Shown here one piece after another: positions 1 to 64,000 of a stretch of 64,000 bases of DNA. The position numbers and the translations under genes were made by a program. The DNA is from a virus (Duplodnaviria > Caudoviricetes). The stretch spans positions 27,189-91,188 of IMG/VR virus record IMGVR_UViG_3300011152_000015; one strand, 5' to 3'. The notes below the pieces were generated by a model. It ran no database searches. It was given only the letters and a program-made list of their open reading frames with translations, and was not told where the DNA came from. Positions within the stretch are counted from its first letter, which is position 1; the number at the start of each line of letters is the position of its first letter.

Positions 1-12
1 CCTGCAAAACGC

Positions 13-306
13 AACCCAACACAAAAAGCCCAACCCAACACAAACCCAACACAGCCAAAAGCCTTATAAATCAATGCCTTCAAAGCACCTGTGTTGAGTG
101 TGTTGGGTTTGTTGGGTTTTTCAGCCCTCGCATAGAGAAATTTCACGCCTCCGATCAAAGCGCCGTACAAAAACATTGCGCATGCGCGCGCGCGTGGCCA
201 AACCCAACACACCCCGCACACCGCCCGCAAAGCCCCGCCATTCGCGGCCTCGGCCTGTGCTGGGTTACGAAAACCAACCCGACACAACCCAACACAACCC
301 AACACA
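13..306. repeat. AACCCAACAC iteron-like repeats, candidate replication origin of prophage 1
   Basis: Direct copies at 13, 32, 43, 201, ~286 and ~296; inverted TGTTGGGTT copies at ~100-118; immediately downstream of the primase gene. Confidence 0.6.
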
Positions 307-319
307 CATTCATGCGCAT

Positions 320-3019
320 TCATGCTGCAGCCGCCTTCAGGTGCTCCCACCTGTCCACGTCCCAGCCCGCCAACCGCGCCTTTCCACGCCACTCCGTCAC
401 ATGCTGGCCGAGCGCAGCGGCTGCCAGAGATGGGGGCAGGGAAGAGTCCGGGTCACCGGGAAAGAAAAACGCCCCGAAGCGCCGCGTCGCGCCATCCGTC
501 CAGGGGATCGAGCGCGTCTTCTCCACCTCCGCACTGATGAACAGACTGAACTTCGTCTGGCTCATCGCATGCTCACGGTTGCGCTGGCACCACTCCAGAA
601 ACATCGCATACAGGTCCGTTGACAGGCACGCGCCCCAAAGCCCCTGGCCAAGGTCACCCGTCTGCCACTGATGCAGGAACGTCTGCCACCCCGCCCTGCT
701 CAAAGCCACCAGCCGCTGCCGCGCCTCGGTGCGCGGCGGGCGCGTGCGCTGGTTGAACTCGCCCAGGTCCAGCGACAGCAACCAGCCATACAGCGCCGCC
801 ACCCCATTGCCGGCCAACTCCGCGCCGATGGCCTTCTGCCGCGCCTCCGGCAGCGTCTCCTGCGGCCAGATCACCAGCATCCGCCGATCGCTGTCACTGA
901 TCGGCCACGGCAGAATCTCGTTCGAGAGGAACACCGCATTCATATGGTTGGCTTCCTCCCAACCATTGATGAACTTGCTCTCCATCCGCACCGTCTTGCC
1001 CGTGATCAGATGCTTGATCTTCCCCACCTGGTTGTAGCGCTGGTCCCGGCTTACAACCTCCTCGAACACAGCCCACAACTTGCGGCTCTGCCACGCGTTG
1101 AAGCTCGATTCCAGCTGCGTCTGCCCCACCGTCGCCGCATAAATGCCGAACAACTGGCCGAATGCATCGGCGAACAACAGGCTCTTGCCCGAGCCCTCCA
1201 TGATCGAGTGGGCCAGCACCGCCGTGTCCATCTTCGCGCCCATGTGCTGCAACGGGTAAGCCAGCCACCTCGTCAGCCAGTCGCGCGCCTGCTCGTCGTG
1301 ATTGCACAGGAACGAGATCAACCACCGCAGGTTCTCGCACGCCGCATCATCTCGAATCGGCTCCAGCGGCAGCCCCTCGAACGTATTGATGTAAACAGCC
1401 GGGTCCTTCGTCATCGCCGGGTCGAACACAATGTGGTCCACATCCACCGTGCGCCGCTCTGCCGAGTTCAGCCACAACGCATACGCATCGCCCAGCGCCA
1501 TCTTCACCGCGCCCTCCGGGATGCGCCGCTTCTTCTCGCGGTCCCACACATCCTTCGTGCCGTCGATGTACACATAGCGGTCGATCGGCGTCATCCCCAG
1601 CGCCGTCGCCTTCTTGCCCGCCATGCGCCGCGCCTGCTCGATCTCGCGCACCGCATCGGCGCCGATCAGCTTCTTCTCCGCGTCATCCATCCAGGCCTTC
1701 GCCAGCGGCTTTGTCACCAGGGCCTCGAAGGCGGTCTTCTTCATCACCGTCTTCTTGTCCTGGTCCCAGACGTGCGTCGTACCCTCCACCAGCGCAAAGC
1801 GCCGCAGCACCTGCTCACCCGTCAGCCCCGCCCCCTGCCCCCCGTTTTCGGAGGAGCCGGCCGGCGCGGCGGCTTCGGTTTCGGATGGGGCCGGGGAAGG
1901 CTCACCAGCGGCCAGAGCAGCCTCCAGCTGCGCCGCCACGGCCTCGAGCCCGTCGCACGCATGCAAGTCATTCCAGTCCCCGCCCTGCTCGCCCTCAGGC
2001 AACAGCGGGAAGGCCGGCACACCGCCCACCTGCCCCGCCGCCGCCTCGGCCTTCGTCCTGCCCGGGTTGCCCGCCACGGTCGGGTCATCATCCCCGGCGA
2101 TCACCAGCGGCACGTCTGGGCACTGCGCCCGCAGCGCCGCAGCCACCGCCGGCACGTTGCCCGAATCGATCGCCACTGCCACCGGCCAACCCTTGGCCAT
2201 ATGCACACTGGCCGCCGTGGCATAACCCTCCGCCTCGGCAACGACATCGGCGCCGGCCAACTCGCCCAGCACATGAAAGCAACCCGCCTTGCGCCCGTAC
2301 TTCGGGAACAGCTTCGTCCCCTGCTCGTTGATCGCCTGCAGGCTCCACAGCTTGCCCGCCGCATCGCGCAGCGGCACCGCAATGGTCCCGGCCTTGAACA
2401 TCAGAAAGCTGATCGAATCCGGCCGCGGCTTCGGCAGGTTCGCGAAGAATTCCCGCGTCTCGCTGCCCACCCACACATCGCAACGCTGCCGCGCATCGTC
2501 GATGGCCAGCACAACCGTGTAATGAAAAAACCCAACACCAAAAGCCCCCACCTGCTTGCGCTCCAGGTAGGGGCTCACGCCTTGCGGCTTGCAATGCTTC
2601 TCCCAGATCAACTGGCACGCGCTCGCAACCGCCTCACGCATCACCGCCAGCCGTGCCTCATCCGCCTCGATCTCCGCCTGGCGCACGGCGCGCCGGGCTT
2701 CCGCCTCGGCATTCAACCGCCGCTTCTCCTCGGCCGTCATCGGCTCGCGGCGAGGCGTCCAGCCGTTATCCTTCGCCAGCTTGATCACCGTACCCATGCC
2801 GGTCCCGCGCTTGCGGCAGCTCTTCCACACGCTGCGCGCATCGGCGGCCTTATAGCCGTCACCGGTCTGGCTCCAGCCATCCCAGGCATCGAAACCCGCC
2901 TCGCCAAACTCGGCCTTCACGCCCATCGCCACCGCCAACCAGGTGTCGCGGTCGTCGGCGTGAATGAAGGTAAGCAGCTCGGCGAGGTCTGTAAGCGTCA
3001 GCGGGACTTGTTCAGACAT
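320..3019 (-). CDS. Phage primase/helicase (PriCT-2 N-terminus, Toprim, C-terminal P-loop NTPase)
   Basis: DDRDTWLAVAMG..WDGWS (PriCT-2), AEGYAT and IAGDDD (Toprim), EGSGKS Walker A; start chosen at MSEQ. Confidence 0.85.
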   Translation of the reverse strand: MSEQVPLTLTDLAELLTFIHADDRDTWLAVAMGVKAEFGEAGFDAWDGWSQTGDGYKAADARSVWKSCRKRGTGMGTVIKLAKDNGWTPRREPMTAEEKRRLNAEAEARRAVRQAEIEADEARLAVMREAVASACQLIWEKHCKPQGVSPYLERKQVGAFGVGFFHYTVVLAIDDARQRCDVWVGSETREFFANLPKPRPDSISFLMFKAGTIAVPLRDAAGKLWSLQAINEQGTKLFPKYGRKAGCFHVLGELAGADVVAEAEGYATAASVHMAKGWPVAVAIDSGNVPAVAAALRAQCPDVPLVIAGDDDPTVAGNPGRTKAEAAAGQVGGVPAFPLLPEGEQGGDWNDLHACDGLEAVAAQLEAALAAGEPSPAPSETEAAAPAGSSENGGQGAGLTGEQVLRRFALVEGTTHVWDQDKKTVMKKTAFEALVTKPLAKAWMDDAEKKLIGADAVREIEQARRMAGKKATALGMTPIDRYVYIDGTKDVWDREKKRRIPEGAVKMALGDAYALWLNSAERRTVDVDHIVFDPAMTKDPAVYINTFEGLPLEPIRDDAACENLRWLISFLCNHDEQARDWLTRWLAYPLQHMGAKMDTAVLAHSIMEGSGKSLLFADAFGQLFGIYAATVGQTQLESSFNAWQSRKLWAVFEEVVSRDQRYNQVGKIKHLITGKTVRMESKFINGWEEANHMNAVFLSNEILPWPISDSDRRMLVIWPQETLPEARQKAIGAELAGNGVAALYGWLLSLDLGEFNQRTRPPRTEARQRLVALSRAGWQTFLHQWQTGDLGQGLWGACLSTDLYAMFLEWCQRNREHAMSQTKFSLFISAEVEKTRSIPWTDGATRRFGAFFFPGDPDSSLPPSLAAAALGQHVTEWRGKARLAGWDVDRWEHLKAAAA

Positions 3020-3767
3020 CGCCCGCCTCCACCCGCTTGAACTCGACGACCCAGACCCAAGGGTTAGCATCCCATGACTCAGCGCCGTTCATATCCGCCC
3101 AAAGGCGCTTAAACCGGTCACGGGGCTGGTTCATCGCATTGAACAGCTCACGTTCGGCTCCGTCCCAAACATCAACATCACGGATGCCCTCAGGCCGCTC
3201 GACGCCCTCAGCAACTGCCTGATCCTCGCTGATGTCATGTAGGCGCTCGACGTGCACAGCGGTGATCTCCAGCAGGATGCGCGAGGCCCAGCGGGGCATG
3301 TGGATGCTGGGCTTCCAACGACACTGCATGTTGCCGTCCGGATCAGTGAATTCGCACGAATCACCGCTAGCACGATAGGAGCAATGCGCCGTGTTCTGGT
3401 AAGGCGACATGTCCTTCCACCAACTTGGGTCGGCTCGCATCTCGTCATCGTCGACAAGGGGGCCTTGCCACGCCTCCCGCACCCATAGCCGGTCGCCTGG
3501 CCGGCCATAAGGGCATGCTCCGAACTCGCCGAGCTCCATTGCGCACTCTTCCTCTGTCTCGCCAAACACGCAGAATCCATAGCGGGGATGACGCTGCCCG
3601 ACCGCGCTCCAGCGATGGCGGGTTTCCCCTTTTGAGGGATCTTCCTTTGGAATCTGTAGGCCCTTTACTGGCCGCCGCGTCACCGTCTTACGGCCTTCAA
3701 GAATCGCGCGAACCATGGCGCTATCGAACAGAATCGGACGCTCTTTAACCACGACGCACCCCCGCAT
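3012..3767 (-). CDS. ASCH/PUA-like phage protein
   Basis: ERPILF..MVRAILEGRKTVTRR, CPYG.PGDRLWVRE, WKPSIHMPRWASR, NPWVWVVEF motifs. Confidence 0.75.
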   Translation of the reverse strand: MRGCVVVKERPILFDSAMVRAILEGRKTVTRRPVKGLQIPKEDPSKGETRHRWSAVGQRHPRYGFCVFGETEEECAMELGEFGACPYGRPGDRLWVREAWQGPLVDDDEMRADPSWWKDMSPYQNTAHCSYRASGDSCEFTDPDGNMQCRWKPSIHMPRWASRILLEITAVHVERLHDISEDQAVAEGVERPEGIRDVDVWDGAERELFNAMNQPRDRFKRLWADMNGAESWDANPWVWVVEFKRVEAGDV

Positions 3768-3966
3768 CCAGTTTATCCAACAAGGTCTGGCAGTCGATGC
3801 ACGTCTGGCAGCCCGGTGCTGCTTCGCGTCGAGCCTGCGGAATCTCTACGCCGCACTCCTCGCAATGCGTAGCACTCGGCCCGGTCGGCAGCTGCGCGCG
3901 GCGCGCCAAGGCCACCTCCAGCAGATACTCGGCCTGCTCATTGCCGCGGTCGATTACATCAGCCAT
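3745..3966 (-). CDS. TraR/DksA C4-type zinc finger protein
   Basis: MADVID start; CEECG.EIP.ARR...PGC.TCIDCQ. Confidence 0.9.
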   Translation of the reverse strand: MADVIDRGNEQAEYLLEVALARRAQLPTGPSATHCEECGVEIPQARREAAPGCQTCIDCQTLLDKLDAGVRRG

Positions 3967-4462
3967 GGGTCACCTCCCCTTCTGCAACGGCCTCGAGCAT
4001 CGCCAGCTCCGCCCCGGCCACGATGCCCAGCAGCTGAGCCACCACCTGGTTGGCGTGGTAGCGCAGCGCCTCCACCTCGTGGGGCAACCAACGGTCGTCG
4101 GCCACCCCCTCATGCAGGCTCTGCACGAAGTCGCCCTTAGCGCGCATCACCTGGGCCAGCCCCTTCAACGCCTCGCGCGAGGCGCGAACCGGCACCGGCA
4201 CATACGCCACCGCACCGGCCGGGCGCACCAAGGCCGCCAGCAGGCGCGGGTCCCGCGTGGCGGCCACGATCTCCTCCAGGAACTCAGGGTGGATGGGGCG
4301 GTTGTTGTTCGGGCTGACGCGCTTGTTCAGCTCGTCCGGGTCCATGCCGATGGTCAGCGCCACCGCATTCTGGCCCCCTGTTGCGTCGCGCGTGGCGCGG
4401 TACAGCGCCTGGCGGGTGTTCAGCACCGGGCCAGCGCCCGGTAATAGATCCTTGCGACTCAT
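3959..4462 (-). CDS. Phage CII-family regulatory protein
   Basis: N-terminal HTH-like segment; located downstream of cro. Confidence 0.7.
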   Translation of the reverse strand: MSRKDLLPGAGPVLNTRQALYRATRDATGGQNAVALTIGMDPDELNKRVSPNNNRPIHPEFLEEIVAATRDPRLLAALVRPAGAVAYVPVPVRASREALKGLAQVMRAKGDFVQSLHEGVADDRWLPHEVEALRYHANQVVAQLLGIVAGAELAMLEAVAEGEVTHG

Positions 4463-4522
4463 AGCGTTAATGCCCCCTTAACGCTGTAGCCAACCGCAGG
4501 GCGATTGCCCTACAGTTCGCTT

Positions 4523-4692
4523 ACAGCTCGCGACCCTCCCGATACGTGCTGTGTCCTCGGGTCGCGGGTTGAGGCGGTCGGGGTGGTACCCGACTACCGG
4601 ACCGCAGGAACCAGGGCTGACGCTTTGGTGAGTGAACTGCCCTTGGTTCCTGCCTCTACACAAGCCTGCCGCCGTAGCGACAGGCTTTTTTG
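4523..4692 (+). ncRNA. Predicted C4-like antisense RNA with two seed loops; ends approximate
   Basis: Stem CGCGACCC/GGGTCGCG encloses ACGTGCTGTGTCCT; stem GCAGGAACCAGGGC/GCCCTTGGTTCCTGC encloses TTGGTGAGTGA; intrinsic terminator at 4662-4691; both loops are complementary to repeated leader motifs. Confidence 0.7.
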
Positions 4693-4807
4693 CTTCTGGG
4701 CTGCTTGCCCGGCGCCGGCCCGATGGCGCTGGTGAGGCTCTCGGGCCGGCTCCCGCCGTGATACTTGGTTGTTGCTGTGCTGTGTCCTGTCGGCGGGCTG
4801 TGATTCG

Positions 4808-5068
4808 TTATGCGCGGCGCTCGCCTTGTCGGCGTTCGTTCTGACGGCGATCCCCATCGCGTCGCTCAACGCGCGGATCCGCCGCAATACCGCCTTCCGC
4901 CAGCTCTTGTGCGTAAAGAGCCTCGATTGCCTTTCCAGTGGTGTATCGGATATCCGCGCCATTAAGCGCCCGATGAATCGTCGGCTGGGTGGTTCCCACC
5001 GCGTCGGCGATCGAGCCTTGCGAGTAGCCAAGTTCCACCAGTCGCTCAATCATCTTTTTGATTTTCAT
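4808..5068 (-). CDS. Cro-like HTH repressor
   Basis: SQGSIADAVGTTQPTIHR HTH; divergent from cI. Confidence 0.8.
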   Translation of the reverse strand: MKIKKMIERLVELGYSQGSIADAVGTTQPTIHRALNGADIRYTTGKAIEALYAQELAEGGIAADPRVERRDGDRRQNERRQGERRA

Positions 5069-5080
5069 CGCCTCTATACC

Positions 5081-5158
5081 TATGCGCATTCGCATTAAAC
5101 TCGATAATACGCGGACGTATTAAATGAATCAATACACTTGCCTATACGTTTACGAATC
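5081..5158. promoter_or_regulatory. Three operators, consensus AATACG-N4-CGTATT, between cro and cI
   Basis: 5081-5096, 5106-5121 (perfect arms), 5143-5158. Confidence 0.75.
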
Positions 5159-5168
5159 GGGCACGGAC

Positions 5169-5834
5169 ATGAACATAGGCAAGCGGCTTGCAGCCATGCT
5201 GGAGGAGCTCGACTGGTCCGAAGGTGAGCTCAAGCGACGATCTGGCGTGCCGCAGCCCACCATCCATCGGATCATTACCGGCGAGTCTCAGGACCCCCGG
5301 CAAGGCAACGTTGAAAAGATCGCCAAGGCGCTTGGAGTAACTGCTCATTGGCTCCGCCATGGCGGCTCGAGGGACCAGAGCGTCAAGGAGGATATTGCGC
5401 TCTATGCTTCCAACGTCGAGCCCGGCCCACCGATCACCAGCCCGTATCGCGCCATTAAGATCGTAGGCACAGCACAGATGGGCAACGAAGGCTACTGGTA
5501 CGCCCTGGACGAGGCGGAAGGTTATATCGACGTACCGTCGCGTGATCCTGATGCCTACGCGCTACGGCTGAAGGGGCACAGCATGGCCCCAGCGATCAAA
5601 GATGGATGGCTGGCAGTAGTTGAGCCGAACAGCCCTCTGGTTCCGTTTGAGTACGTGATGATCCGCCTGCATGACGGCGAGTCCATGGTGAAAGAGCTTC
5701 TGCGCGCTACCGAAGATGAGGTGCTTGTAGGCTCCGTTAATAGCGAGTACGGGCGGCGCACGATTCCTACCGATCAGATCGAGCAGATCCACTATGTCGG
5801 CGGCATTGCTCCGCCCAGCAAGATTAGGCTTTGA
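5169..5834 (+). CDS. CI-like repressor (HTH plus S24 peptidase)
   Basis: SGVPQPTIHRI HTH; GHSMAP serine and MVK lysine of the S24 dyad. Confidence 0.9.
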   Translation: MNIGKRLAAMLEELDWSEGELKRRSGVPQPTIHRIITGESQDPRQGNVEKIAKALGVTAHWLRHGGSRDQSVKEDIALYASNVEPGPPITSPYRAIKIVGTAQMGNEGYWYALDEAEGYIDVPSRDPDAYALRLKGHSMAPAIKDGWLAVVEPNSPLVPFEYVMIRLHDGESMVKELLRATEDEVLVGSVNSEYGRRTIPTDQIEQIHYVGGIAPPSKIRL

Positions 5835-5875
5835 TGTGGCGCGCCGGCGGCTAGTCCGCCTACTACGTTGGATGC

Positions 5876-5900
5876 AAGCCCCGCACCTAGCGGGGCTTTT
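5876..5900 (+). terminator. Rho-independent terminator after cI
   Basis: AAGCCCCGC-ACCTA-GCGGGGCTTTT. Confidence 0.7.
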
Positions 5901-6081
5901 GATAAGCGATACGACTGTAAGCCATCACCTACAGCTGGCGTCATGATCAAGCCGTATCCGGCTCCGATCATTTCGATCATAGTTCGCTCGCAATAGCGCA
6001 GGACGCGCCCCGGGCCTGGAGGGCCGATGGACCACCGCGTGGATCGCGGAGCTTGGAGCACCGGGACAACAGCATCAATTC

Positions 6082-6106
6082 AGCCCCGCCTCGTGCGGGG
6101 CTTTTT
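6082..6106 (+). terminator. Rho-independent terminator
   Basis: AGCCCCGC-CTCGT-GCGGGGCTTTTTT. Confidence 0.7.
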
Positions 6107-6234
6107 ACACCCACGATACCCATCCCCCGGCACGACTCGCTGATTGCTGATCAACCTGCTGCCCGCCATCGAACGCATTATTCAGGCTTAGCCATACGAC
6201 CAAGGCGACTTGTTCTGTCGTGCATCCTTGCATA

Positions 6235-6250
6235 CTGTATGGACATACAG
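6235..6250. promoter_or_regulatory. LexA (SOS) box
   Basis: CTG-TATGGACATA-CAG upstream of the ATG at 6267. Confidence 0.8.
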
Positions 6251-6266
6251 CAGTAAGGAGCTTCTA

Positions 6267-6527
6267 ATGCCTTGGACACAGGCTCGCGCCATCACCCACC
6301 AGAGACATATTTCCAGCTACAACCGCCTGCTCCGGCGGGTGAACCATCTAATCACCACGCCACGCGCCAGGGCTGAACGCCAGGCGAACCTAGCCCGCCA
6401 TCCTGACGACCGGCCCGAAGATTGGGAGCGCCTCTTGGATGAGATTCAGCAAACCGAAGGCGTCTCGATGACGCTTCGGTCGGACGGCAGCATCCATGTC
6501 CGATGGTTATCAGTCGAAACTTGTTGA
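6267..6527 (+). CDS. DUF1654-like small protein, probably SOS-regulated
   Basis: SYNRL..RV..LI..PRA...W..LL.EI....GV.....DGS..V.W pattern; AGGAG RBS. Confidence 0.7.
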   Translation: MPWTQARAITHQRHISSYNRLLRRVNHLITTPRARAERQANLARHPDDRPEDWERLLDEIQQTEGVSMTLRSDGSIHVRWLSVETC

Positions 6528-6546
6528 GCCAGCCCAGACGTCCTTG

Positions 6547-6607
6547 AATTCGCAATCGAATAAAGTAATGCGCTGACGTATTGACTGGAATAATACGTTG
6601 ACGTATT
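6547..6607. promoter_or_regulatory. Three further operators overlapping the rightward early promoter
   Basis: 6547-6562, 6567-6582, 6592-6607 match AATACG-N4-CGTATT; TTGACT at 6581. Confidence 0.75.
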
Positions 6608-6643
6608 GTCTGTCGCGTACCCACTCACCAAGGGAACGCGACA

Positions 6644-6850
6644 ATGGACACAGCACGTCACAACACCACCCGCTGCCCGGTGTTCCTGCACCCGGCAGCC
6701 GCAACAAACCCCCGCACCGTCGCAAGCATCCAGCAGGCCACCGGCCAACTGATCGTGCTCGCCGGGGGCCGCCCGCAGCTCAAGCGCAACACCCTGCCCG
6801 CCCTTGATGATTACCAAGGCTTTGGGCCGTTTGACGGAGGTGCGGCATGA
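6644..6850 (+). CDS. Phage hypothetical protein, first gene of the early operon
   Basis: V.LHPAAAT.P..VA.IQQATG; stop overlaps the next start. Confidence 0.7.
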   Translation: MDTARHNTTRCPVFLHPAAATNPRTVASIQQATGQLIVLAGGRPQLKRNTLPALDDYQGFGPFDGGAA

Positions 6851-7425
6851 ACCATCTCCTCATCGGCCTGCACGGCCTCGCTCGCACCGGCAAGGACACA
6901 GCTGCCGCCTACCTGACAGCTCAGTTCGCGCTGTACAGCTACGCCTTCGCCGACCCACTCAAGGCCGCCATCGCCCAGCTTTTCAACCTCACCCATGAAC
7001 ACATGGAAGGCACGCTGAAAGAGGCCCTGCTGCCGGGAATCGGCAAGTCGCCTCGGCAACTGATGCAGCTGCTCGGCACCGAATGGGGCCGCCAGCAAGT
7101 ACACCCTGAGCTCTGGCTGCTGCTGGCCCAGCAGAACATTGGCTACCAGCTGGAAGTCGACCAGAGCCACTACAACGGCGTGGTGATCCGCGACGTGCGC
7201 TTCGAGAACGAGGCCAAGTGGATTCGCCGCCAGGGCGGGCATGTGGTGCACATCCTGCGCCCGGATGCACAAGCCGTAGCACTGCATTCCAGTGAAAGCG
7301 GCATTGCCATCCACGATAACGACTCCGTCGTGCACAACGAAGGCACCCTGGACGATCTCTATCGCCAGCTCGACCGCATCATGTGCGCCGCCGCATCCGC
7401 GCACCGCCATCGGTCGGTAGCCTGA
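6847..7425 (+). CDS. Deoxynucleotide monophosphate kinase
   Basis: GLARTGKDT, FADPLK, SPRQLMQLLGTEWGR, DVRFENE, HSSE. Confidence 0.9.
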   Translation: MNHLLIGLHGLARTGKDTAAAYLTAQFALYSYAFADPLKAAIAQLFNLTHEHMEGTLKEALLPGIGKSPRQLMQLLGTEWGRQQVHPELWLLLAQQNIGYQLEVDQSHYNGVVIRDVRFENEAKWIRRQGGHVVHILRPDAQAVALHSSESGIAIHDNDSVVHNEGTLDDLYRQLDRIMCAAASAHRHRSVA

Positions 7426-7436
7426 GGCTCGCCGCC

Positions 7437-7709
7437 ATGAACCGCGACCTGACCCAAGCCGCCGCCGTGCTCGGCCTCGGCCCGCGCAAGCTGCGCCGCC
7501 AGCTACGCGCGCTGGGCATCCTCGACCACGAGGGCAAGCTCGCCCCGGCCTACCGCGACAAGGGCAACCTGTACGTGGACACCCGCCAGCGCTGGAACGC
7601 ATCCATCAGCAGCTGGACGAGCTACGGCGTGGTCATGAGCACTGAGCGCGGCATCGAGTGGCTGGCCAAGCAACTGGGCATCACCATCACCCGGAAGGAC
7701 GTCGCATGA
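7437..7709 (+). CDS. Antirepressor KilAC-like domain protein
   Basis: AA.VLGLGPRKLR..LR..GIL ... T.RGIEWL. Confidence 0.65.
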   Translation: MNRDLTQAAAVLGLGPRKLRRQLRALGILDHEGKLAPAYRDKGNLYVDTRQRWNASISSWTSYGVVMSTERGIEWLAKQLGITITRKDVA

Positions 7710-8101
7710 ACACCTGCATTGATGACGCCATCGGCGCGCTCAAACTCGTGCCGCTGCACTTCAGCCACCCCAGCATGATCAGCCGCGCCACCGTCATCGG
7801 CGCAGCCTGCGAGGCCCCGGCCCGGCTGGAGGCCATGCCCGCGCGCAGCAACGAACTGCTGGAGGCCTACCGCAAGGTGCGCCAGGTGCTGCGTGAGGGC
7901 GATACCGCCTACGTCACCCCTACCACCTGCCCCGAGCGCCCGTTCGGCGCCGTCGTGGTGGATGCCTCCGGCCGGCTTGCCGCCTCCGCCACTGGCAAAA
8001 CCATTGAAGGCCTCGCCGAACTGATCCGCCTGCGCCTCCCGGAGGCGAACCCGGCACACACCGCAGAGGGGCGCGGGGAGAAAGGAGGGCCGCAGGCGTG
8101 A
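7706..8101 (+). CDS. Phage hypothetical protein
   Basis: ATGA/GTGA coupling with both neighbours. Confidence 0.65.
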   Translation: MNTCIDDAIGALKLVPLHFSHPSMISRATVIGAACEAPARLEAMPARSNELLEAYRKVRQVLREGDTAYVTPTTCPERPFGAVVVDASGRLAASATGKTIEGLAELIRLRLPEANPAHTAEGRGEKGGPQA

Positions 8102-8361
8102 CCAGCACCTACCAACAACTCCAGCGCCGCTACGACCGGCCCTGCCTGCCGCTCGACGATGTGCGCCGCGAATACCTGCCCCACATCAGCAGCGATGAAT
8201 ACCTGATGGAGGCCATCCGCACCGGCACCATCCGCCTGCGCTACGTGCGCCTGGGCGGCTCCCGGCTCGGCCCCCCCGTTGTTTACCTGCGTGACCTGGC
8301 CACCTGGCTGGACGCGCACGACCCGAGCAACACCAAACCAGCCACTGACCCGGTGGCGTAA
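8098..8361 (+). CDS. PrtN-family DNA-binding protein
   Basis: L..RY..P.LPL..V..EY.PH...V.L.DLA.WLD. Confidence 0.75.
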   Translation: MTSTYQQLQRRYDRPCLPLDDVRREYLPHISSDEYLMEAIRTGTIRLRYVRLGGSRLGPPVVYLRDLATWLDAHDPSNTKPATDPVA

Positions 8362-8386
8362 CCACTGCAAAAGGACACAGCACGTC

Positions 8387-8734
8387 ATGAAACCTACCGA
8401 TACCAGCGAGTTCATCAACAGCCTCAACGCCGGCGTATTCGCCCAGCAAGTGGGTCGCGCCCTCTCCGACGTCGCCGCCGGCGTGGTCGAGCACGGCAAG
8501 AAGGGCAAGCTCAGCATCACCTTCGAGCTGAGCCAGATCGGCGAAAGCAACCAGGTGAAGATCAACCACAAGCTGGATTTCACCCAGCCCACCAAGCGCG
8601 GCAGCAAGCGCGAGGACACCGCCCTCGACACGCCCATGTACGTCACCGCCAACGGCCTGGAACTGTTCCAGACGGACCCGACCGCGCAGATGTTCAGCCG
8701 CGAGGAAGCGCCCGTAATCGCCCGCGAAGTCTGA
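8387..8734 (+). CDS. YfdP-like phage protein
   Basis: LNAGVF..Q...ALSDVA.GV...GKKG; TPMYV; paired with the DUF2303-like gene. Confidence 0.7.
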   Translation: MKPTDTSEFINSLNAGVFAQQVGRALSDVAAGVVEHGKKGKLSITFELSQIGESNQVKINHKLDFTQPTKRGSKREDTALDTPMYVTANGLELFQTDPTAQMFSREEAPVIAREV

Positions 8735-8785
8735 GCCGGCGCCTGACCCAGCAACACCCAAATCACTCACCAAGGAATCAACGCA

Positions 8786-9601
8786 ATGTCACTGACGAAA
8801 GAAACCATCCAGCACATCGAAGCCAACGCTATCGCCGCCCTTGGCGTCATGCCACACCAGCAGGTGCCGACGATTGCCCTGCCGGATGACATGAGCATCC
8901 ACAACCTCGAGCGCTACGCCGAGTACCGCGCCCGCTTCCGTGGCGCGCTCAACACCCACGCCCTGGCCGACTTCGCCCGCTACGTCGAGGCCCGCGACGG
9001 CGACGGCGCCCGCGGCTTCATCGACCAGGACCGCATGTCCTGCAGCATCATTTTCAACCTGGGCAATGACCAGCTGGCCGGCCACGGCGACGACACCGCC
9101 ACCCTTACCCTCAAGCCCACCGCCGCCTACAAGGCCCTGCTCGCCGCAGTAGGCCAGCGGCTCGACCAGCAGCAGTTGGCCGAATTCCTCGAAGACTGGG
9201 CGCCCAACATCACCGCCTTCGCTGGCGATGAAAAACTGAACACCGCCCAAGCCATCACCGGCATCCGCAAGATGACCATCAAGGCCACCAGCCAGCGCGA
9301 CAGCACTGTTGGCGACCTCAACCACGCCCGCAGCGCCATGGATGAAATCGAGGCCCGGAGCCAGGAAACCCTGCCGACCCGCTTCGAGTTCACCACGGTG
9401 CCGTTCGAGGGCCTGCAGCCCGCCACCATCACCCTGCGCCTGTCTGTCATCACCGGCAGCGATGCGCCCGTGCTCAAGCTGCGCTGGGTGGCCGAAGAAG
9501 CCCAGCGCGAAGAGTTCGCCCGTGAGTTCAAGGGCGTGCTGGAGCAGCAGGTCGGCGGCTTCGTTCCGCTCACCATCGGCACCTTCCAGCTCGGCGCCTA
9601 A
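8786..9601 (+). CDS. DUF2303/YfdQ family protein
   Basis: RARFRG, FNLG...GH.D.TA.L, Q.QLAEFLEDW, PFEGL. Confidence 0.85.
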   Translation: MSLTKETIQHIEANAIAALGVMPHQQVPTIALPDDMSIHNLERYAEYRARFRGALNTHALADFARYVEARDGDGARGFIDQDRMSCSIIFNLGNDQLAGHGDDTATLTLKPTAAYKALLAAVGQRLDQQQLAEFLEDWAPNITAFAGDEKLNTAQAITGIRKMTIKATSQRDSTVGDLNHARSAMDEIEARSQETLPTRFEFTTVPFEGLQPATITLRLSVITGSDAPVLKLRWVAEEAQREEFAREFKGVLEQQVGGFVPLTIGTFQLGA

Positions 9602-9657
9602 GCCACCACCCGCCGGCCTCACCAGCCGGCGGGCACTCACAACAGGGGACACAGCAC

Positions 9658-10176
9658 ATGAACCTCACCACCTTCCAAACCATGGCCTTCATCGGCATGG
9701 TCGCCGGCATCGCTATCGTATTCGGCATGGGCTACCTCGAAGGTCGCCGCCGCTCGCTCAACGACTGGCAGCAGTACGCCGAGGATTCACGCAACCAGGC
9801 CAACCAGCTGCGCGCCACGCTGCACCAGGTACGCCACGACCTGGACATCCAGCGCCACAACGCCGCCCAGGCCCTGGAGGCCATGACCGAGCAGCACGAC
9901 CGCCTCGCAAGCGAGGCCGCCACCCTGCAGCTGCGCCTCATCACCGCCCAGGAGCGCACCGAGGCCCTGCAAGCCACCGCCCTGAACGATGAAGCTGCCG
10001 AGGACCTGGCCGCCATGGCCGGCAAGCTCAGCCTGGCCGCCACCCAGTTCAGCCTCATGGGCGCCACCGACCAAGCCAGCAGCGCCCGCCACCTCGCCGC
10101 CAAGGCCCGCGACCTCAGTCAGCGCTACTACAACGCCACCCCCGTGCCGGCCCAGCAGCAGGAGCGTGCAGCATGA
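9658..10176 (+). CDS. Membrane-anchored coiled-coil protein
   Basis: N-terminal hydrophobic helix followed by an Ala/Gln-rich helical body. Confidence 0.65.
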   Translation: MNLTTFQTMAFIGMVAGIAIVFGMGYLEGRRRSLNDWQQYAEDSRNQANQLRATLHQVRHDLDIQRHNAAQALEAMTEQHDRLASEAATLQLRLITAQERTEALQATALNDEAAEDLAAMAGKLSLAATQFSLMGATDQASSARHLAAKARDLSQRYYNATPVPAQQQERAA

Positions 10177-11066
10177 TCAACGCCACCCATTACGTCATCG
10201 ACCTGGAAACCATGGGCACTGGCCCAGCCGCCGCCATCGCCGCCATCGCCTGCGTGGAGGTCACCCAGGGCGCCATCGGGCGCGAGCTGTACCACCGCGT
10301 GACGCTGCAGAGCAGCCTCGATGCCGGCGCCGGCGGCTCAGTCGATGCCAGCACCATCCAATGGTGGCTGCGCCAGAGCGAGGCCGCACGCGCCGAGGTT
10401 AACGGCACCCAAGCGTCCGTGAGCCTGTTCGATGCGCTCGGCAGCCTGAGCCTGTTCATGGCCCAGCAGGGGCACCCGAGCGAGATTCTGGTGTGGGGCA
10501 ACGGCGCCACCTTCGACAACGTCATCCTCGGCAGCGCCTTCGCCGCCTACGGCATGCAGCTGCCCTGGCAATTCTGGAACGACCGCGACCTGCGCACCCT
10601 GCTCGCCCTGTACCCCCAGGCCAAAAAGCTCCCGTTCGAGGGCACCAAACACCACGCCCTGCACGATGCGCGGCATGAGGCCAAGCAGCTGATCGCGGCG
10701 TTGCAGCAGCACGTGGCCTGCACACGCTCTTACGACCGGCCAATCCGCCCAATGACCATCGTGCGCGACGAGCTCGGACACTGGACCCACCCCGCCTGGC
10801 CGCAGGATGGAGAGGAAGACGCTATCCCGAAAACCTGGTTCGCGGCCCAAGAGCTTGAGTTGTTCATCGTCGATTTCGAGACCGACGCTTCTGAAGAACT
10901 GAACGATGCCTACTTCGAGCAAGGCAACCCTGACTGCAGCGCATGGCAGCCAAGCACGCCACCCGGCGAAGGGTGGTTCGTCTTCTCCCTCCACGATACC
11001 GAAGACGGTCCAGTGTGCATTTGGGTCCGTCCTGCGCAGCGTGCAGCAGAAGGAGCCGCAGCATGA
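10173..11066 (+). CDS. DEDDh 3'-5' exonuclease with an extra C-terminal domain
   Basis: IDLETMG, WGNGATFD, RDLRT, HHALHDA. Confidence 0.85.
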   Translation: MINATHYVIDLETMGTGPAAAIAAIACVEVTQGAIGRELYHRVTLQSSLDAGAGGSVDASTIQWWLRQSEAARAEVNGTQASVSLFDALGSLSLFMAQQGHPSEILVWGNGATFDNVILGSAFAAYGMQLPWQFWNDRDLRTLLALYPQAKKLPFEGTKHHALHDARHEAKQLIAALQQHVACTRSYDRPIRPMTIVRDELGHWTHPAWPQDGEEDAIPKTWFAAQELELFIVDFETDASEELNDAYFEQGNPDCSAWQPSTPPGEGWFVFSLHDTEDGPVCIWVRPAQRAAEGAAA

Positions 11067-11644
11067 AGATGGCCAAGCCTTCAGCTCAAGACATTGAAGC
11101 CGCAGAAGAACTGCACCAAGTGCTGCAGCTGATCGACGCCCGCTTCGGTGGCCCGCTCCAGAACCACGAGGCAGGCGACGACCTCGCCGTGTTGCTGGAC
11201 AACGGCACCAACGCCTTCGACAGCGACGACCTGCAGCACCTGCAGACGCTCTACAACCACTTGGCCCGCCTGCATCGCAACGCGCCCAACTACTACGGGC
11301 GCGTAATCGGCGGCATGCTGTGGGTGATCATGAACGAGGCCAATCAAATCCTCGATCCGAAGTCGGACTGCATCGACCTGCACCCACGCTTCCAGGAGAT
11401 GGCTGACCAGCTCAAAGAGGCCGAGCGCGGCATAGCTGCATTCAACGCAGTGATCAGCTACATGCTCGGCGAGGGTCGATGGGAAGAACCCTTGGAGTTC
11501 CTCCGCCTGTGGAACGAAGGCGACTTCGACGCCTTGCGAGCAGAGTGGCCAGACGCCCCGCAGGCCATCTACTACGCCGACCCACTGGCCGACCACGCGG
11601 CCATTGACGCAGCCCTGGACCGCGCCGACGAGGTATTGCCATGA
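11063..11644 (+). CDS. Phage hypothetical protein
   Basis: AGGAG RBS and ATGA overlaps. Confidence 0.65.
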   Translation: MKMAKPSAQDIEAAEELHQVLQLIDARFGGPLQNHEAGDDLAVLLDNGTNAFDSDDLQHLQTLYNHLARLHRNAPNYYGRVIGGMLWVIMNEANQILDPKSDCIDLHPRFQEMADQLKEAERGIAAFNAVISYMLGEGRWEEPLEFLRLWNEGDFDALRAEWPDAPQAIYYADPLADHAAIDAALDRADEVLP

Positions 11645-12240
11645 CCTGGATTCTCACCCGCACCGGCCAGCGCTTCGATCTGCTCCAGCCACGCGCGTCC
11701 CAGATTGCAGTGCTCGACATCGCCCACGCCCTGGCGCACCTGTGCCGCTTCAACGGCCACGCCAGTCGGCACTACTCCGTCGCCCAGCACAGCCTGCTGG
11801 TTGCCAGCATCGTGCCGCCGGAGCACCAACTGGCCGCCTTGCTGCATGACGCCACCGAAGCCTACGTCGGCGACATGGTCCGCCCGCTCAAGCAGGTGAT
11901 GCCCGAGTACCAGCAGATCGAACAGCGCATCTGGCTCGCCATCTGCGAGCGCTTCGACATCGCCCCGGAACTGCCGGAATGCGTGCGCGAGGCCGACATG
12001 ATCGCCCTGGCCACCGAACGCGCCCAGCTCATGCCTCACCACCCTGGCGAATGGGACTGCCTGGCCGGCGTTACCCCGCTGCCCGACGCGCTGGATCACT
12101 GGACGCCCCAACAGGCCCAGACCCAGTACCTCGATCGCCTGCTCGAACTGCTACAAACCACCCACCGCGCCCACGACCGCCACACCTGGGAGCGGGTCGA
12201 CGAAGCGCACGCAGGCCAGCCTGCGCCGATGTGCATGTGA
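11641..12240 (+). CDS. HD-domain 5'-deoxynucleotidase (YfbR/YfdR-like)
   Basis: DIAHAL..CRFNGH, YSVAQHS, ALLHDATEAY.GD. Confidence 0.88.
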   Translation: MTWILTRTGQRFDLLQPRASQIAVLDIAHALAHLCRFNGHASRHYSVAQHSLLVASIVPPEHQLAALLHDATEAYVGDMVRPLKQVMPEYQQIEQRIWLAICERFDIAPELPECVREADMIALATERAQLMPHHPGEWDCLAGVTPLPDALDHWTPQQAQTQYLDRLLELLQTTHRAHDRHTWERVDEAHAGQPAPMCM

Positions 12241-12244
12241 GGGC

Positions 12245-13030
12245 ATGGCCATGAGCGAAGAACTGAAGCCGTGCCCGTTTTGCGGGCAGCAAGAAGCGTT
12301 CGTCGAGCAGCTGGATTCCGATGCCTCGGTGGTGATCTGCCAGGGCATGGTTGACGAGCACAGCGCCTGCCTGGCGCGAGGGCCTGTCGGCGTGCAGGAA
12401 GACGAGCGTGAAGATCAGCCCGGCAAGGATGCTGCCATTCGGGAGTGGAACCGGCGAGCCCAGCCAGCAGAGGCGGAAGGGGTTAAGACCTGGCGGGAGC
12501 GAATCGTTGCCGCCCACCCCAAGAGCGAGCCCGGTTACTGGCCTGACGCGCTGCTGGTTGAGCACATGCAGCCAGAGATCGAAGAGCTTCGCGCCGCCCT
12601 GTCTGCCGTGACCGCCGAGCGGGATAGGCTGGATGAACTCAGCGAGTCCCTAGGCCGGCAAATTGTTGATGCCGGAAAGCGTGAGATTGCCTATCGAGAC
12701 GAGCGCGACCAGCTCCGCGCCGAGGTTGAGGCGCTGCGGAAGGATGCGGATCGCAAAGGAATGCGCATCAAGGAACTTGATCTGCTGTTCGGTCGCTACC
12801 TGCTAGCCATGAAGGCAGCGCTCATCGACGCGGATTATCGCGGAGACGAGGAAGGGATGCGGTGGATCTACAACAGCCTGGCAGGCCCTGGCGAGCTTCC
12901 GCCAGAAAACGAGAGCGACGCTCAAGCGTTCTTCGACCGGGAGATTAAAGCCGTGAACGACGGAATGGCTGAGGTTCTAGCGTGGCACAAGGCCGAGCGA
13001 GACGCCGCCATGGCTGCGAAGGAGGCGTAA
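12245..13030 (+). CDS. Lar-like zinc-ribbon N-terminus fused to a coiled-coil region
   Basis: ELKPCPFCG ... AIREWNRRA. Confidence 0.7.
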   Translation: MAMSEELKPCPFCGQQEAFVEQLDSDASVVICQGMVDEHSACLARGPVGVQEDEREDQPGKDAAIREWNRRAQPAEAEGVKTWRERIVAAHPKSEPGYWPDALLVEHMQPEIEELRAALSAVTAERDRLDELSESLGRQIVDAGKREIAYRDERDQLRAEVEALRKDADRKGMRIKELDLLFGRYLLAMKAALIDADYRGDEEGMRWIYNSLAGPGELPPENESDAQAFFDREIKAVNDGMAEVLAWHKAERDAAMAAKEA

Positions 13031-13212
13031 TGCAACCAGGCCGCCGCTCAGCCACCCGCAGCAAAGTCCCCGGCACGCTGCAAATGGGCCTTATGAAAGG
13101 CACCTGCGATATCTGCAAACGCCACCGTCTCGTTGGCAACCACACCGCCTGCTCTCGCCAGCGACAGGCCAAATACCGACACCTCTGGGAGGCGCCCAAC
13201 CAAGGCGCCTAA
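13030..13212 (+). CDS. Small Cys/His protein
   Basis: CDIC...R..GNH..CS motif; TAATG coupling. Confidence 0.55.
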   Translation: MQPGRRSATRSKVPGTLQMGLMKGTCDICKRHRLVGNHTACSRQRQAKYRHLWEAPNQGA

Positions 13213-13259
13213 ACAACACCCGCCGCCTCACCAGCGGCGGCAGCACGGACACAGCACAC

Positions 13260-14942
13260 ATGAACAACCTCTACCGCATTCACCCCCAGGCCGGCATGAA
13301 TTTCCACGGCCTGGTCATCGACAACTTCGCCGGGGGCGGCGGCGCCTCCACTGGCATCGAGCTGGGCCTCGGCCGGCCGGTGGACATCGCCGTCAACCAC
13401 GACCCCGAGGCCGTGGCGATGCACGATATCAACCACCCGCACACCCGGCACTACTGCGAATCCGTATGGGAAGTGGACCCGCGCGTGATCGTCGACGGCC
13501 GCCCCGTCGACCTGGCGTGGTTCAGCCCCGACTGCAAGCATTTCAGCAAGGCCAAGGGCGGCGCACCGGTGAAGAAGGAAATCCGCGGGCTCGCCTGGGT
13601 CGCCATCCGCTACGCCGCCACGGTCAAGCCCAAGGTCATCATGCTGGAGAACGTCGAAGAGTTCGTGACCTGGGGCCCGTTGGCCACTGACGGCCGCCCC
13701 TGCCCGAAGAACAAGGGCCGCACCTTCGCCAGCTTCACCAACGCTCTGCGCCGCCTCGGCTATCAGGTGGACTGGCGCGAGCTGCGCGCCTGCGAATATG
13801 GTGCTCCGACCATCCGCAAGCGCTTGTTCCTGATCGCCCGTTGCGACGGCCAGCCGATCGTCTGGCCCGAGCCCACCCACGGGGACCCGGCGAGCGAGGC
13901 GGTAAAGGCCAAGCGCCTGAAGCCCTGGCGCACCGCAGCGGAAATCATCGACTGGTCGCTGCCCTGCCCCTCGATCTTCGAACGCAAGCGCCCGCTGGCC
14001 GAGGCCACCCTTCGACGTATTGCTCGGGGCATCCAGCGCTATGTGCTGGAGTCGGCGAACCCCTTTCTGGTCAAGGTCAACCACGGTTACGACTACTTCC
14101 GCGGCCAGCCGCTGGACGAGCCCCTGCAGACCATCACCAGCAAGCTGGGCACCGGGCTGGTCGTGCCGACGCTGGCACCTTTCATCACAGAGCACGCCAA
14201 CGGCAGCACCCAGCGCAACATGCCCGCCGACGCGCCGCTGCGCACCATCTGCGCCCAGGTTAAGGGTGGCCACTTCGCATTGGTCGCCCCGACACTGGTA
14301 CAGGTCGGCTACGGCGAGCGCAAGGGCCAGGCGCCACGCGTGCCCGGCCTAGATAAGCCGCTGGGCACAGTCGTCGCCGGCGGGCAAAAACACGGCCTCG
14401 TCGCCGCATTCCTCGCAAAACACTACGGCGGCAACTACACCGGCCCAGGCAGCAGCCTGGAAAACCCACTGCCAACCGCAACCACCGTCGACCACAACGC
14501 GCTGGTGACCAGCCACCTGGTGAAGCTTCGCAACAACCAGCACAGCCAGGCCGTGACCGAACCCATGCCCACCCTCACAGCCGGCGGCGGGCACGTCGGC
14601 GAGGTCCGGGCGTTCCTGCTGAAGTATTACGGGCATGGCGACGGTCAGCCCCTGCAGGAGCCGCTGCACACCGTCACCACCAAGGACCGCCACGCCCTGG
14701 TCATGATCAAGGGCGAGCCCTACCAGATCGTCGACATCGGCATGCGCATGCTCGAGCCGCACGAACTGTTCGCCGCCCAGGGCTTTCCCGCCGACTACAT
14801 CCACAGCCGCACCGGCGGCGGCAAGAAACTCAGCAAGGCCGCCCAGGTGCGCATGTGCGGCAACAGCGTCTGCCCACCGGTCGCCGCCGCCCTCGTCCGC
14901 GCCAACCTCGGCCAGCAGCAGATTGGGGAGGAAGCGGCATGA
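13260..14942 (+). CDS. Orphan C5 DNA cytosine methyltransferase
   Basis: FAGGGG, SPDC, ENV, RKRLF, GNSV motifs. Confidence 0.92.
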   Translation: MNNLYRIHPQAGMNFHGLVIDNFAGGGGASTGIELGLGRPVDIAVNHDPEAVAMHDINHPHTRHYCESVWEVDPRVIVDGRPVDLAWFSPDCKHFSKAKGGAPVKKEIRGLAWVAIRYAATVKPKVIMLENVEEFVTWGPLATDGRPCPKNKGRTFASFTNALRRLGYQVDWRELRACEYGAPTIRKRLFLIARCDGQPIVWPEPTHGDPASEAVKAKRLKPWRTAAEIIDWSLPCPSIFERKRPLAEATLRRIARGIQRYVLESANPFLVKVNHGYDYFRGQPLDEPLQTITSKLGTGLVVPTLAPFITEHANGSTQRNMPADAPLRTICAQVKGGHFALVAPTLVQVGYGERKGQAPRVPGLDKPLGTVVAGGQKHGLVAAFLAKHYGGNYTGPGSSLENPLPTATTVDHNALVTSHLVKLRNNQHSQAVTEPMPTLTAGGGHVGEVRAFLLKYYGHGDGQPLQEPLHTVTTKDRHALVMIKGEPYQIVDIGMRMLEPHELFAAQGFPADYIHSRTGGGKKLSKAAQVRMCGNSVCPPVAAALVRANLGQQQIGEEAA

Positions 14943-15241
14943 CCTGCTCAATCTTCTTCAGCACCGAGCTCCCCAACGACCGGCCCCAGGTCAGCGGCGC
15001 CCTGCCCCGCGCACCGCAGCGCTGGACAATGGAATGGCTCGTCAAAACCCCAGACGGCCGCACCCACGTCAACAACTCACGCACCATCCAGCGCGCCACC
15101 GTCGCAGAGGTCAACGCCATCATGGCCACCACCATCGCCGACATCAAAGCCGAAATCGGCGAGCTGGCCACCTTCATCAGCTGGCGCCTCACCAGCCACG
15201 GCGGCACCAGGAAAAACCGCAAGGGAGGGAAGCGGCGATGA
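14939..15241 (+). CDS. Phage hypothetical protein
   Basis: ATGA overlaps at both ends. Confidence 0.6.
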   Translation: MTCSIFFSTELPNDRPQVSGALPRAPQRWTMEWLVKTPDGRTHVNNSRTIQRATVAEVNAIMATTIADIKAEIGELATFISWRLTSHGGTRKNRKGGKRR

Positions 15242-15516
15242 ACACCGCATTTCTGCTGATGGCGCAGTACAACGGCCAGGCGATTATCCCGCTGGAGCGG
15301 GTGTGCGCGGACTATTTCAGCCACCTGACGCCGGACAAGCTCCAGCGCAAGGTGGCCGCTGGCGAGGTCGATCTCCCGGTGGTCCGCATCGAGGGCAGCC
15401 AGAAGGCAGCCAAGGGCGTGCACCTCACCGACCTGGCGTCTTACCTCGACGAGCAACGGCGCAAGGCCGTGGCCGAGAATGACAAGCTCCACGGCCGATT
15501 CAAGCGGGCCAGCTGA
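15238..15516 (+). CDS. PrtN-family protein, probable excisionase
   Basis: MNTAFLLMAQY..AIIPLE.VC.DYF..SQKAAKGVHL.DLA.YLD; convergent with the integrase. Confidence 0.8.
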   Translation: MNTAFLLMAQYNGQAIIPLERVCADYFSHLTPDKLQRKVAAGEVDLPVVRIEGSQKAAKGVHLTDLASYLDEQRRKAVAENDKLHGRFKRAS

Positions 15517-16650
15517 TCACCGTTCCGCACGATCCACCCTGGCGCCCAGCTCAACGGGCGCCGCAATTATCTTCTCCAACCAATGCCAGCCGGCATATGG
15601 GTCGCCCCGCCCCCGCAGATGGGTATAACGCCGCAGCGAATTCCAATCCCGATGGCCAGACACGCTGGCCACCCGCGGGATATCCCAGTCCATCTCGAAC
15701 AACCGGCTCACGCCATCATGTCGAAGGTCGTGAAACCATAGGTCGTCCAACTCCAGGAACTGGCCCGCCCGGGTAAACGAAGCGGAGATCGAGTCGCTGT
15801 TGTACGGAAAGATTTCTTCACACTGCCTCGGCATGCTGTGCAGAATCGCCCAGGCCTCATCCGGCAGATGGCACCACACATCGTTGCCGATCTTCTGGCC
15901 AGGGTTCTTCATATCGCGAACCAGTACCGCCTGCCTCTTTTCATCCAGGTCGGCCCATCGGATACGCGTTATCTCCTCCTGACGCCGCGTGGAGAAAATG
16001 GCGAAACCGATGACCTTCGGCATGTTGATGGAGGTCGGGCGACGCTTCTGCATCTCGAAGAAATGCTCGAGCAGCCTGTCCAGCTCATCCGCCGTGGGCC
16101 GGCGCTCGCGCTCTTCGCTCTTGGTGCGCACCCCGAGCTTGCGCAACACCTTGCGCGCATCACCAACCGCGTGCGGGTCGACGTCATAGCCCCAGGCCGG
16201 CTTGGCCACCGATAGCACCGCCCCGAGGTGAGCCAGATCATTGCCAACGGTCTGCCCCTTCACGCCGCCGCCCTCTGGCCCCATCCGCCAGGTCGCGAAC
16301 TCCACCAGCCGCTGGCTGTTCACCTCGGCATCGGTCAAGTCACCCAGCCAAGTGCTACCAATCGCTTTCAATGTTGCACGCTTGGTCTTGCCCAATGGCC
16401 GAATCCGTTCGTACTCCTCAAGGTACTGATCGATGATATCTCGCAGTATCAGCGCCTTGCGATTCGCCCGCTCGAGCGCACCGGGCTCGGCCAGCTCCGT
16501 CTCCCGTCGCTTTACCCAAGCCTGGGCAGTCTGCTTGCGGTCGAAGGTCTGGCTTTCTTGGTAGACTACCTTTCCTTCGCGCTTGATCCTGATCTGCGCG
16601 GTATACCCAACCCCGCCGCCTTTGCGCGGCCGCGCCGTTATCGTCGCCAT
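15517..16650 (-). CDS. Tyrosine integrase, dusA-associated type
   Basis: R (STRRQEEI), K (DMKNP), HDLRH, SGHRDW, RYTHL; adjacent to a dusA 5' end. Confidence 0.92.
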   Translation of the reverse strand: MATITARPRKGGGVGYTAQIRIKREGKVVYQESQTFDRKQTAQAWVKRRETELAEPGALERANRKALILRDIIDQYLEEYERIRPLGKTKRATLKAIGSTWLGDLTDAEVNSQRLVEFATWRMGPEGGGVKGQTVGNDLAHLGAVLSVAKPAWGYDVDPHAVGDARKVLRKLGVRTKSEERERRPTADELDRLLEHFFEMQKRRPTSINMPKVIGFAIFSTRRQEEITRIRWADLDEKRQAVLVRDMKNPGQKIGNDVWCHLPDEAWAILHSMPRQCEEIFPYNSDSISASFTRAGQFLELDDLWFHDLRHDGVSRLFEMDWDIPRVASVSGHRDWNSLRRYTHLRGRGDPYAGWHWLEKIIAAPVELGARVDRAER

Positions 16651-16755
16651 CCTTTTCCCCGGTGCTACACGCCAAAACGGCGTCCTACAATGTAGCACCG
16701 CCCCTGAAAAAATGGGCAAAAACAGGCGAAAACGAGCAACAATCAGACAGCCGAA

Positions 16756-16875
16756 ATGCCAGAGAAAACCGCCTCCACGCCAGCAACCACGCGCCATGCA
16801 CTGTCCCGCCGCTTCAGCGTGGCGCCGATGATGGATGGGATCGACTCAAAGCTCTGCAAGCCCCGTATTTCCTGA
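16756..16875 (+). pseudogene. dusA: 5' fragment of tRNA-dihydrouridine synthase A, broken at the att junction
   Basis: Translates MPEKTASTPATTRHALSRRFSVAPMMD then GIDSKLCK..stop instead of the conserved WTDRHCR. Confidence 0.8.
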
Positions 16876-17128
16876 CGCTAAGCCCTTTTATAAAACCTTC
16901 CGTGTGCACTGTGTGTGCAATTTTGCGACCGCTCGTCATACCCTTTACGCGTACCGGCCATACCCTTTTCGTGGCCAAAGCGAAAAATCAGTCCAATCAC
17001 TAGGTTTGCCAGGATGAGAAATATGGGTAGTGCCGGTCTGTCCAATACATGGCACTGCAGACATCAGCCCGCACCTTCAAACCGTCCGAAAGCCCCTCTC
17101 TGGATCGCACACCGTTAAAGCGAATCCG

Positions 17129-17238
17129 CACTCATCGCCTGCGACATCATTCGGTTTCACACTCACCGACTGCGACAAATTTAAAGTTCGCACTCATGGT
17201 CTGTGACATCCAATACTTGTCGCATTGACACTCTGCGA
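17129..17238 (+). repeat. Four phased repeats CAYTSA-N4-CTG(C/T)GA with a 31-32 bp period; candidate oriT or att-arm region
   Basis: Copies start at 17129, 17160, 17191 and 17223 (degenerate). Confidence 0.55.
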
Positions 17239-17390
17239 ACTCCGCAATATACCGGGTCATTACAGTCACTTTAAATGTCTGGAAAGTCACTCAAGCTGCC
17301 TTTTGGGTCACTTATAGAGTCAGCTCAGTCAATTTTTTTAAATAAACTCTTCCCCCATCACTTGCTCCATAAGCATAATAAAACTGTATC

Positions 17391-17780
17391 TTGTGGGTGG
17401 CCAGTTGTGTCTATGATAGACATTTAATGCTGCTCACTCTCCTTCGGAGGTTGCGCGTGGAAAATAATAATAAGAAAGGCAGGCCAAGCATTAGTGAATC
17501 TGCTCGCCGTAACAAACCACTGATTATTCGCCTTAACGACAAAGAGCGCGAGACAATTAAGGCTAAATGCGAAGAGGCAGGCTACCAAGCCGCAGGGGCA
17601 TTTGTACGGGACTTGCTAATAAAGGGTAAGCCAGGCCAAAAGCAACGCATCCCCCTGAGTCACCTCCAGCTTTCATTGGAGCTGCAACGTATCGCGAGAC
17701 TAATCCAGAAAGGCAATGACTCAGAACATGTAGTTCGAGAGCTATTCGCACTAAACAATAAGCTTCTAACTGGAGAATAA
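17391..17780 (+). CDS. mobC: MobC-type relaxosome accessory protein; likely start GTG 17457
   Basis: KGRP..R.K.L.IRLND.E...I..K...AG RHH pattern; ELQRI; directly upstream of the relaxase. Confidence 0.8.
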   Translation: MWVASCVYDRHLMLLTLLRRLRVENNNKKGRPSISESARRNKPLIIRLNDKERETIKAKCEEAGYQAAGAFVRDLLIKGKPGQKQRIPLSHLQLSLELQRIARLIQKGNDSEHVVRELFALNNKLLTGE

Positions 17781-17784
17781 TAAT

Positions 17785-18975
17785 ATGATTGGTAAAATCA
17801 CAGAAAAAGGCATCGGCTCGTTTAGAAATCGCATTGAGTACATCTTTGGATTGCGCAAGCATGAGCACGCCCTGACAACAATAAGAACTATCGGACGGAA
17901 CTGCTTTTCTCCCGATCCTCTTCGCCATGGCCACGACAAAGACAAGATCGATGTAGAAGGCATGATTGCCGAGTTTGATGCTGTCGAAAAACTTAGGAAT
18001 AACTCGATCGACAGTGACAGAGTTGTAAAGCCCGTCTGGCACGCAATCCTCGCACTGCCCCCAGGAGAGCATCTGGACGACCAGCAATGGCACGAAGCGA
18101 TCGAGATGTATCTTGCCGACCTGGGTTTCAGTGACCTGAACAAGTGGGTTGCGGTGCTCCACGGGGACACAGACCACGAGCATGTCCACATCGTAGCTAA
18201 TCGCATTCGTTTAGATGAAGAGTTTTCCATGGTCAAGGACTCAAACGAGCGCTCACGCAGCTGCGACAGCACGTCTCGGATTGAGGATCACTTTGGCCTC
18301 AGCAAAGCCCCGGCTCCCACTGAAACCTGGGGAACGGCGATCTCCCGTGCGCAAATTGAAGCCGCTGAGCGCGAAGGAACGATCCCTCTGAAGCACCGCA
18401 TGATCGCAAAGATCGCGGGAGCTGTTGAAGCCACCCAGCAAGCCCAAGGCGACATGTTTATGCTTATCCGCCTACTCCGCAAACAGCAGGTCTACGTTCA
18501 CTTCACGAAAAACCAGGATGGTCAGCCCACCGGCATTGCCTACGAATATGCGGGCAAGATCATATCTGGACGCAAGCTAAAACGCAGCCGCCTCACATTC
18601 CAAAAATTAACAACCCAGGAGCAAATTTCATATGACCCCGAAACCTTTTGCGATCTTGAGAGAGAAGCTTCTCGAAGAGATAGCGAGCGCGAAGAACGAG
18701 TGCGAATCTACTACTTGGTTCTCAGAGCCAAAAATAGAAGACCCCTGCGTCTTAGCTTCAAGGCGCGCCAACAAAAAGAGCTCGAAGACACCATTAAATT
18801 GATCGTAGCCGCCATATTAGCTCTGTTTGGAATTCGAGCAAATTGGGAGTTTGAAGACAAAAAGGAAGGCGAGCACTACCACCAGCTCCGGAGCAATTGG
18901 GTAACGCTACCTCAAGCTGAACAGCAACAGGACTTATCAATGGCTTGGGACGACCACAGAGAACTAGCACTTTAA
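17785..18975 (+). CDS. MOBP-family relaxase
   Basis: MIGKI..G..F...IEYI (catalytic Tyr), PVWHAILAL, HGDTDHEHVHIVANRI (HUH). Confidence 0.92.
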   Translation: MIGKITEKGIGSFRNRIEYIFGLRKHEHALTTIRTIGRNCFSPDPLRHGHDKDKIDVEGMIAEFDAVEKLRNNSIDSDRVVKPVWHAILALPPGEHLDDQQWHEAIEMYLADLGFSDLNKWVAVLHGDTDHEHVHIVANRIRLDEEFSMVKDSNERSRSCDSTSRIEDHFGLSKAPAPTETWGTAISRAQIEAAEREGTIPLKHRMIAKIAGAVEATQQAQGDMFMLIRLLRKQQVYVHFTKNQDGQPTGIAYEYAGKIISGRKLKRSRLTFQKLTTQEQISYDPETFCDLEREASRRDSEREERVRIYYLVLRAKNRRPLRLSFKARQQKELEDTIKLIVAAILALFGIRANWEFEDKKEGEHYHQLRSNWVTLPQAEQQQDLSMAWDDHRELAL

Positions 18976-19028
18976 TAAAAAAGCCCCGCAGTGCGGGGCA
19001 GATAATAAATAACGGAAAATTGCCAGAT

Positions 19029-19499
19029 CTAATCAAACTTCAATATCTGATCTACCAATGTTTCTTCGATTACAGCATTGTAGTTCTTGACTATCCCGCC
19101 CTCGCCCACGAGCAAATATGTCGTGTTAGCAGTGATAAATGAGTTGTTGTTTACAAAAAATCTCAGGTAGCTCGTGATGTATACCTCGCCCAGATCTCTT
19201 TGTTTCCGATCCTCAAGAATTTCCCCGCAGAAGAGTTTGAATGGCTTGACGAGGCTGTAATCGGGTACTGGCGGCCACTCCCACTCATCAAAATCATTTG
19301 GGATGACGAACCAGTCTCGGACAATGGCCATGGACTCAACGCCGGAATCTCGATAAATGACGCGAGCCTGATCTTCGCTCATTCCGCTGTCGATAATGGG
19401 GCGCGAGTGCTTTCGGAGGGCAGCAACTTTTTGCTCTTGATTGCCGCCTGGGTACAGCATAGGTCGCCTTGTCATGCTCACCTCCCAAATACTAATCAT
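19029..19499 (-). CDS. Hypothetical protein
   Basis: ORF downstream of the tail operon, converging on a hairpin at ~18980-19000. Confidence 0.6.
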   Translation of the reverse strand: MISIWEVSMTRRPMLYPGGNQEQKVAALRKHSRPIIDSGMSEDQARVIYRDSGVESMAIVRDWFVIPNDFDEWEWPPVPDYSLVKPFKLFCGEILEDRKQRDLGEVYITSYLRFFVNNNSFITANTTYLLVGEGGIVKNYNAVIEETLVDQILKFD

Positions 19500-19520
19500 A
19501 GCATTTACTGTGAGCTGAGC

Positions 19521-21887
19521 TTAAACCGCCACTGGTCTATTCACTTTTACTACGACCGGCACTGACGATACACCGGAAGCATAGGTACTGACCCGAAACT
19601 CCAGTTCATCCCGCAACACCCCTCCATTGCTTGACGCCTCGCCATCAAATCTCCAGCTGTTTCCAGTCAGGTTGTCTGCCTGTCCGACCTTGGCGCCTGC
19701 AGACCAAACCCCAATTGAAACGGAGCCAGCGAAAGCCTGATCACGATCATCCCCATAAAACACGACCGCTTGCTCAGCACCGCTCCGATACCTCCAGGAA
19801 ACCTCAGCAACCCCAGAAATCTCCCCACCCCCAACACCATTGACCAAAACCCTCGCTGGCGGAAAAACTTGGTCATTGGTGCCTTTGACGACAAAGCTTT
19901 GCTCTGCTGCCTCGGCTTCGGTTTGGCGGCGTGTCTGGGTTTTGACCAGGGTTTTGAGGTACACAGCGCTGCCGGCGTTGAACTGGCTTTGGGTGATGCC
20001 GTGACCTTCGGATACCGCCCAGGTTTTGGTACCGACCAGGTGTGCTTTTGCGGTGCTACCGAAGAGAGCGCGGCGGACGTTTTTGAGCTGGGCGGTGGTG
20101 CTGGTCAGAATAGTGAAGGTCTCGTAGGACATCCATTCGCCGTTGATGTACAGGATGCCCAGGGCCTCGCGGTTTTCATTTGTGCTGTAGTTGTCGAGCA
20201 GCTCGATCGGGCCTGAGATGATGGGGCCGGTGGCCAGGGTTGTGGGGCTTGCCGGCAGGGCTTCAGTGAGCTGGAAAACAGGGGTGAATGGGTAGACGCC
20301 CTGATCACTCCAGGACTCTGCGCCTTGCCTGGTGATCAGCTTGTAATCTTGGCCTGCTGGTGGCTGCTCAATTAGGGTCATGAGCGTGCGTGTAAGGCCT
20401 GCGGTGGCGTTAAAGATTGCCGGGGCTTCAACGATTTGGACGTCTGGCGGATCAACAGGCTCAAACGTGGGCTTTGTCCAAGCGTGCTCACCACCGTCGC
20501 TGTACACAGTGTTTTGCACGCCAAAGACGTCTTGGGTGAGTGTAAGCCTGATTGCGCTGTCCAGCATGTTACCGACGTCGACCCCCATTACGCGCATAAC
20601 AAGGCCTTCGACTTGCAGCGGGGGCCAGTCGAGACGGACTACGTCTAGCATCTCGATATCGAACATCGAACGGTTGCACTCAACAATGCAGCTGGCCAGT
20701 GGCACGGACAAAGGCCGAAGCTCACGCTGAGCAATCATCGCGGCCAAGGCCCCCGTCGAAACGCTCATAAAGTCGTAAGTGACGCCGTCCGTATCGCCTT
20801 TGTGGATGCGCAACCCGAGGTTTTGAGCTGTTGCTGTTCGATCATTAAATCCGTCCGCGATGGACAGGTATTTGACTTTGACTTCGTTTGTCGCGGTATC
20901 TAGAGAGCCACGGTTGAAATTGCTGATGCTCTTGATGTTGCTGGCGTTAAGGACTGGTAAATCAGCAATTGCGTAGTCTTCCCTAGCTAGCTTGAGTTTT
21001 AGCTGACCGGTGGCGGCATCCGTTATTAGCGAGCCGTTTATCACTCTGAGGATGTCATCAATAACGGCTGATGCTGATTTAGCCGAGTCAACCACCCCAC
21101 TTACGCCGTAACCCTCGCCATGCAAAATCTCAGCGCAACTCTCGATGGTACTAACGTCGACCAGCGAGGACGAGATAGAGGCCCCGAATCTCTTATCCGT
21201 CAAGAATTCATGGATGGCATAAGCTGGATTTGCATCGTCTCCAATAATTTCTAAAGCTGTGTTGCCGCCAGGCGACCTAGGGAAGCGACTGCAGACAAAA
21301 GAGATCTTGGCCGGTGTCTCACTATTGCCAATGTAAAAACCTTCCAGAACGGCGTAGCAGAGACCGCGTAGCCCAGCAACGATGTCGATACCAACTACTC
21401 GCTGCAGATACTGATTTGCTAGCTGTGTGAGGCTTCCGCTGTAAAAACGGATTGTTCCAGACACTCCGCCTGAACCATCTTCGCCTCCAAAAAGCTCTGG
21501 CTTGTTGATTTGGATCGCGCCATCCGATATCTGTCCTGACCAAGCCTTGTCGTCATCAAACCAAACTTCTTTGAGCGTTACTCCAGATCCGTGGCAAATA
21601 CCAAGCTGTACGCCCATGTAGTACTTGTAACCAACGGTCATTTTTTTTGATGAAAAGCCGGACTTAACTTTTTTGGTGATCGCCTGCGAGCGCAAATCCC
21701 CGTACCAAAGTACATTGGGCCCACTCAACTTGCGGGTGCCATATAAAACCTGGATTGGGCGTTCAGCTGCTGTTGGGAAAGTAAAGTCTTCGAGCGCTGC
21801 AGACTTTCTATCCTCAATCTTTGGCCCTCTTGACATCATCCATACAGACAAGAGGAACATAACAACGTAGAAAATTGCTAAAACCAT
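19521..21887 (-). CDS. Tail tip / central tail protein
   Basis: FPTAAE.PI.VLYGT, GPNVLWYGD, GYKYYMG, DANPA. Confidence 0.85.
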   Translation of the reverse strand: MVLAIFYVVMFLLSVWMMSRGPKIEDRKSAALEDFTFPTAAERPIQVLYGTRKLSGPNVLWYGDLRSQAITKKVKSGFSSKKMTVGYKYYMGVQLGICHGSGVTLKEVWFDDDKAWSGQISDGAIQINKPELFGGEDGSGGVSGTIRFYSGSLTQLANQYLQRVVGIDIVAGLRGLCYAVLEGFYIGNSETPAKISFVCSRFPRSPGGNTALEIIGDDANPAYAIHEFLTDKRFGASISSSLVDVSTIESCAEILHGEGYGVSGVVDSAKSASAVIDDILRVINGSLITDAATGQLKLKLAREDYAIADLPVLNASNIKSISNFNRGSLDTATNEVKVKYLSIADGFNDRTATAQNLGLRIHKGDTDGVTYDFMSVSTGALAAMIAQRELRPLSVPLASCIVECNRSMFDIEMLDVVRLDWPPLQVEGLVMRVMGVDVGNMLDSAIRLTLTQDVFGVQNTVYSDGGEHAWTKPTFEPVDPPDVQIVEAPAIFNATAGLTRTLMTLIEQPPAGQDYKLITRQGAESWSDQGVYPFTPVFQLTEALPASPTTLATGPIISGPIELLDNYSTNENREALGILYINGEWMSYETFTILTSTTAQLKNVRRALFGSTAKAHLVGTKTWAVSEGHGITQSQFNAGSAVYLKTLVKTQTRRQTEAEAAEQSFVVKGTNDQVFPPARVLVNGVGGGEISGVAEVSWRYRSGAEQAVVFYGDDRDQAFAGSVSIGVWSAGAKVGQADNLTGNSWRFDGEASSNGGVLRDELEFRVSTYASGVSSVPVVVKVNRPVAV

Positions 21888-21906
21888 TTTGTTCTTCTTA
21901 TTGTTT

Positions 21907-22707
21907 TTATATGAACGGGTTTTGTTCTGGGATCGTCAAGCAGCCTGAGAAGTTCTCAAAATTATTAAAGGAGTGACAGGCACTTGATGAGCGATCACAG
22001 CCTTTTGCTAATTTGACCGAGCTACCAGCTTTGAGGGAATCGATACCCGAAATTAGAGTAATGCTCTTTTCGGCAGCATTTGCTTCCAAAATCATCCTAT
22101 GGTCAGTTTCGTCAAACGAACAAAGTCCCGCCAGATAGTACTCGGGATCATGATCCAAACTGGTAAGATAGATTTTAGCCCCACCGCCCTCCACTTTGAT
22201 TACCGTTTGTGTTTCCTGATAGTTTGTAATATCAAGGCTACACATATCGTCATACAGGTGGTGGTTGCATTGACTATGATATCCAAACCTCAGAATTTGA
22301 CGTCTAACCAGCGCGCTTGAGGGGTTGCAGGTGAGAGTTGCAATCGAGTTATTCCACGCTACAGCACTTACTTCGCCGCCAAAAACGTTAACAAAAAGGT
22401 TTTTGTTGTCGCGCTGACTTCGGAACACTTTGAGAGTTACGTGCTTCGCAGGGAGGTGTGAGCGAAACAGCAGAGGGACAGGGCTGTCGCCAGGAAGGTC
22501 GATGTCGAGGCGATTTTTGTAGTCTTCAGCAGTGCGCTGCACCTTCCCACGCTTAATGGCAATCGGCTGGTAAACGATGCCGTCTGTGTGCAAGTGCTGA
22601 CGAGTGCCAGAGGTGTAGGCAAAGTATTGCGATCCGAACTCAAAAAGATAGAGCTCAACGGGCTTATTGAGAGATAGCGACCTCTCTATCGATTTCAGAG
22701 TCAACAT
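21907..22707 (-). CDS. DUF2163/BR0599-type tail protein
   Basis: PVELYLF, C.H.LYD..C, GCDRS...C..FNN.ENF.G...IP..NP. Confidence 0.88.
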   Translation of the reverse strand: MLTLKSIERSLSLNKPVELYLFEFGSQYFAYTSGTRQHLHTDGIVYQPIAIKRGKVQRTAEDYKNRLDIDLPGDSPVPLLFRSHLPAKHVTLKVFRSQRDNKNLFVNVFGGEVSAVAWNNSIATLTCNPSSALVRRQILRFGYHSQCNHHLYDDMCSLDITNYQETQTVIKVEGGGAKIYLTSLDHDPEYYLAGLCSFDETDHRMILEANAAEKSITLISGIDSLKAGSSVKLAKGCDRSSSACHSFNNFENFSGCLTIPEQNPFI

Positions 22708-24346
22708 ACAGGAGCTGCTTTATTATTTTAGTTATCGAGCTGTCTACAGGCGTATCGAAGATGTAATTAAACTCATCGGATTCGAAACGCCCCAAAAATA
22801 GTGGTGCTATATACTCAACGTCATCTTTATTAATATTTTCGACTGATTCGCGAAGCGTAATTACTTCAGTTTCCTCTAGTCCTTCTTCCACGGATTTGAC
22901 ATTTCGGTATAGCACAGTCCCATTATACAAGTGAATCGAGATAGCGGGTGCGAATGTACGGGATTTCAGGAAGTTTTTGTAGTTTGCCCTGTTGATAGTG
23001 ATATCTAGTGTTGCAGGGCCAATGTCTTTTGCTAATTTCATAGCAGTGAGCGGGCTCTCGATATAAAACTCACCTTGACTGCCGCGCTCAAGGGCGGAAA
23101 AGAACTCAAAGCGCTGGCGATCATACTCTGTAAAAAAACGCCAAGAATATTGCAGGTATTTAACTGCTCCAGAAGTGCGGTCATAAATGTGACGTCTCCC
23201 GATGCCGGGGTCGAGTGTTTCCCGTAACCGCTTGTACTGAATAGTGCAATCTTTTGACCGATCAGCTCTCACATCCAGCACTCGGCGAGAGTTAAAAATG
23301 ACAAAGTCATCAATCGGCGCTGGTGGCTCTACCACATCAAAATCAAAAGATGCCGATGTAAGCTCGACGTCTAAGCCATGAGCAATTGAATTCGCCTCGT
23401 CGCTTATCCATGCTGAGTGAATGGGCACAAGGCGGGAACCGATACGGTAGTTTTTCTTAACCAATTCTTTAAAAGAAACGCCCTCCTCAGAAATCGCATC
23501 AATCACAGCAATCTCCCATGCGTCACCATCACTCAACATGACTCTGCTACCTGGCGTAACCACTGCACTTAAATTCAAGACAAAAGCCTTGGCATCAAAC
23601 CTCGACACTGGAGCGATAAGCTCGGACTGCATTGGCCATACCGGTACCAAAAATTGACCAGAAAAATTCCCTACCAAGCTTCCAAACAGGTATTGGTCAG
23701 CATCACTGAGCCCGTATTGGTACGTAGCCGAGAGCCGGGGTTGGTCGCGAAGAGAGATCCGCTGCTCAGATCCATCCCAAGACTCAATGACTTCCGTGAG
23801 GTAGCTTTGCCGGAGTTCCGGTTGCATGCTCCAGTCGATCGGCCAATGCACGACAAGAGCCAGGCTAGCGGTAAACTTAAAGTCGTAGCTTCCTGCAGCC
23901 CCAAAATCAAAGGTCGCTCGGTAAGCGACATCGCCGCTATTTTGGTTAAGAGAAACTTGGTATGTGGACGGCACAAAGGAAAACACTGAGCCAGATCTAT
24001 CGCCCGCCAGATCTACAGCCTCACCCCCGAACTCCTCAACCCCATGCAGCCCCAAGCTCGATCGATACGAGTGCCAAACTGCAAACTCAAACGTCTCGCC
24101 ACCAGTAACCAGCCCAGCATCGATCACAGCTGGCGTGATAAATACATTGTCAAAAAATACATCACCCCAACCACCTGCCTGCAGCCCACCGATGCTCAAA
24201 TCCAGCCCGCTGTAGCCTACATACCCATAACCACCGCGAATCATTTTGCGAGCAAAGACAGGCTCAGGCACGAGCTCAAAGTCGTACCCGCAATATCCTG
24301 ATTCCTTTGCCTGGATGACCTGGAATTTGGCTGCGATCTTAGACAT
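22664..24346 (-). CDS. Tail structural protein
   Basis: DW......YLTEVIES.DGSEQR.SLR..PR; synteny. Confidence 0.78.
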   Translation of the reverse strand: MSKIAAKFQVIQAKESGYCGYDFELVPEPVFARKMIRGGYGYVGYSGLDLSIGGLQAGGWGDVFFDNVFITPAVIDAGLVTGGETFEFAVWHSYRSSLGLHGVEEFGGEAVDLAGDRSGSVFSFVPSTYQVSLNQNSGDVAYRATFDFGAAGSYDFKFTASLALVVHWPIDWSMQPELRQSYLTEVIESWDGSEQRISLRDQPRLSATYQYGLSDADQYLFGSLVGNFSGQFLVPVWPMQSELIAPVSRFDAKAFVLNLSAVVTPGSRVMLSDGDAWEIAVIDAISEEGVSFKELVKKNYRIGSRLVPIHSAWISDEANSIAHGLDVELTSASFDFDVVEPPAPIDDFVIFNSRRVLDVRADRSKDCTIQYKRLRETLDPGIGRRHIYDRTSGAVKYLQYSWRFFTEYDRQRFEFFSALERGSQGEFYIESPLTAMKLAKDIGPATLDITINRANYKNFLKSRTFAPAISIHLYNGTVLYRNVKSVEEGLEETEVITLRESVENINKDDVEYIAPLFLGRFESDEFNYIFDTPVDSSITKIIKQLLYVDSEIDREVAISQ

Positions 24347-25283
24347 CGACTTTCACCGCGAACCCTAAACCGAAGTACGGCTGGATGCGGACAGCCGGGA
24401 TTTCTTTGCCAAAAAAGGGAAAAATCTTGAACGTCTGGTCACCGACTACGTAGTCCTGGCCCGCAGTCATCAGGTCGCAATTCACAAAGTGCAGGTCATC
24501 AAATTCCGCAAATGGAGACCAAGCACTTTCATTTTTGACATACAAGTAGATCGGCATTAGAGCCGACATGCCGTTTAATCGATTCGAGCTGCGCGCACTG
24601 CTGCCAATTGTCCCGACCTGTCCAGGGGATGATGGGCTGAAATTGGGCACCCGCACGCCATTGCTAGCTGATAACCCAGATGCATAACCCCTCGTTTCAG
24701 AGTCTTGGTATGAGTACAGCCAGCCGCTGTAATCCGCCTTCGAAACCCACAGTGAAGTGACTGCCCCAGAGTGATCGAAAGGCACTGACTTTCCATCCCC
24801 GCTCGCGTACTCCATTCCCGTGAGCACACTGCCGCCTGCACCAGGAACCACGACCGGCGAATCCCCGAAAAACGCATGGCTATACCGACCATTTTCAAAT
24901 TCCGAGATCAGCAACACGCGCTCATCTGCAGTGAACAGATGATATGTCCCTGCCGCCCCGGCTCGAACGTACCGACCATTGTTGGAGTAACCAGGCTGCT
25001 GAAACCAAGCCAGCGAGGCTTCGAACCCAGTGCTGATCCGCATATCGATACCAGATTTCCCGTATCCGCTGCTCCAGCTCGGCCCCGTTGGGTTGAAGTC
25101 GTCGAAGCTACGCAGAGCGATGTATGTGGCCCCTTTGTGTAAGTGCAGCCGCTTCCCAAAACGTGTGTCAGCGCTGTCGACGTATGCGTGTAAATCAACC
25201 ACCCAGCCCTCGGCAAAGAGCTTCTCTCTCACCAGCTGCAGGAGGTTTTCGGAGCCCGCAAACGAGCCAGTTTGATATTTCAT
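24339..25283 (-). CDS. Virion structural (distal tail) protein
   Basis: MKYQTGS...GW start; synteny resembling D3112/JBD-type Pseudomonas siphophage tails. Confidence 0.7.
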   Translation of the reverse strand: MKYQTGSFAGSENLLQLVREKLFAEGWVVDLHAYVDSADTRFGKRLHLHKGATYIALRSFDDFNPTGPSWSSGYGKSGIDMRISTGFEASLAWFQQPGYSNNGRYVRAGAAGTYHLFTADERVLLISEFENGRYSHAFFGDSPVVVPGAGGSVLTGMEYASGDGKSVPFDHSGAVTSLWVSKADYSGWLYSYQDSETRGYASGLSASNGVRVPNFSPSSPGQVGTIGSSARSSNRLNGMSALMPIYLYVKNESAWSPFAEFDDLHFVNCDLMTAGQDYVVGDQTFKIFPFFGKEIPAVRIQPYFGLGFAVKVDV

Positions 25284-26152
25284 GCGAGCCTCAGAGCAAA
25301 GTATTGGGAGCCCCTAAAGATGTTGGGGACGAGGAGGTATTGCTCATCGCCGATAGTTATGACGGACTCAGCGGAAGCCCCGGCATTGCTCACTGCAAAT
25401 ACGCCGTCGAGATACCCGCACCACAACCCATCATCGACGCCTTCCCCAGCTGTAGGAGCCCCAGAAACCACCATCGCGTTGTAGAGCACATGATCCCCGG
25501 CGAGGGTCTTGCCGAGGTCTGCAACACCGCCGTCAAAGGGCCACACGTAGCCCAGGTCATAACCGTAGTTGGGGGTGAAATTGAGGCTGTCGCCGGAGTC
25601 GTTTTTGGCCACTGCCTGCCATCCACCGCCAGGTAGACAAACCCTCGGAGGCCTGGAACTGCCGCCATACCAAGGAAAACCAGAGGCTGTTGAAGCAGTG
25701 GAAGACCAGACATCAGCATCCCCCGAACCCCCAGCAAAACACGGAAACGGATAGCTATCGGTGTTTGCAAATGGCAACAGCAAGCCCAAGTAAAACGAGT
25801 GATAAGTGTTCGAAATCCGGCAGACCCCCGCCAGTCGCCGCTCACTTACTGAGACCCAGCACTCAAAAGACTGGTTATGCAGCGGCACCCGAGGCAGCTT
25901 GTACCCGCCAGTTGGTGTCTTCATGGCTCCAATTTGATCAGCAATACCACGAGCAGGATCGAACGACCGAAACGCCTGCATTTCGATATTCACGCCATCG
26001 ATCAACAGCGCCACGAACCCACCTGCCGGCACGCGCAAGACCTTCGAAGAAACAGTATCCGACTCAACAACCCACCCCTCAGCCTGCGCAGCGGCAAGGA
26101 GTTTGGTCACAAAATCGGTGTGATTTGAGGCAGTAAAAGTGTGAAGAGCCAT
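25280..26152 (-). CDS. Virion structural (distal tail) protein
   Basis: YLG..LP.....YPFP, G.LDGVF, PNIFR; follows the tape measure gene. Confidence 0.72.
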   Translation of the reverse strand: MALHTFTASNHTDFVTKLLAAAQAEGWVVESDTVSSKVLRVPAGGFVALLIDGVNIEMQAFRSFDPARGIADQIGAMKTPTGGYKLPRVPLHNQSFECWVSVSERRLAGVCRISNTYHSFYLGLLLPFANTDSYPFPCFAGGSGDADVWSSTASTASGFPWYGGSSRPPRVCLPGGGWQAVAKNDSGDSLNFTPNYGYDLGYVWPFDGGVADLGKTLAGDHVLYNAMVVSGAPTAGEGVDDGLWCGYLDGVFAVSNAGASAESVITIGDEQYLLVPNIFRGSQYFALRLA

Positions 26153-26190
26153 GTTGTTATTCTTATCGGCCTTTTTATTTATTATAGCAC

Positions 26191-28986
26191 TTACATGTTC
26201 TTGATTTCAGAGCGATTTGCTCTAATGTGGTTCATGATTACTCGCTCTCCATCCGCACCTTCGAGCGCGCTGGCAATGCTTGGGGCGTCGATTACGTTGT
26301 TAATAGTTACGCGAGCTTGATCACTTGCAGAGCTGCTGCCAGATCCCTTGCCGATGTTGTTACGGTGCCTCGGATCGCTAGCAGTAAGCATCTCTTCGCC
26401 TTTTTCAGCAATGATCGGAACCTCATTTGGCTTGAGTCCGATAACTCCGCCTGTGTGATATTTGAGTGCGCCACCAAACATCCATCCTGGTACTGATCGA
26501 CTACGGCCACCACCAGATCCAATCAGGCCGCCGTCGTGCTTAACTCCACCAGCAACGGCCCCGGCTGCTGTAGATGCCCCGCCACTGACCATCCCCAACA
26601 TGCTTTGAATTGCGTACTGGACAAGCATCTGAGCAATGACCTGCATAATTGTGTTGATCATCGCCGCCCCCATGTCAGCAAAGGCCTCCTGTGCTGACTT
26701 GCTGCCGCTAATGATCGATGTAAACGCGTCGCCCAGGCCATTGCTCATGCTGCCCTGCAGGTCTTGCCATGTTTTTTGAAAGCTGAAGACCTCAGATTTC
26801 GCTGACTCTAAGCTGTCTTTTGTGCGGTCAACATCGGCTTCATTGCCAGTAGTCTCAGCAGCCTTTTGGCCTCGATCCCCCAACGCATTAACCTGAGCAA
26901 GGTAATCGCGAGACGAAATCTGGTTGTTCTCCAGCTTCCTTTTCAGCGCAGCATATTGCCGGTCGATCTCATCCAACTCGGCCTTTGCCTTTTTCGCGTT
27001 TACAAGATCCTTGGCCGCTGTTGAGTCCTCTCCCATCGCCTCAAGGATGCGCTTGGTGTCCGCAAACTCACGCTCGATCTCTAGTAAATCAGCTTTGTAA
27101 TCAGAGCCTCTGATACGCAGCAGATCGACTTCCAGCTGCTCCTTAATCGCCTCCACCTGCGCCTTTGAATCTGCTAGGGCAGACGCACGCTCAGCTTTGA
27201 GCAGCGCTTCCTGGTTGGCCAAAGCTGACGTCAGGTTGAGCTGCTCCTGCTTCTTCACGCTGATCTGGGCTTCGATATCAGCGATCGCACCAAGCGCAGT
27301 GCCGCGTTCCGAATCAATAGTCGACTGCCCCAACACTTTTTGCTGAGCACTTAGCTGCGCCTGAAGCACCTTGAGGTCTTCGCCCAGGCTCGCTTTGCGC
27401 TGGTCGCTGATCTCCCTGTTTGCTTTCAAATCTATAGCCAGCCTGGCGTCGGCGATCTCGATAGCAGTCAGGTTCTCGGACTTAGCACGATCTTCCAAGG
27501 CTCTGTTATCAAGCTGCTGCTGTGTCTGAATGCGCTCGATGTTTTTGTCGATTGCCAGTTTGGCCAGGTCGGCTTGGAGCTTGGCCTGGGTAGCAGCCAG
27601 GGTGGCCGCAGTCTGGGTACTTGTTAGGTTGTTTTTTGCGTCACCACCTCGACCCAGGCCCAGCTTTGCGCGCTCCGCATCCTGGGCGACCATGGCTTTG
27701 TTTTGCTCAGCGATGGCAGCGCCGGCATCGAGCAGTTTGTCGGTTGCGCTTGAGATAGCACCGCTTATGCCGCCCACGCCTGTCAGCGTTGCTTTAATTG
27801 CTTCCTGGCCGAGCTTGTCGAGGGTGCTTGATGCCCGGTCGGCTTGTGCAGCGAAGTCTTTGAAGATGCCGCCGCCGAGGTTGAGGTTGACCGGTTTGTT
27901 TAGATCGGCGACTGAGCTGTTGATGTAGCTGCGGACGCTGTCGAGGCTCGATGACATGGAGCTTGCGAGGCTGCCGGGGATTTTGTTTAGCAGGCTCTGG
28001 ATGCCGGGAACAAAGGTATTGCCCACGAGATTGAGCACGTCAGCAAACGCCCGCCTGTAAAACGTGACGAAGCTGTTTACGAATTTCCCTAGGTACGTGA
28101 GGATCTGGTCGAATCCTCTGGCAAACACACCTGCAGTGTCTGTAGCGCCCTTGGCAATGGCGAAAAAGATCGCGTATAGGGCATCACCAACCCGGCCAAA
28201 GGCGGCAAAGGCCTGGCCAGCAGCGTACACAATCCCCCTAAACTGCTCGCGCCCAGACACGCCAAGGTCGTCGACACCAGCTTTAACGTTGGTGGTGCCT
28301 TGCAACATCATTTGTATCAGGGCTGTAAATTCAGGTGCAGCGTCGGCCACTGACTTTTTAAAGCTGGTCGAAATCGATGTTGAAAGCTCGTTAAACGTGC
28401 GGTTGAGCTGCTCGACGTTTTTTGTGTCGAGACTGTTTAGGGTGTAACCGGCAGCTTTGGCCTGGGCCATGAGCTCTTTGAACTTGCCAGACCCGTCTTC
28501 CAGCAATGGCAGTAAGTTGCGAAGGTTGTCCGAACCAATCTGGTCAAGAAAAGTGAACTGGGCACTCGACGACATGCCCTTCATTACGTCACTGATTTTT
28601 TGCAGCTGCTCAAGCGGGTTGAGCTTCATGAACTCGGCGCTGGAGACCTGCATAATTTGGAAAAAATCGATCGCGCCACCGCTTTGGATCGAGTTCATCT
28701 CTTCGATTTTTATACGCACTTCTTCGAGGGCATCAGCAAACTGCCCAGCTTCTACACCGGAGGTTTTAAATGCCGCATATTGAGCTGCAGTAAGGTCTTC
28801 AACACTTATCTGCAATCGTCTGGCAACGATATCTAGCTCGGTCAGTTGGGTGACTGTTTGCTTAATAGCAGCACCGCCAGCAAACGCAGCGATAAGACCT
28901 GCAACTTTCCCAGCTGCGCCTGTCAAGGCATTAGACATCTCGTCCCTTGCACGCAAGACGAGCTGAATTACTGTACTTCCGGCCAT
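26191..28986 (-). CDS. Tail tape measure protein
   Basis: 931 aa helical Ala-rich protein; YHTGG..GLKPNEVP.I...GEE C-terminus. Confidence 0.9.
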   Translation of the reverse strand: MAGSTVIQLVLRARDEMSNALTGAAGKVAGLIAAFAGGAAIKQTVTQLTELDIVARRLQISVEDLTAAQYAAFKTSGVEAGQFADALEEVRIKIEEMNSIQSGGAIDFFQIMQVSSAEFMKLNPLEQLQKISDVMKGMSSSAQFTFLDQIGSDNLRNLLPLLEDGSGKFKELMAQAKAAGYTLNSLDTKNVEQLNRTFNELSTSISTSFKKSVADAAPEFTALIQMMLQGTTNVKAGVDDLGVSGREQFRGIVYAAGQAFAAFGRVGDALYAIFFAIAKGATDTAGVFARGFDQILTYLGKFVNSFVTFYRRAFADVLNLVGNTFVPGIQSLLNKIPGSLASSMSSSLDSVRSYINSSVADLNKPVNLNLGGGIFKDFAAQADRASSTLDKLGQEAIKATLTGVGGISGAISSATDKLLDAGAAIAEQNKAMVAQDAERAKLGLGRGGDAKNNLTSTQTAATLAATQAKLQADLAKLAIDKNIERIQTQQQLDNRALEDRAKSENLTAIEIADARLAIDLKANREISDQRKASLGEDLKVLQAQLSAQQKVLGQSTIDSERGTALGAIADIEAQISVKKQEQLNLTSALANQEALLKAERASALADSKAQVEAIKEQLEVDLLRIRGSDYKADLLEIEREFADTKRILEAMGEDSTAAKDLVNAKKAKAELDEIDRQYAALKRKLENNQISSRDYLAQVNALGDRGQKAAETTGNEADVDRTKDSLESAKSEVFSFQKTWQDLQGSMSNGLGDAFTSIISGSKSAQEAFADMGAAMINTIMQVIAQMLVQYAIQSMLGMVSGGASTAAGAVAGGVKHDGGLIGSGGGRSRSVPGWMFGGALKYHTGGVIGLKPNEVPIIAEKGEEMLTASDPRHRNNIGKGSGSSSASDQARVTINNVIDAPSIASALEGADGERVIMNHIRANRSEIKNM

Positions 28987-29004
28987 GTTTTGTTCTTCTT
29001 ATTA

Positions 29005-29337
29005 TTATTGGCTTAGCTGATCAATCAGAGTCTTAAACTCTTTGCCATCCCCAGTGGCAACTGCAATGCGGGACATATGATCAGCGATGATCTTTGTCAC
29101 CATCTGATCCCGTATCCTCTCTTTATTCACTTCAGCGAGGTGTAGCAGGCGCTTAATAGAGTACAAATACGGATTTGAATGCCCGCAAGATACAAGGAGC
29201 TCGCAACACTCAATTAGTACAAGGCCAAACTGCTCAGGGTCTTGTTCCTCTGTCGACGCACTCTTTTTCCTGCTGGCCTCGAATTGCTTTACTTTTTGAT
29301 CAGCGGTAAGAGTATCGGCACCAGTTTTTCCAGACTT
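29005..29337 (-). CDS. -1 frameshift extension of the chaperone (gpGT-like); absent from the ORF track
   Basis: A-AAA-AAA at 29343-29337; the -1 frame is open ~110 codons (KSGKTGAD...LVSCGHSNPYLYS...DQLSQ). Confidence 0.75.
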   Translation of the reverse strand, partial: KSGKTGADTLTADQKVKQFEASRKKSASTEEQDPEQFGLVLIECCELLVSCGHSNPYLYSIKRLLHLAEVNKERIRDQMVTKIIADHMSRIAVATGDGKEFKTLIDQLSQ

Positions 29338-29696
29338 TTTTTTAGCCCGTCAGGGAAAGTCAAAGAGAATACTGTTGCGAGTAATTCCAGCTGGATAGGG
29401 AAAGGCAAGTTCTGGATATACCCTTCAGCATCGCGCTGCTTACAAGCGCAGGCAACACAAGCAGCCGCAAAACCCGGAAAGCTCAGAAGCACCGTTTTGG
29501 AAACATCGGGGTCAGCCAACGACTCCTTGGCATTACTTAAAAAGATAGCCGCAAGCGCAGTGCGATAGCCGTCAGCAAGGTAAACAAAATCCTCTGTATT
29601 AAGACCAAACACATCAATCGTCACCTCGGGCTTGTCGGCAGACGCTTGTGTAATTGTGATGGGACGTGACGGGATGACGAGATCAGAGAGTGCCAT
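29289..29696 (-). CDS. Tail assembly chaperone (gpG-like)
   Basis: Between tail tube and tape measure genes; GLKK slippery run near its end. Confidence 0.78.
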   Translation of the reverse strand: MALSDLVIPSRPITITQASADKPEVTIDVFGLNTEDFVYLADGYRTALAAIFLSNAKESLADPDVSKTVLLSFPGFAAACVACACKQRDAEGYIQNLPFPIQLELLATVFSLTFPDGLKKSLEKLVPILLPLIKK

Positions 29697-29899
29697 TTTT
29701 TATTCTTATTATAAGGCTTTTAACTATTATACCGAACCCCGCGACCCCCGTGAGACAAAACCAGTTTGACAACAAAAATAATCGAGGCAGAACAATATTC
29801 GCTGCATACCTCAACTCTCTTCGTTGTCTACTATCGCGATATGGTACTCAGCAGTAATATTGAAACTGTAGCTACACACAACAATAAGAGAGCAGAAAA

Positions 29900-30088
29900 A
29901 TGATTACTACATCCAAAACAATAGGCGGCATTGCCCTTGAGCTAGCCTACAGCTCAGCAACAGCCGACATGACTCAGTTTATAGAGGAAGTAGCCAGTGA
30001 ATTGGATCAAAAAGGCTTTTCGTTATCAGAGTCAGAGCTCGTTAGCCTCTGCAACGAAGTTTGCCATCTTGCGATGGAGGCAGCGTAA
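29900..30088 (+). CDS. Hypothetical protein, opposite-strand insert in the tail region
   Basis: AACAATAAGAGAG leader; TAATG-coupled to the next ORF. Confidence 0.55.
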   Translation: MITTSKTIGGIALELAYSSATADMTQFIEEVASELDQKGFSLSESELVSLCNEVCHLAMEAA

Positions 30089-30426
30089 TGTTTGATCCAC
30101 GCACTGATTTGCCACTGAGCCCTAACGACACCAACTTTGAAGAGATGAGCTACAAACAGCTTATGGACAAGCTGAGCGCTGAATACATTCAAATTCGCAC
30201 GCCCGGCACGCCTGAAAACATCGCTTTTGAGCGCAAACAAATTGATGAGTTGGCGGACTTTATTGAGGCGAATCTGTTAGATGAACTGGCGGATCAGGGG
30301 TGTGTTGAGGGATTTAGGCTGCTTGCGATTGCCGGGCTGCGAAGGGATTTCAAAGGGCTTGAGCGCTACAATAACGGCGTGCGGCATGCGGCTTGTAGCC
30401 AGGTTTGGTACAAGTACAATCACTGA
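30088..30426 (+). CDS. Hypothetical protein
   Basis: GGAGG RBS; bidirectional hairpin at ~30438-30467. Confidence 0.6.
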   Translation: MFDPRTDLPLSPNDTNFEEMSYKQLMDKLSAEYIQIRTPGTPENIAFERKQIDELADFIEANLLDELADQGCVEGFRLLAIAGLRRDFKGLERYNNGVRHAACSQVWYKYNH

Positions 30427-30487
30427 TCAGCAGCGATAAAAAAACCGGCCACCTGGGCCGGCTTTTGTTTGCCATCAAAATGCTTTG

Positions 30488-31261
30488 TTAGGCAATTTCA
30501 ACGTGCTCTTCCTTAAAATACCTCGAAAGTCCGGTGCCTGTCACATGCCTTGCGAGCTGTAGAGTACCTTTGAGCTCCATCTCGCCAAAGTCGCTACCAA
30601 TCAACTGTCTTTGCGATAGGGGTGAAAGGCTAACGTTGTACATTGTCACTTTTACTGGAGTGTTTTCGTAAGCAAAGTTGCGACCGTCAAAAACAATGCA
30701 AAGTTCGACGTCCCCAGTAGTCAGCGCTTCGACTCGCTTAGTCGCAGACGTGGAATAAGTTACAGTGACCTCCGTGCCGTCCTCTATGCTAGTGGTTTCT
30801 GGAAAGTAGATATGGCCATCACTCACCATATAATCTTCACCTTCAACAAGCGCTAGGCCGTCCGCCTCAATTGACTCGACAGAGGCAATAACACCATCAG
30901 GCACTATCGATTTGCCCTTGTAAGCCAGATCCGTAAAGATTTTACCGGTTGCAGCAGCGTCTCTGACTACAGTGCCACTTGTGCCTCGCGCTACGTTTTC
31001 GGGGCTTAACGATTTTAGATTAAGAGTTACTTCGACAGTCGTCTTAACCGTTTTGGACATCACCACGCCCATAGTGCCTGACATCGTATCTTGCATCTCA
31101 ACTTTGTCGTTTGTGATCGAAAAAGACGCGCTGCTCAGCATGCCTAAGTTAGCAAATCCTCCGACAGGCTTTCCGGTAGTTTTCGAAACTAGGGATGCGA
31201 TAGCGGCACCATTCCCTACATAGCCGATTGTGTCCGTTGGGGAATTGAATCCAATTGCCAT
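30488..31261 (-). CDS. Major tail tube protein
   Basis: GYVGNG..LG, L.SLSPENVA, GEDY, DFGEMELKG; synteny. Confidence 0.8.
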   Translation of the reverse strand: MAIGFNSPTDTIGYVGNGAAIASLVSKTTGKPVGGFANLGMLSSASFSITNDKVEMQDTMSGTMGVVMSKTVKTTVEVTLNLKSLSPENVARGTSGTVVRDAAATGKIFTDLAYKGKSIVPDGVIASVESIEADGLALVEGEDYMVSDGHIYFPETTSIEDGTEVTVTYSTSATKRVEALTTGDVELCIVFDGRNFAYENTPVKVTMYNVSLSPLSQRQLIGSDFGEMELKGTLQLARHVTGTGLSRYFKEEHVEIA

Positions 31262-31311
31262 TGTTTTCACCTTTATTATTATTTTTGTTGGTGTTTTTTG
31301 TTTTGTTAGGA

Positions 31312-31752
31312 TCAGCCGAAGTAGATCCAGTGAGTCCATGCCAGTTGCCAGGCACTATGATTGTTGTTCGCCGATTCAAAGCCTGACAAAAGCTCTTCAA
31401 ATGAAACTATTTGCGGAAGATTTGGGTTTATTTTTGGATTGCCGCGATGCACTGCCAGGGCGTTAGAGATTTCGATACCCAGATCCATTGCGGCCCTGGA
31501 AACACCCTTAGTGTCCTGATCGGATCGACAGATGATAAATGCTCCAAATACCGCGTCACATACAAGCTTTGGCCCTTTACTAACTATTGGCCCACCACCG
31601 CACGCAAGCAAGACACTCGGCCTTCCGCCATCCAGAGTAATGTTTTTAAGCGTTTTGTCGGCTACGGTGCCAGAGAACAAGTCGACCTTCGGCTTTGATG
31701 GCAAAGATTCGATCAGGGTTTTGTAGTCTTCAAGGGTTTGTGTGATTGACAT
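31312..31752 (-). CDS. Putative tail terminator
   Basis: Size and position between neck genes and tail tube. Confidence 0.6.
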   Translation of the reverse strand: MSITQTLEDYKTLIESLPSKPKVDLFSGTVADKTLKNITLDGGRPSVLLACGGGPIVSKGPKLVCDAVFGAFIICRSDQDTKGVSRAAMDLGIEISNALAVHRGNPKINPNLPQIVSFEELLSGFESANNNHSAWQLAWTHWIYFG

Positions 31753-31769
31753 AAGTGTTTTTGTTTTAA

Positions 31770-32228
31770 TTATAACACTTGAGCAGTTGGGGTTATGGCT
31801 TTATCGATACTTTCGACAAGTATTTTTTGGTATTCGTCAAGCCAGGCTTTCGGGAGTCCCGATTTGTCTGGAAGAAACCGTCTTTGTTTTACGCTAATGC
31901 CATACTGATGGTTATCTGCATATATTAGGTTGCTTGCTAATTCCAGGTTTGTTCCTCGCACGTTATGTTTGACGCTATTCCGCAGCCGGCCTGTGTCAAG
32001 TAGGGGCTGGCCCTGCCTGTGAGTGATTGGGGCCCAGCGGTTGCCATAGGGGTCTACTCCGCGTTGAAAGCATTGTTTGATCTTTGCGACCCACCTGACC
32101 CCAATTGTGTTGAGGCCTTTACGGACGTGGGGGTTGTTCGGGCCGAGCTGGCGTACACGGCGGACGAGCTCTTCGAGGCCCCTGGTGTCGACCTGGAGCG
32201 TTATTGGCTGGCTTCCGCTTGTGATCAT
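31770..32228 (-). CDS. Virion morphogenesis protein (Mu gpG-like)
   Basis: DPYG.RWAP, LLDTGRLRNS, YA..HQYG, RRFLP. Confidence 0.85.
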   Translation of the reverse strand: MITSGSQPITLQVDTRGLEELVRRVRQLGPNNPHVRKGLNTIGVRWVAKIKQCFQRGVDPYGNRWAPITHRQGQPLLDTGRLRNSVKHNVRGTNLELASNLIYADNHQYGISVKQRRFLPDKSGLPKAWLDEYQKILVESIDKAITPTAQVL

Positions 32229-32590
32229 GAGCGAATGAGACGCACGTTGTGGAATCCGGACTTACGGGACTCCTGGGTCGACGTACGAAGGCGGTTGCGG
32301 CCACTAGCAAGGCCCTCCAGCCAACGGACAGCGTCTTCAAAACGCCTCCTCTGCTCATCTGTTGGGTTTTCATTCCACAAGTAGTATCGAGAGATGTCCA
32401 ACACGTGGCCTTTAATGTCTTCGATCGCTTCCTGGTCAATCAGTGGTGAGCTGAGGCCACCGGCTCTGATGTAGCTGTCAGCCAGCCGCGATGCCTTCTC
32501 GATTGCCCTGATGATTCTGGCTTCACCGTCATCATTAGGGATCTGATCGTTTTTGAATTCTTGGGTGTATTGCTCGTAGGTTGAGTACAT
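32225..32590 (-). CDS. Head-tail adaptor (DUF1320/Mu gp36-like)
   Basis: AI..AS..ADSY, DISRY.L, R.EDAVRWL..LASG. Confidence 0.85.
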   Translation of the reverse strand: MYSTYEQYTQEFKNDQIPNDDGEARIIRAIEKASRLADSYIRAGGLSSPLIDQEAIEDIKGHVLDISRYYLWNENPTDEQRRRFEDAVRWLEGLASGRNRLRTSTQESRKSGFHNVRLIRS

Positions 32591-32721
32591 AGTTTTTCTT
32601 AACCAATCTTCTTATTGTTATGTCTCCCCTCCAGGATCTTTACCCTCAACGGTCATTTCCTTTTTAAAAGAGAAAGATACCGTTGCGGGTGGAAAGCCAA
32701 AAATCTTTGGTTAAGAGAAAC
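32591..32721. repeat. Nested-palindrome element, copy A
   Basis: Outer CTTAACCAA/TTGGTTAAG and inner ACCCTCAACGGT/ACCGTTGCGGGT arms; homologous to 59342-59499 in inverted orientation. Confidence 0.75.
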
Positions 32722-32726
32722 GCTTT

Positions 32727-33671
32727 TTAGGAAAGTGATAAACCTTGCAACTGACTCAGTGGGATTACGTGAGTCGAGTCTTGATCAACGAATCCGTCCA
32801 GTGGCATCCCCTTTTTCCACATCCTGTGTCTAGTCGCACCTAAAATCTTTATCTGATCGTCTTCATCAAGCGATTTCAGATGCTCGTCGAAACTGTCAGG
32901 CACTGGATCATCGTCGTCAAAAATCGCGATCATTGTGGTACGGCATCCTGGATGGAACGGAGGCACTTTCTTTTTCGGGTCGCTGACCTTGAATTTCTTT
33001 CCGTTCTGGGATGCACAAGTCAGTGTTGTTCGCGTGTCCAAGATCGCACTGAGTTGGTACATCTCGACGCCGGCCTCCTGAAACCCCAGCAGATCTGCAT
33101 TGGCTGTCACATGAGCCGCAGCCGTCCGCACCAATATCTCGATATTTCTACGCGAGGCATTAAACGGATTGACCGGATCTGACACCACAGCATCAACGAT
33201 TTTGCTCACAGGCAGCCCGTTAACCACTCCTAACCGCACCGCCCTCTTAACAGCATTCTGCGTGGCCAAGCTCTGCTCGCTGACCCACTCCCGGAGCAAT
33301 TTGCCATCAAAGGGATCACTTTCAATAAAAGACCGGATGAAGTCCTCGGACGTCTGCGCACCACCCAGATCAACCTCAAGCGCATCCCCCACCCAATCGG
33401 CCTCAGCTTTGTACAGCTGCTCAAGCTCGTCGACGAGATCGCGCTCCATTGCGCTGTACTGATCGCTGATTGCTCGATCGATCTTGTCGAGCTTTCTCCT
33501 TAGCTTGTACACACTCAGGATCGCACCGCGCTTTACGTCCGCCTGTAGCTCTTCGGCTACCTGAGTCTTCAGTTGCTGCAACTGTGCTACAGCCCCACGG
33601 GCAATTCGGGTGTACTGCCCCCGCAACTGGATCTGCCTGCCGATCGCCTTCTTTGCAGTGAGCTTTGCCAT
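32727..33671 (-). CDS. Head morphogenesis / minor head protein (SPP1 gp7, Mu gpF family)
   Basis: LVRTA, AILDTRTTLTC, PPFHPGCRT. Confidence 0.9.
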   Translation of the reverse strand: MAKLTAKKAIGRQIQLRGQYTRIARGAVAQLQQLKTQVAEELQADVKRGAILSVYKLRRKLDKIDRAISDQYSAMERDLVDELEQLYKAEADWVGDALEVDLGGAQTSEDFIRSFIESDPFDGKLLREWVSEQSLATQNAVKRAVRLGVVNGLPVSKIVDAVVSDPVNPFNASRRNIEILVRTAAAHVTANADLLGFQEAGVEMYQLSAILDTRTTLTCASQNGKKFKVSDPKKKVPPFHPGCRTTMIAIFDDDDPVPDSFDEHLKSLDEDDQIKILGATRHRMWKKGMPLDGFVDQDSTHVIPLSQLQGLSLS

Positions 33672-34162
33672 CAGGCTACCCAGAGCTCAGCTTCAGCCCG
33701 GCGTCTCTTTACAAGCCCCGGAAGCTTCACACCCTTGGCGTAGACCCACCTCATGAGCTGCCCAGGCACAGCCCCAAAATCACCCCGGTTAATCACTCGC
33801 CTAAGCGTCGAAACCTCGAAATTCCCGGCGCCACAGTTGTAAACAAAGTCGATCAGCGCAGCCAGCTGATTGGCATTGAGCTTGATCTTTACTAGCCTCA
33901 AAACCGCATTTGCAGCCTTCATCAGATCAGCCCTAAGCAACGCTTCCGCACGCTCCATACTGATAGCTGGAAACTGACTCAGCGGAGCCCAAGCTTTGCG
34001 CGACAGCAAGTGCCCATACCCAATTGTTGGAAGGCCAACAGGATCGTGGTAAGGCTCGATCTCCGGTGTACGGCGATCCGGGTCATGCAACCCGTCGAAC
34101 TCCGGACGACTGACCAGCTTGGCCGCGATCTCAATCGCTTGCTCTAGCACAGACCTAGTCAT
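33671..34162 (-). CDS. Endolysin, GH24 lysozyme
   Basis: YHDPVGLPTIGYGH, QLAALIDFVYN.G.G.F..STL, GLVKRR.AE. Confidence 0.92.
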   Translation of the reverse strand: MTRSVLEQAIEIAAKLVSRPEFDGLHDPDRRTPEIEPYHDPVGLPTIGYGHLLSRKAWAPLSQFPAISMERAEALLRADLMKAANAVLRLVKIKLNANQLAALIDFVYNCGAGNFEVSTLRRVINRGDFGAVPGQLMRWVYAKGVKLPGLVKRRRAEAELWVA

Positions 34163-34687
34163 TTACTTGGCCTGCAGATGACGCTGGAGTACTCGACCAC
34201 CGAACCAAAAGCTGATGACGGCAGCGAGCATGGCCTCATCAAATTCAGTCCAACTGCCCTTTAACGCCTCGAACCCCGTAAGCCCAGCAGCCTCCAACGC
34301 ATGAAAAACGGCAACCTTGTAGCCCATGTAAAACACGACCAAGGCATAGGTAATCAGCGGTCGGCACATCCGGATAACAAAGTCGACATGCACTCCCACC
34401 AGCGCCACGTACGCCTTTACCCACCCAGGCAAACTCCCACCACCGACCGACGTAATTAGCTTGTCCGCGTAACTCTCTTCCGGACGATGTACTGCGATCG
34501 CTTCCTCTATATCAGCGCGAGCATTAATTTCTTCCAACCGCCACATATGCTCAGAAGCAGCAGATTCCATTCGCAGTTTCATTAATTCCATTTCTTGCTT
34601 GTGGTCTTGCTTGGCTTGAAATAGATCAAAGACTTTGGGAACAAACGGCCCCAAAAACCCGAAAAAAGCACTTATCATCGCGATCAT
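34163..34687 (-). CDS. Holin-like membrane protein
   Basis: Hydrophobic segments, RPLITY, FWFGGR; adjacent to the lysozyme. Confidence 0.65.
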   Translation of the reverse strand: MIAMISAFFGFLGPFVPKVFDLFQAKQDHKQEMELMKLRMESAASEHMWRLEEINARADIEEAIAVHRPEESYADKLITSVGGGSLPGWVKAYVALVGVHVDFVIRMCRPLITYALVVFYMGYKVAVFHALEAAGLTGFEALKGSWTEFDEAMLAAVISFWFGGRVLQRHLQAK

Positions 34688-34959
34688 TTGGACACCCCTT
34701 TTACAATCAAGGCATCGATGCGCGAGCTGATTCTATCGAGCTTTTCCTCAATGCGGATCGTGCTTTCTTTTCTTTCAATTTGATACGACTGAATCTGAGC
34801 TGAAACAATATCAACACGCTGATCAAGTAGCTCAATCTTCTTGTCTAAACCCGAATAAGCCCAAACGCCACTTACTACTAGCGACAGTAGTGGTATGACT
34901 GCGTATAGGGAAATAACGAGGCTGCTGGCGTTAGTGGGCGCCGGAGGGGTTGCTGACAT
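34684..34959 (-). CDS. Single-TM coiled-coil lysis-cassette protein
   Basis: One hydrophobic helix plus heptads. Confidence 0.55.
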   Translation of the reverse strand: MSATPPAPTNASSLVISLYAVIPLLSLVVSGVWAYSGLDKKIELLDQRVDIVSAQIQSYQIERKESTIRIEEKLDRISSRIDALIVKGVSK

Positions 34960-35064
34960 TATTGTTCTTCTTATTATTGTTATTGTCAGAAGGGCTCTAT
35001 GGCCAATGACTTATTATAACATGCGTTACTTTTGCAATGTGGCGAGTACATGCATAAAGTTTAT

Positions 35065-35448
35065 TTACCAGGGCTTTTGCGGCCAAATAACCAATGCTGG
35101 ATCTGCTGCAAGCGTAATGTCTCGAAGGGCTTGGCGGTATTCTGCAATAGCCCTCAAGCGCGCTGGATCTGCTGTCGTTTGGGTGATCCGAGCCTCGTCA
35201 TAGACAATGTTTAGAGCATAGTCAGCGTCGATTAGCAGCTCATCGCGGCGGGCTCTGATCATCTCCCAAGCTGCCGCTCTGTCTTGTTCCCAAACCAGCT
35301 CGCCGGCTACGACACGCGGGACAAGGCCCAGGTTGAGCTGTTCCAGGTAGTCTTGGAGGTCTGGGATTTCAAGGCTTGGGAGGTTGGCCAGGCCAGATGT
35401 AGTGAGCGCGGTTACGTATCCAGTGCTCTCGTTGTATGAGATTCTCAT
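35065..35448 (-). CDS. Fibre assembly chaperone
   Basis: IRARRDELL..AD, YRQALRDIT, WP.KP. Confidence 0.8.
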   Translation of the reverse strand: MRISYNESTGYVTALTTSGLANLPSLEIPDLQDYLEQLNLGLVPRVVAGELVWEQDRAAAWEMIRARRDELLIDADYALNIVYDEARITQTTADPARLRAIAEYRQALRDITLAADPALVIWPQKPW

Positions 35449-36695
35449 GTCTTAATGTACGCCTTTAAGCCAGCGACCCCGCTGTTGATTTTAGGAGTGC
35501 GGAAGACGATGTCGCTCGGAAAATTCATGGCGTTGTTTTGTATTGCGCCTGATTGCCCGTTTACTGACCCTGCTGTTCCAGCGCCGCCGCATATCACTAG
35601 CTCACCAGCAGTGTGGTCGTAGTCAACACCGCGATAGCTCGACATCTCTGGAACATTTTCCCATGTAGCTCCGCCATCAAAACTCATAGCAGGACGACTG
35701 CCGTTTAAAACAACAAAGCTTGAACCGTGCGCAACCCCAGTGTAAAAGCCGGAGGGAAAAACTATGCTAACAAACGTGTCGTCCTCAGCGTTTAATCTGT
35801 ACTCAAGATTCCCACTACCGAAAAACAAATAGTTAGATTTTCCGCCAACCAATCGCACAAGCGCACCCTCTACAACAAGCTCAGAAACTACAGAGTTGGC
35901 ACTAAGCGTCAGTTTGTGCAGTCCCCGGACTCCGTCAATCGTCCCCACAAAATAGGTATTTCCGTTTTCGGCCTGCACAGCCCAAGCAGCCGTATTTCCC
36001 TGCGCGTCCAATGCTCCGATCGAGACGCCCTGATTTACTGACGTTGTGTCGTACTTAATCAATAAAACCCCTGTCGATGTTTTAACAAATACAACATCGA
36101 CGACTGGACTGATCGAGATCGCACCCAAAACATCAACCAGACCGCTTGCAGTCCAAATGGCAGTTGCTAATCCCTGATGATCGACAAAATATACCGACTC
36201 CGACCCTGTGGACTTGCGCTCTTTAAAGTAAATGCCGCGTTCGGTTTTAAATACAGATGTGTTGATAGTGCTGTAATAGCTGATTGAGGAGCTCAGCACG
36301 TTGTCGACGTAAATACGCATGTAGCCAGATTCACTTGCGACTTTAACCCGCCCCAACTGCTTAATGTTGTAGGTAAGAGTCGAGCCGAACCGAGTCCCGC
36401 TATTGGCGTTTATGGAGATCGGAGTGGTACCAAAAGCCCCGATATTAAGCTTGCCTGCCAACACAGGGAAATCAGCCGTGGGCCTTAGCTTTCCATCACA
36501 CTCCAAAGCATCCGGGTACGACCAGTTTGGCCGCAAAACGATATCCCCAACTTGCAGGCCCTCGCCAGTCGTGATCAGGCCAGCGAACTCACTCAGGGTC
36601 AGTGCCTGTGAGCTTCCTGGCTTGTGCACGTGCATCCGCATCGAGGGGTCACCGCCCCAGCTGGGCAGATCAGAAATTGTCTTCTTGGAACTCAT
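35445..36695 (-). CDS. Fibre/receptor-binding protein with a split collar domain
   Basis: GDIV...ALECDG...FPVLA at the N-terminus; FRTP..YIK at the C-terminus; SFDGGATW in a beta-rich middle. Confidence 0.7.
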   Translation of the reverse strand: MSSKKTISDLPSWGGDPSMRMHVHKPGSSQALTLSEFAGLITTGEGLQVGDIVLRPNWSYPDALECDGKLRPTADFPVLAGKLNIGAFGTTPISINANSGTRFGSTLTYNIKQLGRVKVASESGYMRIYVDNVLSSSISYYSTINTSVFKTERGIYFKERKSTGSESVYFVDHQGLATAIWTASGLVDVLGAISISPVVDVVFVKTSTGVLLIKYDTTSVNQGVSIGALDAQGNTAAWAVQAENGNTYFVGTIDGVRGLHKLTLSANSVVSELVVEGALVRLVGGKSNYLFFGSGNLEYRLNAEDDTFVSIVFPSGFYTGVAHGSSFVVLNGSRPAMSFDGGATWENVPEMSSYRGVDYDHTAGELVICGGAGTAGSVNGQSGAIQNNAMNFPSDIVFRTPKINSGVAGLKAYIKT

Positions 36696-36852
36696 AACTC
36701 AGTAACTCAAGTTCGTCAGTATGCTCGCCAGTGAACGACCCTGGAGTCATTTCAAACAGGACGGCATCGACAGGAATTGATTCAAATAGGTGTGCTTGCT
36801 TCGGCGCCAAGCGCAGGCCGAATAGCGCTGCAGGGCCGACGTTTTTGATCAT
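36670..36852 (-). CDS. Hypothetical protein
   Basis: Coupled ORF within the operon. Confidence 0.4.
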   Translation of the reverse strand: MIKNVGPAALFGLRLAPKQAHLFESIPVDAVLFEMTPGSFTGEHTDELELLSYEFQEDNF

Positions 36853-37172
36853 TTGACTGCATGCACCCAGCAGCGCGCCGGCTCTTCCCCATCCATCAGG
36901 CGTACCTGCAGGACAGAACCACGATCCACGGCGATAAAGGAACCACCGCGAGCATCAATAGGCGCTGACTGATCAGTAACGGTACTGCCAGCGGATACAT
37001 GGATGATCGACTTGCAGAACAGGTAAGCAGCCTCGGATTCACAAGGCAGGGTCACCAAAACCTCTACGCCCGTCAGTTCCTGGACTCCAAGCAGCTCCGC
37101 AGGCGCAACGATCGGCAGCGGCTCTCTCTCACGCGTCTGCGCAGTAAACAGGCCAGGTCGTCTACTCATCAC
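36849..37172 (-). CDS. Hypothetical protein
   Basis: Overlaps both neighbours. Confidence 0.55.
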   Translation of the reverse strand: MMSRRPGLFTAQTREREPLPIVAPAELLGVQELTGVEVLVTLPCESEAAYLFCKSIIHVSAGSTVTDQSAPIDARGGSFIAVDRGSVLQVRLMDGEEPARCWVHAVK

Positions 37173-37413
37173 CAGTCACCCCAGCGTCAGCGGCTACAGC
37201 AGGCTTACGACCACGGCGCTTCGGCTTCACCTCACTCGTATCAACCACTTCAACAGCCAAAGCCACGGCAGGAGGTTGATCAGGAGAAGGAATCGAAGAG
37301 CCAGGCGCCGCATACCCCAGCCCCACCCAATGCGCCTCAGCACGGCTACCAGCGTCGACAAAGACCTGGTGATCACCCAGCTGCAGGCAATATGTGGCTA
37401 ATTCGCGCTTCAT
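37162..37413 (-). CDS. Hypothetical protein
   Basis: First ORF after the capsid terminator; KPKRRGRKP tail. Confidence 0.55.
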   Translation of the reverse strand: MKRELATYCLQLGDHQVFVDAGSRAEAHWVGLGYAAPGSSIPSPDQPPAVALAVEVVDTSEVKPKRRGRKPAVAADAGVTGDE

Positions 37414-37507
37414 ATTTTTGTTCTCAAAGCCTTTATGCGTTCCACGTGGAACATATTATGGCAAATATTCGTTGGCGTAGAAAAAGGGCCCCGGAGGGCC
37501 CAGTCTC

Positions 37508-38671
37508 TTAGTGTCCGCCGAGGCGCAGGGCGCGTTCCGGACTCACGGTTTTTAGGCCGCACAGGGTCTCGAACTTCCACTGAGTGGACTCGGTGCGCGG
37601 CTCGTACCAACGGAGCATGCGGAGCGAGATACCGGTGCGCGGATCAGACATCTGTGCGATGTTCACGCCAGCCGCGTCTTCAGGCACTTCAAGGTTGCGG
37701 AACGCGATGAGGAACGCGGATTTGGTAAAGGCCAGGTCGATCGGGTGATCGCCAAGGACGGTTACGGCGGAACCAGCGGCAATGCCTTCCAGGACTGCTG
37801 GGTATACCGGTACTGCAGCGCCAGAGGTGTCAGCGGTGACTACAAAAGTCTGGTGGCTACCAGCAACAGTCAGGACATCGCCTTTGACAAACGTAGCGGC
37901 ACCAACGCCGTCCAGGGTCAGTACTGTTGCGCCCACGGAGGCCGGAGCTGCCATGGTGATCCCGGCGTTGGCCGAAGCGGTGCCAGCAACGTGGTACGGA
38001 GCCTGAACGTCCGAGTACAGATCAAAACCGTATTTGCGACCGATCAGTCCCTGGCTGACAACACTGGCATCGCCGCTCTCGTTGATCTTTGAGAACTCCA
38101 GGAGCAGATCAGCTTCGGTGTCCGAGGTCAGGACGATGCTGCGACCGTTGAGGATTTTGCGGTTCTGCATTTCCTTACGCGCAGCGATCAAATCCGACTT
38201 GTCACGGCCAGCGGTCGAAGCAGGGTTGCCCGAAATGTACGGAATGTCCTTGTACAGATTAAACAGGTTTTTGTTGATGGTGCGCGCCAAGGCATCAACA
38301 GCAGCTTCCGCAGCAGATGGAAGGGTCAGGGAGTTTGCGTGAGACAGGAACTCGGCGTCTTTCATCGCAAACTGCTTGTACAGATGGCGATCCAGTTTCA
38401 CGTCGATTTTGCCGGCAGTGATGTCTTCCGATTGCGAGCCAGCAGAGTCGGTCGGATGATCGTCGGCGTCAGAGAACTCGATCGGCTTAGCGATTCGGAT
38501 CGTGTCACCGTGGTTTTTCGACTCGTCTGCGGTGTTGATGCTGACTAGGTTCGGCATGGTCAGCTGACCAAACAAACGGTCGACGGCGAGAGGCAGAATA
38601 ACCTCAGTCATCAGGGCTTCGGTGTCATTGCCGTGGCGCACGAGGGCCAGGAGCGGGAGCATTGCAGTCAT
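37508..38671 (-). CDS. Major capsid protein (P22 coat-like, HK97 fold)
   Basis: GDTIRI.KP, IGRKYGFDLY, FVKGDVLTVAG insertion domain, GISLR, host-like codon bias. Confidence 0.9.
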   Translation of the reverse strand: MTAMLPLLALVRHGNDTEALMTEVILPLAVDRLFGQLTMPNLVSINTADESKNHGDTIRIAKPIEFSDADDHPTDSAGSQSEDITAGKIDVKLDRHLYKQFAMKDAEFLSHANSLTLPSAAEAAVDALARTINKNLFNLYKDIPYISGNPASTAGRDKSDLIAARKEMQNRKILNGRSIVLTSDTEADLLLEFSKINESGDASVVSQGLIGRKYGFDLYSDVQAPYHVAGTASANAGITMAAPASVGATVLTLDGVGAATFVKGDVLTVAGSHQTFVVTADTSGAAVPVYPAVLEGIAAGSAVTVLGDHPIDLAFTKSAFLIAFRNLEVPEDAAGVNIAQMSDPRTGISLRMLRWYEPRTESTQWKFETLCGLKTVSPERALRLGGH

Positions 38672-38789
38672 TTTTTCACCTGTTCTTTTTGTTTTTATTG
38701 GTGATGGATATGGAGGTTTGACGCGGCATCAGCCCACGAGGCTAGATGTTTCCGGCACAACCGGAGGGGCCCGAAAGCCCCGAATTGAA

Positions 38790-39560
38790 TCAGTTAATCA
38801 CGATCTCGCCTGATGCTCTTTTTGCGAGCAAGGCTTTCTTTTCGTCCGGGCTAGCAGTTAGCAGAGTACGTTGCCACTCAGCTGTACTCACTGTCTTGCC
38901 TGCGCCATTGACGCCGCGCGATCCAGAGCCTGGCATTTGCTTGAAGTAGTGCGGTTTCGTTGCGGTGAGCCCAGAGATCCACTCATCCGGGGTCAGGGGC
39001 CTGCCGTTCTTACCAATGGCAATGTTCCCGCTTGAGTCGCGTGCTACGAGCTCTCCGGCGTCATTGAGCTGCCAAGTGTTGCCTGCAACGGACATCAGAT
39101 CATCAAGAGCCGAGGGGTGAAAGAACTCATTTTTGAGCGCCACTTGGCCAATTGATTGCTTGATCTGAAACTGCTTGAGCTTAAGTCTTTCGCCATCAAC
39201 AGCCTTTCGCAGATCTTCTTTTTCAGCTTGCTCTGCTGCCAGTTTTTCCTGCCATGTAGAGCTGTTTGCGTTGATGCGCTTGTCGAGCAAAGATTGGAGG
39301 TCGAGCTTGCCAGCCTTTAGGGCTTCGAGGTCATCCTTTTCTTGGATGCCTGACTCAAAAGCTTTCATGCGCTCGGCTAGAGTTTTCTTTTCGTTTAAAA
39401 GCTCAGCGTTTTTGTTCTTGAGCGGAGCTACTTCCTTTTCGACGTGAGATTTGAGGAAGTCGAGAAACGCAGGGTTCTCAGCAAGAGTGTTGAAGTCCAA
39501 AGGTGGAACTTCTTCTTCACCGAAACGAATGAGGCTTACGAGCTTTAGTCGCTGAAACAT
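38790..39560 (-). CDS. Capsid scaffolding protein
   Basis: LKNKNAELLNEKK coiled coil, PHYFK...GSGS; directly upstream of the capsid gene. Confidence 0.8.
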   Translation of the reverse strand: MFQRLKLVSLIRFGEEEVPPLDFNTLAENPAFLDFLKSHVEKEVAPLKNKNAELLNEKKTLAERMKAFESGIQEKDDLEALKAGKLDLQSLLDKRINANSSTWQEKLAAEQAEKEDLRKAVDGERLKLKQFQIKQSIGQVALKNEFFHPSALDDLMSVAGNTWQLNDAGELVARDSSGNIAIGKNGRPLTPDEWISGLTATKPHYFKQMPGSGSRGVNGAGKTVSTAEWQRTLLTASPDEKKALLAKRASGEIVIN

Positions 39561-39646
39561 TAAGTCCCCCAAGGACGTGTTTTCTTATTGTTATGTCCCA
39601 TTATAACAACGGCAAAACACAAAGGGGGAGTAAATGCAAATTTATT

Positions 39647-40345
39647 TTAGGCTTTTCTTCGAATATGGAACTGGCAAATGAGTTCCTGCTGTGCCGGAGG
39701 CAATGTTCTCAACCCATCATAAAAGTCCGAGATTAGTGTAAGTCGCTTAGTCTGTGCTCTATACATGATGTTGTGCACATAGCCTGTCTTTACAAAAAGC
39801 TGCATAAGCTCATGAGCCACAAGCTCTTCCTGGCCCTGACTTTGGAAATGTACAACCTCATTCAAAGCCTCGAACGCCTGGTACAACTCCATCGCCGATA
39901 GCTTTCTCGCAGGCTTCCTCCCATTCGGCAACAAACGAAGGTAAAACCGCACGAGCAGCATGCCAACTGCAAACTGCGAACTGGCCATAGCTGATGGTAT
40001 AAGCTCAACTATCAAGTCATCCTGATGATCCATCACCTGATTAAGCAAGCACCTAACTAGCTCATAATCCCCAGAAATCCGACAACCCCGCTGAGTCCCC
40101 ATGAGCACATGCAGTGGCCCAATGATGCTCGCAAGCTCGATCAACAGCTCTCGATACTCTGCTGACAGCTCGTTTGTTTTGCCATCAAAGCCTTGAGCGT
40201 GCAGATGATCAGCGATGTCAGCCAAGAGCTGAGCTGTATCGGCGTGGAGCTCCTGTTTGTCCAAGTGATGCCTGATGGATCGCAGCTCGGTGAGGTTCCC
40301 AGATTTAAAGTGCTGTAGCACCAGTTTGCCGGACGTGTCGTGCAT
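39647..40345 (-). CDS. Hypothetical protein
   Basis: 232 aa ORF. Confidence 0.65.
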   Translation of the reverse strand: MHDTSGKLVLQHFKSGNLTELRSIRHHLDKQELHADTAQLLADIADHLHAQGFDGKTNELSAEYRELLIELASIIGPLHVLMGTQRGCRISGDYELVRCLLNQVMDHQDDLIVELIPSAMASSQFAVGMLLVRFYLRLLPNGRKPARKLSAMELYQAFEALNEVVHFQSQGQEELVAHELMQLFVKTGYVHNIMYRAQTKRLTLISDFYDGLRTLPPAQQELICQFHIRRKA

Positions 40346-40348
40346 ATA

Positions 40349-40690
40349 TCACCATTCATTGACTTGAGCTAGCATCTCCTCTACCAGGAGCTCTAGTGTT
40401 TTGTTATCAAACTCGTCGACGCAGAAACTGTAGTTGCGCCCTCTGTACTTCATATTTCCCGCTGTCAACATGTACATCGCGATGCATTTAAAGATCTGCC
40501 GGCACCCTGCATGACCCTGGTCTGCCCAATATCCCCACATGCTTAGCGTCTCTGTGAGGTTTTGTCGGAATTCTGGGCGTCCAGGGTAGAAATTCTTTTC
40601 CTCGTCAAACCCGCCGACTAAATAAATGATGCAAATGTCGAGGGTAGATTTATCGCAAACGGTCACTGGCACAGCATAAGCAACGGTCAT
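40349..40690 (-). CDS. Hypothetical protein
   Basis: AACAATAATAAAGAG leader. Confidence 0.6.
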   Translation of the reverse strand: MTVAYAVPVTVCDKSTLDICIIYLVGGFDEEKNFYPGRPEFRQNLTETLSMWGYWADQGHAGCRQIFKCIAMYMLTAGNMKYRGRNYSFCVDEFDNKTLELLVEEMLAQVNEW

Positions 40691-40847
40691 TTCGAGCACT
40701 CTTTATTATTGTTTTTATGCTTCGATTATGGCCATGGAGCACTACAAAAATCAATATTATGGCAAATATTTGTTTAGGTAGCCGCTACGCGAAATGGGCG
40801 ACTCCTCTTAGCGGATTTGGCTTGACCTAGTAGCTGGTTTGGCGAGA

Positions 40848-40863
40848 CTGTACGCATATACAG
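40848..40863. promoter_or_regulatory. LexA (SOS) box
   Basis: CTG-TACGCATATA-CAG upstream of umuD. Confidence 0.85.
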
Positions 40864-40881
40864 TATCCAGAATTTGCTGCC

Positions 40882-41301
40882 ATGCTTACGACCCTTCCCG
40901 ACCTTTCGCTCAGCCAAATCCCGCTCCCCCTACAGCTCTGCAAGCTCAGAGCGGGCTTCCCAAGCCCTGCTCTCGATTACGTGGAGGATCGGTTGACGCT
41001 CAACGACATCGTCAAACTCGACCCTAGGTACTGCTATCTGTGCCTTGTGGAAGGTGATTCGATGATCGATTACGGCATCCAGCCTGGTGATGTAGCCGTC
41101 ATCAGCCGCCGTGATACAGCAAGGCCAGGAAAGATCGTGGTGATTAGCATCGACGGCCAAAACACACTCAAGATGCTCTCGGAGGACGCTCAGGGCCCTG
41201 TCCTGCTCGCTGGCAACAGTGCATACCCATCGTTACGCCCGCTGGATGGTGAGGAATGGGTTTATCACGGGGTGCTCATCGCATGCACGCGCCTGTTTTA
41301 A
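40882..41301 (+). CDS. umuD: UmuD/RulA-like Pol V subunit
   Basis: AGFPSPA cleavage site, GDSM, TLK. Confidence 0.9.
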   Translation: MLTTLPDLSLSQIPLPLQLCKLRAGFPSPALDYVEDRLTLNDIVKLDPRYCYLCLVEGDSMIDYGIQPGDVAVISRRDTARPGKIVVISIDGQNTLKMLSEDAQGPVLLAGNSAYPSLRPLDGEEWVYHGVLIACTRLF

Positions 41302-42593
41302 AGCCGGAGTGGCGTTTGAGCGCAAATGCCAAAAAGGTGTTTGGGCTTGTTGATTGCAATAAATTTTATGCCTCTTGTGAGTCCCATCCCTTGTGGCGTC
41401 CGGATCTGATCGGCAAGCCGGTGGTTGTGCTCAGTAACAACGATGGGTGTGTCATTGCTATGAGCATGGAGGCCAAAAGGCTCGGGTACAAAATGGGCGA
41501 TCCGTACCACAAGCTGGAGACCAAGCTGCGCAGTGATGGAGTGCAGGTTTTTAGCTCGAACTACACGCTTTACGATGACCTTTCCGGGCGCGTGATGATG
41601 ACGTTGGCGGAAATGGTGCCGGAATTAGAGGTCTATAGCATTGACGAAATGTTCGCCGACCTGACCGGGGTTCCAGGGCTTCAGGGGTTCGGGGAGGAGA
41701 TGCGGAACCGAGTCTGGGAATGGGTTGGTATCCGTGTCGGGGTTGGTATTTCGGCTACTAAAACTCTGGCCAAGCTGAGCAACTGGGCTGCTAAAAATTG
41801 GAAGGGCCTGGGAGGCGTTGCTGTCGTGCTTGACGATAAGAGACACGAATTGCTGCTCAGGCGGGCGCCAGTTGACGAAGTTTGGGGTGTTGGCAGGCGA
41901 TACGCGGATCGACTCAAAGCTATGGGGGTCGAGACGGCTTTGCACCTGGCTTGCTGCGACGACCATAAAATTATGGATGAATTTGGCGTTGTGCTGAGGC
42001 GGACGGTGCTGGAACTGCGTGGAGTGCCTTGTGCTGAATTGGAGCTACAGACCCCTCCCAAGCAACAGATTGTCAGCTCTAGGGCATTTGGAGCTCGGCA
42101 GAAAGGTTGGAAGTCGATCGAGCAGTCTATTGCTAGCTACACCGCTCGCGCTGCCGAAAAACTGCGTGCCCAAGGTTCAGTCTGCAGGCGCGTAGACGTA
42201 GGCTTAATCGTTAGAAAAGCCACTGACGACAGCTTCCAAGACACCTGGTCAACTTCTTCGGCCAAGCTCATCCAACATACAGATGACACACTGGTGTTGC
42301 AGGGCGCGGCTGTTGAATTGGCTAAGAGAATCTTCGATAACAACGCAGTGTATGCAAAGTCTTCGATAGCCTTGAGTGAGATCTGTCAACCCAGCGACTT
42401 GAGCCAAGACATGTTCGCTCAAAAACCAACTCAGAGCGAACTATCCAATGTGTTGGACACCATCAATTCCAAGTTCGGACGTGGAACCCTACGCTCTGGG
42501 GTATTGGTCGGAGATATGGCTTGGGCAATGAAACGCAACCATCTCAGCCCTAGTTACACTACCAAGTTATCTGACTTGCCAAGACTGAAATAA
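41256..42593 (+). CDS. umuC: UmuC/RulB-like Y-family polymerase; start may be TTG 41316
   Basis: DCNKFYASCE, VLSNNDGC, YSIDE, W.MKR..LSP.YTT. Confidence 0.93.
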   Translation: MGLSRGAHRMHAPVLKPEWRLSANAKKVFGLVDCNKFYASCESHPLWRPDLIGKPVVVLSNNDGCVIAMSMEAKRLGYKMGDPYHKLETKLRSDGVQVFSSNYTLYDDLSGRVMMTLAEMVPELEVYSIDEMFADLTGVPGLQGFGEEMRNRVWEWVGIRVGVGISATKTLAKLSNWAAKNWKGLGGVAVVLDDKRHELLLRRAPVDEVWGVGRRYADRLKAMGVETALHLACCDDHKIMDEFGVVLRRTVLELRGVPCAELELQTPPKQQIVSSRAFGARQKGWKSIEQSIASYTARAAEKLRAQGSVCRRVDVGLIVRKATDDSFQDTWSTSSAKLIQHTDDTLVLQGAAVELAKRIFDNNAVYAKSSIALSEICQPSDLSQDMFAQKPTQSELSNVLDTINSKFGRGTLRSGVLVGDMAWAMKRNHLSPSYTTKLSDLPRLK

Positions 42594-42610
42594 AGTTCTT
42601 CTTAGCCAAT

Positions 42611-43270
42611 CTACAGCCCCAAATCCCCAGCAAACAAACCATCGACTAGATCGTGCTTGCCAGCTTTATGTAGTCGCTCGCGGAACTGCTTAATAAATTC
42701 CTTATCGCCAGTCAAGTACAGCTCAACTTCTTTTTCGTTCTTGCATTCTCTAATATAAGCAGCTTTTTCAGGTTCTACCATTTCAAACCTGCGAATAAAC
42801 TCTTCACGCTTTTTCTCATGGAATCTTTCAATCAAGCTTTTCAAGTTTAGCCCTCCTTTAATCATGATCGAAAAGTCTGTGCCCGCGTAACGATAAACAG
42901 CACGCCAAAATGAAAGGCTCTTACTAAAAAACAGAGCCCAGTAAAACTCAGGTGCCGCATTATCATGGCCGACTACAATGCGTGTAAAGCGCTGCATAAA
43001 GCCTACTTCAAAGGCAATCCCTGCGATCACATCACTCAGCAGCTCCTCAAACTCCTCACCATCCGCATCCCCCTGCACTACTTCCCATACTTTTCCAAAC
43101 CCCTTTTCAGCAAAATACGACTCAGGGAAGTACAGATACTTTGAGTACAAAATAGTAATCAGATCACGCGGATCATCAAACCTGACATTTTCAAAAGTGA
43201 CGTGATCTTCCTGGGAATATAGGGCTGCTGGAAATACCCATTCCAAATACTTAATGACCGACCAATTCAT
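42611..43270 (-). CDS. Hypothetical protein with C-terminal FAGDLGL
   Basis: 219 aa; terminal motif shared with five other ORFs. Confidence 0.75.
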   Translation of the reverse strand: MNWSVIKYLEWVFPAALYSQEDHVTFENVRFDDPRDLITILYSKYLYFPESYFAEKGFGKVWEVVQGDADGEEFEELLSDVIAGIAFEVGFMQRFTRIVVGHDNAAPEFYWALFFSKSLSFWRAVYRYAGTDFSIMIKGGLNLKSLIERFHEKKREEFIRRFEMVEPEKAAYIRECKNEKEVELYLTGDKEFIKQFRERLHKAGKHDLVDGLFAGDLGL

Positions 43271-43668
43271 GGATTGCTGCCTACAGCTTTATTATAGTAA
43301 GCCACCAGCGTCTGCCACACCGCCTCTTTGTCATCGTGCAGGAAATACCAGTACAGCTTTGCAAGCAGACTGTCGAGATGATGGTTTTTCCCTGCATCCT
43401 TTAGTATCTCGCACACAAACTTATCGAGATACTCTGTCTCACAAGTAGTTCTTGGATCGCCGAGCGGAAAAGTATAAACAATGTTAGCTAGACCCTCAAA
43501 CTCCCAATCAACAAAACTTGTAGTCTCAGACATCTCATAAACATCAGTTATACGCCTGATAAAGTTGGGAAAGTCCTGGAACTCCAGATCGCCATCAAAA
43601 AACTTGTCACCCGCACAGCTGACGCCGCCATAATTACAAAATTGCAGGATGTTTTGGAGATACATCAC
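43267..43668 (-). CDS. Hypothetical acidic protein without the tag
   Basis: 4-nt overlaps with both tagged neighbours. Confidence 0.65.
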   Translation of the reverse strand: MMYLQNILQFCNYGGVSCAGDKFFDGDLEFQDFPNFIRRITDVYEMSETTSFVDWEFEGLANIVYTFPLGDPRTTCETEYLDKFVCEILKDAGKNHHLDSLLAKLYWYFLHDDKEAVWQTLVAYYNKAVGSNP

Positions 43669-44489
43669 AGCCCGAGATCCCCGGCAAACAAGTGATCACG
43701 CTGTGCAGAAGACATGTGAGCCTTCCTTGTGCTCAAAAAGCCGGTGTCGCCCTTCAGGAGTCTCTCAACCTCAATGATGTCCCGGCACAAAGGGTGCAGC
43801 GCGTAAACGTGAGGGCGATGGAGCTTTATGTTTTCCATTATTATCGGCCTCAAATCAGCAAGAATATCTTTGTATGTTGCAGATCGGTCGAGGCCTAGCG
43901 ACTTAAAAGAGTCATCATCGTTGTGATGTTCGTACGACCTAATTACCGCCTCATCATAATTTTCAAGTATTAGCGACGCCAGTGAGTGATCTCTTTCGGC
44001 CTGGACGCCCTCATATTCCTTATCACTTACAAGCCATGTAAACCAAAGCCTGCGGGATATTTCTATCCTTTTGTAGCGCCTAATCTCAAGATACTTATTG
44101 ATAAAATCCGCAGGAGTCTTGGCTGATAGGGCTGCGGTAGCAAAGTCCGGAACACTACCAACCTCATTTTCAGTCCAGCAGTTCAACTTGAAACTTATTA
44201 CAGTTGCGACTTCCAAAAGTGAATAACATTCGCGCTCGACAAAACCACCGTCCGGCGTTTGGAGCTGCAAACGATAGCGATCGGTGTCGAAAACAAAGCC
44301 GCCCGCGATACCCAGATAGTCGTAATTCTCAAATTGCTGATTGAGGACAGACTCAAGATATTCGTGTCGCAAAACGTCCATCCCCAACCCCCTGCAAGCC
44401 CGCAAAGCCTGATGCCACAACCACGCTTTTGGCTTCAAAAACCTAGCCAGGCGGCGCTCGCGAGGTGAGATAAAGTACAGCATACCCAC
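43665..44489 (-). CDS. Hypothetical protein with C-terminal FAGDLGL
   Basis: 274 aa; shared terminal motif. Confidence 0.75.
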   Translation of the reverse strand: MGMLYFISPRERRLARFLKPKAWLWHQALRACRGLGMDVLRHEYLESVLNQQFENYDYLGIAGGFVFDTDRYRLQLQTPDGGFVERECYSLLEVATVISFKLNCWTENEVGSVPDFATAALSAKTPADFINKYLEIRRYKRIEISRRLWFTWLVSDKEYEGVQAERDHSLASLILENYDEAVIRSYEHHNDDDSFKSLGLDRSATYKDILADLRPIIMENIKLHRPHVYALHPLCRDIIEVERLLKGDTGFLSTRKAHMSSAQRDHLFAGDLGL

Positions 44490-44576
44490 CCATGAGACTA
44501 ATTATGGCATTTATTGACACTTTGGCAATGTGGGAGGGCAATGTCAAGAAGCCCCTGAGCGTTGGGGCTGGCGGCT

Positions 44577-44843
44577 TTACTGGGCTGCTAGTCGTTCGAG
44601 GCGTAAGCGGGTTAGGCAGGCGTGGAACTCAGCCATACATACCGCTGCGCACTGCTGCTGCCACCTTGGCAGCTTGTTGAGGTCTGCGCGAGGGGCTGGG
44701 GTGCGTGTGTCTTGCTGAGCCAGCCGAAAGGACTCGTCTACGCAAAAGTCTTCGACTTGGGGCTCAATCTGAAAGAGCTTATAAGTGCCGGAGGTTCTTT
44801 GAATTTCAGTCTTAGCGTCTGCAAATATTTTTGAAATGTCCAT
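44577..44843 (-). CDS. Hypothetical protein
   Basis: AACAACAATAAGAGAGG leader. Confidence 0.55.
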   Translation of the reverse strand: MDISKIFADAKTEIQRTSGTYKLFQIEPQVEDFCVDESFRLAQQDTRTPAPRADLNKLPRWQQQCAAVCMAEFHACLTRLRLERLAAQ

Positions 44844-44915
44844 GTCCTGCCTCTCTTATTGTTGTTGTGTTCCCACAATTCCAATATGCAGACGGAGCAA
44901 ATGGAGCAGCAACAA

Positions 44916-45569
44916 TTATTTCAGAGAAATCCAAAATGCTCCGACTGTTGCGACAAATAGCAGGATTCGCTCTGTATTTTTCACAAGCACGGGAGCTTTT
45001 TTGTTGCGAGCATCCAGATACGTCAGCCATAGACGGTAGTAGTAGCTTTTGAGAGACATGGGATAATGGGCGCTTGTGTACATCGAATATTTCAAAAAAC
45101 GCCTAAATAGACCTTCGAGCCTTGCCACTGTGACTTTAGATGGCCGCGAGTATAGACCTATTGCTATAAACTCTTCCTTAACACTTGATAATTTGGATTT
45201 ATATGGATAAAGCAGAACCATTACTTCCCCGCTAGGAGACTGAGAAAATGAAATCGTAGCTCCTCGCTCCCAATGAGATTTTAGGTTTCGCTTGCCATCT
45301 TCAGTAAAGGATACGATCCCAAGATGACGTACTCCGGAGTGAATTTGGAAACCGCCCTGTACACGGCTCTCATAAACTGGGTAGTTCCTATAGTCATCGA
45401 AATGCCTATGAAAATAGAGCCGACCAAAAACCTCATGATCCAAGCTCTGTTGAAGCCTTTTAAAGGCGTTTTCAGCCCTATCGGTTAGGTCAACCATTTC
45501 CATACGCTTGATCAACAGCTGGTCACAGGCGCTTTCGAACTCAGTTTGTATCTTACGAATTCCTTTCAT
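44916..45569 (-). CDS. Hypothetical protein with a C-terminal hydrophobic anchor
   Basis: Ends ILLFVATVGAFWISLK. Confidence 0.6.
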   Translation of the reverse strand: MKGIRKIQTEFESACDQLLIKRMEMVDLTDRAENAFKRLQQSLDHEVFGRLYFHRHFDDYRNYPVYESRVQGGFQIHSGVRHLGIVSFTEDGKRNLKSHWERGATISFSQSPSGEVMVLLYPYKSKLSSVKEEFIAIGLYSRPSKVTVARLEGLFRRFLKYSMYTSAHYPMSLKSYYYRLWLTYLDARNKKAPVLVKNTERILLFVATVGAFWISLK

Positions 45570-45611
45570 GACAGTCCCAAAGCCCCGGAGGCGCCGGGGC
45601 TGCACAGATAA

Positions 45612-45983
45612 TTAGGCCTGCAGCCAGGACTCGACCTCAGAAGCGCCGTACTCTGCTTTCCACGCTTTCAGAGTTTTGTGATTGCCGCCCTTTGTTTCCA
45701 CGACTTCCTCAGTATGCGGGTTAAAGTAACGCTTAACTGCACGCTCTTTACGCTGACCACCACTCGACTGCCCTTGAGCTTGTGCACGCCCGCGTCCGGC
45801 TTGCGGATCTAGAATGTCGATAATGCTACGAAGCGACATGCCGTACTTTTCCATTAGCTTGCGAAGTTTGTCTTCAAATTCAAGCTCTTTTTGCAGATCT
45901 GCGCTGCCTTTCAGGGCTTCCAAGGCTTCGAGTTGCTCAGCGATTTGCTTTTCGAGGGCTCTGTATTCTGCTGCTTTTGACAT
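45612..45983 (-). CDS. MvaT/MvaU-family (H-NS-like) nucleoid protein
   Basis: MSK.AEYR..E, ELEFE.KL..LM.KYG.SL, Y.NPHT.E.VETKGGNHK.LK.WK. Confidence 0.92.
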   Translation of the reverse strand: MSKAAEYRALEKQIAEQLEALEALKGSADLQKELEFEDKLRKLMEKYGMSLRSIIDILDPQAGRGRAQAQGQSSGGQRKERAVKRYFNPHTEEVVETKGGNHKTLKAWKAEYGASEVESWLQA

Positions 45984-46104
45984 GTGCGTCGTTCCTGCCT
46001 TTGATTAAGTGCTATGAAATATACAGCGGCTGTTAAGCTTGTCAATTAGTTGAGCGCGATGATGTTGTACGGCATGGGTAAATTTAGGTTGGAGTATTGC
46101 ATTA

Positions 46105-46120
46105 CTGTATGTGCATACAG
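46105..46120. promoter_or_regulatory. LexA (SOS) box
   Basis: CTG-TATGTGCATA-CAG upstream of the ATG at 46161. Confidence 0.8.
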
Positions 46121-46160
46121 TATCTTTAGATATAGATCAATAATAAGAAGAGAGAAGATC

Positions 46161-46382
46161 ATGAGCAGACAGCCAGTGGTGCTTAACAGCGGACTTGAAG
46201 TGCATTTTATCCAAGAATTGTATGGAAATGACGACGCGCTTTTGGACGTGTACGAGCTGAGGAAGAATTTTGGTAAGCGCAGCAAAAGCCTCTGGAGATT
46301 TGAAGTGCCTCAGGGTTCGGGCTTTGAAGTCATCAGGGAAAGACTAAAAGAATCTTGGGATCGGCTAGGCATTGCTAGCTAA
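46161..46382 (+). CDS. Small hypothetical protein, probably SOS-inducible
   Basis: SOS box, A-rich leader and own terminator at ~46388-46408. Confidence 0.65.
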   Translation: MSRQPVVLNSGLEVHFIQELYGNDDALLDVYELRKNFGKRSKSLWRFEVPQGSGFEVIRERLKESWDRLGIAS

Positions 46383-46433
46383 ATACAAGCCCCCGCTGGG
46401 GGCTTTTTGTTTGCAAGAGTATCTCTTAACCAA

Positions 46434-46619
46434 TCATCTACCCTCAGCACCGTCCTCATGCCTTGCTGTTACCCATATCGTTGTAGTTGACGGATCAAGG
46501 TACTTAACGATACGCCCTGTCTTATCTAACACAATTATCTGCCCATCACCTCTCGCTTCAACCGTCCTCACTTCAGCCGCTTCGCATACTCCGGAGTAAA
46601 AATCTACTGGCACGTCCAT
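46434..46619 (-). CDS. Small hypothetical protein
   Basis: AACAATAAGATGAGG leader. Confidence 0.5.
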   Translation of the reverse strand: MDVPVDFYSGVCEAAEVRTVEARGDGQIIVLDKTGRIVKYLDPSTTTIWVTARHEDGAEGR

Positions 46620-46766
46620 ACATGACCTCATCTTATTGTTATATGTTTATTTTAGAAGTGAGCTACAACAGGGTCTACTAGACAACAAAATAGTTTTTGG
46701 TATACAGCAAATAAATATTGATCCGCAAGTAGCTCAGTGTGAAAATTGAAGTATGGAGGAACAACT

Positions 46767-47078
46767 ATGTTTGCAATACTAAACCAAGCCCTGCTAGCCC
46801 AAACTGTCCTATTAATCCTGGCGGCGTCGATGACTTATGTCGAACATAGTGCAAACACAGACAATATTCACAAATCCACGTTCTTCCGCACCTACTTGGC
46901 ACACATGAGCGTACAAGCCCTGTTCACCCTTATCGCCCTTATCGCTAGCACATACCTCCTGCCTGCCTGGTCATTTGAACTCAAAACCACGTTCCCCTAT
47001 ATTTTTGGGGCTGCTGGGGTTGCTGTAGCTACAGTGTTTGCTGGTTACAAAGTAAGGAGCGGCCATGAAACTGCATGA
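46767..47078 (+). CDS. Three-TM membrane protein
   Basis: GGAGG RBS; three hydrophobic stretches; heads the + strand tagged operon. Confidence 0.65.
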   Translation: MFAILNQALLAQTVLLILAASMTYVEHSANTDNIHKSTFFRTYLAHMSVQALFTLIALIASTYLLPAWSFELKTTFPYIFGAAGVAVATVFAGYKVRSGHETA

Positions 47079-47670
47079 CACTTGGAGCGATAACGGCATG
47101 AAGATCCTGGAGGTTGCGGGGCATGATGGTGTGCAGGAATTTCAGCTCGTACATAGTTTCGATTTTGGCCTGCTGCCTCTATTTGATGTTGATTGCACTA
47201 GCGCCAAAAATGCAGTTGACGAGACGAAGCAGTTTCACGACGGTTTGAGTCTTGATCAACAGTGTACAGTAGAGTGCGCAGAAGCTTTGTATGTACTGTT
47301 TGAGGAAGCTGGGGCACAAGGCACAGAGGAAATGCTTTGCAAGCTGTCGGATTTCGCAGCCAGTCGTGGATATGTTTTGTGGGGCGAAATCTATGAGGAA
47401 CAAGCGCTCATAAGTGATAAGTCGTTGAGGATATTTAAGCTGTCGGAAGAGGAATTCTGTTTTGAAATAGATGTCCACGGCAGTAGAGTTAAATACACAT
47501 TGTCTGTTGACAGTGCTGAAGATTGCAAGATCGAACCAGACTGTGGTGTGATTGGCTGGCTTAACGAATTTAGTCTTGGCAATCTGCGTCAAATATATGC
47601 AGAAGATCCTGGCAAAAATCATCTCGAACAATATGTAGATCGGTCATTTTCAGGCGATCTTGGGCTCTAA
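47065..47670 (+). CDS. Acidic hypothetical protein with C-terminal FSGDLGL
   Basis: 201 aa; AGGAG RBS. Confidence 0.75.
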   Translation: MKLHDTWSDNGMKILEVAGHDGVQEFQLVHSFDFGLLPLFDVDCTSAKNAVDETKQFHDGLSLDQQCTVECAEALYVLFEEAGAQGTEEMLCKLSDFAASRGYVLWGEIYEEQALISDKSLRIFKLSEEEFCFEIDVHGSRVKYTLSVDSAEDCKIEPDCGVIGWLNEFSLGNLRQIYAEDPGKNHLEQYVDRSFSGDLGL

Positions 47671-47695
47671 AAGATTGGCTAAGAAGGACTCTTGT

Positions 47696-47857
47696 ATGCA
47701 AACAAGGATTATCGATATCACAGCCGAGATCAAGCTGCGCATTGAGCAAAAACCTGACAATCTCGGCTGCAACATCGACATGATTTATCAAGGCCCTCAC
47801 GGCTACGAAGTGGCTTGGGTGACGGATCTGCAACTTGCGGGCGATCTAGGGCTATAG
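47696..47857 (+). CDS. 53-aa protein with C-terminal LAGDLGL
   Basis: AAGGA RBS; terminal motif. Confidence 0.65.
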   Translation: MQTRIIDITAEIKLRIEQKPDNLGCNIDMIYQGPHGYEVAWVTDLQLAGDLGL

Positions 47858-48130
47858 ACCATGACGACAGAAATTTATGTAGTAAACGATTACCTGCAAG
47901 TGCGAGACAGGTCTACAGCCGAAAGAGATGATACCAACCTCTTTTTCCACACGCAGCTGGGCTACCAAGTCGTGCTGCTATCCAAAAACAGGAAAACTGT
48001 AACGCCCGAAACCGCCATCGCTCAAGCCCACAAGCTCTGGAACTCCGTAAGCGCTCCATAAAACCCATCTTCAAACCGACCGATGAACTGGACGATGCTG
48101 TGCTCCTGATTTCTTTCAGGAGCGGCTGCC

Positions 48131-48490
48131 ATGATGCGTCCCGATGCCAAGGTGCAGAAGGTTTACCTCTATCCCAAGCCCGTCGACTTCCGTAAATCCA
48201 TCAATGGCCTGGCCGCCTTGGTCGAGCTGGACATCAAAGTGGAAATCTTCAACCCGGTGCTGTTCGTGTTTCTCAACCGCACTCGCAGCCAGGTGAAGAT
48301 CCTCTACTGGGAGCGCAACGGCTTCTGCCTCTGGCTCAAGCGCCTGGAGGCCGAGCGTTTCAAGACCAAGCCCGATGCCGGTGATGAAGCCATCGAGCTG
48401 ACGGTCGACGAGTTGAACTGGCTGCTCGATGGCATCGACCTGTGGCGCAACCGTCCACATCAAGTCCTGACGCCGCGTTACGTGGCCTGA
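48131..48490 (+). CDS. tnpB: IS66 accessory protein TnpB
   Basis: PVDFRKSINGL, KILYWERNGFCLWLKRLE. Confidence 0.93.
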   Translation: MMRPDAKVQKVYLYPKPVDFRKSINGLAALVELDIKVEIFNPVLFVFLNRTRSQVKILYWERNGFCLWLKRLEAERFKTKPDAGDEAIELTVDELNWLLDGIDLWRNRPHQVLTPRYVA

Positions 48491-48509
48491 GCCGGTATAA
48501 TCCAGCGCC

Positions 48510-50012
48510 ATGAAATTTGGCGCTGACGCTCTTCCCGACGATCCGATTCTTCTCAAGGCTCTTGTCCTGCAGTTGCAGGAAGAGAACACCCTGCTGCGCC
48601 ACAAACTGTTCTCCCCCAAGTCCGAGCGCAGCCCAGAAGACGCCGACTCGCCGCAGCTGTCGCTGCTCAACGAGGCGGAGACGCTGCTCGACTCTGCACC
48701 CGAAGCGCCTGCCGAAGAGATCGAAGAAGTCGTTGCTCCCGTCAAACGCCGCGGCAAGCGCAAGCCGCTGCCGGCCAACCTGCCCCGCGTCGAAGTCATC
48801 CATGAATTGCCTGAACACGAACTGACCTGCGCGTGCGGCTGCCGCAAGCAGGCCATCGGCATCGAGACCAGCGAACAGCTGGAGATCATCCCGATGCAGG
48901 TGCGGGTGATCCGCCATATCCGCAAGACCTACGCCTGCAAGGCCTGCGAAACCGCACCGGTCACCGCCGACAAGCCGGCCCAGCTGATCGAAAAAAGCCT
49001 GGCCAGCCCCAGCGTGCTGGCCATGCTGCTGACCACCAAATACGCCGACGGCATCCCGCTGTACCGCTTCGAGAAGATGCTCAGCCGCCATGGCGTCGAC
49101 ATCCCTCGCCAGACGCTGGCGCGCTGGGTGATCCAATGCGGTGAACAGCTGCAACCTTTGCTCAGCCTGATGCGCGATACGCTGTTTGAGTACCCAGTGC
49201 TGCACTGCGACGAAACCCGCTTGCAGGTGCTGCACGAACCCGGACGCGATCCCACCGCGCAATCCTGGATGTGGGTGCAAACCGGTGGCCCGCCTGACAA
49301 GCCCGTGATCCTTTTCGACTACTCGACCAGCCGCGCGCAGGAAGTACCGTTGCGCCTGCTCGACAGCTATCGGGGCTACCTGATGACCGACGACTACGCC
49401 GGCTACAACGCCGTGGCTACGCAAGATGGCATCGAGCGCTTGGCCTGCTGGGCGCATGCGCGGCGCAAATTTGTCGAAGCACAGAAAATGCAGCCCAAGG
49501 GTAAGACCGGACGTGCCGACATGGCGCTGAACCTGATCAACAAGCTCTACGGCATCGAGCGCGACGCCAAGCCCCTCAGCGACCCCGAGCGTTTCGATGC
49601 GCGCCAGCAACGCAGCCAGCCGATCCTCACCCAGCTCAAGACCTGGCTGGACAAAACCCAACCGCAAGTCGCTGGGCAAACTGCTTTAGGCAAGGCCGTG
49701 AACTACCTGGCCAGCAACTGGAGCCGGCTCGTACGCTACGTCGAGGGTGGGCACCTGCCGATCGACAACAACCGCGCCGAGAACGCCATCCGCCCGTTCG
49801 TCATCGGTCGTAAGAACTGGCTATTCAGCGACACGCCCAAAGGCGCTACCGCCAGCGCGCAGATCTACAGCCTGATCGAAACCGCCAAGGCCAACGGGCA
49901 AGAACCCTACGCCTGGCTACGCCACATCCTTGAGCGCCTCCCGACCGTAAGCAGCGTCAAAGACTACGAAGCGCTCTTGCCTTGGAACTGCGCAACGGCC
50001 TCTGCATCCTGA
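48510..50012 (+). CDS. tnpC: IS66 DDE transposase TnpC
   Basis: [39 protein letters not shown]. Confidence 0.95.
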
Positions 50013-50733
50013 TCGTAAGGCCTCGCCAATGGTAGGTGGGGTTTATGGAGCGCTTACGGAACTCCGATTACCGTGGCGTTTTGTTTTCAAATCACCGAAT
50101 AGCGCAGTCGTTCTACCATATCGTTGGCGAGGCTGGAGGGGATATGGTTGTGGATGCTTTGGAAAGCAAGGGTCTGCGGGTTGAGAGTGCTCAGTACGGC
50201 AGTGACACGGACGATTACTATGCTGGACTTGGCAGCTTTTACTTCATCCAAAATGATGCGTGCTTTTTCGAGATTCCGGGCGGCGTGTTGAAGGTGTATG
50301 CCAGGACTAACGGGCTATCTGGGGTTTTGAGCGCTGATGTACCAGGCGTGATCAGAGATCTGGCTGCTGAAGTGCTGTTCGAGTCATACCGGGGGAATCC
50401 TGATAAAGAGCACCTGCAGCGGTATGCGGATGATAGGTTTTCTGGGGATCTGGGGCTATAAAAGCGTGTGCTGCGTGAAATCTTGGGCACTATTCCACTG
50501 CGGACGCTCAAGATTTTAAATTAGAGAAGCTAATTCTAAAGTTAAAAACCACTGAATCAACCTGTCCGGTTAATACTTTTTCCTTTAAATTGACAAGTTG
50601 GCAATATTTTTACCAGTCGTCGGCTCATAGTTAAAACCAGTTCTTTTATATCAAAACCTGTTGCTCGGTAGCTTGCTCAATCAGATAATAGAAATGTAGA
50701 GAAGAGATCTACATAACAAGAGAGAGATACATC

Positions 50734-50955
50734 ATGCTACGCAGAGAATTTAAAATAGGAAGCGATATCACCGTCCTGCCAGATCAAGAAATCATGTTAA
50801 ATGGCAAAATCCTTGATTGCTACGACGTCAGGAAAGATTTCGAAGAATACAGAACTTCGATCGCATTTGTGCGTGTGCCACATCGCTCTACGCGAGCAAA
50901 GATAATCGAGGTTATTCAGGCCAGGTTGAAAGAAGAAGAAGATCAAGCCGCATAA
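50734..50955 (+). CDS. Small hypothetical protein
   Basis: A-rich leader; terminator at ~50969-50992. Confidence 0.6.
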   Translation: MLRREFKIGSDITVLPDQEIMLNGKILDCYDVRKDFEEYRTSIAFVRVPHRSTRAKIIEVIQARLKEEEDQAA

Positions 50956-51109
50956 CCTGAAAGCCCAGAAGCCCCTCCCTTGGGGCTTTTTTGTGCCCGT
51001 CTTATTTGACACCAAATTGCTTTCAGGTATATCCGGGGTTGGGTATTGCAACACCAATTGCTAAAAGAAGATAATTAATCACAGTAGAAAAATAACAATA
51101 AGGAACCAT

Positions 51110-51517
51110 GTGGTGGACATCATTCATGCGTATAAAGAACACCTAAAAACATTGGGCCCCGAAGCGACGTCAGCTAGGATATCGGAGGTTAGCAAGAAGT
51201 ATGAATACCTGATCGACCTTAGAAATGACTGGCAGCTTAACGGAAATAAAGAATCTCAATATGAGTTCCGAAACTCTGGCAGGTGGAAGCCGATCAGATC
51301 ATCAAATCTACATGCTGTAAAAAACATTGCAAAGGCAGCGAGATGTGCCATAAAGCAAAATAGGCAGTACATGATCGGTGGGAAAGTGCATTGGGTATTC
51401 CCGCCAGGATTCTTGGACGAGCTCCTTGATAGTTTGATCTCTGACATCAGAAACGGCATGAATGGAGCATCAGACACAACCAGGGACTTCTTCTTCAGCA
51501 TGGATCTAGGCTTGTAA
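51110..51517 (+). CDS. Hypothetical protein with C-terminal FSMDLGL
   Basis: AATAACAATAAGGA leader; variant terminal motif. Confidence 0.7.
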   Translation: MVDIIHAYKEHLKTLGPEATSARISEVSKKYEYLIDLRNDWQLNGNKESQYEFRNSGRWKPIRSSNLHAVKNIAKAARCAIKQNRQYMIGGKVHWVFPPGFLDELLDSLISDIRNGMNGASDTTRDFFFSMDLGL

Positions 51518-51610
51518 ACCCCGCAGCCCCAGAGTCCCCGCACTGCGGGGCTTTCCGTTCAAAGCCCTTACCATCAGCAGCTCAGGCACGCGGACTTTGA
51601 CATCAAACCA

Positions 51611-52939
51611 TTAGGCAGCGACGTACTCAGTTGCCAGCCTGTCGGAGTTGTCTTGAAGGTCGAAGTCATGACGCAAGACCCCCCTGCGCTTGAGCTCAGT
51701 GATGTAATCATGCTGGCTGAGGTCACCGTTAGCGCGAGCCGTGGCCAGTGCTGTGAGCTGCTCGACAGAAGCGTTGATGCCGTAATCCTTGTGCACGTCG
51801 ACCACAAAATCAGGATTGGATACGCGAGAGAACCGGGCCATCCAGCCGTAAACCTTTTCCAGAGCAGACTCCAGGCCAGCGGCCATGGAAGCAACCTGGT
51901 TATTATTCTCGCCAGCCTTTAGGGCACGGCCCGTCGCAGTCTCCACAGCCCCTGTGTTCTGCAGCATCTCGATGCCAAAGCTGGCCATGTTGTTTTCGAG
52001 GTCTACAAGAGCCTGCCGGCCTGTGCTAATGGCGCTACCGGTGTGCTCAACGTACTTTAGATCTGAATTTTCGCTACCAACAACAGCTTGGTCGATGCCG
52101 ATCACCAGCTCGCACTCTTCCGGTATCCCCTTGCCGAACAAGATCGGTACGGAGGCAACGTGGATGATGTGTCGCATGTCACTGTACTGCTGCCAGTGTG
52201 CGATGTTCATAAAGCACAAATCCATCAGTGGTGGCGGGCAGAACAGCGTGCCCCGAGTCTCAGCGGGATTGGAGTGCACGGGAGCAACAGGAATTTCATC
52301 GAGCCCGAATGCTTGCCAAGGCTCGATCATAATGTCATCACCGCCTTCCCCACGTTCCCAAAGAGACCACATCACACGGCCATCCCTCTTCCTGAAAGCC
52401 CGCACACGCTCGATCGATTTCTCTCCCCACTCACCGTCATCGACCGTTGCTGTTTCTCTGATCCGGATCTCCGATAGCCGTAGGTCTTCATCCATTCTGT
52501 AGCCCACGATGTCATCCGCGCTCAGCCAATAAGCGTATGGGTCGCCACCGCCCAGCGGAGCATCGACACAGATGAATGTGGTGCCCTGCCAAAAGGCATC
52601 TTCGAACAGCACCTTGGCGAGGGCACTGACAGAAGCCCCTTTGCCATCGATATTTGTACTGAAACGCTCAGCAAGCTCTGCATTCCCTTCACTCACGACA
52701 ATCACTGGTCGAGCAAAGGGCTTTGAACTCAAATTCTTGACGACCCGGCTACCAAAAGGTGTCAGAACTGTGCGCTCCAGTCGGGCCTGATAGCCTTTCT
52801 GGGTTTCTCGGGGCTCTTTGGGTAGATACGTTGTGCCAGCTTTGCGCATTGCAACAGTTCCGCCGCGCAAATCTCGAATTGGTTTGCGATCTGAATAAAA
52901 CTGCTGACAAACAGGGGATTTGTCGAATACTGATGACAT
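51611..52939 (-). CDS. Portal protein (DUF4055-like)
   Basis: GGT.AMR.AG..YLPK.P.E....Y..RL, PPL.DL...NIAHWQ..SD, ETAT. Confidence 0.88.
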   Translation of the reverse strand: MSSVFDKSPVCQQFYSDRKPIRDLRGGTVAMRKAGTTYLPKEPRETQKGYQARLERTVLTPFGSRVVKNLSSKPFARPVIVVSEGNAELAERFSTNIDGKGASVSALAKVLFEDAFWQGTTFICVDAPLGGGDPYAYWLSADDIVGYRMDEDLRLSEIRIRETATVDDGEWGEKSIERVRAFRKRDGRVMWSLWERGEGGDDIMIEPWQAFGLDEIPVAPVHSNPAETRGTLFCPPPLMDLCFMNIAHWQQYSDMRHIIHVASVPILFGKGIPEECELVIGIDQAVVGSENSDLKYVEHTGSAISTGRQALVDLENNMASFGIEMLQNTGAVETATGRALKAGENNNQVASMAAGLESALEKVYGWMARFSRVSNPDFVVDVHKDYGINASVEQLTALATARANGDLSQHDYITELKRRGVLRHDFDLQDNSDRLATEYVAA

Positions 52940-52970
52940 GGTCTTTACGACTCTTATTATTTGTTGAGTA

Positions 52971-54539
52971 TCAATGTCCCATTATACCGTAGGACACACG
53001 GGCGGTCGGTCGTTTCCACGTTAAGCGATATGCTAGGGCGTCCCAACTATGATCATCGGGGCCTTTGGCAACTGAGTCTGGCTCATCCTCATCTCGATAA
53101 AGATCAGGGATTGTCCGAGTTAAAAATTTGCACCCGGAAAATATATAGATATGTGGCTTTTCCCGATTACGGTCGACAGTTGCTTGAAGTCTCTCAAACA
53201 TAATCTGAGCTGAAGTAATTCGACTTCCAGCACGCTTGTCTGACTGAGTAAACGTAATTCCTTCTTTCTCAAGCTCCTTAGCAACCGTCGGGGCTGTTCC
53301 TTCATCAACCTTGGAGCCGTTATATATCTGGTTGTCTGCTGGCCCAGCGGTTATACGAGCGTGATTTTTCAGCACTGTCGTCTGCAGCTTCACTTCTCGG
53401 GCTTTTAGGCGAGCGCCGATCTTGCCAGCGCTCAGAAGTAGACCTAGATCCCGTTTCTGCTGCTTGCCCTCAGGCGTCAGCGGCGTCCCGTAATCCTCAC
53501 CACATACGATCAGCGATCCTTTTGGAGGGCAGAAAACTTTGCCGCCGACCGTGACGGCTTCTCCATTCGCTTCTGCAGTCCACAGACAGCAAAAAGGGGT
53601 TGATTGACCGTAGTCAAAGCTCCTATCAACCTTCCATGCCGCTGGAATCTCAAACGGCTGCAGGATGTGCACGTCGCGATCCCAAACCCTGGCAAACATT
53701 GCCGTATCGTCCACAACCTCCCAATTCCCGTAAAGCCAAGCCTCCCTGAGCATGGGATCAGCAATGTTCATCAACCACGCTTTATATTCGAGGTCGACGT
53801 ATTTGTTTTCAAAAATGGTGCCGAAGATCGCGCAGCGCTTCCATTCGATTTCGACAGTGTTGCCGTCCTCGTCTATGAGGGATTTGATGGTGCACTCGAT
53901 CTCGCCATTGCGTTTGCCGTCGATGAATCGTTCTTTCACCCACCGCTTGCCGATGCCCCATGGATTGGTCATGGCTCGCACTTGTTTCGGGGGCATCAAG
54001 GGCTGCCGGGCTGTCGGTTGGTACGCAGTCCGGAGGGTCGATAATAGCTTTTCGTAGATCTCGTCGGTGGCCCAGGTCGTGAGCTCATCAAACCCAATAT
54101 AAGTGAACTGCTGGCCGTGAAATTTGGCTTCGTACTGCGACGCTTTTTCGATGTATTGGAAGATGAGCTGCTCACCCTCAGGGAACGTCCAGGTACGCTC
54201 AGATTTGTTGTAAGTCGCGCCAGGAAATAGCCGTGGAAAGACCTTCTCCGCCTCGTTTATGAGGTCGCGTAGCGCAGAGTACTGCCGACGAAGAATCACA
54301 CCACGCCAGTAAGCGCCCCACCCCTTCCCCACGTGTTGCGCAAACCCCATCAACAGGCAGGCGGACTTGCCATTTCCCCGCGTGCCATGGAACAGAACCT
54401 CGTGCACGAGCGTGTCTGGCTGGCCCACGATTAGGAACATTTCCTGGGAGCTAAGGCCTCCAGCTTTGTTCTTGGTGGGTTCCCAAATCACCTTGCGGAC
54501 AGCTGACGTGAGGGCCTTGCGAGGCAACATCGCGGTCAT
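52971..54539 (-). CDS. Terminase large subunit
   Basis: GTRGNGKS, IGFDELT, MTNPWG.G, FDYG, DHSWDALAY. Confidence 0.92.
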   Translation of the reverse strand: MTAMLPRKALTSAVRKVIWEPTKNKAGGLSSQEMFLIVGQPDTLVHEVLFHGTRGNGKSACLLMGFAQHVGKGWGAYWRGVILRRQYSALRDLINEAEKVFPRLFPGATYNKSERTWTFPEGEQLIFQYIEKASQYEAKFHGQQFTYIGFDELTTWATDEIYEKLLSTLRTAYQPTARQPLMPPKQVRAMTNPWGIGKRWVKERFIDGKRNGEIECTIKSLIDEDGNTVEIEWKRCAIFGTIFENKYVDLEYKAWLMNIADPMLREAWLYGNWEVVDDTAMFARVWDRDVHILQPFEIPAAWKVDRSFDYGQSTPFCCLWTAEANGEAVTVGGKVFCPPKGSLIVCGEDYGTPLTPEGKQQKRDLGLLLSAGKIGARLKAREVKLQTTVLKNHARITAGPADNQIYNGSKVDEGTAPTVAKELEKEGITFTQSDKRAGSRITSAQIMFERLQATVDRNREKPHIYIFSGCKFLTRTIPDLYRDEDEPDSVAKGPDDHSWDALAYRLTWKRPTARVSYGIMGH

Positions 54540-54994
54540 GCCGGCACACCCTCAAAGCCCATGACGCCCGCTCCGCTTTTTGCGCACAAAGCTGGTGTCT
54601 TGCTTACAAACACAGCTTCGAGCAGTACCAGGGTTTCCAGGCTTCTAGGGGTGTTGTAGTAAGGGTCTGGGTCGTGGGCGTGCTGACCGTCCCAAAACAC
54701 CGCGTGGAGCCCATGGCCGCCTCTGGATAGGATCGTCAGGATCGCGGGGCAGTCTCGGACAATTTCTGGATTGCAGGGGTTTCCGGGGCGGTTGAGTTGA
54801 ACGTAAAACTCCGGGAATGTGACGTACTGGTTGGGGATTCCGAGCTGTGTAAGAGCGTTGGCAGTGTCTGCAGCTGTTGTGCCCAGGAGGTCAGATTGTG
54901 GTGCAAATACTGCCAGTGCTTGCTCGTAAGTCAGGTTGAGCGCGTTCGCGAAACTAGCGACTCCGCAATCGAAGGGCGTCCGTTGCTTAATCAT
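54536..54994 (-). CDS. C39-like cysteine peptidase
   Basis: Q.TPFDCGVAS (Cys), HAVFWDG (His), HDPD (Asp); overlaps both terminase genes. Confidence 0.7.
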   Translation of the reverse strand: MIKQRTPFDCGVASFANALNLTYEQALAVFAPQSDLLGTTAADTANALTQLGIPNQYVTFPEFYVQLNRPGNPCNPEIVRDCPAILTILSRGGHGLHAVFWDGQHAHDPDPYYNTPRSLETLVLLEAVFVSKTPALCAKSGAGVMGFEGVPA

Positions 54995-55514
54995 TACCAG
55001 ACCCCTTCTGCCGCGTTGCCGATTTAGCGAGATCGACGGCTGAGGCTTGCTGCTGCATGAGCAAGGCTTCAAGGTCTTGGCCACCAGCTCCGCCGAGGGT
55101 TGGAATGTTCGCAATGCCGGTGTTTTGCTCACCAGTGTTGTCGGTTTTGATCGTGACCTCTTTTCGATCGTAGTCACCGAAGGCATCGGGCATGCGGCGA
55201 GCAAGCAGCTTCTCGGCAGCCTTGACGTCACCCATCTTGATCGCTTTTTGGATGGTGTCGATTGCAGGCAGGCAGCTTAATTTCCTGGCAAGCTCAACGG
55301 ACTCTACGAGCTCTACGCACAGCAGCTCATCAGGAGACATTTCATCCTGTTCGACCTCATCAGATATCAGCGCCCTCCCCAGAGCTTGCCACTTGTAAAA
55401 GGCTGCTTCGGAAACGCCGGCAATGGCACAGGCCAGCTCGATTGTGGTTGTCCGCTGGACACCATCAACGATCTTTTTCACGAGTTTTGCTGAGAGTTGA
55501 TTAGCACGGCGCAT
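54987..55514 (-). CDS. Probable terminase small subunit
   Basis: AC.IAGVSEAAFYKW HTH; AAEKLL.RR.P..FG; position upstream of terL. Confidence 0.7.
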   Translation of the reverse strand: MRRANQLSAKLVKKIVDGVQRTTTIELACAIAGVSEAAFYKWQALGRALISDEVEQDEMSPDELLCVELVESVELARKLSCLPAIDTIQKAIKMGDVKAAEKLLARRMPDAFGDYDRKEVTIKTDNTGEQNTGIANIPTLGGAGGQDLEALLMQQQASAVDLAKSATRQKGSGND

Positions 55515-55995
55515 TGAGATACCTCAGGCCATATTTCGCAATCATCAGCGAGTCAGAGATGCCGTCACGAACCGGGCGAGTTCCGTCCTTGCGTACGCGT
55601 CCGTAAATCCCAGGTGCCTGGAACACGTTGTATGCCACCTCAGCAACCTGTTCTTTCGACAGCCCTGAGAGGCTCTGGAAGCCCCTCCATTCCTGAGGTC
55701 GTGCATAGATCACCCTGGCTGCGTGAATCTCTGCGAGGGCCCTGGCAACGCCGTACGAATCGCCAAAGCTAAACATCGAGACTACCCCCTGCCCTGGGCG
55801 TGCTCCAACCAACTCGATCACTGCAAGCTCGATGTCGTACTTACTTAAAATCTCGTTAATAGCTTTTGGACACACCTTATCCTTGCCATCAACCTTAATT
55901 GTTGGCATTGGATAAGTTGCGATGAGATTGAGTCGCTCGTCGATTATCGAGAGCCCCCCAGACTTGCCGGGGTCAACACCGAGTATTAGGCGCAT
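55501..55995 (-). CDS. RuvC-like Holliday junction resolvase
   Basis: GVDPGKSGG, VIELV.ARPGQGV.SMFSFG, DG.SDSL. Confidence 0.85.
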   Translation of the reverse strand: MRLILGVDPGKSGGLSIIDERLNLIATYPMPTIKVDGKDKVCPKAINEILSKYDIELAVIELVGARPGQGVVSMFSFGDSYGVARALAEIHAARVIYARPQEWRGFQSLSGLSKEQVAEVAYNVFQAPGIYGRVRKDGTRPVRDGISDSLMIAKYGLRYLNAPC

Positions 55996-56021
55996 AGCTA
56001 CTGACTTTATTATTCTTATTG

Positions 56022-56774
56022 TCAGTTTATTGTAGCATGGGCTGTTTGTTGTTTGTGCGCAAAGAAAGGCAGTTGCACTTTAATTCCAGTACGCGCCAGT
56101 TGCTCCTTAAGAGTGCCATATCCCTTGCCGAATTCTCTAACCAGCGTCTTGTATCGTTCCGAATTTCTAAACTTTGATTCTTCACCTTCGTAGCAGTATG
56201 AAAAACCTTCTTTGGATGCCCACTCTTCCTGGGTCATCGTAGTGCCGTCCACGCGGGGGCTAGACCAAACACACTTGATGTCGCGATGGCTAAAAACGAA
56301 GACTATGTGTACGTTGTTTTGCTCAGCAGCTCTGATGAATTTCTTGGCGGCATTAAGATCGCTAATGACACCTTTAACGTCATAGCAAATTCGATCATTG
56401 TTCGGATCAACGAAATCCGGAAGCCAGGAGGTCTCGATAACAACTGGCATGCGGAAATCGGGAGACTCGTATTCGCAGTCCTGAAGGCCACCAAATACTT
56501 TCACCCTAAATTCGCTCCAGCTTCTAAAGGGGCGTGGGACTTTCGGGAGGTCAGGGGTTCTGATGATTGATTCGCCATCCTGGAATACATGGCGGTAGTG
56601 CTGCCTGTTATATTCGTTCCAGGGGTGGCCTTGTTCAATCTCATAGCAAGCATGGGCGCAGAGTTCGAGAAGGTCACGATCGATCTTCAGATATCCGTAC
56701 TTTGTACTCAGAAGTTTATCGTAGTGTTCGGATTTCAGCTTGTTAGCTATCCTCTGCGGGTCTAAACCAATCAT
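56022..56774 (-). CDS. PD-(D/E)xK endonuclease (T7 endonuclease I-like)
   Basis: FRSWSE, WLPDF..YDVKG, T..EWA.K.GF. Confidence 0.7.
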   Translation of the reverse strand: MIGLDPQRIANKLKSEHYDKLLSTKYGYLKIDRDLLELCAHACYEIEQGHPWNEYNRQHYRHVFQDGESIIRTPDLPKVPRPFRSWSEFRVKVFGGLQDCEYESPDFRMPVVIETSWLPDFVDPNNDRICYDVKGVISDLNAAKKFIRAAEQNNVHIVFVFSHRDIKCVWSSPRVDGTTMTQEEWASKEGFSYCYEGEESKFRNSERYKTLVREFGKGYGTLKEQLARTGIKVQLPFFAHKQQTAHATIN

Positions 56775-56926
56775 TTTGCACTCTCTTATTATTATTATGT
56801 GCTGCTTATGATTATTATTGAAAATGAGCAAATGCCCGCGCAACAAGTAATTGCGCATTTAATAAAGATATTTTAATTGGGTTGGTAAATTGGTGTATGG
56901 GGGCGGGACATCCTTGTCCCTATGGC

Positions 56927-59125
56927 TCAGAGGCCTGTATATCCCTTCATTTGCTCAAGCGACTTTGGATCAATGATGTAGTAGTAGCCCGAACTACCAC
57001 CGTCCACACGCTTTGTTTTCAAACCGCAAGCCCTCATCAGCTCGGAGATTGCGCCCTGTTTTGAGCGATCAGAAATCAATTTGCTTGCTTTAGGCAGATT
57101 GAACCCGGCGATCAATGCTTCGGCCCGAACGCAATTAATTTCGTCAAAGGCTTTTATCGAGTCTGCTGAACTCCAGGACTTGGTCTGAGACATTCCTTTA
57201 AAGATTCGCGCAAGCATACGATGCAGGGACATATTGCTTTGATGTAGCTTTTCAAAGTTGTTGAGCTTCTGCTTGCCTTGCCCCTCTTGCCAAAACTCTG
57301 TGTCTTGCAGGGTAAGCGCGGATTTCTTGAGGTAATATTCAGCTTCCGCTCTGATTGCAGAGTAGTACTCGGTGGGGCTTGAGGCGCCGTCCCGGACAAC
57401 AACCTCTGCGACTTTTCGATCAGGCATAGCAGTAGCATTCAAAACAGACTTAGCGATATTGATTTTAAGAGCACGACGAGTCTTTGAGCGCTCTTTAAAA
57501 CCGACCATGCCTTGCTCGTCATTCGTGGCCTGATTGATGACGCTAAAACCCTGCCGGCGAAGCTCGATTGAGAGGGTCAGCTGGATGTTGTCTTTGAGCC
57601 AAGCGGAGCCCTTGCGATGCTGGTAGCGCATCTCATCGAATTTCGTTTTTCTGCTGTATTGATACTCGACCTCTACCAGTTCGGATGTGCGGTTCTGAGG
57701 GTTCCGAACACCCACCAGGAAGCTCTTGGCCTTGCGGTCGCGACGGAGCATCTGAATCGCGCCTTTCGGGCTTACTGAGCCTTCGAAGAGGCCAAAATGA
57801 CGGGTAAAGTGACCTGAGGTAATGCTGATCGCACTCTTCATCGCTGGCGAGTAAATCAGCACCTCGTAGTCGCTAGAGTTAGGATTTTTAAGAAATGCTT
57901 GCTGCTGCGCGTACCCGCTCGTTGTTGACGTGATGAGCATGACTTGTCGTCCAGCCTTTTCCAGTGCCAGAGCCATGGCCGAAGCGTCACGTTTGTTATC
58001 GCAGGCAATGACTGTGTTTTCGCTGAGCGCAGAGTCCATCGCCTGTTTGCGAATCTGATCCAGCTGACCAACCTCGATAGCAATATCGCCGTGCGCAGCT
58101 TCAGCCTTAAAAACAACAACCGGGTCGGTACCATTTGTAATCAGGTCAAGGCAGGCCTGGTTAATGTCGGCGTCAGCAAACACAACGTTTTTGGCCTGCT
58201 TGACTACAGACTTTAGAGTCGACCAGACATCTTCGCGGTCGCGGACAGTGCCATCGAAAACGTGCTCGATGACCTGACTAGCCTCATCAATTACTACCAG
58301 ATCGGCATTGGCCACAAAGTCAGCGAATTTAGGCGAGATGAGGGAGTTGACCACTACCTTGAGACCTAACGCCTCACTCATTTGACCCGGCATAACATCC
58401 TGATAATCAATCAAACCGGGGATATCGATTGCTTTAACAATAGAGCGAAGCGGGGAAATAAATAGCACTCGCTTCCCCTGAGACATGAACGACTTCATCT
58501 GAGATTCTAAAATGATGGATGTTTTGCCGAAGCCGGTGTGGCACTGCAACAAAGCACGGCGAGGCACGCGAAAAATGGTGTCTCGAATTTTTTCGGCGGG
58601 GAATTTTTTGTAAGTGAGGAGATGCTCGAACTTACCCACGCATGTGTCAAAGCGCTCGGTGTGCTTGCTTACTGACTTCTGCAATACGTCTCGCTCTTGC
58701 TGTTCAGTAAGCAGGCCATCGGTATCTAATGTGGAGACAGCATCTTCGAAGCTCAAACCTACAAGAACCTCTTTGGCAAGCTCTTCGGCAGCGAACTCAA
58801 TTTTTTTCTCAATTGAGCCGGAGCGGGACATTACCAGCTTCACCAAAGCCGCCTTATTTATGTTGTGAACGTTTTCGGCGAGAACATTTTTCCCAACTGA
58901 GTCGTAAAGACCTGATGAGGTACTCAGCGCAGCTTTAACGGCTTGCATAGCGTCGTGTCGGATGTCGATGTAGCGCTTGATTTTAGGATATTCGCTGCGA
59001 AAGTAATTAGCTGCTTTAAAGTAGTTAAGGGAAGGTACAGATCTAAAACCGTCAATCGCTTCCGAGCAGCCGAGGATGTAGGAATTTGAGGATGGGCAAC
59101 CGAGAATGTTTGATTCGATGTTCAT
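56927..59125 (-). CDS. SF2-helicase-type replication / origin-binding protein
   Basis: HTGFGKT, VIDEASQV, DAD, YSP....ISI, QMLRR.R; start chosen after the AACAAAAAGAGAG leader. Confidence 0.7.
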   Translation of the reverse strand: MNIESNILGCPSSNSYILGCSEAIDGFRSVPSLNYFKAANYFRSEYPKIKRYIDIRHDAMQAVKAALSTSSGLYDSVGKNVLAENVHNINKAALVKLVMSRSGSIEKKIEFAAEELAKEVLVGLSFEDAVSTLDTDGLLTEQQERDVLQKSVSKHTERFDTCVGKFEHLLTYKKFPAEKIRDTIFRVPRRALLQCHTGFGKTSIILESQMKSFMSQGKRVLFISPLRSIVKAIDIPGLIDYQDVMPGQMSEALGLKVVVNSLISPKFADFVANADLVVIDEASQVIEHVFDGTVRDREDVWSTLKSVVKQAKNVVFADADINQACLDLITNGTDPVVVFKAEAAHGDIAIEVGQLDQIRKQAMDSALSENTVIACDNKRDASAMALALEKAGRQVMLITSTTSGYAQQQAFLKNPNSSDYEVLIYSPAMKSAISITSGHFTRHFGLFEGSVSPKGAIQMLRRDRKAKSFLVGVRNPQNRTSELVEVEYQYSRKTKFDEMRYQHRKGSAWLKDNIQLTLSIELRRQGFSVINQATNDEQGMVGFKERSKTRRALKINIAKSVLNATAMPDRKVAEVVVRDGASSPTEYYSAIRAEAEYYLKKSALTLQDTEFWQEGQGKQKLNNFEKLHQSNMSLHRMLARIFKGMSQTKSWSSADSIKAFDEINCVRAEALIAGFNLPKASKLISDRSKQGAISELMRACGLKTKRVDGGSSGYYYIIDPKSLEQMKGYTGL

Positions 59126-59341
59126 GCTAATGCTCTCTTTTTGTTGTGTGTGCTCACTGCACAATTTAATTATCGACAATGAGTAAAGGCCTGCGCAACA
59201 CTTTTTGGGTTGACACAAAGCGAGTTCGAGGTATGGAAGTTGCGGAGCGATGCGGAGCGATGATTTCGGTTGCGCAGCGATGATGATGGTTGCGCTTAGT
59301 TGTTCAAAAAATGGTCTAGATTGCGCGAGGTTGTGATTATA

Positions 59342-59499
59342 GTTTCTCTTAACCAAAGTTCTTGATCTTTCCTCTTCCCTCGGTTTGTATACCTATAGCA
59401 ACGATCATCGTCCACCCTCAACCGTGTCATTTATATTATAAAAGGAAAGACCCGTTGAGGGTGGTGGGAGGTAAGGAAGAAGATTGGTTAAGGAAAACT
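59342..59499. repeat. Nested-palindrome element, copy B; candidate origin
   Basis: Perfect IR CCACCCTCAAC (59412-59422) / GTTGAGGGTGG (59454-59464) around an AT-rich spacer; outer CTTAACCAA arms; lies between the divergent replication genes. Confidence 0.75.
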
Positions 59500-59624
59500 C
59501 CTATCTTAATTTCCTTGTATATCCTCACTTTGAAAAATGCCAAGCAAAATACGTATTGCGTCGAGAACTGCTCATTTACAACAATATAAATGTGCACGAC
59601 ACAACAACAAAAAGAGAGAGCATC

Positions 59625-60905
59625 ATGAGTATTAAATTCGCAGTACAACAAACAGCCGAAACCAGATTCGTCAGGAATCGCGAGGCACCATCGTTCCGCG
59701 ACTTCTACACCACCGTCTTGGAGCCACAGCGCATCAGCGAACTAAAAGACGGCCCGACATTCACTCCATCATTCTTCCGCGCACCAGAAAGAAACATGGA
59801 AAACGTCATCGCGACCAGCCTTATCATTTTTGATGTTGACCAAAAGCCCGGCGATGACCAGGTTAGCTTGGAAGAGGTTGAGGACGCGCTAATCGACCTG
59901 AATCTGGAGCACGCGGTTTACACGTCCTACAGCAACTCAGCGGACTGCCCCAGATTCCGCATAGTCATGCCGCTCGACCGCCCAGCTCACCCTAATGAGT
60001 TCCTTGCAGTCTCAGCAGCCGCGCTGGAGCAGCTGGACGACTTCCTCGACGGCAGGCTCCTAAAAGTAATAGACGGCTGCTGGAGAGAGACTGCACGGTG
60101 CTACTACACATTCACGACGCATCCCAATCGCCGCAACGGGGCCATTTCTTTTTACAACCCCGGCAACCCCCTAAACGTCCTGGAGCTCAAGCTCGCACAG
60201 TCGAACTACGGAATCGACGCTGAGTACACAAAAACCGGAAAACCCCGCGCCCCAGGCACAGCAGTGGGAGCACAAGGCAGATCGATGGAGCTCAACCGCA
60301 TCCTCGGTGGCCTATTCGGCTCAGCCACAGAGGCTCAGATCGTCCAGAAAATCTTTGAGGTCGACCAGGAGCAGAATCCCGGCAAGGAGTATTTCCACGA
60401 TCAGTCCTATGCCCGTCACCGCCCACGCCCAGGCGAAAGCAACGACGCTGCCGCATACCGTGCCTGCAGATCCTGGGTCAAATCCCACCTTAATTGGCTT
60501 CGCCGCAAGGCGCGTGGAATCGACACAACCATCATCAAAAGAGCCGCACAAAGCAAAGAGCCAATGCCTACGCACGAAGCCCTAATCAAACTCAAAAACA
60601 TCAAACTAGGAAAAACAAAGAGCGGTGGCGAAACAGCACTCGCAGAATTCGAAATTGTCTCCGGAGAGCACGCAGGCCGTCACGTCTGGCACCGTTTTTA
60701 CGGAAATGGCAACCACCCAACAGCTATCAAAATCAGTGGGGAAATGCTCGAAAAACTCAAGACCGCCACCAAGCTACCAAGCACCAAGTTCGCAGACGTT
60801 TTGAAAGCAAAAGACTTAGTCGTCCACGCTCGCATAAAACTAAAGCCTGGTGTCAATGGTTACCCAGCGCAAAATGAGATCGGCACCTTTTTTACTCAAC
60901 CATAA
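59625..60905 (+). CDS. AEP-like primase domain fused to a DUF669-like C-terminal domain
   Basis: IIFDVD, YTSYS, RFRIVMPL.RP; C-terminal EFEIVSGEHAGRHVW..F...NEI. Confidence 0.65.
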   Translation: MSIKFAVQQTAETRFVRNREAPSFRDFYTTVLEPQRISELKDGPTFTPSFFRAPERNMENVIATSLIIFDVDQKPGDDQVSLEEVEDALIDLNLEHAVYTSYSNSADCPRFRIVMPLDRPAHPNEFLAVSAAALEQLDDFLDGRLLKVIDGCWRETARCYYTFTTHPNRRNGAISFYNPGNPLNVLELKLAQSNYGIDAEYTKTGKPRAPGTAVGAQGRSMELNRILGGLFGSATEAQIVQKIFEVDQEQNPGKEYFHDQSYARHRPRPGESNDAAAYRACRSWVKSHLNWLRRKARGIDTTIIKRAAQSKEPMPTHEALIKLKNIKLGKTKSGGETALAEFEIVSGEHAGRHVWHRFYGNGNHPTAIKISGEMLEKLKTATKLPSTKFADVLKAKDLVVHARIKLKPGVNGYPAQNEIGTFFTQP

Positions 60906-61052
60906 CAACCAAACAAGCCCCGACTAGGGGCTTTTCCCCGCCAGCACTATTTGACATCAAATTACTTTAAGTTATACAGCCTCTAGCTCTATTGTGTGCA
61001 AAATAGATAATTGAGACAATGATCCTACAACAACAAGAGAGGACAATTAATC

Positions 61053-61688
61053 ATGAGCACTCAAACCTCCAATGGAACCAATCTTGGACGCGACGAGAAA
61101 ATCCAGCTAATCAAAAATTACCTGAGCTTCCTTGAGAACAGTGGATCACAATACGACTGTTTCCTTGATCTACTGATGCAAGTACGAGGATTGAACCAGG
61201 CAATTTGTGACATTTACAAATCATCGGAAGCATTAGGGCTGGTTGCCAAATTCAGCGCCGACCTTTTTAAAGTGCTCAATACAGAAATTGGCGAGTTCGA
61301 AAGAGAACAGGATTTTATGGCCGGGGCGTATTCCTATTTGAACGAACAAGAGCCCGCACATAGGACATCTCCAGACTACTATGACAAACTTCAGTCGTTA
61401 CCTGAGATCAGTGTGTCCGATTTGTTAAGATCTGTTCGGGCTGATAAGCACAGCTTGCAGCAGGAAAACTTCCGACGTCTCTTATTGGGCAAGGACGGCG
61501 ACCGGGAAGGTAATCTAGGAACTCTACAAACCTTAAAAGTCGAGAGGGTTGGCTCATGGGGATGGGGGTCTAATTTGTTTTACCTAGATCTTATAACAAA
61601 AGATACCACTGTACATTGGCAAGTCATATTTAGCCCACATACGCTGATGAGCTACCCTCAAATCGAAGAACTCTTGCCTGTAGACTAA
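61053..61688 (+). CDS. Hypothetical protein
   Basis: AACAACAAGAGAGG leader; terminator downstream. Confidence 0.65.
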   Translation: MSTQTSNGTNLGRDEKIQLIKNYLSFLENSGSQYDCFLDLLMQVRGLNQAICDIYKSSEALGLVAKFSADLFKVLNTEIGEFEREQDFMAGAYSYLNEQEPAHRTSPDYYDKLQSLPEISVSDLLRSVRADKHSLQQENFRRLLLGKDGDREGNLGTLQTLKVERVGSWGWGSNLFYLDLITKDTTVHWQVIFSPHTLMSYPQIEELLPVD

Positions 61689-61839
61689 ACCCCCACAAAG
61701 CCCTTGCCACCCAGCAGGGGCTTTTATTTGCGCACAAGGTTTGACACCCAACTACTTTAAGATATACCCCAAAAAGATATTGCACCCAAAACTCCTCGTT
61801 GAGATAATTATAAAACAATAATAAGAACGGAGCTTTATC

Positions 61840-62172
61840 ATGTTTGACACCCCTCAGGTCACTAGCACAGAGATTGATCAACTGCGGATCGCCAAGCTAC
61901 CAGTAACAACAGCAAATCTCATATATAAAGCTTTTTGCATGCAGGAGGAGTGTGAAGCCAGATCCTTGCTTGAGCATGCGTTTTCACACTTATTTACTAC
62001 CGACATTAAGTATAACCCGTGCCCTGGAATAGTTTACCGCTTTGAAGTCGAAACTCGAAACTTGGAAGATCCAAGAATTTTCTCGGTTTCAATTTACAAC
62101 GAAGCCAAGAAGGCCTGTCTATATCACGCACATTTAAACAAGCAAGGTCTTGATATTTTGTCTGGTACCTAA
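61840..62172 (+). CDS. Hypothetical protein
   Basis: AACAATAATAAG..GGAG leader. Confidence 0.6.
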   Translation: MFDTPQVTSTEIDQLRIAKLPVTTANLIYKAFCMQEECEARSLLEHAFSHLFTTDIKYNPCPGIVYRFEVETRNLEDPRIFSVSIYNEAKKACLYHAHLNKQGLDILSGT

Positions 62173-62658
62173 CTGGTTGTTGGCTTTGCGCGCAAACACC
62201 CAATCTTTGCACTCAAACCCCGCCCGCTCGCATACATATTTCCTTGGTATTATGTTTTGCGAGTTAACAGGGTTAGATAAAAATAACTTTAAAAATCCCA
62301 CACATTCGTTCAGCTCATTGTTATTATAAATGTGTGGTGAGTTCCCTCTCTGCTTGCCACAATCCTTGTTGTTGTGTCTCCAAGCCCTGGCCAGGTTCTC
62401 TCTCTTCCTGGCCGGGGCTTTCTTATTTCTCCTCTGAATTGACAAATTGGCAATGTATTGACCGTTCGTCAGCTTTAGTCTGTTAGATAGTTCGGGTAGT
62501 GTCAGACAACATGCGGGATTACTGGGGTTGCAGGGGGATGTTGTCTGAGGCGTGGTATTAGTACACTAAGTAGACTATTTGATTTCGATTTACATGCATA
62601 TTGATTGCTCTTAGCCTTGGTCTGTCGGTGGACGACACAATGAAATGAGAGTGCAGAG

Positions 62659-62880
62659 ATGGGTATTTATCATGAGATTCCGGACGACTTGATCGATCCT
62701 TTTGAGGCAGCAGAAATTATAGGTGTATCTGTCAGCACTTTAAAAACCTGGCGATCAAGGAATCCAGATCTCGGGTATTACCAGGGCTGCGCTCGTGAGA
62801 TTCGCTACTCGCGAGCAGAGTGCAGGCAATACCGGCAAAATCGCTTCCGCCGAATCGTGCCTAAGCCCTCAGGGCGGTGA
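62659..62880 (+). CDS. Small HTH protein (excisionase/MerR-like)
   Basis: EAAEIIGVSVSTLKTWRSR..IRY. Confidence 0.75.
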   Translation: MGIYHEIPDDLIDPFEAAEIIGVSVSTLKTWRSRNPDLGYYQGCAREIRYSRAECRQYRQNRFRRIVPKPSGR

Positions 62881-63001
62881 GCTTGTCTGCAACGATATTC
62901 CGGTTTCGCTTAACCAATCTTATCCAGGCCTCGCTGAGGCCATTCCTCGCATTTCATAGCCCTTTGCAATATTATCGCGGTTATTTGCGAGGGCCCCACG
63001 C

Positions 63002-64000
63002 ATGCCGCGACCATCCGCGCTCGAACTCAGGCGCAATCGATTAGCCAGGCTCAAAGCCAGCTTAGACGAGTGCGGCTACCGGCTTGTCGATGGTCTGGAT
63101 GTCGAAGATCCACACACCAAAATTTTGCGCGCAAACGCGTTAGCGCACCGCCTTGCGCTCGGGCAGCTCATTGCTCGCGGTGGTGAAGAAAAAGCAAGAT
63201 TGACCAAAGAGCTTGCTCAGCTACCAGAACTAAGTGCTGTCTACGCTTTTCAAGAGCCTGATGAGGTGCCATTGAGGGTAGGCAAGATTGCAAAAACGGA
63301 CGAGCAGCTTTACTCAGAGTTGGTGACAGAATTTAGTCAGGCCCTGGCTGAATTAAATGGAATTGAGGCCGAGCAGGATGAGGAATTATCCACGCCAGAC
63401 AGCATTTCTGCTCTCGCCGACACAGCTCCAAAAGTAGGCAGGCCTGCTAAAACACCCTTAGAAAATTTGGATAGAGGTCTCTCTGAAAACTGGGGTACAG
63501 CTCGCTTAGCCCTTGCGAAGGCAATGATTAACGCCGATTCCCCTCGCACCATGGGCCGCCCAGCCCGGACGGTAGAAGCCGTAAAGGCTGATTACGACGC
63601 GCGAAAAGAAAAAATTGATCGCACCATTTTAGAACACGAGTCAATGCTGCGAGGTGTCGAAATACACGATCGAGCAGTAAAGGTATACAGAGACGTCTTG
63701 GTGCAATTCAAAAGGCTCGCTAAAGAGGTAGGTGGCCCGGATCAAATTTCAGCTAAATCAGAAGTGGCGCGTCTGGAGGCCCATCTGAAGTTTCTCAAGG
63801 CTGATCGTAAGCGCTATGTGGAAGCCGGTGAGCCAGATCTGATGTGGTCACATCACAACTCTCCAAGATTCCACTTACTCAACGCAAAGACAGACTTGGC
63901 GGCGGTTCGAGATTTGTATGATGAACTAATGCTGCCCCGAGACATTAAGCGCCTGAAAGACACTGAAGAGGCCCAGCGCAAGGCCAAACCCAAGAAATGA
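63002..64000 (+). CDS. Hypothetical helical protein
   Basis: 332 aa ORF with two GRPA motifs. Confidence 0.6.
   Translation: MPRPSALELRRNRLARLKASLDECGYRLVDGLDVEDPHTKILRANALAHRLALGQLIARGGEEKARLTKELAQLPELSAVYAFQEPDEVPLRVGKIAKTDEQLYSELVTEFSQALAELNGIEAEQDEELSTPDSISALADTAPKVGRPAKTPLENLDRGLSENWGTARLALAKAMINADSPRTMGRPARTVEAVKADYDARKEKIDRTILEHESMLRGVEIHDRAVKVYRDVLVQFKRLAKEVGGPDQISAKSEVARLEAHLKFLKADRKRYVEAGEPDLMWSHHNSPRFHLLNAKTDLAAVRDLYDELMLPRDIKRLKDTEEAQRKAKPKK

Follow-up and report, generated by a model that had tools for sequence, protein, structure and literature searches.

What is encoded in the spacer between cro and cII of this Pseudomonas-type prophage, and why does a short sequence of that spacer recur at the starts of early genes kilobases away? 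The sequence is an 11-mer, GGACACAGCAC (motif a), present in six exact copies in the window, the whole 64,000-nucleotide stretch of DNA analyzed here: at 4546-4556 and 4777-4787 on the - strand and at 6646, 8373, 9647 and 13247 on the + strand. Each copy has the sense orientation relative to local transcription; four are found at early-gene starts and the other two within the cro-cII spacer. Our own arithmetic gives a chance expectation of ~0.03 for an exact 11-mer in 64 kb. No further exact copy was found in the whole 91,188-bp record, where the reversed control pattern gave 0 copies. With up to two mismatches allowed, 24 occurrences were observed versus 18.8 expected in a shuffle test; this enrichment is not significant, so the signal resides in the exact copies. 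A second motif, CTCACCA (motif b), occurred 21 times against 8.1 ± 3.2 expected, a count reached by none of 100 shuffles. Eleven of the 21 copies lie within 4.6-15.2 kb, including those at 4626(-), 4730(-), 6624, 8766, 9618 and 13227, and the longer form TCACTCACCAA has an exact copy at 8763 and one agreeing at 10 of 11 positions at 6621. The original prediction had listed these positions by inspection. Every listed copy of motif a proved exact, and CTCACCA was located at the claimed places, with a hairpin loop at three of them.

The motifs are arranged as two boxes at ribosome-binding sites, with motif a at four start regions and b-type boxes 20-30 nt upstream. In the rightward operon such a site stands at the first gene and in every intercistronic gap of ≥25 nt, the remaining genes being coupled. 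Target 1 heads the coupled gene block 6644-8361 and has a CI/Cro operator-like palindrome and a promoter-like site just upstream; targets 4 and 5 head the blocks 9658-13212 and 13260-15516. At the YfdP-like gene motif a, within a 14-nt complement to loop a of the predicted RNA described below, spans the Shine-Dalgarno sequence and spacer, while at the YfdQ/DUF2303 gene the exact 11-mer form of b adjoins the Shine-Dalgarno sequence. In predicted folds, CUCACCA is precisely the 7-nt loop of a GC-rich hairpin at both 9618 and 13227; the copy at 6624 lies inside a 9-nt hairpin loop and that at 4730(-) inside a 17-nt loop. The motif a sites are predicted to be unstructured. In DNA this rich in GC, hybridization-energy scans did not set the targets apart. 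Coordinates are collected in Table 1.

Table 1. Features of the cro-cII region and of the early-gene start sites (window positions).
Feature	Position	Strand	Evidence or content
DksA-like ORF	3745-3966		
cII (CP76/186-type CII family)	3959-4462	-	Pfam PF06892 at 7.6e-15, PHROG 101
cII leader (mRNA strand)	4463-4524	-	compensatory changes, - strand folding
Promoter-like element for small RNA	4487-4516	+	conserved hexamers, 17/18-nt spacing
Predicted small RNA, ~170 nt	4523-4692	+	fold z = -5.7, covariance model, strand preference
H1 of predicted RNA	4524-4536/4559-4571	+	loop a 4544-4557
H2 of predicted RNA	4573-4582/4589-4598	+	
H3 of predicted RNA	4604-4617/4639-4653	+	loop b 4625-4635
Terminator hairpin of predicted RNA	4662-4687	+	then T-run 4686-4691
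Second a/b module, between RNA terminator and cro stop codon	4714-4797		
H5 of second module	4714-4723/4741-4750		CTCACCA at 4730-4736 on - strand
H6 of second module	4752-4758/4791-4797		GGACACAGCAC at 4777-4787 on - strand
cro-type HTH gene	4808-5095	-	C-terminal (D/E)RR-repeat tail
cI repressor	5124-5834	+	HTH + S24 peptidase
Predicted target 1, 5' end of rightward early operon	6611-6656	+	motifs a (6646-6656) and b (6621-6631, in loop), predicted hairpin 6611-6617/6637-6643, ATG 6644
Predicted target 2, YfdP-like gene	8372-8389	+	motif a; ATG 8387
Predicted target 3, YfdQ/DUF2303 gene	8763-8788	+	motif b (8763-8773); repeat family D17; ATG 8786
Predicted target 4, before ATG 9658	9609-9660	+	motifs a (9647-9657, directly before ATG) and b (9618-9624, 7-nt loop), predicted 9-bp hairpin
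Predicted target 5, C5 DNA methyltransferase	13220-13262	+	motifs a (13247-13257) and b (13227-13233, 7-nt loop), predicted 7-bp hairpin; ATG 13260

Computation supports a discrete, conserved and structured RNA element on the + strand of the spacer. Folding of 4500-4700 on the + strand gives -102.8 kcal/mol (z = -5.7), with three hairpins and a terminator-type hairpin followed by T6. A covariance model of the element (R1) matched 53 viral loci strongly and 6 weakly, all antisense and just upstream of cII, and also found it in about 30 Pseudomonadaceae genomes. In the alignment 89% of cells were paired, compared with 34-46% in slid controls, and compensatory (double) changes were seen in 41 of 46 base pairs, which 0 of 500 shuffles reached. 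Read on the + strand, G-U outnumbers A-C by 145 to 26, a 5.6-fold excess. The + strand also had the lower minimum free energy in 36 of 38 unique element sequences (mean -11.9 kcal/mol). The neighboring 60-nt cII leader showed the opposite preference, for the - strand in 25 of 29 unique sequences (mean 6.9 kcal/mol), so that the preference switches at the predicted RNA start. The G-U excess and the folding energies both favor the + strand for the element. Conserved secondary structure thus lies on the presumed transcribed strand, as would be expected of a trans-acting base-pairing small RNA. Fold, conservation and strand preference agree with the RNA originally predicted at this place. Both of its displayed loops are present, although a 5-bp mini-stem is predicted to close loop a in part (unpaired probability 0.31-0.71).

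The loops are complementary to the motifs recurring in the start regions, as had been claimed, and the order of motifs, 5'-b...a-3' in the targets and 5'-a'...b'-3' in the RNA, fits antiparallel pairing. The element also carries candidate features of a separate transcription unit, conserved -35/-10-like hexamers and a GC-rich hairpin with a U-tract, although the simple sigma-70 and terminator scans called neither the promoter-like element nor the hairpin at 4662-4691. A -35-like TAGCCA (4487-4492) and a -10-like TACAGT (4511-4516) are separated by an 18-nt spacer, giving a predicted start at ~A4523. The pattern TAGCC(A/G)-N17/18-TAYNNT was found in 59 of 62 unique upstream regions, at 28-29 nt from the cII ATG, though their spacer sequences differ. 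It coincides with the switch in folding preference and points through cro towards cI, which is downstream of the small RNA gene in the same orientation. Most lineages have a U-rich tract behind the terminator hairpin on the + strand; the T-run is an uninterrupted T6 only in the window's own group, is interrupted elsewhere and is poor in a few loci (L070, L044, L058).

Structured sequence continues on both sides. In the cII leader, hairpin H0 (4486-4524) is followed by a hairpin (4463-4485) that shows the cII Shine-Dalgarno sequence in its loop, directly before ATG 4462, and both arms vary compensatorily across lineages. The gene itself is the first of a coupled block of cII, a DksA/TraR-like gene, orf251 and primase. 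Between the RNA terminator and the cro stop codon, the second a/b module may either belong to the cro-cII mRNA as a target or prolong the + strand RNA at its 3' end. Its H5 stem covaries across lineages and its strand preference is weak (+ favored in 28 of 40 sequences, mean -2.5 kcal/mol). The hairpin-loop targets at 9612-9630 and 13222-13236 share 10-11 nt with the complement of the H5 loop.

Loop-target covariation in related phages, a check put forward with the original prediction, was positive for both loops. At least six loop b types and several loop a types each vary together with their target motifs across lineages. Genomes with UGGUAAG as their H3 loop have 2-4 copies of CTTACCA in the early operon, and only one other tabulated genome has the motif, once; CCTACCA, CTCTCAC, CTCTGAC and CCTCTAC likewise match the H3 loops of their own lineages. 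The loop a types GACACAGCAC, GACACAGCCA and AGACACAGCAA each match their own targets, and in P. aeruginosa-type phages the loop a complement extends through the start codon. An unbiased screen of 51 bacterial genomes returned 66 element 11-mers, in 21 loci, whose reverse complement occurs at least twice in the early operon; the same-sense control gave 0 and two coding controls 4 and 0. When the screen was run with 9-mers, the matches fell at the positions of loops a and b. Complementarity between seed and target thus appears to be kept by covariation, with two exceptions: in L010 the H3 loop has diverged (3 mismatches) while the targets are still CTCACCA, and L045 lacks the H3 apex with targets kept. 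The b copy in H5 fails to track the H3 loop in type-4 phages. No wobble-compatible bias among loop-target mismatches was found in two tests (G-U 160 versus A-C 201; 33 versus 37). Covariation by itself cannot tell an antisense loop from an extra sense copy of a motif that some other reader recognizes; only strand evidence can. Conserved structure, folding strand, motif recurrence and loop-target covariation are all results of the computation.

As a whole, these results are best explained by a ~170-nt + strand antisense RNA that would block early-gene translation at multiple sites, and we consider this explanation probable. Could a and b instead be sense RNA signals that a protein, or the machinery of translation or transcription, recognizes, with no antisense RNA at all? 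The reader might be a phage translational regulator, or the sites might serve N/nut-like antitermination, with b hairpins resembling boxB and a resembling boxA, the spacer copies as further sense sites on the cro-cII mRNA in a nutR-like position, and the arginine-rich (D/E)RR tail of Cro as candidate RNA-binding peptide. The sense orientation of every copy, the b motifs in hairpin loops and the absent wobble bias all suit this proposal, but for H1-H3 and the terminator hairpin the + strand is the better-folding one, the mRNA leader shows the opposite, and the U-tract after the last hairpin is on the + strand too. In position the sites do recall nutL, at the rightward operon's 5' end, and nutR, immediately behind cro; five of them in one operon, directly at start codons, nevertheless suit translation control over antitermination of the N/nut type, which uses one boxA-boxB per operon and an arginine-rich reader. 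A tail of four to five (D/E)RR repeats, ending beside H6, is common to Cro proteins with at least four unrelated N-terminal domains. Many phages that retain both the element and the a/b sites nevertheless lack this tail (pAN, L015, type-4 phages, L044, L045 and the P. aeruginosa group), and each of the at least six b types would require a co-evolved protein. We rejected N/nut-type antitermination on the number of start-codon sites, the absent tail and the opposite folding strand of the spacer hairpins, and regard sense signals in general as unlikely.

It is likewise improbable, in our judgment, that the + strand element is mainly a structured leader or attenuator of a CII-activated PRE/pE-type transcript running antisense through cro into cI. 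Hairpins and terminator would then set the amount of cI, antisense action would fall chiefly in cis on cro-cII, and the distant matches would be secondary. The promoter-like element, 28-33 nt from the cII start, does point through cro to cI at 5124; its -35 is weak and its -10 fair, like those of activator-dependent promoters; and no CI/Cro operator (AATACG-N4-CGTATT) lies near it, while both early promoters have one. In phage 186, whose type of cII gene is the one present here, CII switches on pE, a promoter that converges with the lytic pR (PMC7708051). Weak U-tracts in some lineages would also permit read-through. A leader does not account for the finding that the loops, and nothing else, reappear as complements at the starts of early genes and vary with them; the leader and the antisense explanation are compatible and need not exclude each other. 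Conserved junctions between exchangeable gene modules, kept alike by recombination or gene conversion and with no regulatory role, are very improbable. The sites do fall precisely at gene-block boundaries in highly mosaic phages (several Cro types occur beside the same spacer), and gene conversion yields concerted evolution of repeats. Yet an 11-nt identity is very short for homologous exchange, and junctions account neither for covarying hairpins with motifs in their loops nor for strand-specific folding, the promoter/terminator frame and the fixed distance from a to the start codon.

Returning to the antisense RNA, its loops are complementary to short motifs at almost all independent ribosome-entry sites of the early genes, and loops and motifs vary in step, from which one RNA probably controls early-gene translation. 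We infer transcription, pairing in vivo, repression and timing as follows. The + strand of the cro-cII spacer would yield a small RNA convergent with and antisense to the cro-cII mRNA. Its H3 loop (b') would pair with CTCACCA-type motifs 20-30 nt upstream of a, mostly in 7-9-nt mRNA hairpin loops, and this kissing contact would nucleate binding. The H1 loop (a'), a putative anti-ribosome-binding-site sequence, would then pair with GGACACAGCAC over the Shine-Dalgarno sequence, spacer or first codons and block 30S entry. Since the early operon consists of translationally coupled blocks, each headed by a site, a single RNA could be enough to stop translation across the entire rightward operon. 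Full complementarity to the cro-cII mRNA, together with the a/b module at 4714-4797, could in addition reduce expression of cII and the replication genes. The promoter-like element lies where lambda PRE and 186 pE do, so the RNA may be made, solely or in part, while lysogeny is being established and CII accumulates, rather than constitutively, and would tip the phage into the lysogenic state. Synthesis in the lysogen, where the RNA would add a second layer of immunity, may occur instead or as well.

It is also possible, though we propose it only tentatively, that prophages of Pseudomonadaceae, P. aeruginosa phages included, carry an extensive family of small RNAs not described before, to which the element belongs. 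Such an RNA would be a master switch whose two specificity loops block every independent early ribosome-entry site. The variable b (at least six types, sometimes differing between close relatives) would define specificity groups atop CI/Cro, and a PRE/pE-equivalent promoter would link CII to global translational shut-off. If true, a single RNA, structurally unrelated to known antisense immunity RNAs, would have counterparts to its loops at every independent translation start of an early operon, and its specificity loops would have diversified in step with the targets throughout a bacterial family. Many prophages of Pseudomonas, Stutzerimonas and Halopseudomonas would then have a post-transcriptional layer in their lysis-lysogeny switch, and RNA-based compatibility groups between phages may exist. 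Natural compensatory mutants are already present in the sequence data.

To our knowledge, antisense immunity RNAs are known only from a few enterobacterial phages (P1/P7, P4, P22, lambda), each with one overlapping or adjacent target. We found no published description of the present element in the literature. Membership in the C4/CI RNA family, to which the original prediction likened it, was not supported. Rfam cmscan of the window gave 0 matches at the gathering threshold, a search of 4300-5200 at E ≤ 10 gave four chance-level matches, none to C4, and six related loci gave no C4 match; the P4 CI/IsrK-type model likewise went unmatched. The genomic arrangement differs as well: the element runs antisense to cro-cII and has a promoter-like element and a putative terminator to itself; nor does it lie in the leader of a regulated operon, as a P4 CI/IsrK-type RNA would. 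The predicted loop-based scheme works like those of the P1/P7 C4 and P4 CI RNAs, yet matches no Rfam family.

In C4 of P1/P7, loop sequence sets specificity between related phages. As is predicted for the element here, C4 (immI) is a phage small RNA beside a protein repressor, and its two exposed loops pair with two short sequences around a ribosome-binding site, blocking translationally coupled downstream genes (Citron and Schuster 1990, cited in PMC8198154). C4 is cut from the transcript it controls and has one target region (icd/ant). The present element instead lies antisense in the cro-cII spacer, with at least five separate predicted target sites in two operons. The P4 CI RNA and its relatives (IsrK-type; seqA/seqB/seqC pairing) are RNA immunity factors in which one short sequence pairs with repeated complementary sites on early transcripts. 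P4 CI causes premature transcription termination and is processed from its own operon's leader, whereas the predicted targets here are at translation starts. In CopA/CopT of R1 and RNAI/RNAII of ColE1, complementary loops of 6-7 nt make the first contact and further pairing follows. The 7-nt CUCACCA loops and the H3 loop would fit this scheme, though those pairs are strictly cis-encoded and control plasmid replication.

Lambda OOP, the CII-dependent paQ antisense RNA, the PRE transcript and P22 sar are short antisense RNAs of the cro-cII-replication region that favor lysogeny, and PRE, like the promoter-like element, lies near the 5' end of cII and points back through cro to cI (PMC7708051, PMC5869508). 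These RNAs act only on the transcript they overlap, whereas the RNA proposed here has predicted trans targets kilobases away through its loops. We know of no complementary RNA for the SAS motifs of cluster K mycobacteriophages. SAS and extended SAS place an identical 11-13-nt motif a few bases before many start codons, extending past the Shine-Dalgarno sequence and in a subset accompanied by an inverted repeat about 20-50 nt upstream, with a role described as unknown (PMC11373665). Sequences and hosts are unrelated, and here a candidate reader, the antisense loops, is found in the same genome, which would offer a concrete, testable hypothesis for the unexplained start-associated motifs of other phages.

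Our sequence analysis supports the core of the original prediction for the cro-cII spacer, namely an antisense RNA with two loops and with targets that are spread over the prophage and co-vary with them. All coordinates given in the prediction proved correct. Motif a (GGACACAGCAC), the complement of the first loop, has six exact copies in the window and none in the rest of the 91-kb record. Each of the six has the sense of local transcription: four are on the + strand, at or adjoining starts 6644, 8387, 9658 and 13260, and two on the - strand, both within the cro-cII spacer. Motif b (CTCACCA), the complement of the second loop, is enriched (21 copies where 8 would be expected) and was likewise found at the predicted places. 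It makes up the entire 7-nt loop of GC-rich hairpins at 9618 and 13227, and lies inside larger hairpin loops at 6624 and 4730 (-).

The first 16.8 kb of the window make up the early half of a prophage of temperate Pseudomonas/Stutzerimonas type. Among named phages, PG1 and vB_PstS-pAN (Stutzerimonas stutzeri) are its nearest relatives. The leftward DksA/TraR-like, orf251 and primase genes are probably translationally coupled, as presumably are the overlapping genes of the rightward operon. The latter is broken by four gaps of at least 25 nt, and a and/or b is present in all four and at the operon's first gene; neither occurs in one 11-nt gap (7425-7437). Motif a falls at -15 to +13 relative to the start codon, within the footprint of an initiating ribosome, and motif b 20-30 nt upstream. 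The target order 5'-b...a-3' is compatible with antiparallel pairing to the 5'-a'...b'-3' order of the RNA loops. With the motifs so placed, one RNA could shut all independent ribosome-entry sites of the rightward operon.

Features of the prophage early region (window coordinates)
Feature	Position	Strand	Remarks
186-type cII	4462-3959	-	Pfam Phage_CP76
DksA/TraR-like gene, orf251, primase	leftward	-	mutually overlapping
cro-cII spacer			345 nt, between Cro-type gene and cII
cII Shine-Dalgarno hairpin	4463-4485	-
Predicted small RNA	~4523-4692	+	~170 nt
Loop a (H1 loop)	4544-4557	+
Hairpin H2	4573-4598	+
Loop b (H3 loop)	4625-4635	+
Second a/b module	4714-4797		H5 (motif b, 4730-4736, -) and H6 (motif a, 4777-4787, -)
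Cro-type HTH gene	5095-4808	-
AATACG-N4-CGTATT palindrome	5106-5121		operator-like, cro/cI divergent region
cI	5124-5834	+	HTH plus S24 peptidase
Two terminator-like hairpins	after cI	+
CTGTAT-N4-ATACAG palindrome	~6229-6244		perfect, LexA/SOS-box-like
86-aa ORF	ATG 6267 (window 6225-6527)		PHROG 2707
Second early promoter region	rightward side		with CI/Cro operator-like palindromes
AATACG-N4-CGTATT palindromes	6567-6583, 6591-6606		operator-like, rightward early promoter
Rightward early promoter	6582 (TTGACT), 6604 (TATTGT)		-35-like and -10-like, in second early promoter region
Predicted rightward mRNA start	~6616		base of first b hairpin
Rightward operon	6644 to 15516	+	dNMP kinase, KilAC-like, PrtN-like, YfdP-like and YfdQ-like proteins
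Rightward operon, further genes		+	exonuclease, phosphatase, Lar-like protein, C5 methyltransferase, excisionase
Integrase		+	listed after rightward operon

The SOS-box-like palindrome stands directly 5' of the Shine-Dalgarno sequence and ATG of the 86-aa ORF, which is flanked by the cI terminators on one side and by the rightward early promoter on the other. This ORF may be an accessory gene or a gene for induction under SOS control, with some likeness to tum of coliphage 186.

Covariation between loops and targets, the check proposed with the original prediction, was positive for both loops. The window, pAN and their relatives carry the H3 loop UGGUGAG and CTCACCA at early-gene sites. In the PG1 group the loop is UGGUAAG and CTTACCA occurs 2-4 times per early operon; outside that group CTTACCA was seen once, in a single other genome of those compared. 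A Halopseudomonas-type group pairs loop UGGUAGG with CCTACCA targets. Phages of P. aeruginosa type (LPPA56, Meadow, Lodos, Presto and Turba relatives) have CTCTCAC, CTCTGAC and CCTCTAC target types, each matched by both b-type loops of the phage's own element. Loop a varies among GACACAGCAC, GACACAGCCA and AGACACAGCAA types, and its complement extends through the start codon in the P. aeruginosa group. Two related loci are exceptions: in L010 the H3 loop has diverged and the targets are unchanged, and in L045 the H3 apex is lost.

An unbiased screen of 51 bacterial genomes took 11-mers from the 300 nt upstream of cII and sought those whose reverse complements the early operon contains two or more times. 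This gave 66 words in 21 genomes, against none for the same-sense control and 4 and 0 for two coding controls. With 9-mers the recurring words fell at the loop a and loop b positions; the coding-control background was too high at this length, and the screen was repeated with 10-12-mers. A hybridization-energy scan of both loops against the whole window did not discriminate the true sites from many GC-rich chance duplexes. Wobble bias gave no support either way, at match edges (G-U 160 versus A-C 201) or at single internal mismatches in 13-mers (33 versus 37), as these counts were mostly chance matches.

Folding of 4500-4700 on the + strand gives three hairpins, then a GC-rich hairpin and T6 (z = -5.7). 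Relatives were anchored on cII (72 viral and 54 bacterial loci), and a covariance model was built from 16 diverse copies of the element. The model recovered it from 53 viral loci at E < 1e-26 and, as weak hits, from a further six, always just upstream of and antisense to cII. The element occurs in about 30 Pseudomonadaceae genomes, ranging from Stutzerimonas and Halopseudomonas to the groups of P. fluorescens, P. putida and P. syringae. Three of the loci, L081, L085 and L086, carry the cII of this prophage at 100%, 76% and 66% identity and were assigned to Bacteroidetes, Phycisphaerae and Litorilinea metagenome bins, respectively; they are probably Stutzerimonas-type prophage contigs in the wrong bins. 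In the model alignment 89% of cells were paired, with both-side changes in 41 of 46 pairs. None of 500 shuffles reached the element's values, and sliding the partners lowered pairing to 34-46%. An open reading frame on the + strand (4505-4735) was rejected as coding, its indels not being multiples of three and its substitutions keeping stems rather than codons.

Read on the + strand, the helices contain G-U in 145 cells of 28 pair columns versus A-C in 26 cells of 8 columns. A comparison that needs no alignment gave the + strand the more stable fold of the two strands, on average by 11.9 kcal/mol, in 36 of 38 unique sequences. In the 60 nt from the cII ATG to the predicted RNA start, the - strand folded better (25 of 29 unique sequences); this cII leader forms a long hairpin and a second one with the cII Shine-Dalgarno sequence in its loop. 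Whole-region energies that include the leader gave a mixed preference, which became clear once the RNA proper, favouring +, and the leader, favouring -, were separated. Strand preference thus switches at ~4523, and a -10-like TACAGT lies 7 nt upstream of that point. In 59 of 62 upstream regions the distance between cII and the motif TAGCCA-N17/18-TAYNNT is constant despite variable spacer sequence, and the last + strand hairpin is followed by a U-rich tract in most lineages. Simple scans called neither a promoter nor a terminator of the element. Together, the conserved pairing, strand preference, promoter-like motif and U-rich tract point to a candidate RNA of ~170 nt that would form a discrete unit on the + strand and converge with the cro-cII transcript.

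Several further features were noted. The arms of the Shine-Dalgarno hairpin co-vary across lineages and its 3' arm abuts the ATG; relative to the start predicted for the small RNA this palindrome lies at about -49, and it could be a protein-binding site too. The H2 loop has a UGGUA core in all lineages. As its complement overlaps the b targets (CTACCACAC) in type-4 phages, H2 may be a third pairing loop. The second a/b module lies between the terminator and cro and has a weak strand preference. Its loop b fits hairpin-type targets better than H3 does. The module may extend the RNA at its 3' end, or the mRNA may carry it as a target. A related P. aeruginosa-type viral contig (L058:1098-1288, -) carries a full-length match to the reverse-transcriptase-associated Rfam RT-15 RNA (RF03018; 181 bits).

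In the mechanism we propose, the H3 loop would make a kissing contact with the b loops of the targets. The H1 loop, which is partly paired in structure predictions, would then pair across the ribosome-binding site, blocking initiation and, through coupling, expression of downstream genes. Over its whole length the RNA is complementary to the cro-cII mRNA, in the stretch immediately before the cII leader; on this leftward transcript a duplex might lead to cleavage or decay, by analogy with lambda OOP. Lambda PRE and 186 pE lie near the cII 5' end and are directed through cro towards cI (PMC7708051). The promoter-like motif of the element has the same place and direction, and no CI/Cro operator was found near it, so by analogy the RNA could be CII-activated, for commitment to lysogeny. 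It could also be constitutive, for immunity, or double as leader of the cI establishment transcript.

The main rival explanation, that a and b are a sense-strand signal read by a protein, for instance in an N/nut-like system, appears less likely. A possible reader is Cro itself, whose C-terminus in the window (4808-4872, -) has four (D/E)RR units that could bind RNA or DNA. The Cro genes of loci L003-L041 encode four to five such units with a 5-residue period, and the tail stands behind at least four unrelated Cro N-terminal domains, always ending adjoining hairpin H6. However, it is absent from pAN, L015, type-4 phages, L044, L045 and P. aeruginosa-type phages, and many phages without it keep the element and sites; it was therefore rejected as a general motif reader. 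The spacer hairpins, moreover, fold on the opposite strand to such a signal, and five start-codon-linked sites per operon are unlike antitermination.

Antisense pairing is the preferred reading; the original prediction overstated immunity and the likeness to the C4 and P4 CI RNAs. Rfam returned nothing relevant for the whole window, searched at the gathering threshold, for the spacer, where hits up to E ≤ 10 were admitted, or for six relatives. Nor did the searchable literature, most subscription journals lying outside it, describe the element under antisense RNAs of Pseudomonas phages, OOP-like RNAs or motifs associated with starts. Its motifs resemble those described in cluster K mycobacteriophages as start-associated sequences, for which the role is reported as unknown (PMC11373665). 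The nearest known systems in function are C4 RNA in P1/P7 (PMC8198154) and CI RNA in P4. The element is not a member of either family, since it differs from them in lacking an Rfam match, in its arrangement, in having its own predicted transcription signals and in its many dispersed targets.

What the first reader, a model, noticed from the sequence alone, without database searches (positions are those of the whole stretch)
16810..64000. A full virion-encoding prophage that also carries MobC and a MOBP relaxase
Seen: intact mobC and an HUH relaxase lie between the att junction and the tail-tip gene, with no IS or visible compositional boundary, and the relaxase has the element's A-rich leader. 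Plasmid-typical genes (umuDC, MvaT) are also present. No coupling protein or T4SS is in the window. Established: MobC plus MOBP defines elements mobilised in trans. Inference: a phage / integrative-mobilisable hybrid that spreads both by virions and by borrowed conjugation, bypassing receptor host range.
Basis: partly seen in the sequence, partly recalled or inferred. Interest (0 to 1): 0.85.

Follow-up and report, generated by a model that had tools for sequence, protein, structure and literature searches.

The report
Pseudomonas prophage family carrying its own relaxase
A 49-kb tailed prophage inserted in the dusA gene carries, just inside its left end, an intact and conserved pair of plasmid-type mobilisation genes, so the virus may also be movable by bacterial mating, though that transfer has not been shown.

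Summary
Window 16,836-64,000 is the left 47 kb of a 49.1-kb low-GC prophage (element B). I recovered its missing right end (integrase, attR, dusA) from the source contig. B lies in tandem with a different, high-GC stutzeri-type prophage that owns the integrase at 15,517-16,650.

A NikA/MobC-like RHH gene (17,457-17,780) and a 396-aa HUH relaxase (17,785-18,975) sit 0.6 kb inside attL, convergent with the tail operon. No second att core, IS or GC break separates them from the tail-tip gene.

The layout recurs in complete, att-bounded prophages of P. shirazensis and another Pseudomonas (relaxase 81% and 55% identical). A third syntenic prophage (38-40%) has it without a dusA att. Relaxase dN/dS is 0.08-0.12, and the catalytic Tyr and His triad are invariant.

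The same module also heads non-phage dusA islands, and it survives in decayed prophages. The relaxase is MOBP-like, far below the family cut-off. MvaT is a lineage gene; umuDC and an IS66 are local cargo.

Conjugative mobilisation is inferred, not shown: no helper, nic site or virion evidence exists. I found no paper describing a prophage with its own relaxase. Verdict: a real hybrid architecture, a new variant of known kinds, and directly testable.

The parts
1..16809 (.). Neighbouring high-GC (about 65%) prophage A. It is not part of element B. Primase, cytosine methylase, PrtN-like gene 15,240-15,516 (+), DusA-type integrase 15,517-16,650 (-), and its own replacement dusA 5' end starting at about 16,748.
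   Evidence: 81-82% nt identity over about 35% of the query to Stutzerimonas stutzeri phages vB_PstS-pAN and PG1. PF00589. Sequence read.
16810..16835 (+). attL of element B, a hybrid junction with prophage A. dusA codons ..RRFSVAPMMD end here, and the crossover lies within ..ATGATGGA.
   Evidence: The same core recurs at attR on the source contig (window-equivalent 65,933-65,958), followed by intact dusA. The same junction sequence is seen in all relatives.
16836..17456 (+). Conserved non-coding arm and candidate oriT/promoter region. GTGTGCA repeats lie near the core. Three 22-nt iterons CGCACTCAYNGNCTGYGACAWC at 17,127, 17,158 and 17,189 have 31-nt spacing. Palindrome TGTCTATGATAGACA at 17,408-17,422. 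A stretch of about 60 nt, nearly invariant across the 7 copies, precedes mobC.
   Evidence: Alignment A1 of 7 copies, mean column identity 77%. Repeats. Function not shown: the iterons could equally be integrase arm sites.
17457..17780 (+). mobC-like relaxosome accessory gene (NikA-like ribbon-helix-helix, 107 aa).
   Evidence: PF21983, 32 bits against cut-off 27. 67-70% identical in relatives. An RHH gene is also present upstream of the relaxase in G029.
17785..18975 (+). HUH relaxase, 396 aa, MOBP-like. Catalytic Tyr19 (RIEYIFG); His triad HGDTDHEHVH at 126-135.
   Evidence: PF03432 E 1e-22. NF041893 60.6 bits, below cut-off. Invariant residues. dN/dS 0.08-0.12. Relaxase fold.
18983..18999 (-). 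GC-rich hairpin with a T run on the minus strand, closing the tail/late operon where it converges on the mob operon.
   Evidence: consensus scan only.
19029..19499 (-). DUF6957 gene in the variable cargo slot between relaxase and tail tip.
   Evidence: PF22275. The slot holds other cargo in relatives.
19521..31339 (-). Tail module: tip (788 aa), BR0599/gp84-type hub, tail assembly protein, two distal tail proteins, tape measure (931 aa), pre-TMP chaperone, major tail protein.
   Evidence: PF13550, PF09356/PF09931, PF23789. phrog_1101, 1082, 687, 807.
31312..40699 (-). Connector, lysis and head genes: tail-S-like, Mu gp36-like, MuF-like (32,727-33,671), lysozyme (33,671-34,162), two small genes after the lysozyme (34,163-34,959; no confident family match), P22-type coat (37,508-38,671), and a 260-aa gene (38,790-39,572) whose position suggests a scaffold but which has no Pfam match.
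   Evidence: Syntenic in P. shirazensis and G237.
40882..42593 (+). umuDC cargo. Absent from the P. shirazensis and G237 copies.
   Evidence: PF00717, PF00817 and others..
45612..45983 (-). MvaT-family xenogeneic silencer, a conserved lineage gene.
   Evidence: PF22055. 53-71% identical over most of its length in SHI, G237, G029, G266 and G093; in PUT only the C-terminal 43 residues align, at 84%.
48047..50057 (+). IS66-family insertion (tnpB, tnpC) with 8-bp target duplication GGAACTCC. It splits an in-frame 193-aa accessory gene.
   Evidence: PF03050 and others. Inverted repeats and duplication.
51611..55231 (-). Packaging genes: portal (DUF4055), large terminase, and upstream small-terminase candidates.
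   Evidence: PF13264, PF03237. TerL at most 38% identical to any cultured phage.
56927..64000 (.). Replication/early region: SF2 helicase-like initiator (809 aa, -) and divergent 473-, 211-, 110- and 332-aa genes (+). The element continues 1.96 kb past the window to integrase and attR.
   Evidence: phrog_38391/4913. L017 shows a 363-aa integrase, then dusA.

Best explanation
Element B is a temperate siphovirus-type prophage of 49.1 kb (window 16,836 to about 65,958). It uses a DusA-associated tyrosine integrase to sit in the 5' end of dusA. It belongs to a Pseudomonas phage family whose genome carries a complete relaxosome module as a stable part. After excision, the circle reads integrase - attP - iteron-rich arm - mobC-like RHH - relaxase - cargo slot - tail tip.

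Proposed mechanism (inferred, not shown):
1. The RHH protein binds the conserved iterons upstream of its own gene.
2. The relaxase nicks a nearby nic site through Tyr19 and the His-triad metal centre.
3. The coupling protein and mating pore of a co-resident conjugative plasmid or ICE export the single strand.
4. The element re-circularises in the recipient, and its own integrase inserts it into dusA.

The same DNA can alternatively be packaged by its terminase into its own virions.

Shown here: the architecture, its boundaries, conservation of the linkage, intact catalytic residues and purifying selection. Inferred: oriT, use of a helper, actual transfer, and virion production.
For: Boundaries:
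- The attL core is at 16,810-16,835. The attR core, integrase and intact dusA are on the source contig, whose 12,161-nt overlap with the window is identical.
- A complete 49.5-kb syntenic copy in P. shirazensis is bounded by the same cores.
- A 45-kb copy in G237 runs from attL to integrase and dusA.

No internal boundary:
- There is one att-like core in the 91-kb record.
- The P. shirazensis copy has two, attL and attR, with none between mob and tail.

Linkage:
- mob lies beside the tail tip in L002, L004, L006, SHI, L022, G237 and G029, with relaxases 87% down to 38% identical.
- G029 keeps mob next to the tail although it has no dusA att.

Gene integrity:
- PF03432 E 1e-22.
- Invariant Y19, H86, H126, H133 and H135.
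- dN/dS 0.08-0.12.
- The model's best PDB matches are relaxase domains.

Other points:
- The non-coding arm with iterons and a palindrome is conserved.
- The virion gene set is full.
- No T4CP or VirB4 is in the record, so any transfer must be in trans.
- P. putida GM4FR, which carries a relative, has two VirB4 and three T4CP genes elsewhere.
Against: - No transfer, nicking or oriT has been demonstrated, and the iterons could be integrase or excisionase arm sites.
- The P. shirazensis genome holding the complete copy gave no match in the VirB4 and TraG-D_C family searches.
- The module also heads non-phage dusA islands of 78-80 kb (G398, G266).
- It persists in copies that have lost tail or head genes (L003, L005, L023, PUT).
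- Phage-linked and island-linked relaxases interleave on the tree, so selection may act in the island state.
- No cultured phage is close: TerL is at most 38% identical, and there is no nucleotide match over the tail. Virion competence is therefore unproven.
- An IS66 has entered this copy.
- The element has its own helicase-type replication genes, so the relaxase is not needed for replication, but that also does not prove a transfer role.
Confidence: 0.55

Rival explanations
1. The phage part is dead or dying. The element now lives only as an integrative mobilisable element built on a prophage carcass (a 'proto-hitcher'), and spreads by integrase plus relaxase alone, without virions.
For: Relatives repeatedly lose virion genes while keeping mob. 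L003 joins the tail tip directly to the terminase; L005 and L023 keep only fragments; the P. putida copy has Gabija-like genes after the relaxase. The commonest relaxase cluster (P0045, indexed in 210 blocks of the collection) is followed by defence-like cargo. No cultured relative exists. An IS66 is present here.
Against: This copy, the P. shirazensis copy and G237 retain the full collinear virion, lysis and packaging set with open frames, despite 40-80% protein divergence. That implies continued selection on virion genes. The IS66 hits only a small accessory gene.
Confidence: 0.2
2. The relaxase and RHH protein serve the element's own rolling-circle replication or maintenance after excision, as relaxases do for some ICEs, and not intercellular transfer.
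For: HUH relaxases and rolling-circle initiators share chemistry (general knowledge). The module sits next to attP with iterons. One host of a complete copy gave no match in the VirB4 and TraG-D_C searches.
Against: The element already encodes a helicase-type initiator and a divergent partner. The closest family models are conjugative or mobilisation relaxases. The nearest non-phage contexts are integrase-plus-relaxase islands typical of IMEs.
Confidence: 0.13
3. The module is a passenger of the dusA site and not of the phage. Tandem arrays at dusA let islands and prophages recombine, so an island's attL-proximal mob arm is repeatedly grafted onto prophages with no function there.
For: Tandem occupancy occurs here and in G004. 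Homologous mob arms (relaxase 52-55% identical) head 78-80-kb non-phage islands. Phage and island rows interleave in the relaxase tree. The arm right of the core is conserved whatever lies to its left.
Against: G029 has the same mob-tail adjacency with no dusA att and no tyrosine integrase on that contig. Relaxase and tail-tip identities fall together (81/80, 55/41, 38/41%). dN/dS is low in phage-linked copies.
Confidence: 0.1

Closest known systems
Integrative mobilisable elements (IMEs/iMOB) of Proteobacteria, including dusA-targeting islands mobilised by IncC plasmids (bioRxiv 10.1101/2021.06.18.448947; PLoS Biol review PMC11389934; bioRxiv 10.64898/2026.01.13.699239)
   Same: A site-specific integrase at one end, an own relaxase plus RHH accessory gene, no mating-pore genes, integration in the dusA 5' end, and cargo or defence genes.
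   Different: This element also encodes a complete tailed-virion, lysis and packaging set of about 35 kb. The relaxase is only 37% identical to the nearest clear IME relaxase.
DusA-associated-integrase prophages and islands (Farrugia et al. 2015, PMC4482086)
   Same: An integrase next to a replacement dusA 5' end, a short core repeated at both ends, and prophage content.
   Different: That paper does not mention relaxases (0 occurrences). Here a mob module occupies the integrase-distal end.
Streptococcal prophages transferred by ICE-encoded conjugation (Huang et al., ISME J 2023, as cited in PMC12282955 and PMC11200725) and 'conjugative prophage' Phi1207.3 (PMC4260502)
   Same: A chromosomal prophage proposed or shown to move by cell contact using another element's machinery.
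   Different: Those are Gram-positive. I could not read the primary paper to see whether they encode their own relaxase. Here the prophage carries its own MOBP-like relaxase and accessory protein, in Pseudomonas.
Phage-plasmids (P1, N15, SSU5 types; PMC7969092, PMC12282955)
   Same: Hybrids of phage and plasmid-type gene sets. A 40%-identical relaxase sits in a ParA, antiterminator-Q and lysis element.
   Different: Element B is integrated, has no plasmid partition or replication genes, and its plasmid-type part is for mobilisation, not maintenance. [quoted passage not shown]
MOBP/MOBQ relaxases with RHH accessory proteins (RP4 TraI/TraJ, R64 NikB/NikA, R1162 MobA/MobC)
   Same: N-terminal Tyr, HxDxD..HxH motif, an upstream RHH gene, and a relaxase fold.
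   Different: About 30% identity to plasmid relaxases, far below the NCBIfam equivalog cut-off. The C-terminal 120 residues are of unknown fold (pLDDT about 50).

Membership tests
Integrative mobilisable element (IME) | Site-specific recombinase and att sites bounding the element | tested here: met
   attL at 16,810-16,835. Integrase plus attR plus dusA on L017.
Integrative mobilisable element (IME) | Own relaxase and/or oriT | tested here: met
   The relaxase is intact. oriT is only a candidate region.
Integrative mobilisable element (IME) | No mating-pore or coupling-protein genes | tested here: met
   PF03135, PF12696 and PF02534 are absent from the 91-kb record. All large ORFs are otherwise assigned.
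Integrative mobilisable element (IME) | Helper-dependent conjugative transfer | not testable with these tools
   Needs mating assays.
MOBP relaxase class | Scores above the family model's threshold | tested here: not met
   NF041893 TraI_MobP_relax is the best model, but at 60.6 bits against a cut-off of 250. MobP2 scores 16 bits. MOBscan was not available.
MOBP relaxase class | Motif I Tyr and motif III HxDxD(H/N)xHxH | tested here: met
   Y19 and H126-G-D-T-D-H-E-H-V-H135 are invariant.
HUH relaxase fold | N-terminal domain superposes on solved relaxases | tested here: met
   The top nine PDB matches are MobA R1162, MobM and NES, at prob 0.99-1.00 and E 2e-3 to 1e-2. Model pLDDT is above 90 over most of residues 1-300.
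MobC (Pfam PF05713) | Match to the MobC model | tested here: not met
   Only PF21983 NikA-like was reported at E <= 0.01. No NCBIfam hit. Functionally it is the same kind of RHH accessory protein.
Temperate tailed phage (siphovirus type) | Terminase, portal, capsid, tail tube, tape measure, tail tip and lysis genes in one block | tested here: met
   Collinear in three complete relatives.
Temperate tailed phage (siphovirus type) | Makes infectious particles | not testable with these tools
   No close cultured phage. No informative sequencing run.
DusA-associated-integrase element | DAI-type integrase beside a replacement dusA 5' end, with the core repeated at the far end | tested here: met
   (35% identical to prophage A's integrase, E 2e-61). 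Compared with PMC4482086.
ICE / conjugative prophage | Own type IV secretion system | tested here: not met
Phage-plasmid | Extrachromosomal maintenance genes (rep/par) | tested here: not met
   The element is integrated between att sites, and no Par or Rep family was found in the Pfam scans.

The most novel reading that the evidence does not exclude
A widespread family of Pseudomonas temperate siphoviruses is truly dual-route. The same 45-50-kb genome leaves the cell either packaged in its own virions or as relaxase-piloted single-stranded DNA through a neighbour's conjugation pore. That would make it the first described prophage lineage with its own relaxosome, and a route by which a phage escapes receptor-limited host range. 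Its decay products would seed the relaxase-bearing dusA genomic islands.
Probability: 0.4. Interest if true: 0.85.

Novelty: new variant of a known kind. Interest (0 to 1): 0.66.

Why it matters
Phages and conjugative or mobilisable elements are treated as separate transfer routes with different host-range limits. [quoted passage not shown]

A conserved prophage family with its own relaxase and accessory protein would:
- give a concrete, culturable system (for example the complete copy in the P. shirazensis strain A_1.9.1 assembly) to test whether a virus can also hitch on conjugation;
- help explain how related prophages reach hosts that lack the receptor;
- suggest one origin for relaxase-bearing genomic islands, as decayed prophages;
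- bear on annotation, since tools that class an element by relaxase or by virion genes would give conflicting calls on these loci.

Tried and rejected
- **Integrase at 15,517-16,650.** I first suspected it belonged to the mob-bearing element, making a small IME of integrase plus mob beside a prophage. I rejected this. The genes to its left are stutzeri-phage genes. Element B's own integrase lies beyond the window. Relatives show host dusA sequence, not an integrase, left of the same arm.
- **My error.** I reported the two integrases as unrelated. That was a frame error of mine. One search shows 35% identity, E 2e-61.
- **Internal att search.** I searched for a second att between relaxase and tail, at up to 6 mismatches on both strands. 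None was found.
- **Relaxase against PHROGs.** No family matched.
- **Relaxase against 50,697 phage records.** Only five weak partial hits, in unannotated faecal contigs and one Salmonella record.
- **PDB by sequence.** No relaxase hit. The fold search was needed.
- **Sequencing runs.** Only small-share wastewater and gut metagenome holders, and no RNA holder listed.
- **Pf-5 'Prophage 03'.** This element, shown to excise from dusA in PMC4482086, resembles prophage A's type (P2-like tail, methylase, PrtN), not element B.
- **The 51-kb metagenome contig with the 40%-identical relaxase.** I could not open the whole contig.
- **Complex prediction** for RHH plus relaxase was not run, because a textbook pair would pass by likeness.
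- **The primary ISME J 2023 paper** is not held.

Full report
**What the window is.** The record is a 91,188-bp IMG/VR 'provirus', and the window is its last 64 kb. GC falls from about 65% to 45-57% at about 16.8-17.0 kb.

The left part (1-16.8 kb) matches Stutzerimonas stutzeri phages vB_PstS-pAN and PG1 at 81-82% nucleotide identity over about 35% of the query. It ends with a PrtN-like gene and a tyrosine integrase (15,517-16,650, minus strand). Next comes a short open frame reading MPEKTASTPATTRHALSRRFSVAPMMD. That is the replacement dusA 5' end typical of DusA-associated-integrase elements (PMC4482086). After ..ATGATGGA (16,835) the DusA reading is lost and the low-GC DNA begins.

**Boundaries of the low-GC element (element B).** Using a protein near the window's end, I recovered the source contig, a 332-kb NCBI assembly contig (L017). 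Its 12,161-nt overlap with the window is identical. Past the window lie a 363-aa integrase, a second replacement dusA start (MNQRVISRRFSVAPMMD) fused to an intact 326-aa dusA, and then host genes at about 62% GC.

The att core recurs there at window-equivalent 65,933-65,958, so element B is 49.1 kb. Its integrase is 35% identical (E 2e-61) to prophage A's. An earlier 'no similarity' result of mine was a frame error. The record holds only one att-like core at up to 6 mismatches, so nothing separates the mob genes from the tail genes.

**The mob module.**
- ORF 17,457-17,780 is a 107-aa NikA-like ribbon-helix-helix protein (PF21983).
- ORF 17,785-18,975 is a 396-aa relaxase (PF03432, E 1e-22).
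- Across 29 homologues down to 24% identity, the invariant residues include Tyr19 (RIEYIFG), His86 and the triad His126/His133/His135 in HGDTDHEHVH.
- An AlphaFold model (mean pLDDT 82.7, above 90 over most of residues 1-300) has as its nine best PDB matches the relaxase domains of MobA-R1162, MobM and NES.
- The best curated family model is TraI/MobA(P), but at 60.6 bits against a cut-off of 250. Plasmid relaxases are about 30% identical. 'MOBP-like' is fair; 'a MOBP member' is not established.
- No PHROG family matches the relaxase, and no cultured phage encodes a close one.

**The arm upstream of mobC.** The 620-nt arm upstream of mobC is as conserved as coding sequence across relatives (mean column identity 77%). 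It carries three 22-nt iterons at 31-nt spacing. It also has a perfect 15-nt palindrome inside a stretch of about 60 nt before mobC that is nearly invariant across the seven copies. This is a reasonable oriT/operator candidate, but the iterons could equally be recombinase arm sites.

The mob operon converges on the late operon at a GC-rich hairpin (18,983-18,999).

**The phage part.** Reading the minus strand from 55 kb down to 19.5 kb, the genes are:
- terminase candidates and TerL, then the portal;
- an accessory stretch: an IS66, MvaT, several unknown genes and umuDC;
- a scaffold-position gene with no family match, then a P22-type coat;
- a tail-chaperone-like gene, then lysozyme and two small genes of unknown family;
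- MuF-like, Mu gp36-like and tail-S-like genes;
- major tail protein, pre-TMP, TMP, two distal tail proteins and a tail assembly protein;
- a BR0599/gp84-type hub and a 788-aa tip.

A helicase-type initiator and divergent early genes follow at 57-64 kb.

The IS66 (48,047-50,057, 8-bp duplication GGAACTCC) splits only a 193-aa accessory gene. TerL is at most 38% identical to any cultured phage, so virion competence rests on gene content alone.

**Relatives.** The relaxase has 417 homologues at E <= 1e-5. About 80 90%-identity clusters are at least 70% identical, and every one that carries a source name is from Pseudomonas or Stutzerimonas. One cluster is indexed in 210 blocks of the collection.
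- *IMG/VR.* Five IMG/VR contigs carry it at 82-84% identity. Four of them have the tail genes directly after it, and in one of these the tail tip is joined straight to the terminase.
- *P. shirazensis.* This genome has a complete 49.5-kb copy between attL and attR/dusA, collinear gene for gene with the window. It lacks umuDC, the IS66 and the DUF6957 gene.
- *Genus sample.* In 401 species-representative Pseudomonas genomes, 12 have the relaxase. Three of these have the tail tip 0.7-2 kb away and TerL 24-35 kb away.
- *G237.* A complete 45-kb dusA prophage (relaxase 55%, tail tip 41%, TerL 76% identical).
- *G029.* The same synteny with an RHH gene and a 38-40% relaxase, but no dusA att and no tyrosine integrase on that contig.
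- *P. kurunegalensis.* A copy with a 56% relaxase has 5 kb of cargo between relaxase and tail tip.

Relaxase dN/dS against the window copy is 0.08-0.12. The linkage is therefore old, maintained, and not tied to one integration module.

**Complications.**
- The module also sits at the attL end of 78-80-kb dusA islands with metabolic cargo and no virion genes of this type (G398, G266).
- It sits in front of defence-like cargo (Gabija-like genes in P. putida, TIR, AAA_15/HATPase).
- It sits in a classic P4-integrase IME at 37% identity.
- On a relaxase tree, phage-linked and island-linked rows interleave in four supported clades. Either prophages of this family decay into relaxase-bearing islands, or the arm is exchanged between co-resident dusA elements. 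Tandem occupancy, seen here and in G004, would favour such exchange.
- Homologues at 40-41% identity lie in other phage-like contexts (lysozyme, Rz, antiterminator Q, ParA).

**Function.** No VirB4 or coupling protein is in the record, so any conjugative movement needs a helper. P. putida GM4FR has such systems. In P. shirazensis the VirB4 and TraG-D_C family searches found nothing. Nothing here shows nicking, transfer, excision or particle formation, and public reads were uninformative.

The most economical reading is an integrative element that is at once a temperate phage and an IME. I put about 0.55 on the whole statement. The architecture is near-certain; conjugative use is roughly even odds. 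The rivals are a dead phage now living as an IME, a role for the relaxase in rolling-circle maintenance, and a functionless graft from dusA islands.

**Comparison with the literature.** The dusA-integrase paper does not mention relaxases. [quoted passage not shown] It cites a single report of prophages mobilised by ICE-encoded conjugation in streptococci. 'Conjugative prophage' Phi1207.3 is another Gram-positive case. My searches found no description of a prophage family with its own relaxase.

This is best filed as a new variant combining two known kinds. It is interesting mainly because it is conserved, common in Pseudomonas, and directly testable.

Noticed in passing
window 1-16,809: A second, unrelated prophage (GC about 65%, 81-82% nt identity over about 35% of the query to S. 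stutzeri phages pAN and PG1) is stacked at dusA in tandem with element B. Its left end lies outside the record. It resembles the Pf-5 'Prophage 03' type (integrase, methylase, PrtN, LexA-like).
   Followed up: partly
window 48,039-50,065: A 2,011-bp IS66-family insertion (tnpB plus tnpC, no tnpA) with inverted repeats starting GTAAGCG and an 8-bp duplication GGAACTCC. It splits an in-frame 193-aa accessory gene (47,861-48,046 plus 50,066-50,461).
   Followed up: yes
window 16,838-16,853 and 41,906-41,921: A 16-nt exact match between the DNA just right of the att core and the inside of umuC (blastn-short E 0.013). Unexplained; may be chance.
   Followed up: no
window 18,976-19,520; L007 11,200-21,000; L019 9,200-17,000; L023 9,200-10,600: The slot between relaxase and tail tip is a cargo hotspot across relatives: DUF6957 here, OLD-TOPRIM ATPase plus UvrD helicase (Gabija-like) in P. 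putida, TIR_2 in P. sivasensis, and AAA_15 plus HATPase_c plus TCAD9 in the commonest variant.
   Followed up: partly
L032-L035 (G398, G266): dusA islands of about 78-80 kb, low GC, with mobC-relaxase at the attL end and an integrase at the far end. They carry aminotransferase, aldehyde dehydrogenase and permease genes and no virion genes of this type.
   Followed up: partly
L039-L041 (G029): A syntenic prophage with an RHH gene and a 38-40% relaxase beside the tail tip, but no dusA core and no tyrosine integrase on the contig. Its integration mechanism is unknown.
   Followed up: partly
L026, L027, L030: A 40%-identical relaxase with an upstream 132-aa gene lies in a 51-kb metagenome contig. 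The contig also has ParA, SSB, an HTH repressor, antiterminator Q, lysozyme/Rz and a >1,900-aa polyvalent protein. It may be a phage-plasmid carrying a relaxase.
   Followed up: partly
G004 (L015, L016, L005): Another tandem at dusA: a 43-kb prophage (att cores at 4,031 and 47,366, own umuDC) followed by a truncated mob-bearing element.
   Followed up: partly

Follow-up and report, generated by a model that had tools for sequence, protein, structure and literature searches.

In a Pseudomonas prophage, six open reading frames (ORFs) of the accessory block have DLGL as their last four codons before the stop; these tails are real, and they are probably a previously unreported address label on prophage proteins. 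In the 64,000-nucleotide stretch of DNA that we analysed (the window), the DLGL-stop DNA pattern occurs six times, compared with 0.17 expected, and none of 100 shuffles reached six or more. Across all six frames of the window, 6 of 10 DLGL tetrapeptides lie directly before a stop (binomial P of about 2e-6), and the rest of the 91 kb contig has no further DLGL-stop end. An earlier note on this DNA had described a GDLGL-like tail on six ORFs, with the first leucine encoded by TTG, CTC, CTT, CTA, CTG and CTA and with TAG, TGA and TAA all in use; all six ORFs exist, and the codons are exactly as described. The full motif is longer than GDLGL and reads [DE]-x-x-Φ-[GAS]-x-[DE]-L-G-L-COOH, with D/E at -10, Φ at -7, G/A/S at -6, D/E at -4, L at -3, G at -2 and L at -1, and conservation spanning -11 to -1. 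The tagged prophage products are small (65-274 aa), and a full-text literature search for GDLGL yielded no paper describing the tail.

Table 1. Tagged ORFs (T1-T6) and surrounding features, in order of position in the window.
Feature	Position	Strand	Description
P22-type coat	37508-38671	-	P22_CoatProtein, E 1.9e-21; synteny with L003 and G225
Putative scaffold	38790-39572	-	No family match; named from position and synteny (L003, G225)
umuD-umuC operon	40882-42593	+	Inside accessory block; named through position-equivalents in L003 and L004
T1	42611-43270	-	219 aa orphan; C terminus DGLFAGDLGL
T2	43665-44489	-	274 aa orphan; C terminus RDHLFAGDLGL
MvaT-family xenogeneic silencer paralogue	45612-45983	-	MvaT_DBD, E 3.7e-22; inside tagged block
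T3	47065-47670	+	201 aa; intact member of T3/T4/T5 family; C terminus DRSFSGDLGL
T4	47660-47857	+	65 aa; internal-deletion derivative; C terminus DLQLAGDLGL
N-terminal fragment of T5 gene	47861-48046 (ORF 47861-48061)	+	Aligns with first ~60 residues of L001:4973-5581 and L003:5149-5787
IS66-family insertion splitting T5 gene	48047-50056	+	tnpB 48131-48490; tnpC 48510-50012
T5	50036-50461	+	141 aa ORF; C-terminal remnant; C terminus DDRFSGDLGL
T6	51110-51517	+	135 aa orphan; C terminus RDFFFSMDLGL
Portal (DUF4055) and large terminase	51611-54539	-	Left-hand border of accessory block

All six ORFs belong to the accessory ('moron'-type) gene set of a temperate Pseudomonas phage whose coat is of the P22 type (Table 1). 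The cluster does lie, as had been claimed, between the putative scaffold and the capsid genes, which form the right-hand border of the block (37508-39572), and the portal and terminase genes on its left. The umuD-umuC equivalents in the related loci L003 and L004 match Peptidase_S24 and IMS/IMS_C/DUF4113, and the operon is absent from the relative G225, which has a whole syntenic prophage with five tagged genes and is devoid of DotA/TraY.

The tagged bodies had been called mostly dissimilar. This holds only in part: T3, T4 and T5 align as distant paralogues of one family of ~200 aa, and T1 and T2 have their last ~44 residues in common (E 9e-5). Of the six ORFs, four are intact; IS66 has split another (T5), and the remaining one (T4) carries an internal deletion. 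Alignment with homologues in L004, L005 and L105 identified T4 as a 202-209 aa family member that has lost its interior and retained its N terminus and tail. The insertion in the T5 gene is flanked by an 8 bp target duplication, GGAACTCC (48039-48046 and 50057-50064), its terminal inverted repeats are 88% complementary, and the matching gene pair in L001 (119 aa and ~500 aa) corresponds to TnpB_IS66 and DDE_Tnp_IS66. The N-terminal fragment of the T5 gene stops at the left end of IS66, and the GTG start listed for T5 lies inside the right end.

Intact homologues retain the tail. An exhaustive profile search of 1.84 billion proteins recovered only 23 representatives of the T3 superfamily, and all 19 intact ones carry it. 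T2 has 13 homologues (40-66% identity), every one of which ends in [FL]xx[DE]LGL; across these 14 proteins LGL is invariant, compared with a mean column identity of 67%. The proposal that the tail is a peptide-level feature of otherwise unrelated proteins is thus upheld, and intact homologues without the terminal motif, which would have spoken against it, did not appear in either family. A tag for addressing or docking would be expected to persist in this way across homologues of unrelated bodies. T1, which matched no Pfam, PHROG or PADLOC family, has orthologues in L001, L003 and G225 that are tagged too. For T6, the related loci yielded no orthologue; a promoter-like site (51046-51075) precedes the gene and a terminator-like hairpin (51536-51550) follows it, so that T6 seems to be self-contained. 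A promoter-like site also precedes T2 (44528-44501).

The AF2 model of T2 (pLDDT 79) gave no significant match in a fold search, and confidence falls below 50 for its last four residues, which suggests that the tail is probably exposed at the end of the protein. In the T3 model (pLDDT 78), residues 1-60 bear a weak likeness to the N-terminal domain of AcrIF24 (Z 5.2-5.5). The tagged bodies contain cysteines, several of them in T3, which we judged unusual for exported substrates.

The same tail recurs on other mobile DNA. On a 971 kb Pseudomonas megaplasmid (G001), 146 orphan ORFs in 91 body clusters are tagged, which amounts to 14% of its ORFs (144 of ~1,016 when only non-overlapping ORFs are considered). 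Gly(-2) is present in 146 of 146 of these tails and G/A/S(-6) in 137, whereas position -5 is variable. Searching 85 representatives of the tagged bodies against Pfam returned no match, and NCBIfam returned one stray match for the megaplasmid bodies. A small tagged family of 115-140 aa proteins resides on island or prophage-like DNA; [DG]LG[LI] is kept by 18 of the 19 homologues that reach the C-terminal region (DLGL in 16), and the remaining homologues are truncated or frameshifted. Prophage, island and plasmid bodies are mutually unrelated, and when window ORFs were compared with megaplasmid ORFs by phmmer, only UmuD, UmuC and MvaT matched. The LGL tail is conserved as a peptide, always at the extreme C terminus, on many unrelated orphan bodies. 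Among 185,579 species, each represented by one genome, the strict pattern was convincing only in Pseudomonas and one unclassified gammaproteobacterium, and this restriction points to a lineage-specific reader.

We tentatively favour a reader encoded on the Pseudomonas chromosome, and prefer this to the use of a type IVB secretion system (T4BSS) in trans. The tail would be an exposed short linear docking motif, with its free carboxylate and two leucines fitting a pocket on a trans-acting reader protein present in most Pseudomonas cells. We infer a chromosomal location because the carriers share with the prophage only UmuDC and MvaT, and because the tail remains intact where a genome lacks both a Dot/Icm-type system and this capsid. 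Mobile elements would address their own accessory proteins through this host reader, the likeliest outcome being hand-over to a cytoplasmic machine that sets their turnover or location. However, we found no chromosomal core protein with the full tail, so that a host reader would lack its expected native ligand. Nor is it obvious why a megaplasmid should direct 14% of its proteins to a housekeeping machine; a natural reading of that figure is that these proteins are a large set of effectors for the T4BSS of the plasmid itself.

Indeed, the tail may direct translocation by the Dot/Icm-like (type IVB, I-type conjugation) system of the megaplasmid, whose coupling complex DotL-DotM would read it, with the prophage and island genes being 'exchangeable substrate loci' that use the T4BSS in trans. 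This possibility, which draws on analogy, strikes us as real but doubtful. The 240-420 kb backbone of the megaplasmid encodes DotA/TraY (E 1e-145), together with a coupling protein resembling DotL and a homologue of DotM (E 2e-34 for DotM_C and 1e-39 for DotM structures from L. pneumophila), and none of the tagged orphans, which often form paralogue arrays, lies inside it. The last 11 positions, acidic at -10 and -4 and hydrophobic at -7, -3 and -1, loosely recall C-terminal Dot/Icm signals. DotM binds acidic C-terminal tails, and its co-evolution with other tails in other species has been proposed (PMC5802825). The tail is not Glu-rich, however, having the two acidic positions and no E-block. 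The prophage encodes a MobA/VirD2-type relaxase and so may use a T4SS in trans, yet the relaxase has no tail: its RELAL end, previously taken as a weak fit to this option, reads DDHRELAL, which lacks both Gly(-2) and the hydrophobic residue at -7 and is not a tag.

Co-occurrence, the test that the earlier note had suggested, went against a T4SS for the tag-positive genomes, leaving only the analogy with the megaplasmid in its favour. Counting matches above cut-off, we detected DotA/TraY in 1 of 20 verified tag-positive genomes, compared with a base rate of 9 in 201 Pseudomonas species genomes, and in none of the 3 genomes that harbour the T2 or T3 (prophage-type) families. Each species is represented by a single isolate, often as a draft genome; a T4BSS element encountered occasionally could still exert selection. 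Conversely, eight of the nine T4BSS-positive genomes lack the tag, and the tail is strictly conserved in lineages of T4BSS-free genomes.

A chromosomal reader of LGL-COOH might also be used by mobile DNA only, with phages, islands and megaplasmids having grafted the 11-residue tail independently onto more than 100 unrelated orphans, and the MvaT paralogue may belong to such a scheme. We consider this unlikely; if true, proteins encoded by foreign DNA would have a sorting code dedicated to them.

The tail may instead be a degron or adaptor-binding site, the third option of the earlier note. The ssrA tag, ending in LAA-COOH, is read by ClpXP, FtsH takes non-polar tails, and phages time their own proteins in this way. 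Like such AAA+ degrons, the LGL tail occupies the extreme C terminus, presents a free carboxylate and hydrophobic end residues, and can be grafted onto any body; unlike them, it consists of D-L-G-L preceded by D/E and Φ. Neither a host protein nor a tmRNA tag was found to end in this way. The end does not match that of an ssrA-like ClpXP degron, as it is not L-A-A-COOH or a close variant but L-G-L, with G invariant.

MvaT offers another potential docking partner. If the tail bound an MvaT-family silencer, either host MvaT/MvaU or the adjacent paralogue, mobile-element proteins would be concentrated on AT-rich foreign DNA. MvaT is a protein family of the Pseudomonas lineage, and this range matches that of the tail. 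The paralogue accompanies the tagged genes not only in the window but also in L001-L004 and G225, the megaplasmid has two MvaT copies, and together with UmuDC this is the sole family common to the carriers. For the small tagged family, an MvaT gene lies within 8 kb in 5 of 27 loci, directly adjoining in L094 and L098, but the other 22 have none within that distance. MvaT paralogues are common on Pseudomonas mobile DNA, so that hitch-hiking may account for their linkage to the tagged genes, and the loci do not count as independent cases. Nor is there an obvious reason why more than 100 unrelated proteins should bind a silencer. We regard this docking as very unlikely.

The earlier note had also suggested that the tail loads a payload into the capsid. 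As a cargo or packaging peptide that binds the inner side of the P22-type HK97-fold capsid, the scaffold or the portal, it would cause tagged proteins to be packed and injected. The location of the tagged block between portal and scaffold genes, which is kept in L003 and G225, would suit this, as would a resemblance to encapsulin cargo, whose core, according to the earlier note, reads GDLGI against GDLGL here. The cargo peptide cited there is that of T. maritima, a sequence that we did not find in the review PMC7355545. However, G001 with its 146 tails has no match to Linocin_M18, Phage_capsid or P22_CoatProtein, and homologues of the coat in the window occur in 3 of 201 Pseudomonas genomes, none of which is tag-positive. 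Thus, despite the P22-type coat in the window, an HK97-fold shell gene did not co-occur with the presumed cargo in these searches. Neither L001 nor L002 has a terminase, portal or coat gene within 10 kb of its tagged genes, the small tagged family adjoins Xre-type regulators and MvaT rather than head genes, T3-T6 are transcribed against the late operon, and in a viral contig collection the strict pattern is nearly absent (one related contig). Capsid loading is hence scarcely credible.

Equally improbable is a sliding-clamp motif that recruits proteins to the replisome. The C terminus of E. coli Pol IV, QLVLGL, is a clamp-binding motif, D-L-G-L-COOH matches the C-terminal half of such motifs (QL[SD]LF, QLxLxL), and umuDC shares the block with the tagged genes; yet Gln(1) and Leu(2) of the clamp motif are missing (-6 is G/A/S and -5 variable), 146 unrelated clamp clients on one plasmid are implausible, and the window's own UmuC ends without the tail. 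Type I secretion signals of the protease and lipase class combine a terminal acidic residue and hydrophobics (D-Φ-Φ-Φ) with upstream glycine-rich RTX repeats; D-L-G-L partly fits the terminal rule, and no RTX or other Pfam domain was found in the tagged proteins. Sortase and exosortase signals (LPXTG, PEP-CTERM) were rejected, as nothing follows the tail, there is no transmembrane helix or basic cluster, and no NCBIfam sorting model matched.

Whole functional classes of proteins, among them the substrates of secretion systems, the clients of proteases and the cargo of compartments, are defined by a shared C-terminal address peptide. Here, the tail marks more than 100 megaplasmid proteins of no recognisable family, and it recurs on accessory proteins from a lineage of temperate phages and from island or prophage-like DNA. 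The prophage copies are small, and the genomes in which they occur have neither the megaplasmid nor its secretion system, which makes the question of the reader directly testable. Identifying the reader, or finding the tail to be inert without the plasmid, would give many mobile-element orphans their first functional property.

Among known systems, encapsulin cargo peptides are similar in that a short C-terminal peptide sends unrelated proteins to an HK97-fold shell (PMC7355545). The LGL tail differs from them in being strictly terminal, in not co-occurring with the coat of this phage, and in that the most heavily tagged genome matches none of the three capsid and encapsulin Pfam families searched. 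Dot/Icm substrates (PMC5802825, PMC7280309) likewise form very large sets of unrelated, mostly orphan proteins with a short terminal signal that mixes acidic and hydrophobic residues. That signal lies in the last 20-30 residues, as does the LGL tail, and the megaplasmid with 146 tails encodes the DotA, DotL and DotM homologues, so that tail and machine share a cell. By contrast, the LGL tail is a sharp 11-residue motif ending at the carboxyl terminus rather than a loose Glu-rich block, and its prophage and island carriers include genomes without any DotA/TraY. Lambdoid prophages of Salmonella and EHEC carry type III effector genes, with the injectisome being chromosomal. Those effectors sit in injectisome-bearing strains, whereas nearly all carriers of the LGL tail lack the candidate machine; in both cases, the products of accessory genes on temperate phages would bear a signal, and the machine that reads it would be encoded elsewhere.

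All six ORFs, T1–T6, end in DLGL immediately before the stop codon. The DNA pattern for DLGL followed by a stop occurs six times in the window against 0.17 expected, a number reached in none of 100 shuffles, and a stop follows six of the ten DLGL tetrapeptides over the six frames (P ~2e-6). The earlier note had placed the conservation at the peptide level, and this is borne out because the copies differ in their Leu and Gly codons and use every one of the three stop codons. A DNA-level repeat behind the common ending, such as an attC-like site or a terminator, was rejected because third codon positions and stops vary. The motif exceeds GDLGL and reads D/E(-10)-x-x-Phi(-7)-[GAS](-6)-x-[DE](-4)-L-G-L-COOH. 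Self-cleavage of the UmuD type at an Ala-Gly within the tail was dropped as a candidate, positions -6 and -5 not being consistently A-G. The relaxase, which the note had weakly linked to the tag, ends in ...DDHRELAL without the invariant Gly at -2 or a hydrophobic residue at -7, and does not carry it.

That the tagged proteins have mostly dissimilar bodies holds for T1 and T2, whose similarity (E 9e-5) is limited to the C-terminal ~40 residues, but not for T3, T4 and T5, which form one family of ~200 aa when aligned with relatives; the pairwise similarity of T3 and T5 (E 9e-7) is likewise limited to the C-terminal ~40 residues. An IS66-family element has interrupted the gene of which T5 preserves the C-terminal part, and a separate ORF encodes the N-terminal piece. 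The element carries tnpB and tnpC only, with no tnpA-like ORF, and has 88%-matching terminal inverted repeats and a flanking 8 bp target duplication (GGAACTCC); it is a clean insertion splitting a tagged gene. T4 is an internal-deletion derivative that retains the N terminus and the tail. Searches of T1–T6 in Pfam, PHROGs and PADLOC returned nothing significant, a PHROG 'anti-restriction' match to T5 being weak (E 0.026), and family searches with the orphan neighbours yielded no informative family. Confident structural models were obtained for T2 (pLDDT 79) and T3 (pLDDT 78); in the T2 model the tail follows the last helix and the final residues fall below pLDDT 50. Neither model had a significant match in the PDB by Foldseek, in the ESM Atlas or by VIA-align wide, and nothing usable for T1 or T2 came from a feature search of the ESM Atlas. 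The N-terminal β-sheet domain of T3 weakly resembles, in its predicted form, the N-terminal domain of the anti-CRISPR AcrIF24 and another AcrIF protein (Z 5.2–5.5, rmsd 2.0–2.1, 52–53 residues aligned), which lies below the level of a trustworthy fold match and is a lead only.

The window holds a prophage. GC content drops from ~0.64 to ~0.50 past 16 kb, beside the integrase gene, and the prophage has tail genes, a MuF-like protein, a P22-type coat, a putative scaffold, a DUF4055 portal and a large terminase. Between scaffold and portal lies a 12 kb accessory block with umuDC, an MvaT paralogue, the IS66 copy and the six tagged ORFs. A promoter-like site and a terminator-like hairpin bracket T6, another promoter-like site precedes T2, and T3–T6 are oriented opposite to the late operon, which fits independently expressed accessory genes. 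Two small untagged ORFs in the block are paralogues of each other (E 7e-6), each upstream of same-strand tagged genes. A MobA/VirD2-type relaxase is unusual phage cargo, and its gene suggests that the element, or a piece of it, could be mobilised by conjugation. Sequencing runs matching the stretch cover small shares of it only, and none is listed as RNA. Phage records gave no match to the region by megablast or to T1 by tblastn.

Coordinates of features in the window and, where a locus is named, in that locus of related DNA
Feature	Position	Strand	Remark
Integrase gene	15517-16797		prophage end
MobA/VirD2-type relaxase	17785-18975	+	Relaxase domain, E 1e-22; ~1 kb from integrase gene
Phage_Mu_F-like head protein	32727-33671	-	E 1e-11; downstream of coat gene; without LGL tail
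P22-type coat	37508-38671
umuD-umuC operon	40882-42593	+	inside head-gene accessory block
T1	42611-43270	-
T2	43665-44489	-
Small untagged ORF	46050-46382	+	110 aa
T3	47065-47670	+
T3 residues 1-60	47065-47250		N-terminal β-sheet domain
T4	47660-47857	+
N-terminal piece of T5 gene	47861-48061
IS66-family element	48047-50056
T5	50036-50461	+
Small untagged ORF	50734-50955	+	73 aa
T6	51110-51517	+
DUF4055 portal	51611-52939
ParM-like actin (megaplasmid, L061)	L061 3210-4301 (on G001:C2)	+
SecA paralogue (megaplasmid, L061)	L061 11910-14453 (on G001:C2)	-	full-length
T1 orthologue and adjoining split gene (L120)	L120 2535-3248, 3245-4056 (on G017:C79)

The earlier note had staked its reading on homologues keeping the terminal motif, and those examined do so where intact. 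All 13 T2 homologues (40–66% identity, Pseudomonas) end in [FL]xx[DE]LGL, the LGL being invariant against a mean column identity of 67%. Only 23 members of the T3 superfamily turned up when 1.84 billion representatives were searched exhaustively with a profile; 19 of 19 intact members end in [DN]LG[LFV], and the remainder are fragments or frameshifted entries. The position of the block is also conserved. Locus L003 has the order terminase, portal, five tagged genes, MvaT, umuDC, scaffold and coat, with L004 and L005 similar, and one Pseudomonas species genome (G225) contains a whole syntenic prophage, at 38–64% protein identity to the window, with five tagged genes and MvaT between portal and scaffold. 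The umuD-umuC pair is also in the block in L003 and L004 and is missing from the otherwise syntenic G225 prophage. Three tagged genes lie in locus L001 and two in L002, neither of which has a terminase, portal or coat within 10 kb. In a further Pseudomonas genome (G017), a T1 orthologue lacks the tail and the adjoining gene, of 231 aa, is split in two; the accessory block there appears to be decaying.

Beyond these prophages, we scanned viral contigs and the genomes of 185,579 species (one per species) with a strict DNA pattern, DxxF[AS]GDLGL-stop. It occurred in one other viral contig and at 35 places in the species genomes, of which we estimate that about half are chance; the convincing ones are from Pseudomonas. 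An apparently conserved host protein ending in EPTFSGDLGL in several genomes proved an artefact, antisense inside a conserved gene, which we take to encode a SpoU-type methyltransferase, with no ORF end at that place. The real matches fall into two groups: a small-protein family on Pseudomonas chromosomes and the 971,445 bp P. fluorescens plasmid pMPCFBP13716. On the whole plasmid, 146 ORFs end in [DE]LG[LIM] (138 in DLGL); tailed ORFs make up 144 of ~1016 non-overlapping ones, with a median of 416 aa. Across the 146, the tail has R at -11 in 90, D or E at -10 in 136, F, M, L or I at -7 in all, G, A or S at -6 in 137, D at -4 in 144, L and G at -3 and -2 in all, and L at -1 in 140. Without the tail, these proteins fall into 91 clusters; 85 representatives had no Pfam match and a single stray match in NCBIfam. 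The gene for a full-length SecA paralogue follows the plasmid's dotM-dotL pair at a distance of 2.6 kb, and that for a ParM-like actin is just upstream of the pair; elsewhere the plasmid encodes a Peptidase_M41 (FtsH-type) domain protein, four AAA-family ATPases, two secretins, DNA Pol III alpha, DnaB and a ligase.

For the small family, 21 members were counted in 20 loci. Its proteins are orphans of 115–140 aa with the pattern ...L-x-x-x-L-[IV]-x-x-G-x-A...RDxxFxxDLGL, encoded in loci L094–L113, L007, L010, L017, L020, L025, L027 and L030, and it is present in about one-tenth of Pseudomonas species genomes. Its DNA has 51–58% GC, lower than expected for a Pseudomonas chromosome. Genes nearby encode Xre-type regulators and a metallophosphoesterase, and five loci have an MvaT paralogue as well; an Xre-type regulator or MvaT paralogue is often adjacent. 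In L030, the small tagged gene adjoins a pPIWI_RE module. No chromosomal core protein with a full tail was found, and the DLGL-stop sites on the chromosome of the plasmid-bearing genome are partial, chance-like matches, one in what is presumably a P2-type tail tube protein.

Three kinds of Pseudomonas mobile DNA thus encode many unrelated orphan proteins that share one 11-residue, strictly terminal motif. When all ORFs were compared by tblastn and phmmer, the window matched the plasmid only in UmuD, UmuC and MvaT, and the tagged bodies of prophage and island had no relatives among plasmid ORFs. We infer that the tail is a docking peptide read in trans. We tentatively favour a reader that is chromosomally encoded and lineage-specific, because the prophage shares nothing beyond UmuDC and MvaT with the other carriers, the tail persists in genomes without a type IVB secretion system (T4BSS) or the window's capsid, and it is restricted to Pseudomonas. 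The protein, once read, could be turned over, localised or passed to an export machine.

A strong rival, held somewhat less likely, is that a T4BSS used in trans reads the tail. For the plasmid taken alone, a secretion signal would be the natural interpretation. Its Dot/Icm components, in the tag-free backbone, include DotA/TraY (E 1e-145), a DotL-like coupling protein and, directly upstream of the latter, a DotM homologue (DotM_C, E 2e-34; E 1e-39 against L. pneumophila DotM structures). Legionella DotM is a receptor for acidic C-terminal tails, and it has been suggested that DotM co-evolved with other tails elsewhere (PMC5802825). A complex prediction pairing the cytoplasmic domain of the plasmid DotM (residues 125–455, 36-row alignment) with a 40-residue tail alignment scored 0.01, against a mark of 0.32, and speaks neither for nor against this reading. 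The co-occurrence of tag and T4SS, which had been named beforehand as a check, was negative. Among 201 Pseudomonas species genomes, ~25 carry one to three plausible tails, with the ORF end verified in 20, and DotA/TraY exceeds the cut-off in nine; only one of the 20 (G002) has both, which is the base rate, and the tail is missing from eight of the nine T4BSS-positive genomes. A sample of 401 genomes contained the T2 and T3 families in G017 and G225 and a fragment in G243, and DotA/TraY in none of these three. Thus, the tail is kept intact in lineages mostly living without a T4BSS. The rival keeps its strength from the megaplasmid context and because sporadic encounters with a plasmid can escape notice when single isolates are examined. 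Together with the tail on phage proteins, this negative co-occurrence makes the secretion-system reading less probable.

Docking onto MvaT is a speculative idea and improbable. Capsid loading, put forward in the earlier note, is very unlikely: it is favoured solely by the fact that the block keeps its place between portal and scaffold in relatives, whereas neither Linocin_M18, Phage_capsid nor P22_CoatProtein has a match in the genome that carries the 146 tails, homologues of the window's coat occur in three of 201 Pseudomonas species genomes, none of them tag-positive, and the neighbours of the small family are not head genes. The general function of the tail cannot be capsid loading. Binding to the sliding clamp is equally unlikely.

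The phage-side tagged proteins are small and tractable for tests. No publication on a bacterial tag came up in a full-text literature search for GDLGL, and a C-terminal motif goes unmentioned in the article describing the megaplasmid family. A C-terminal address peptide shared by many proteins is of a known kind; the LGL motif and its distribution are new.
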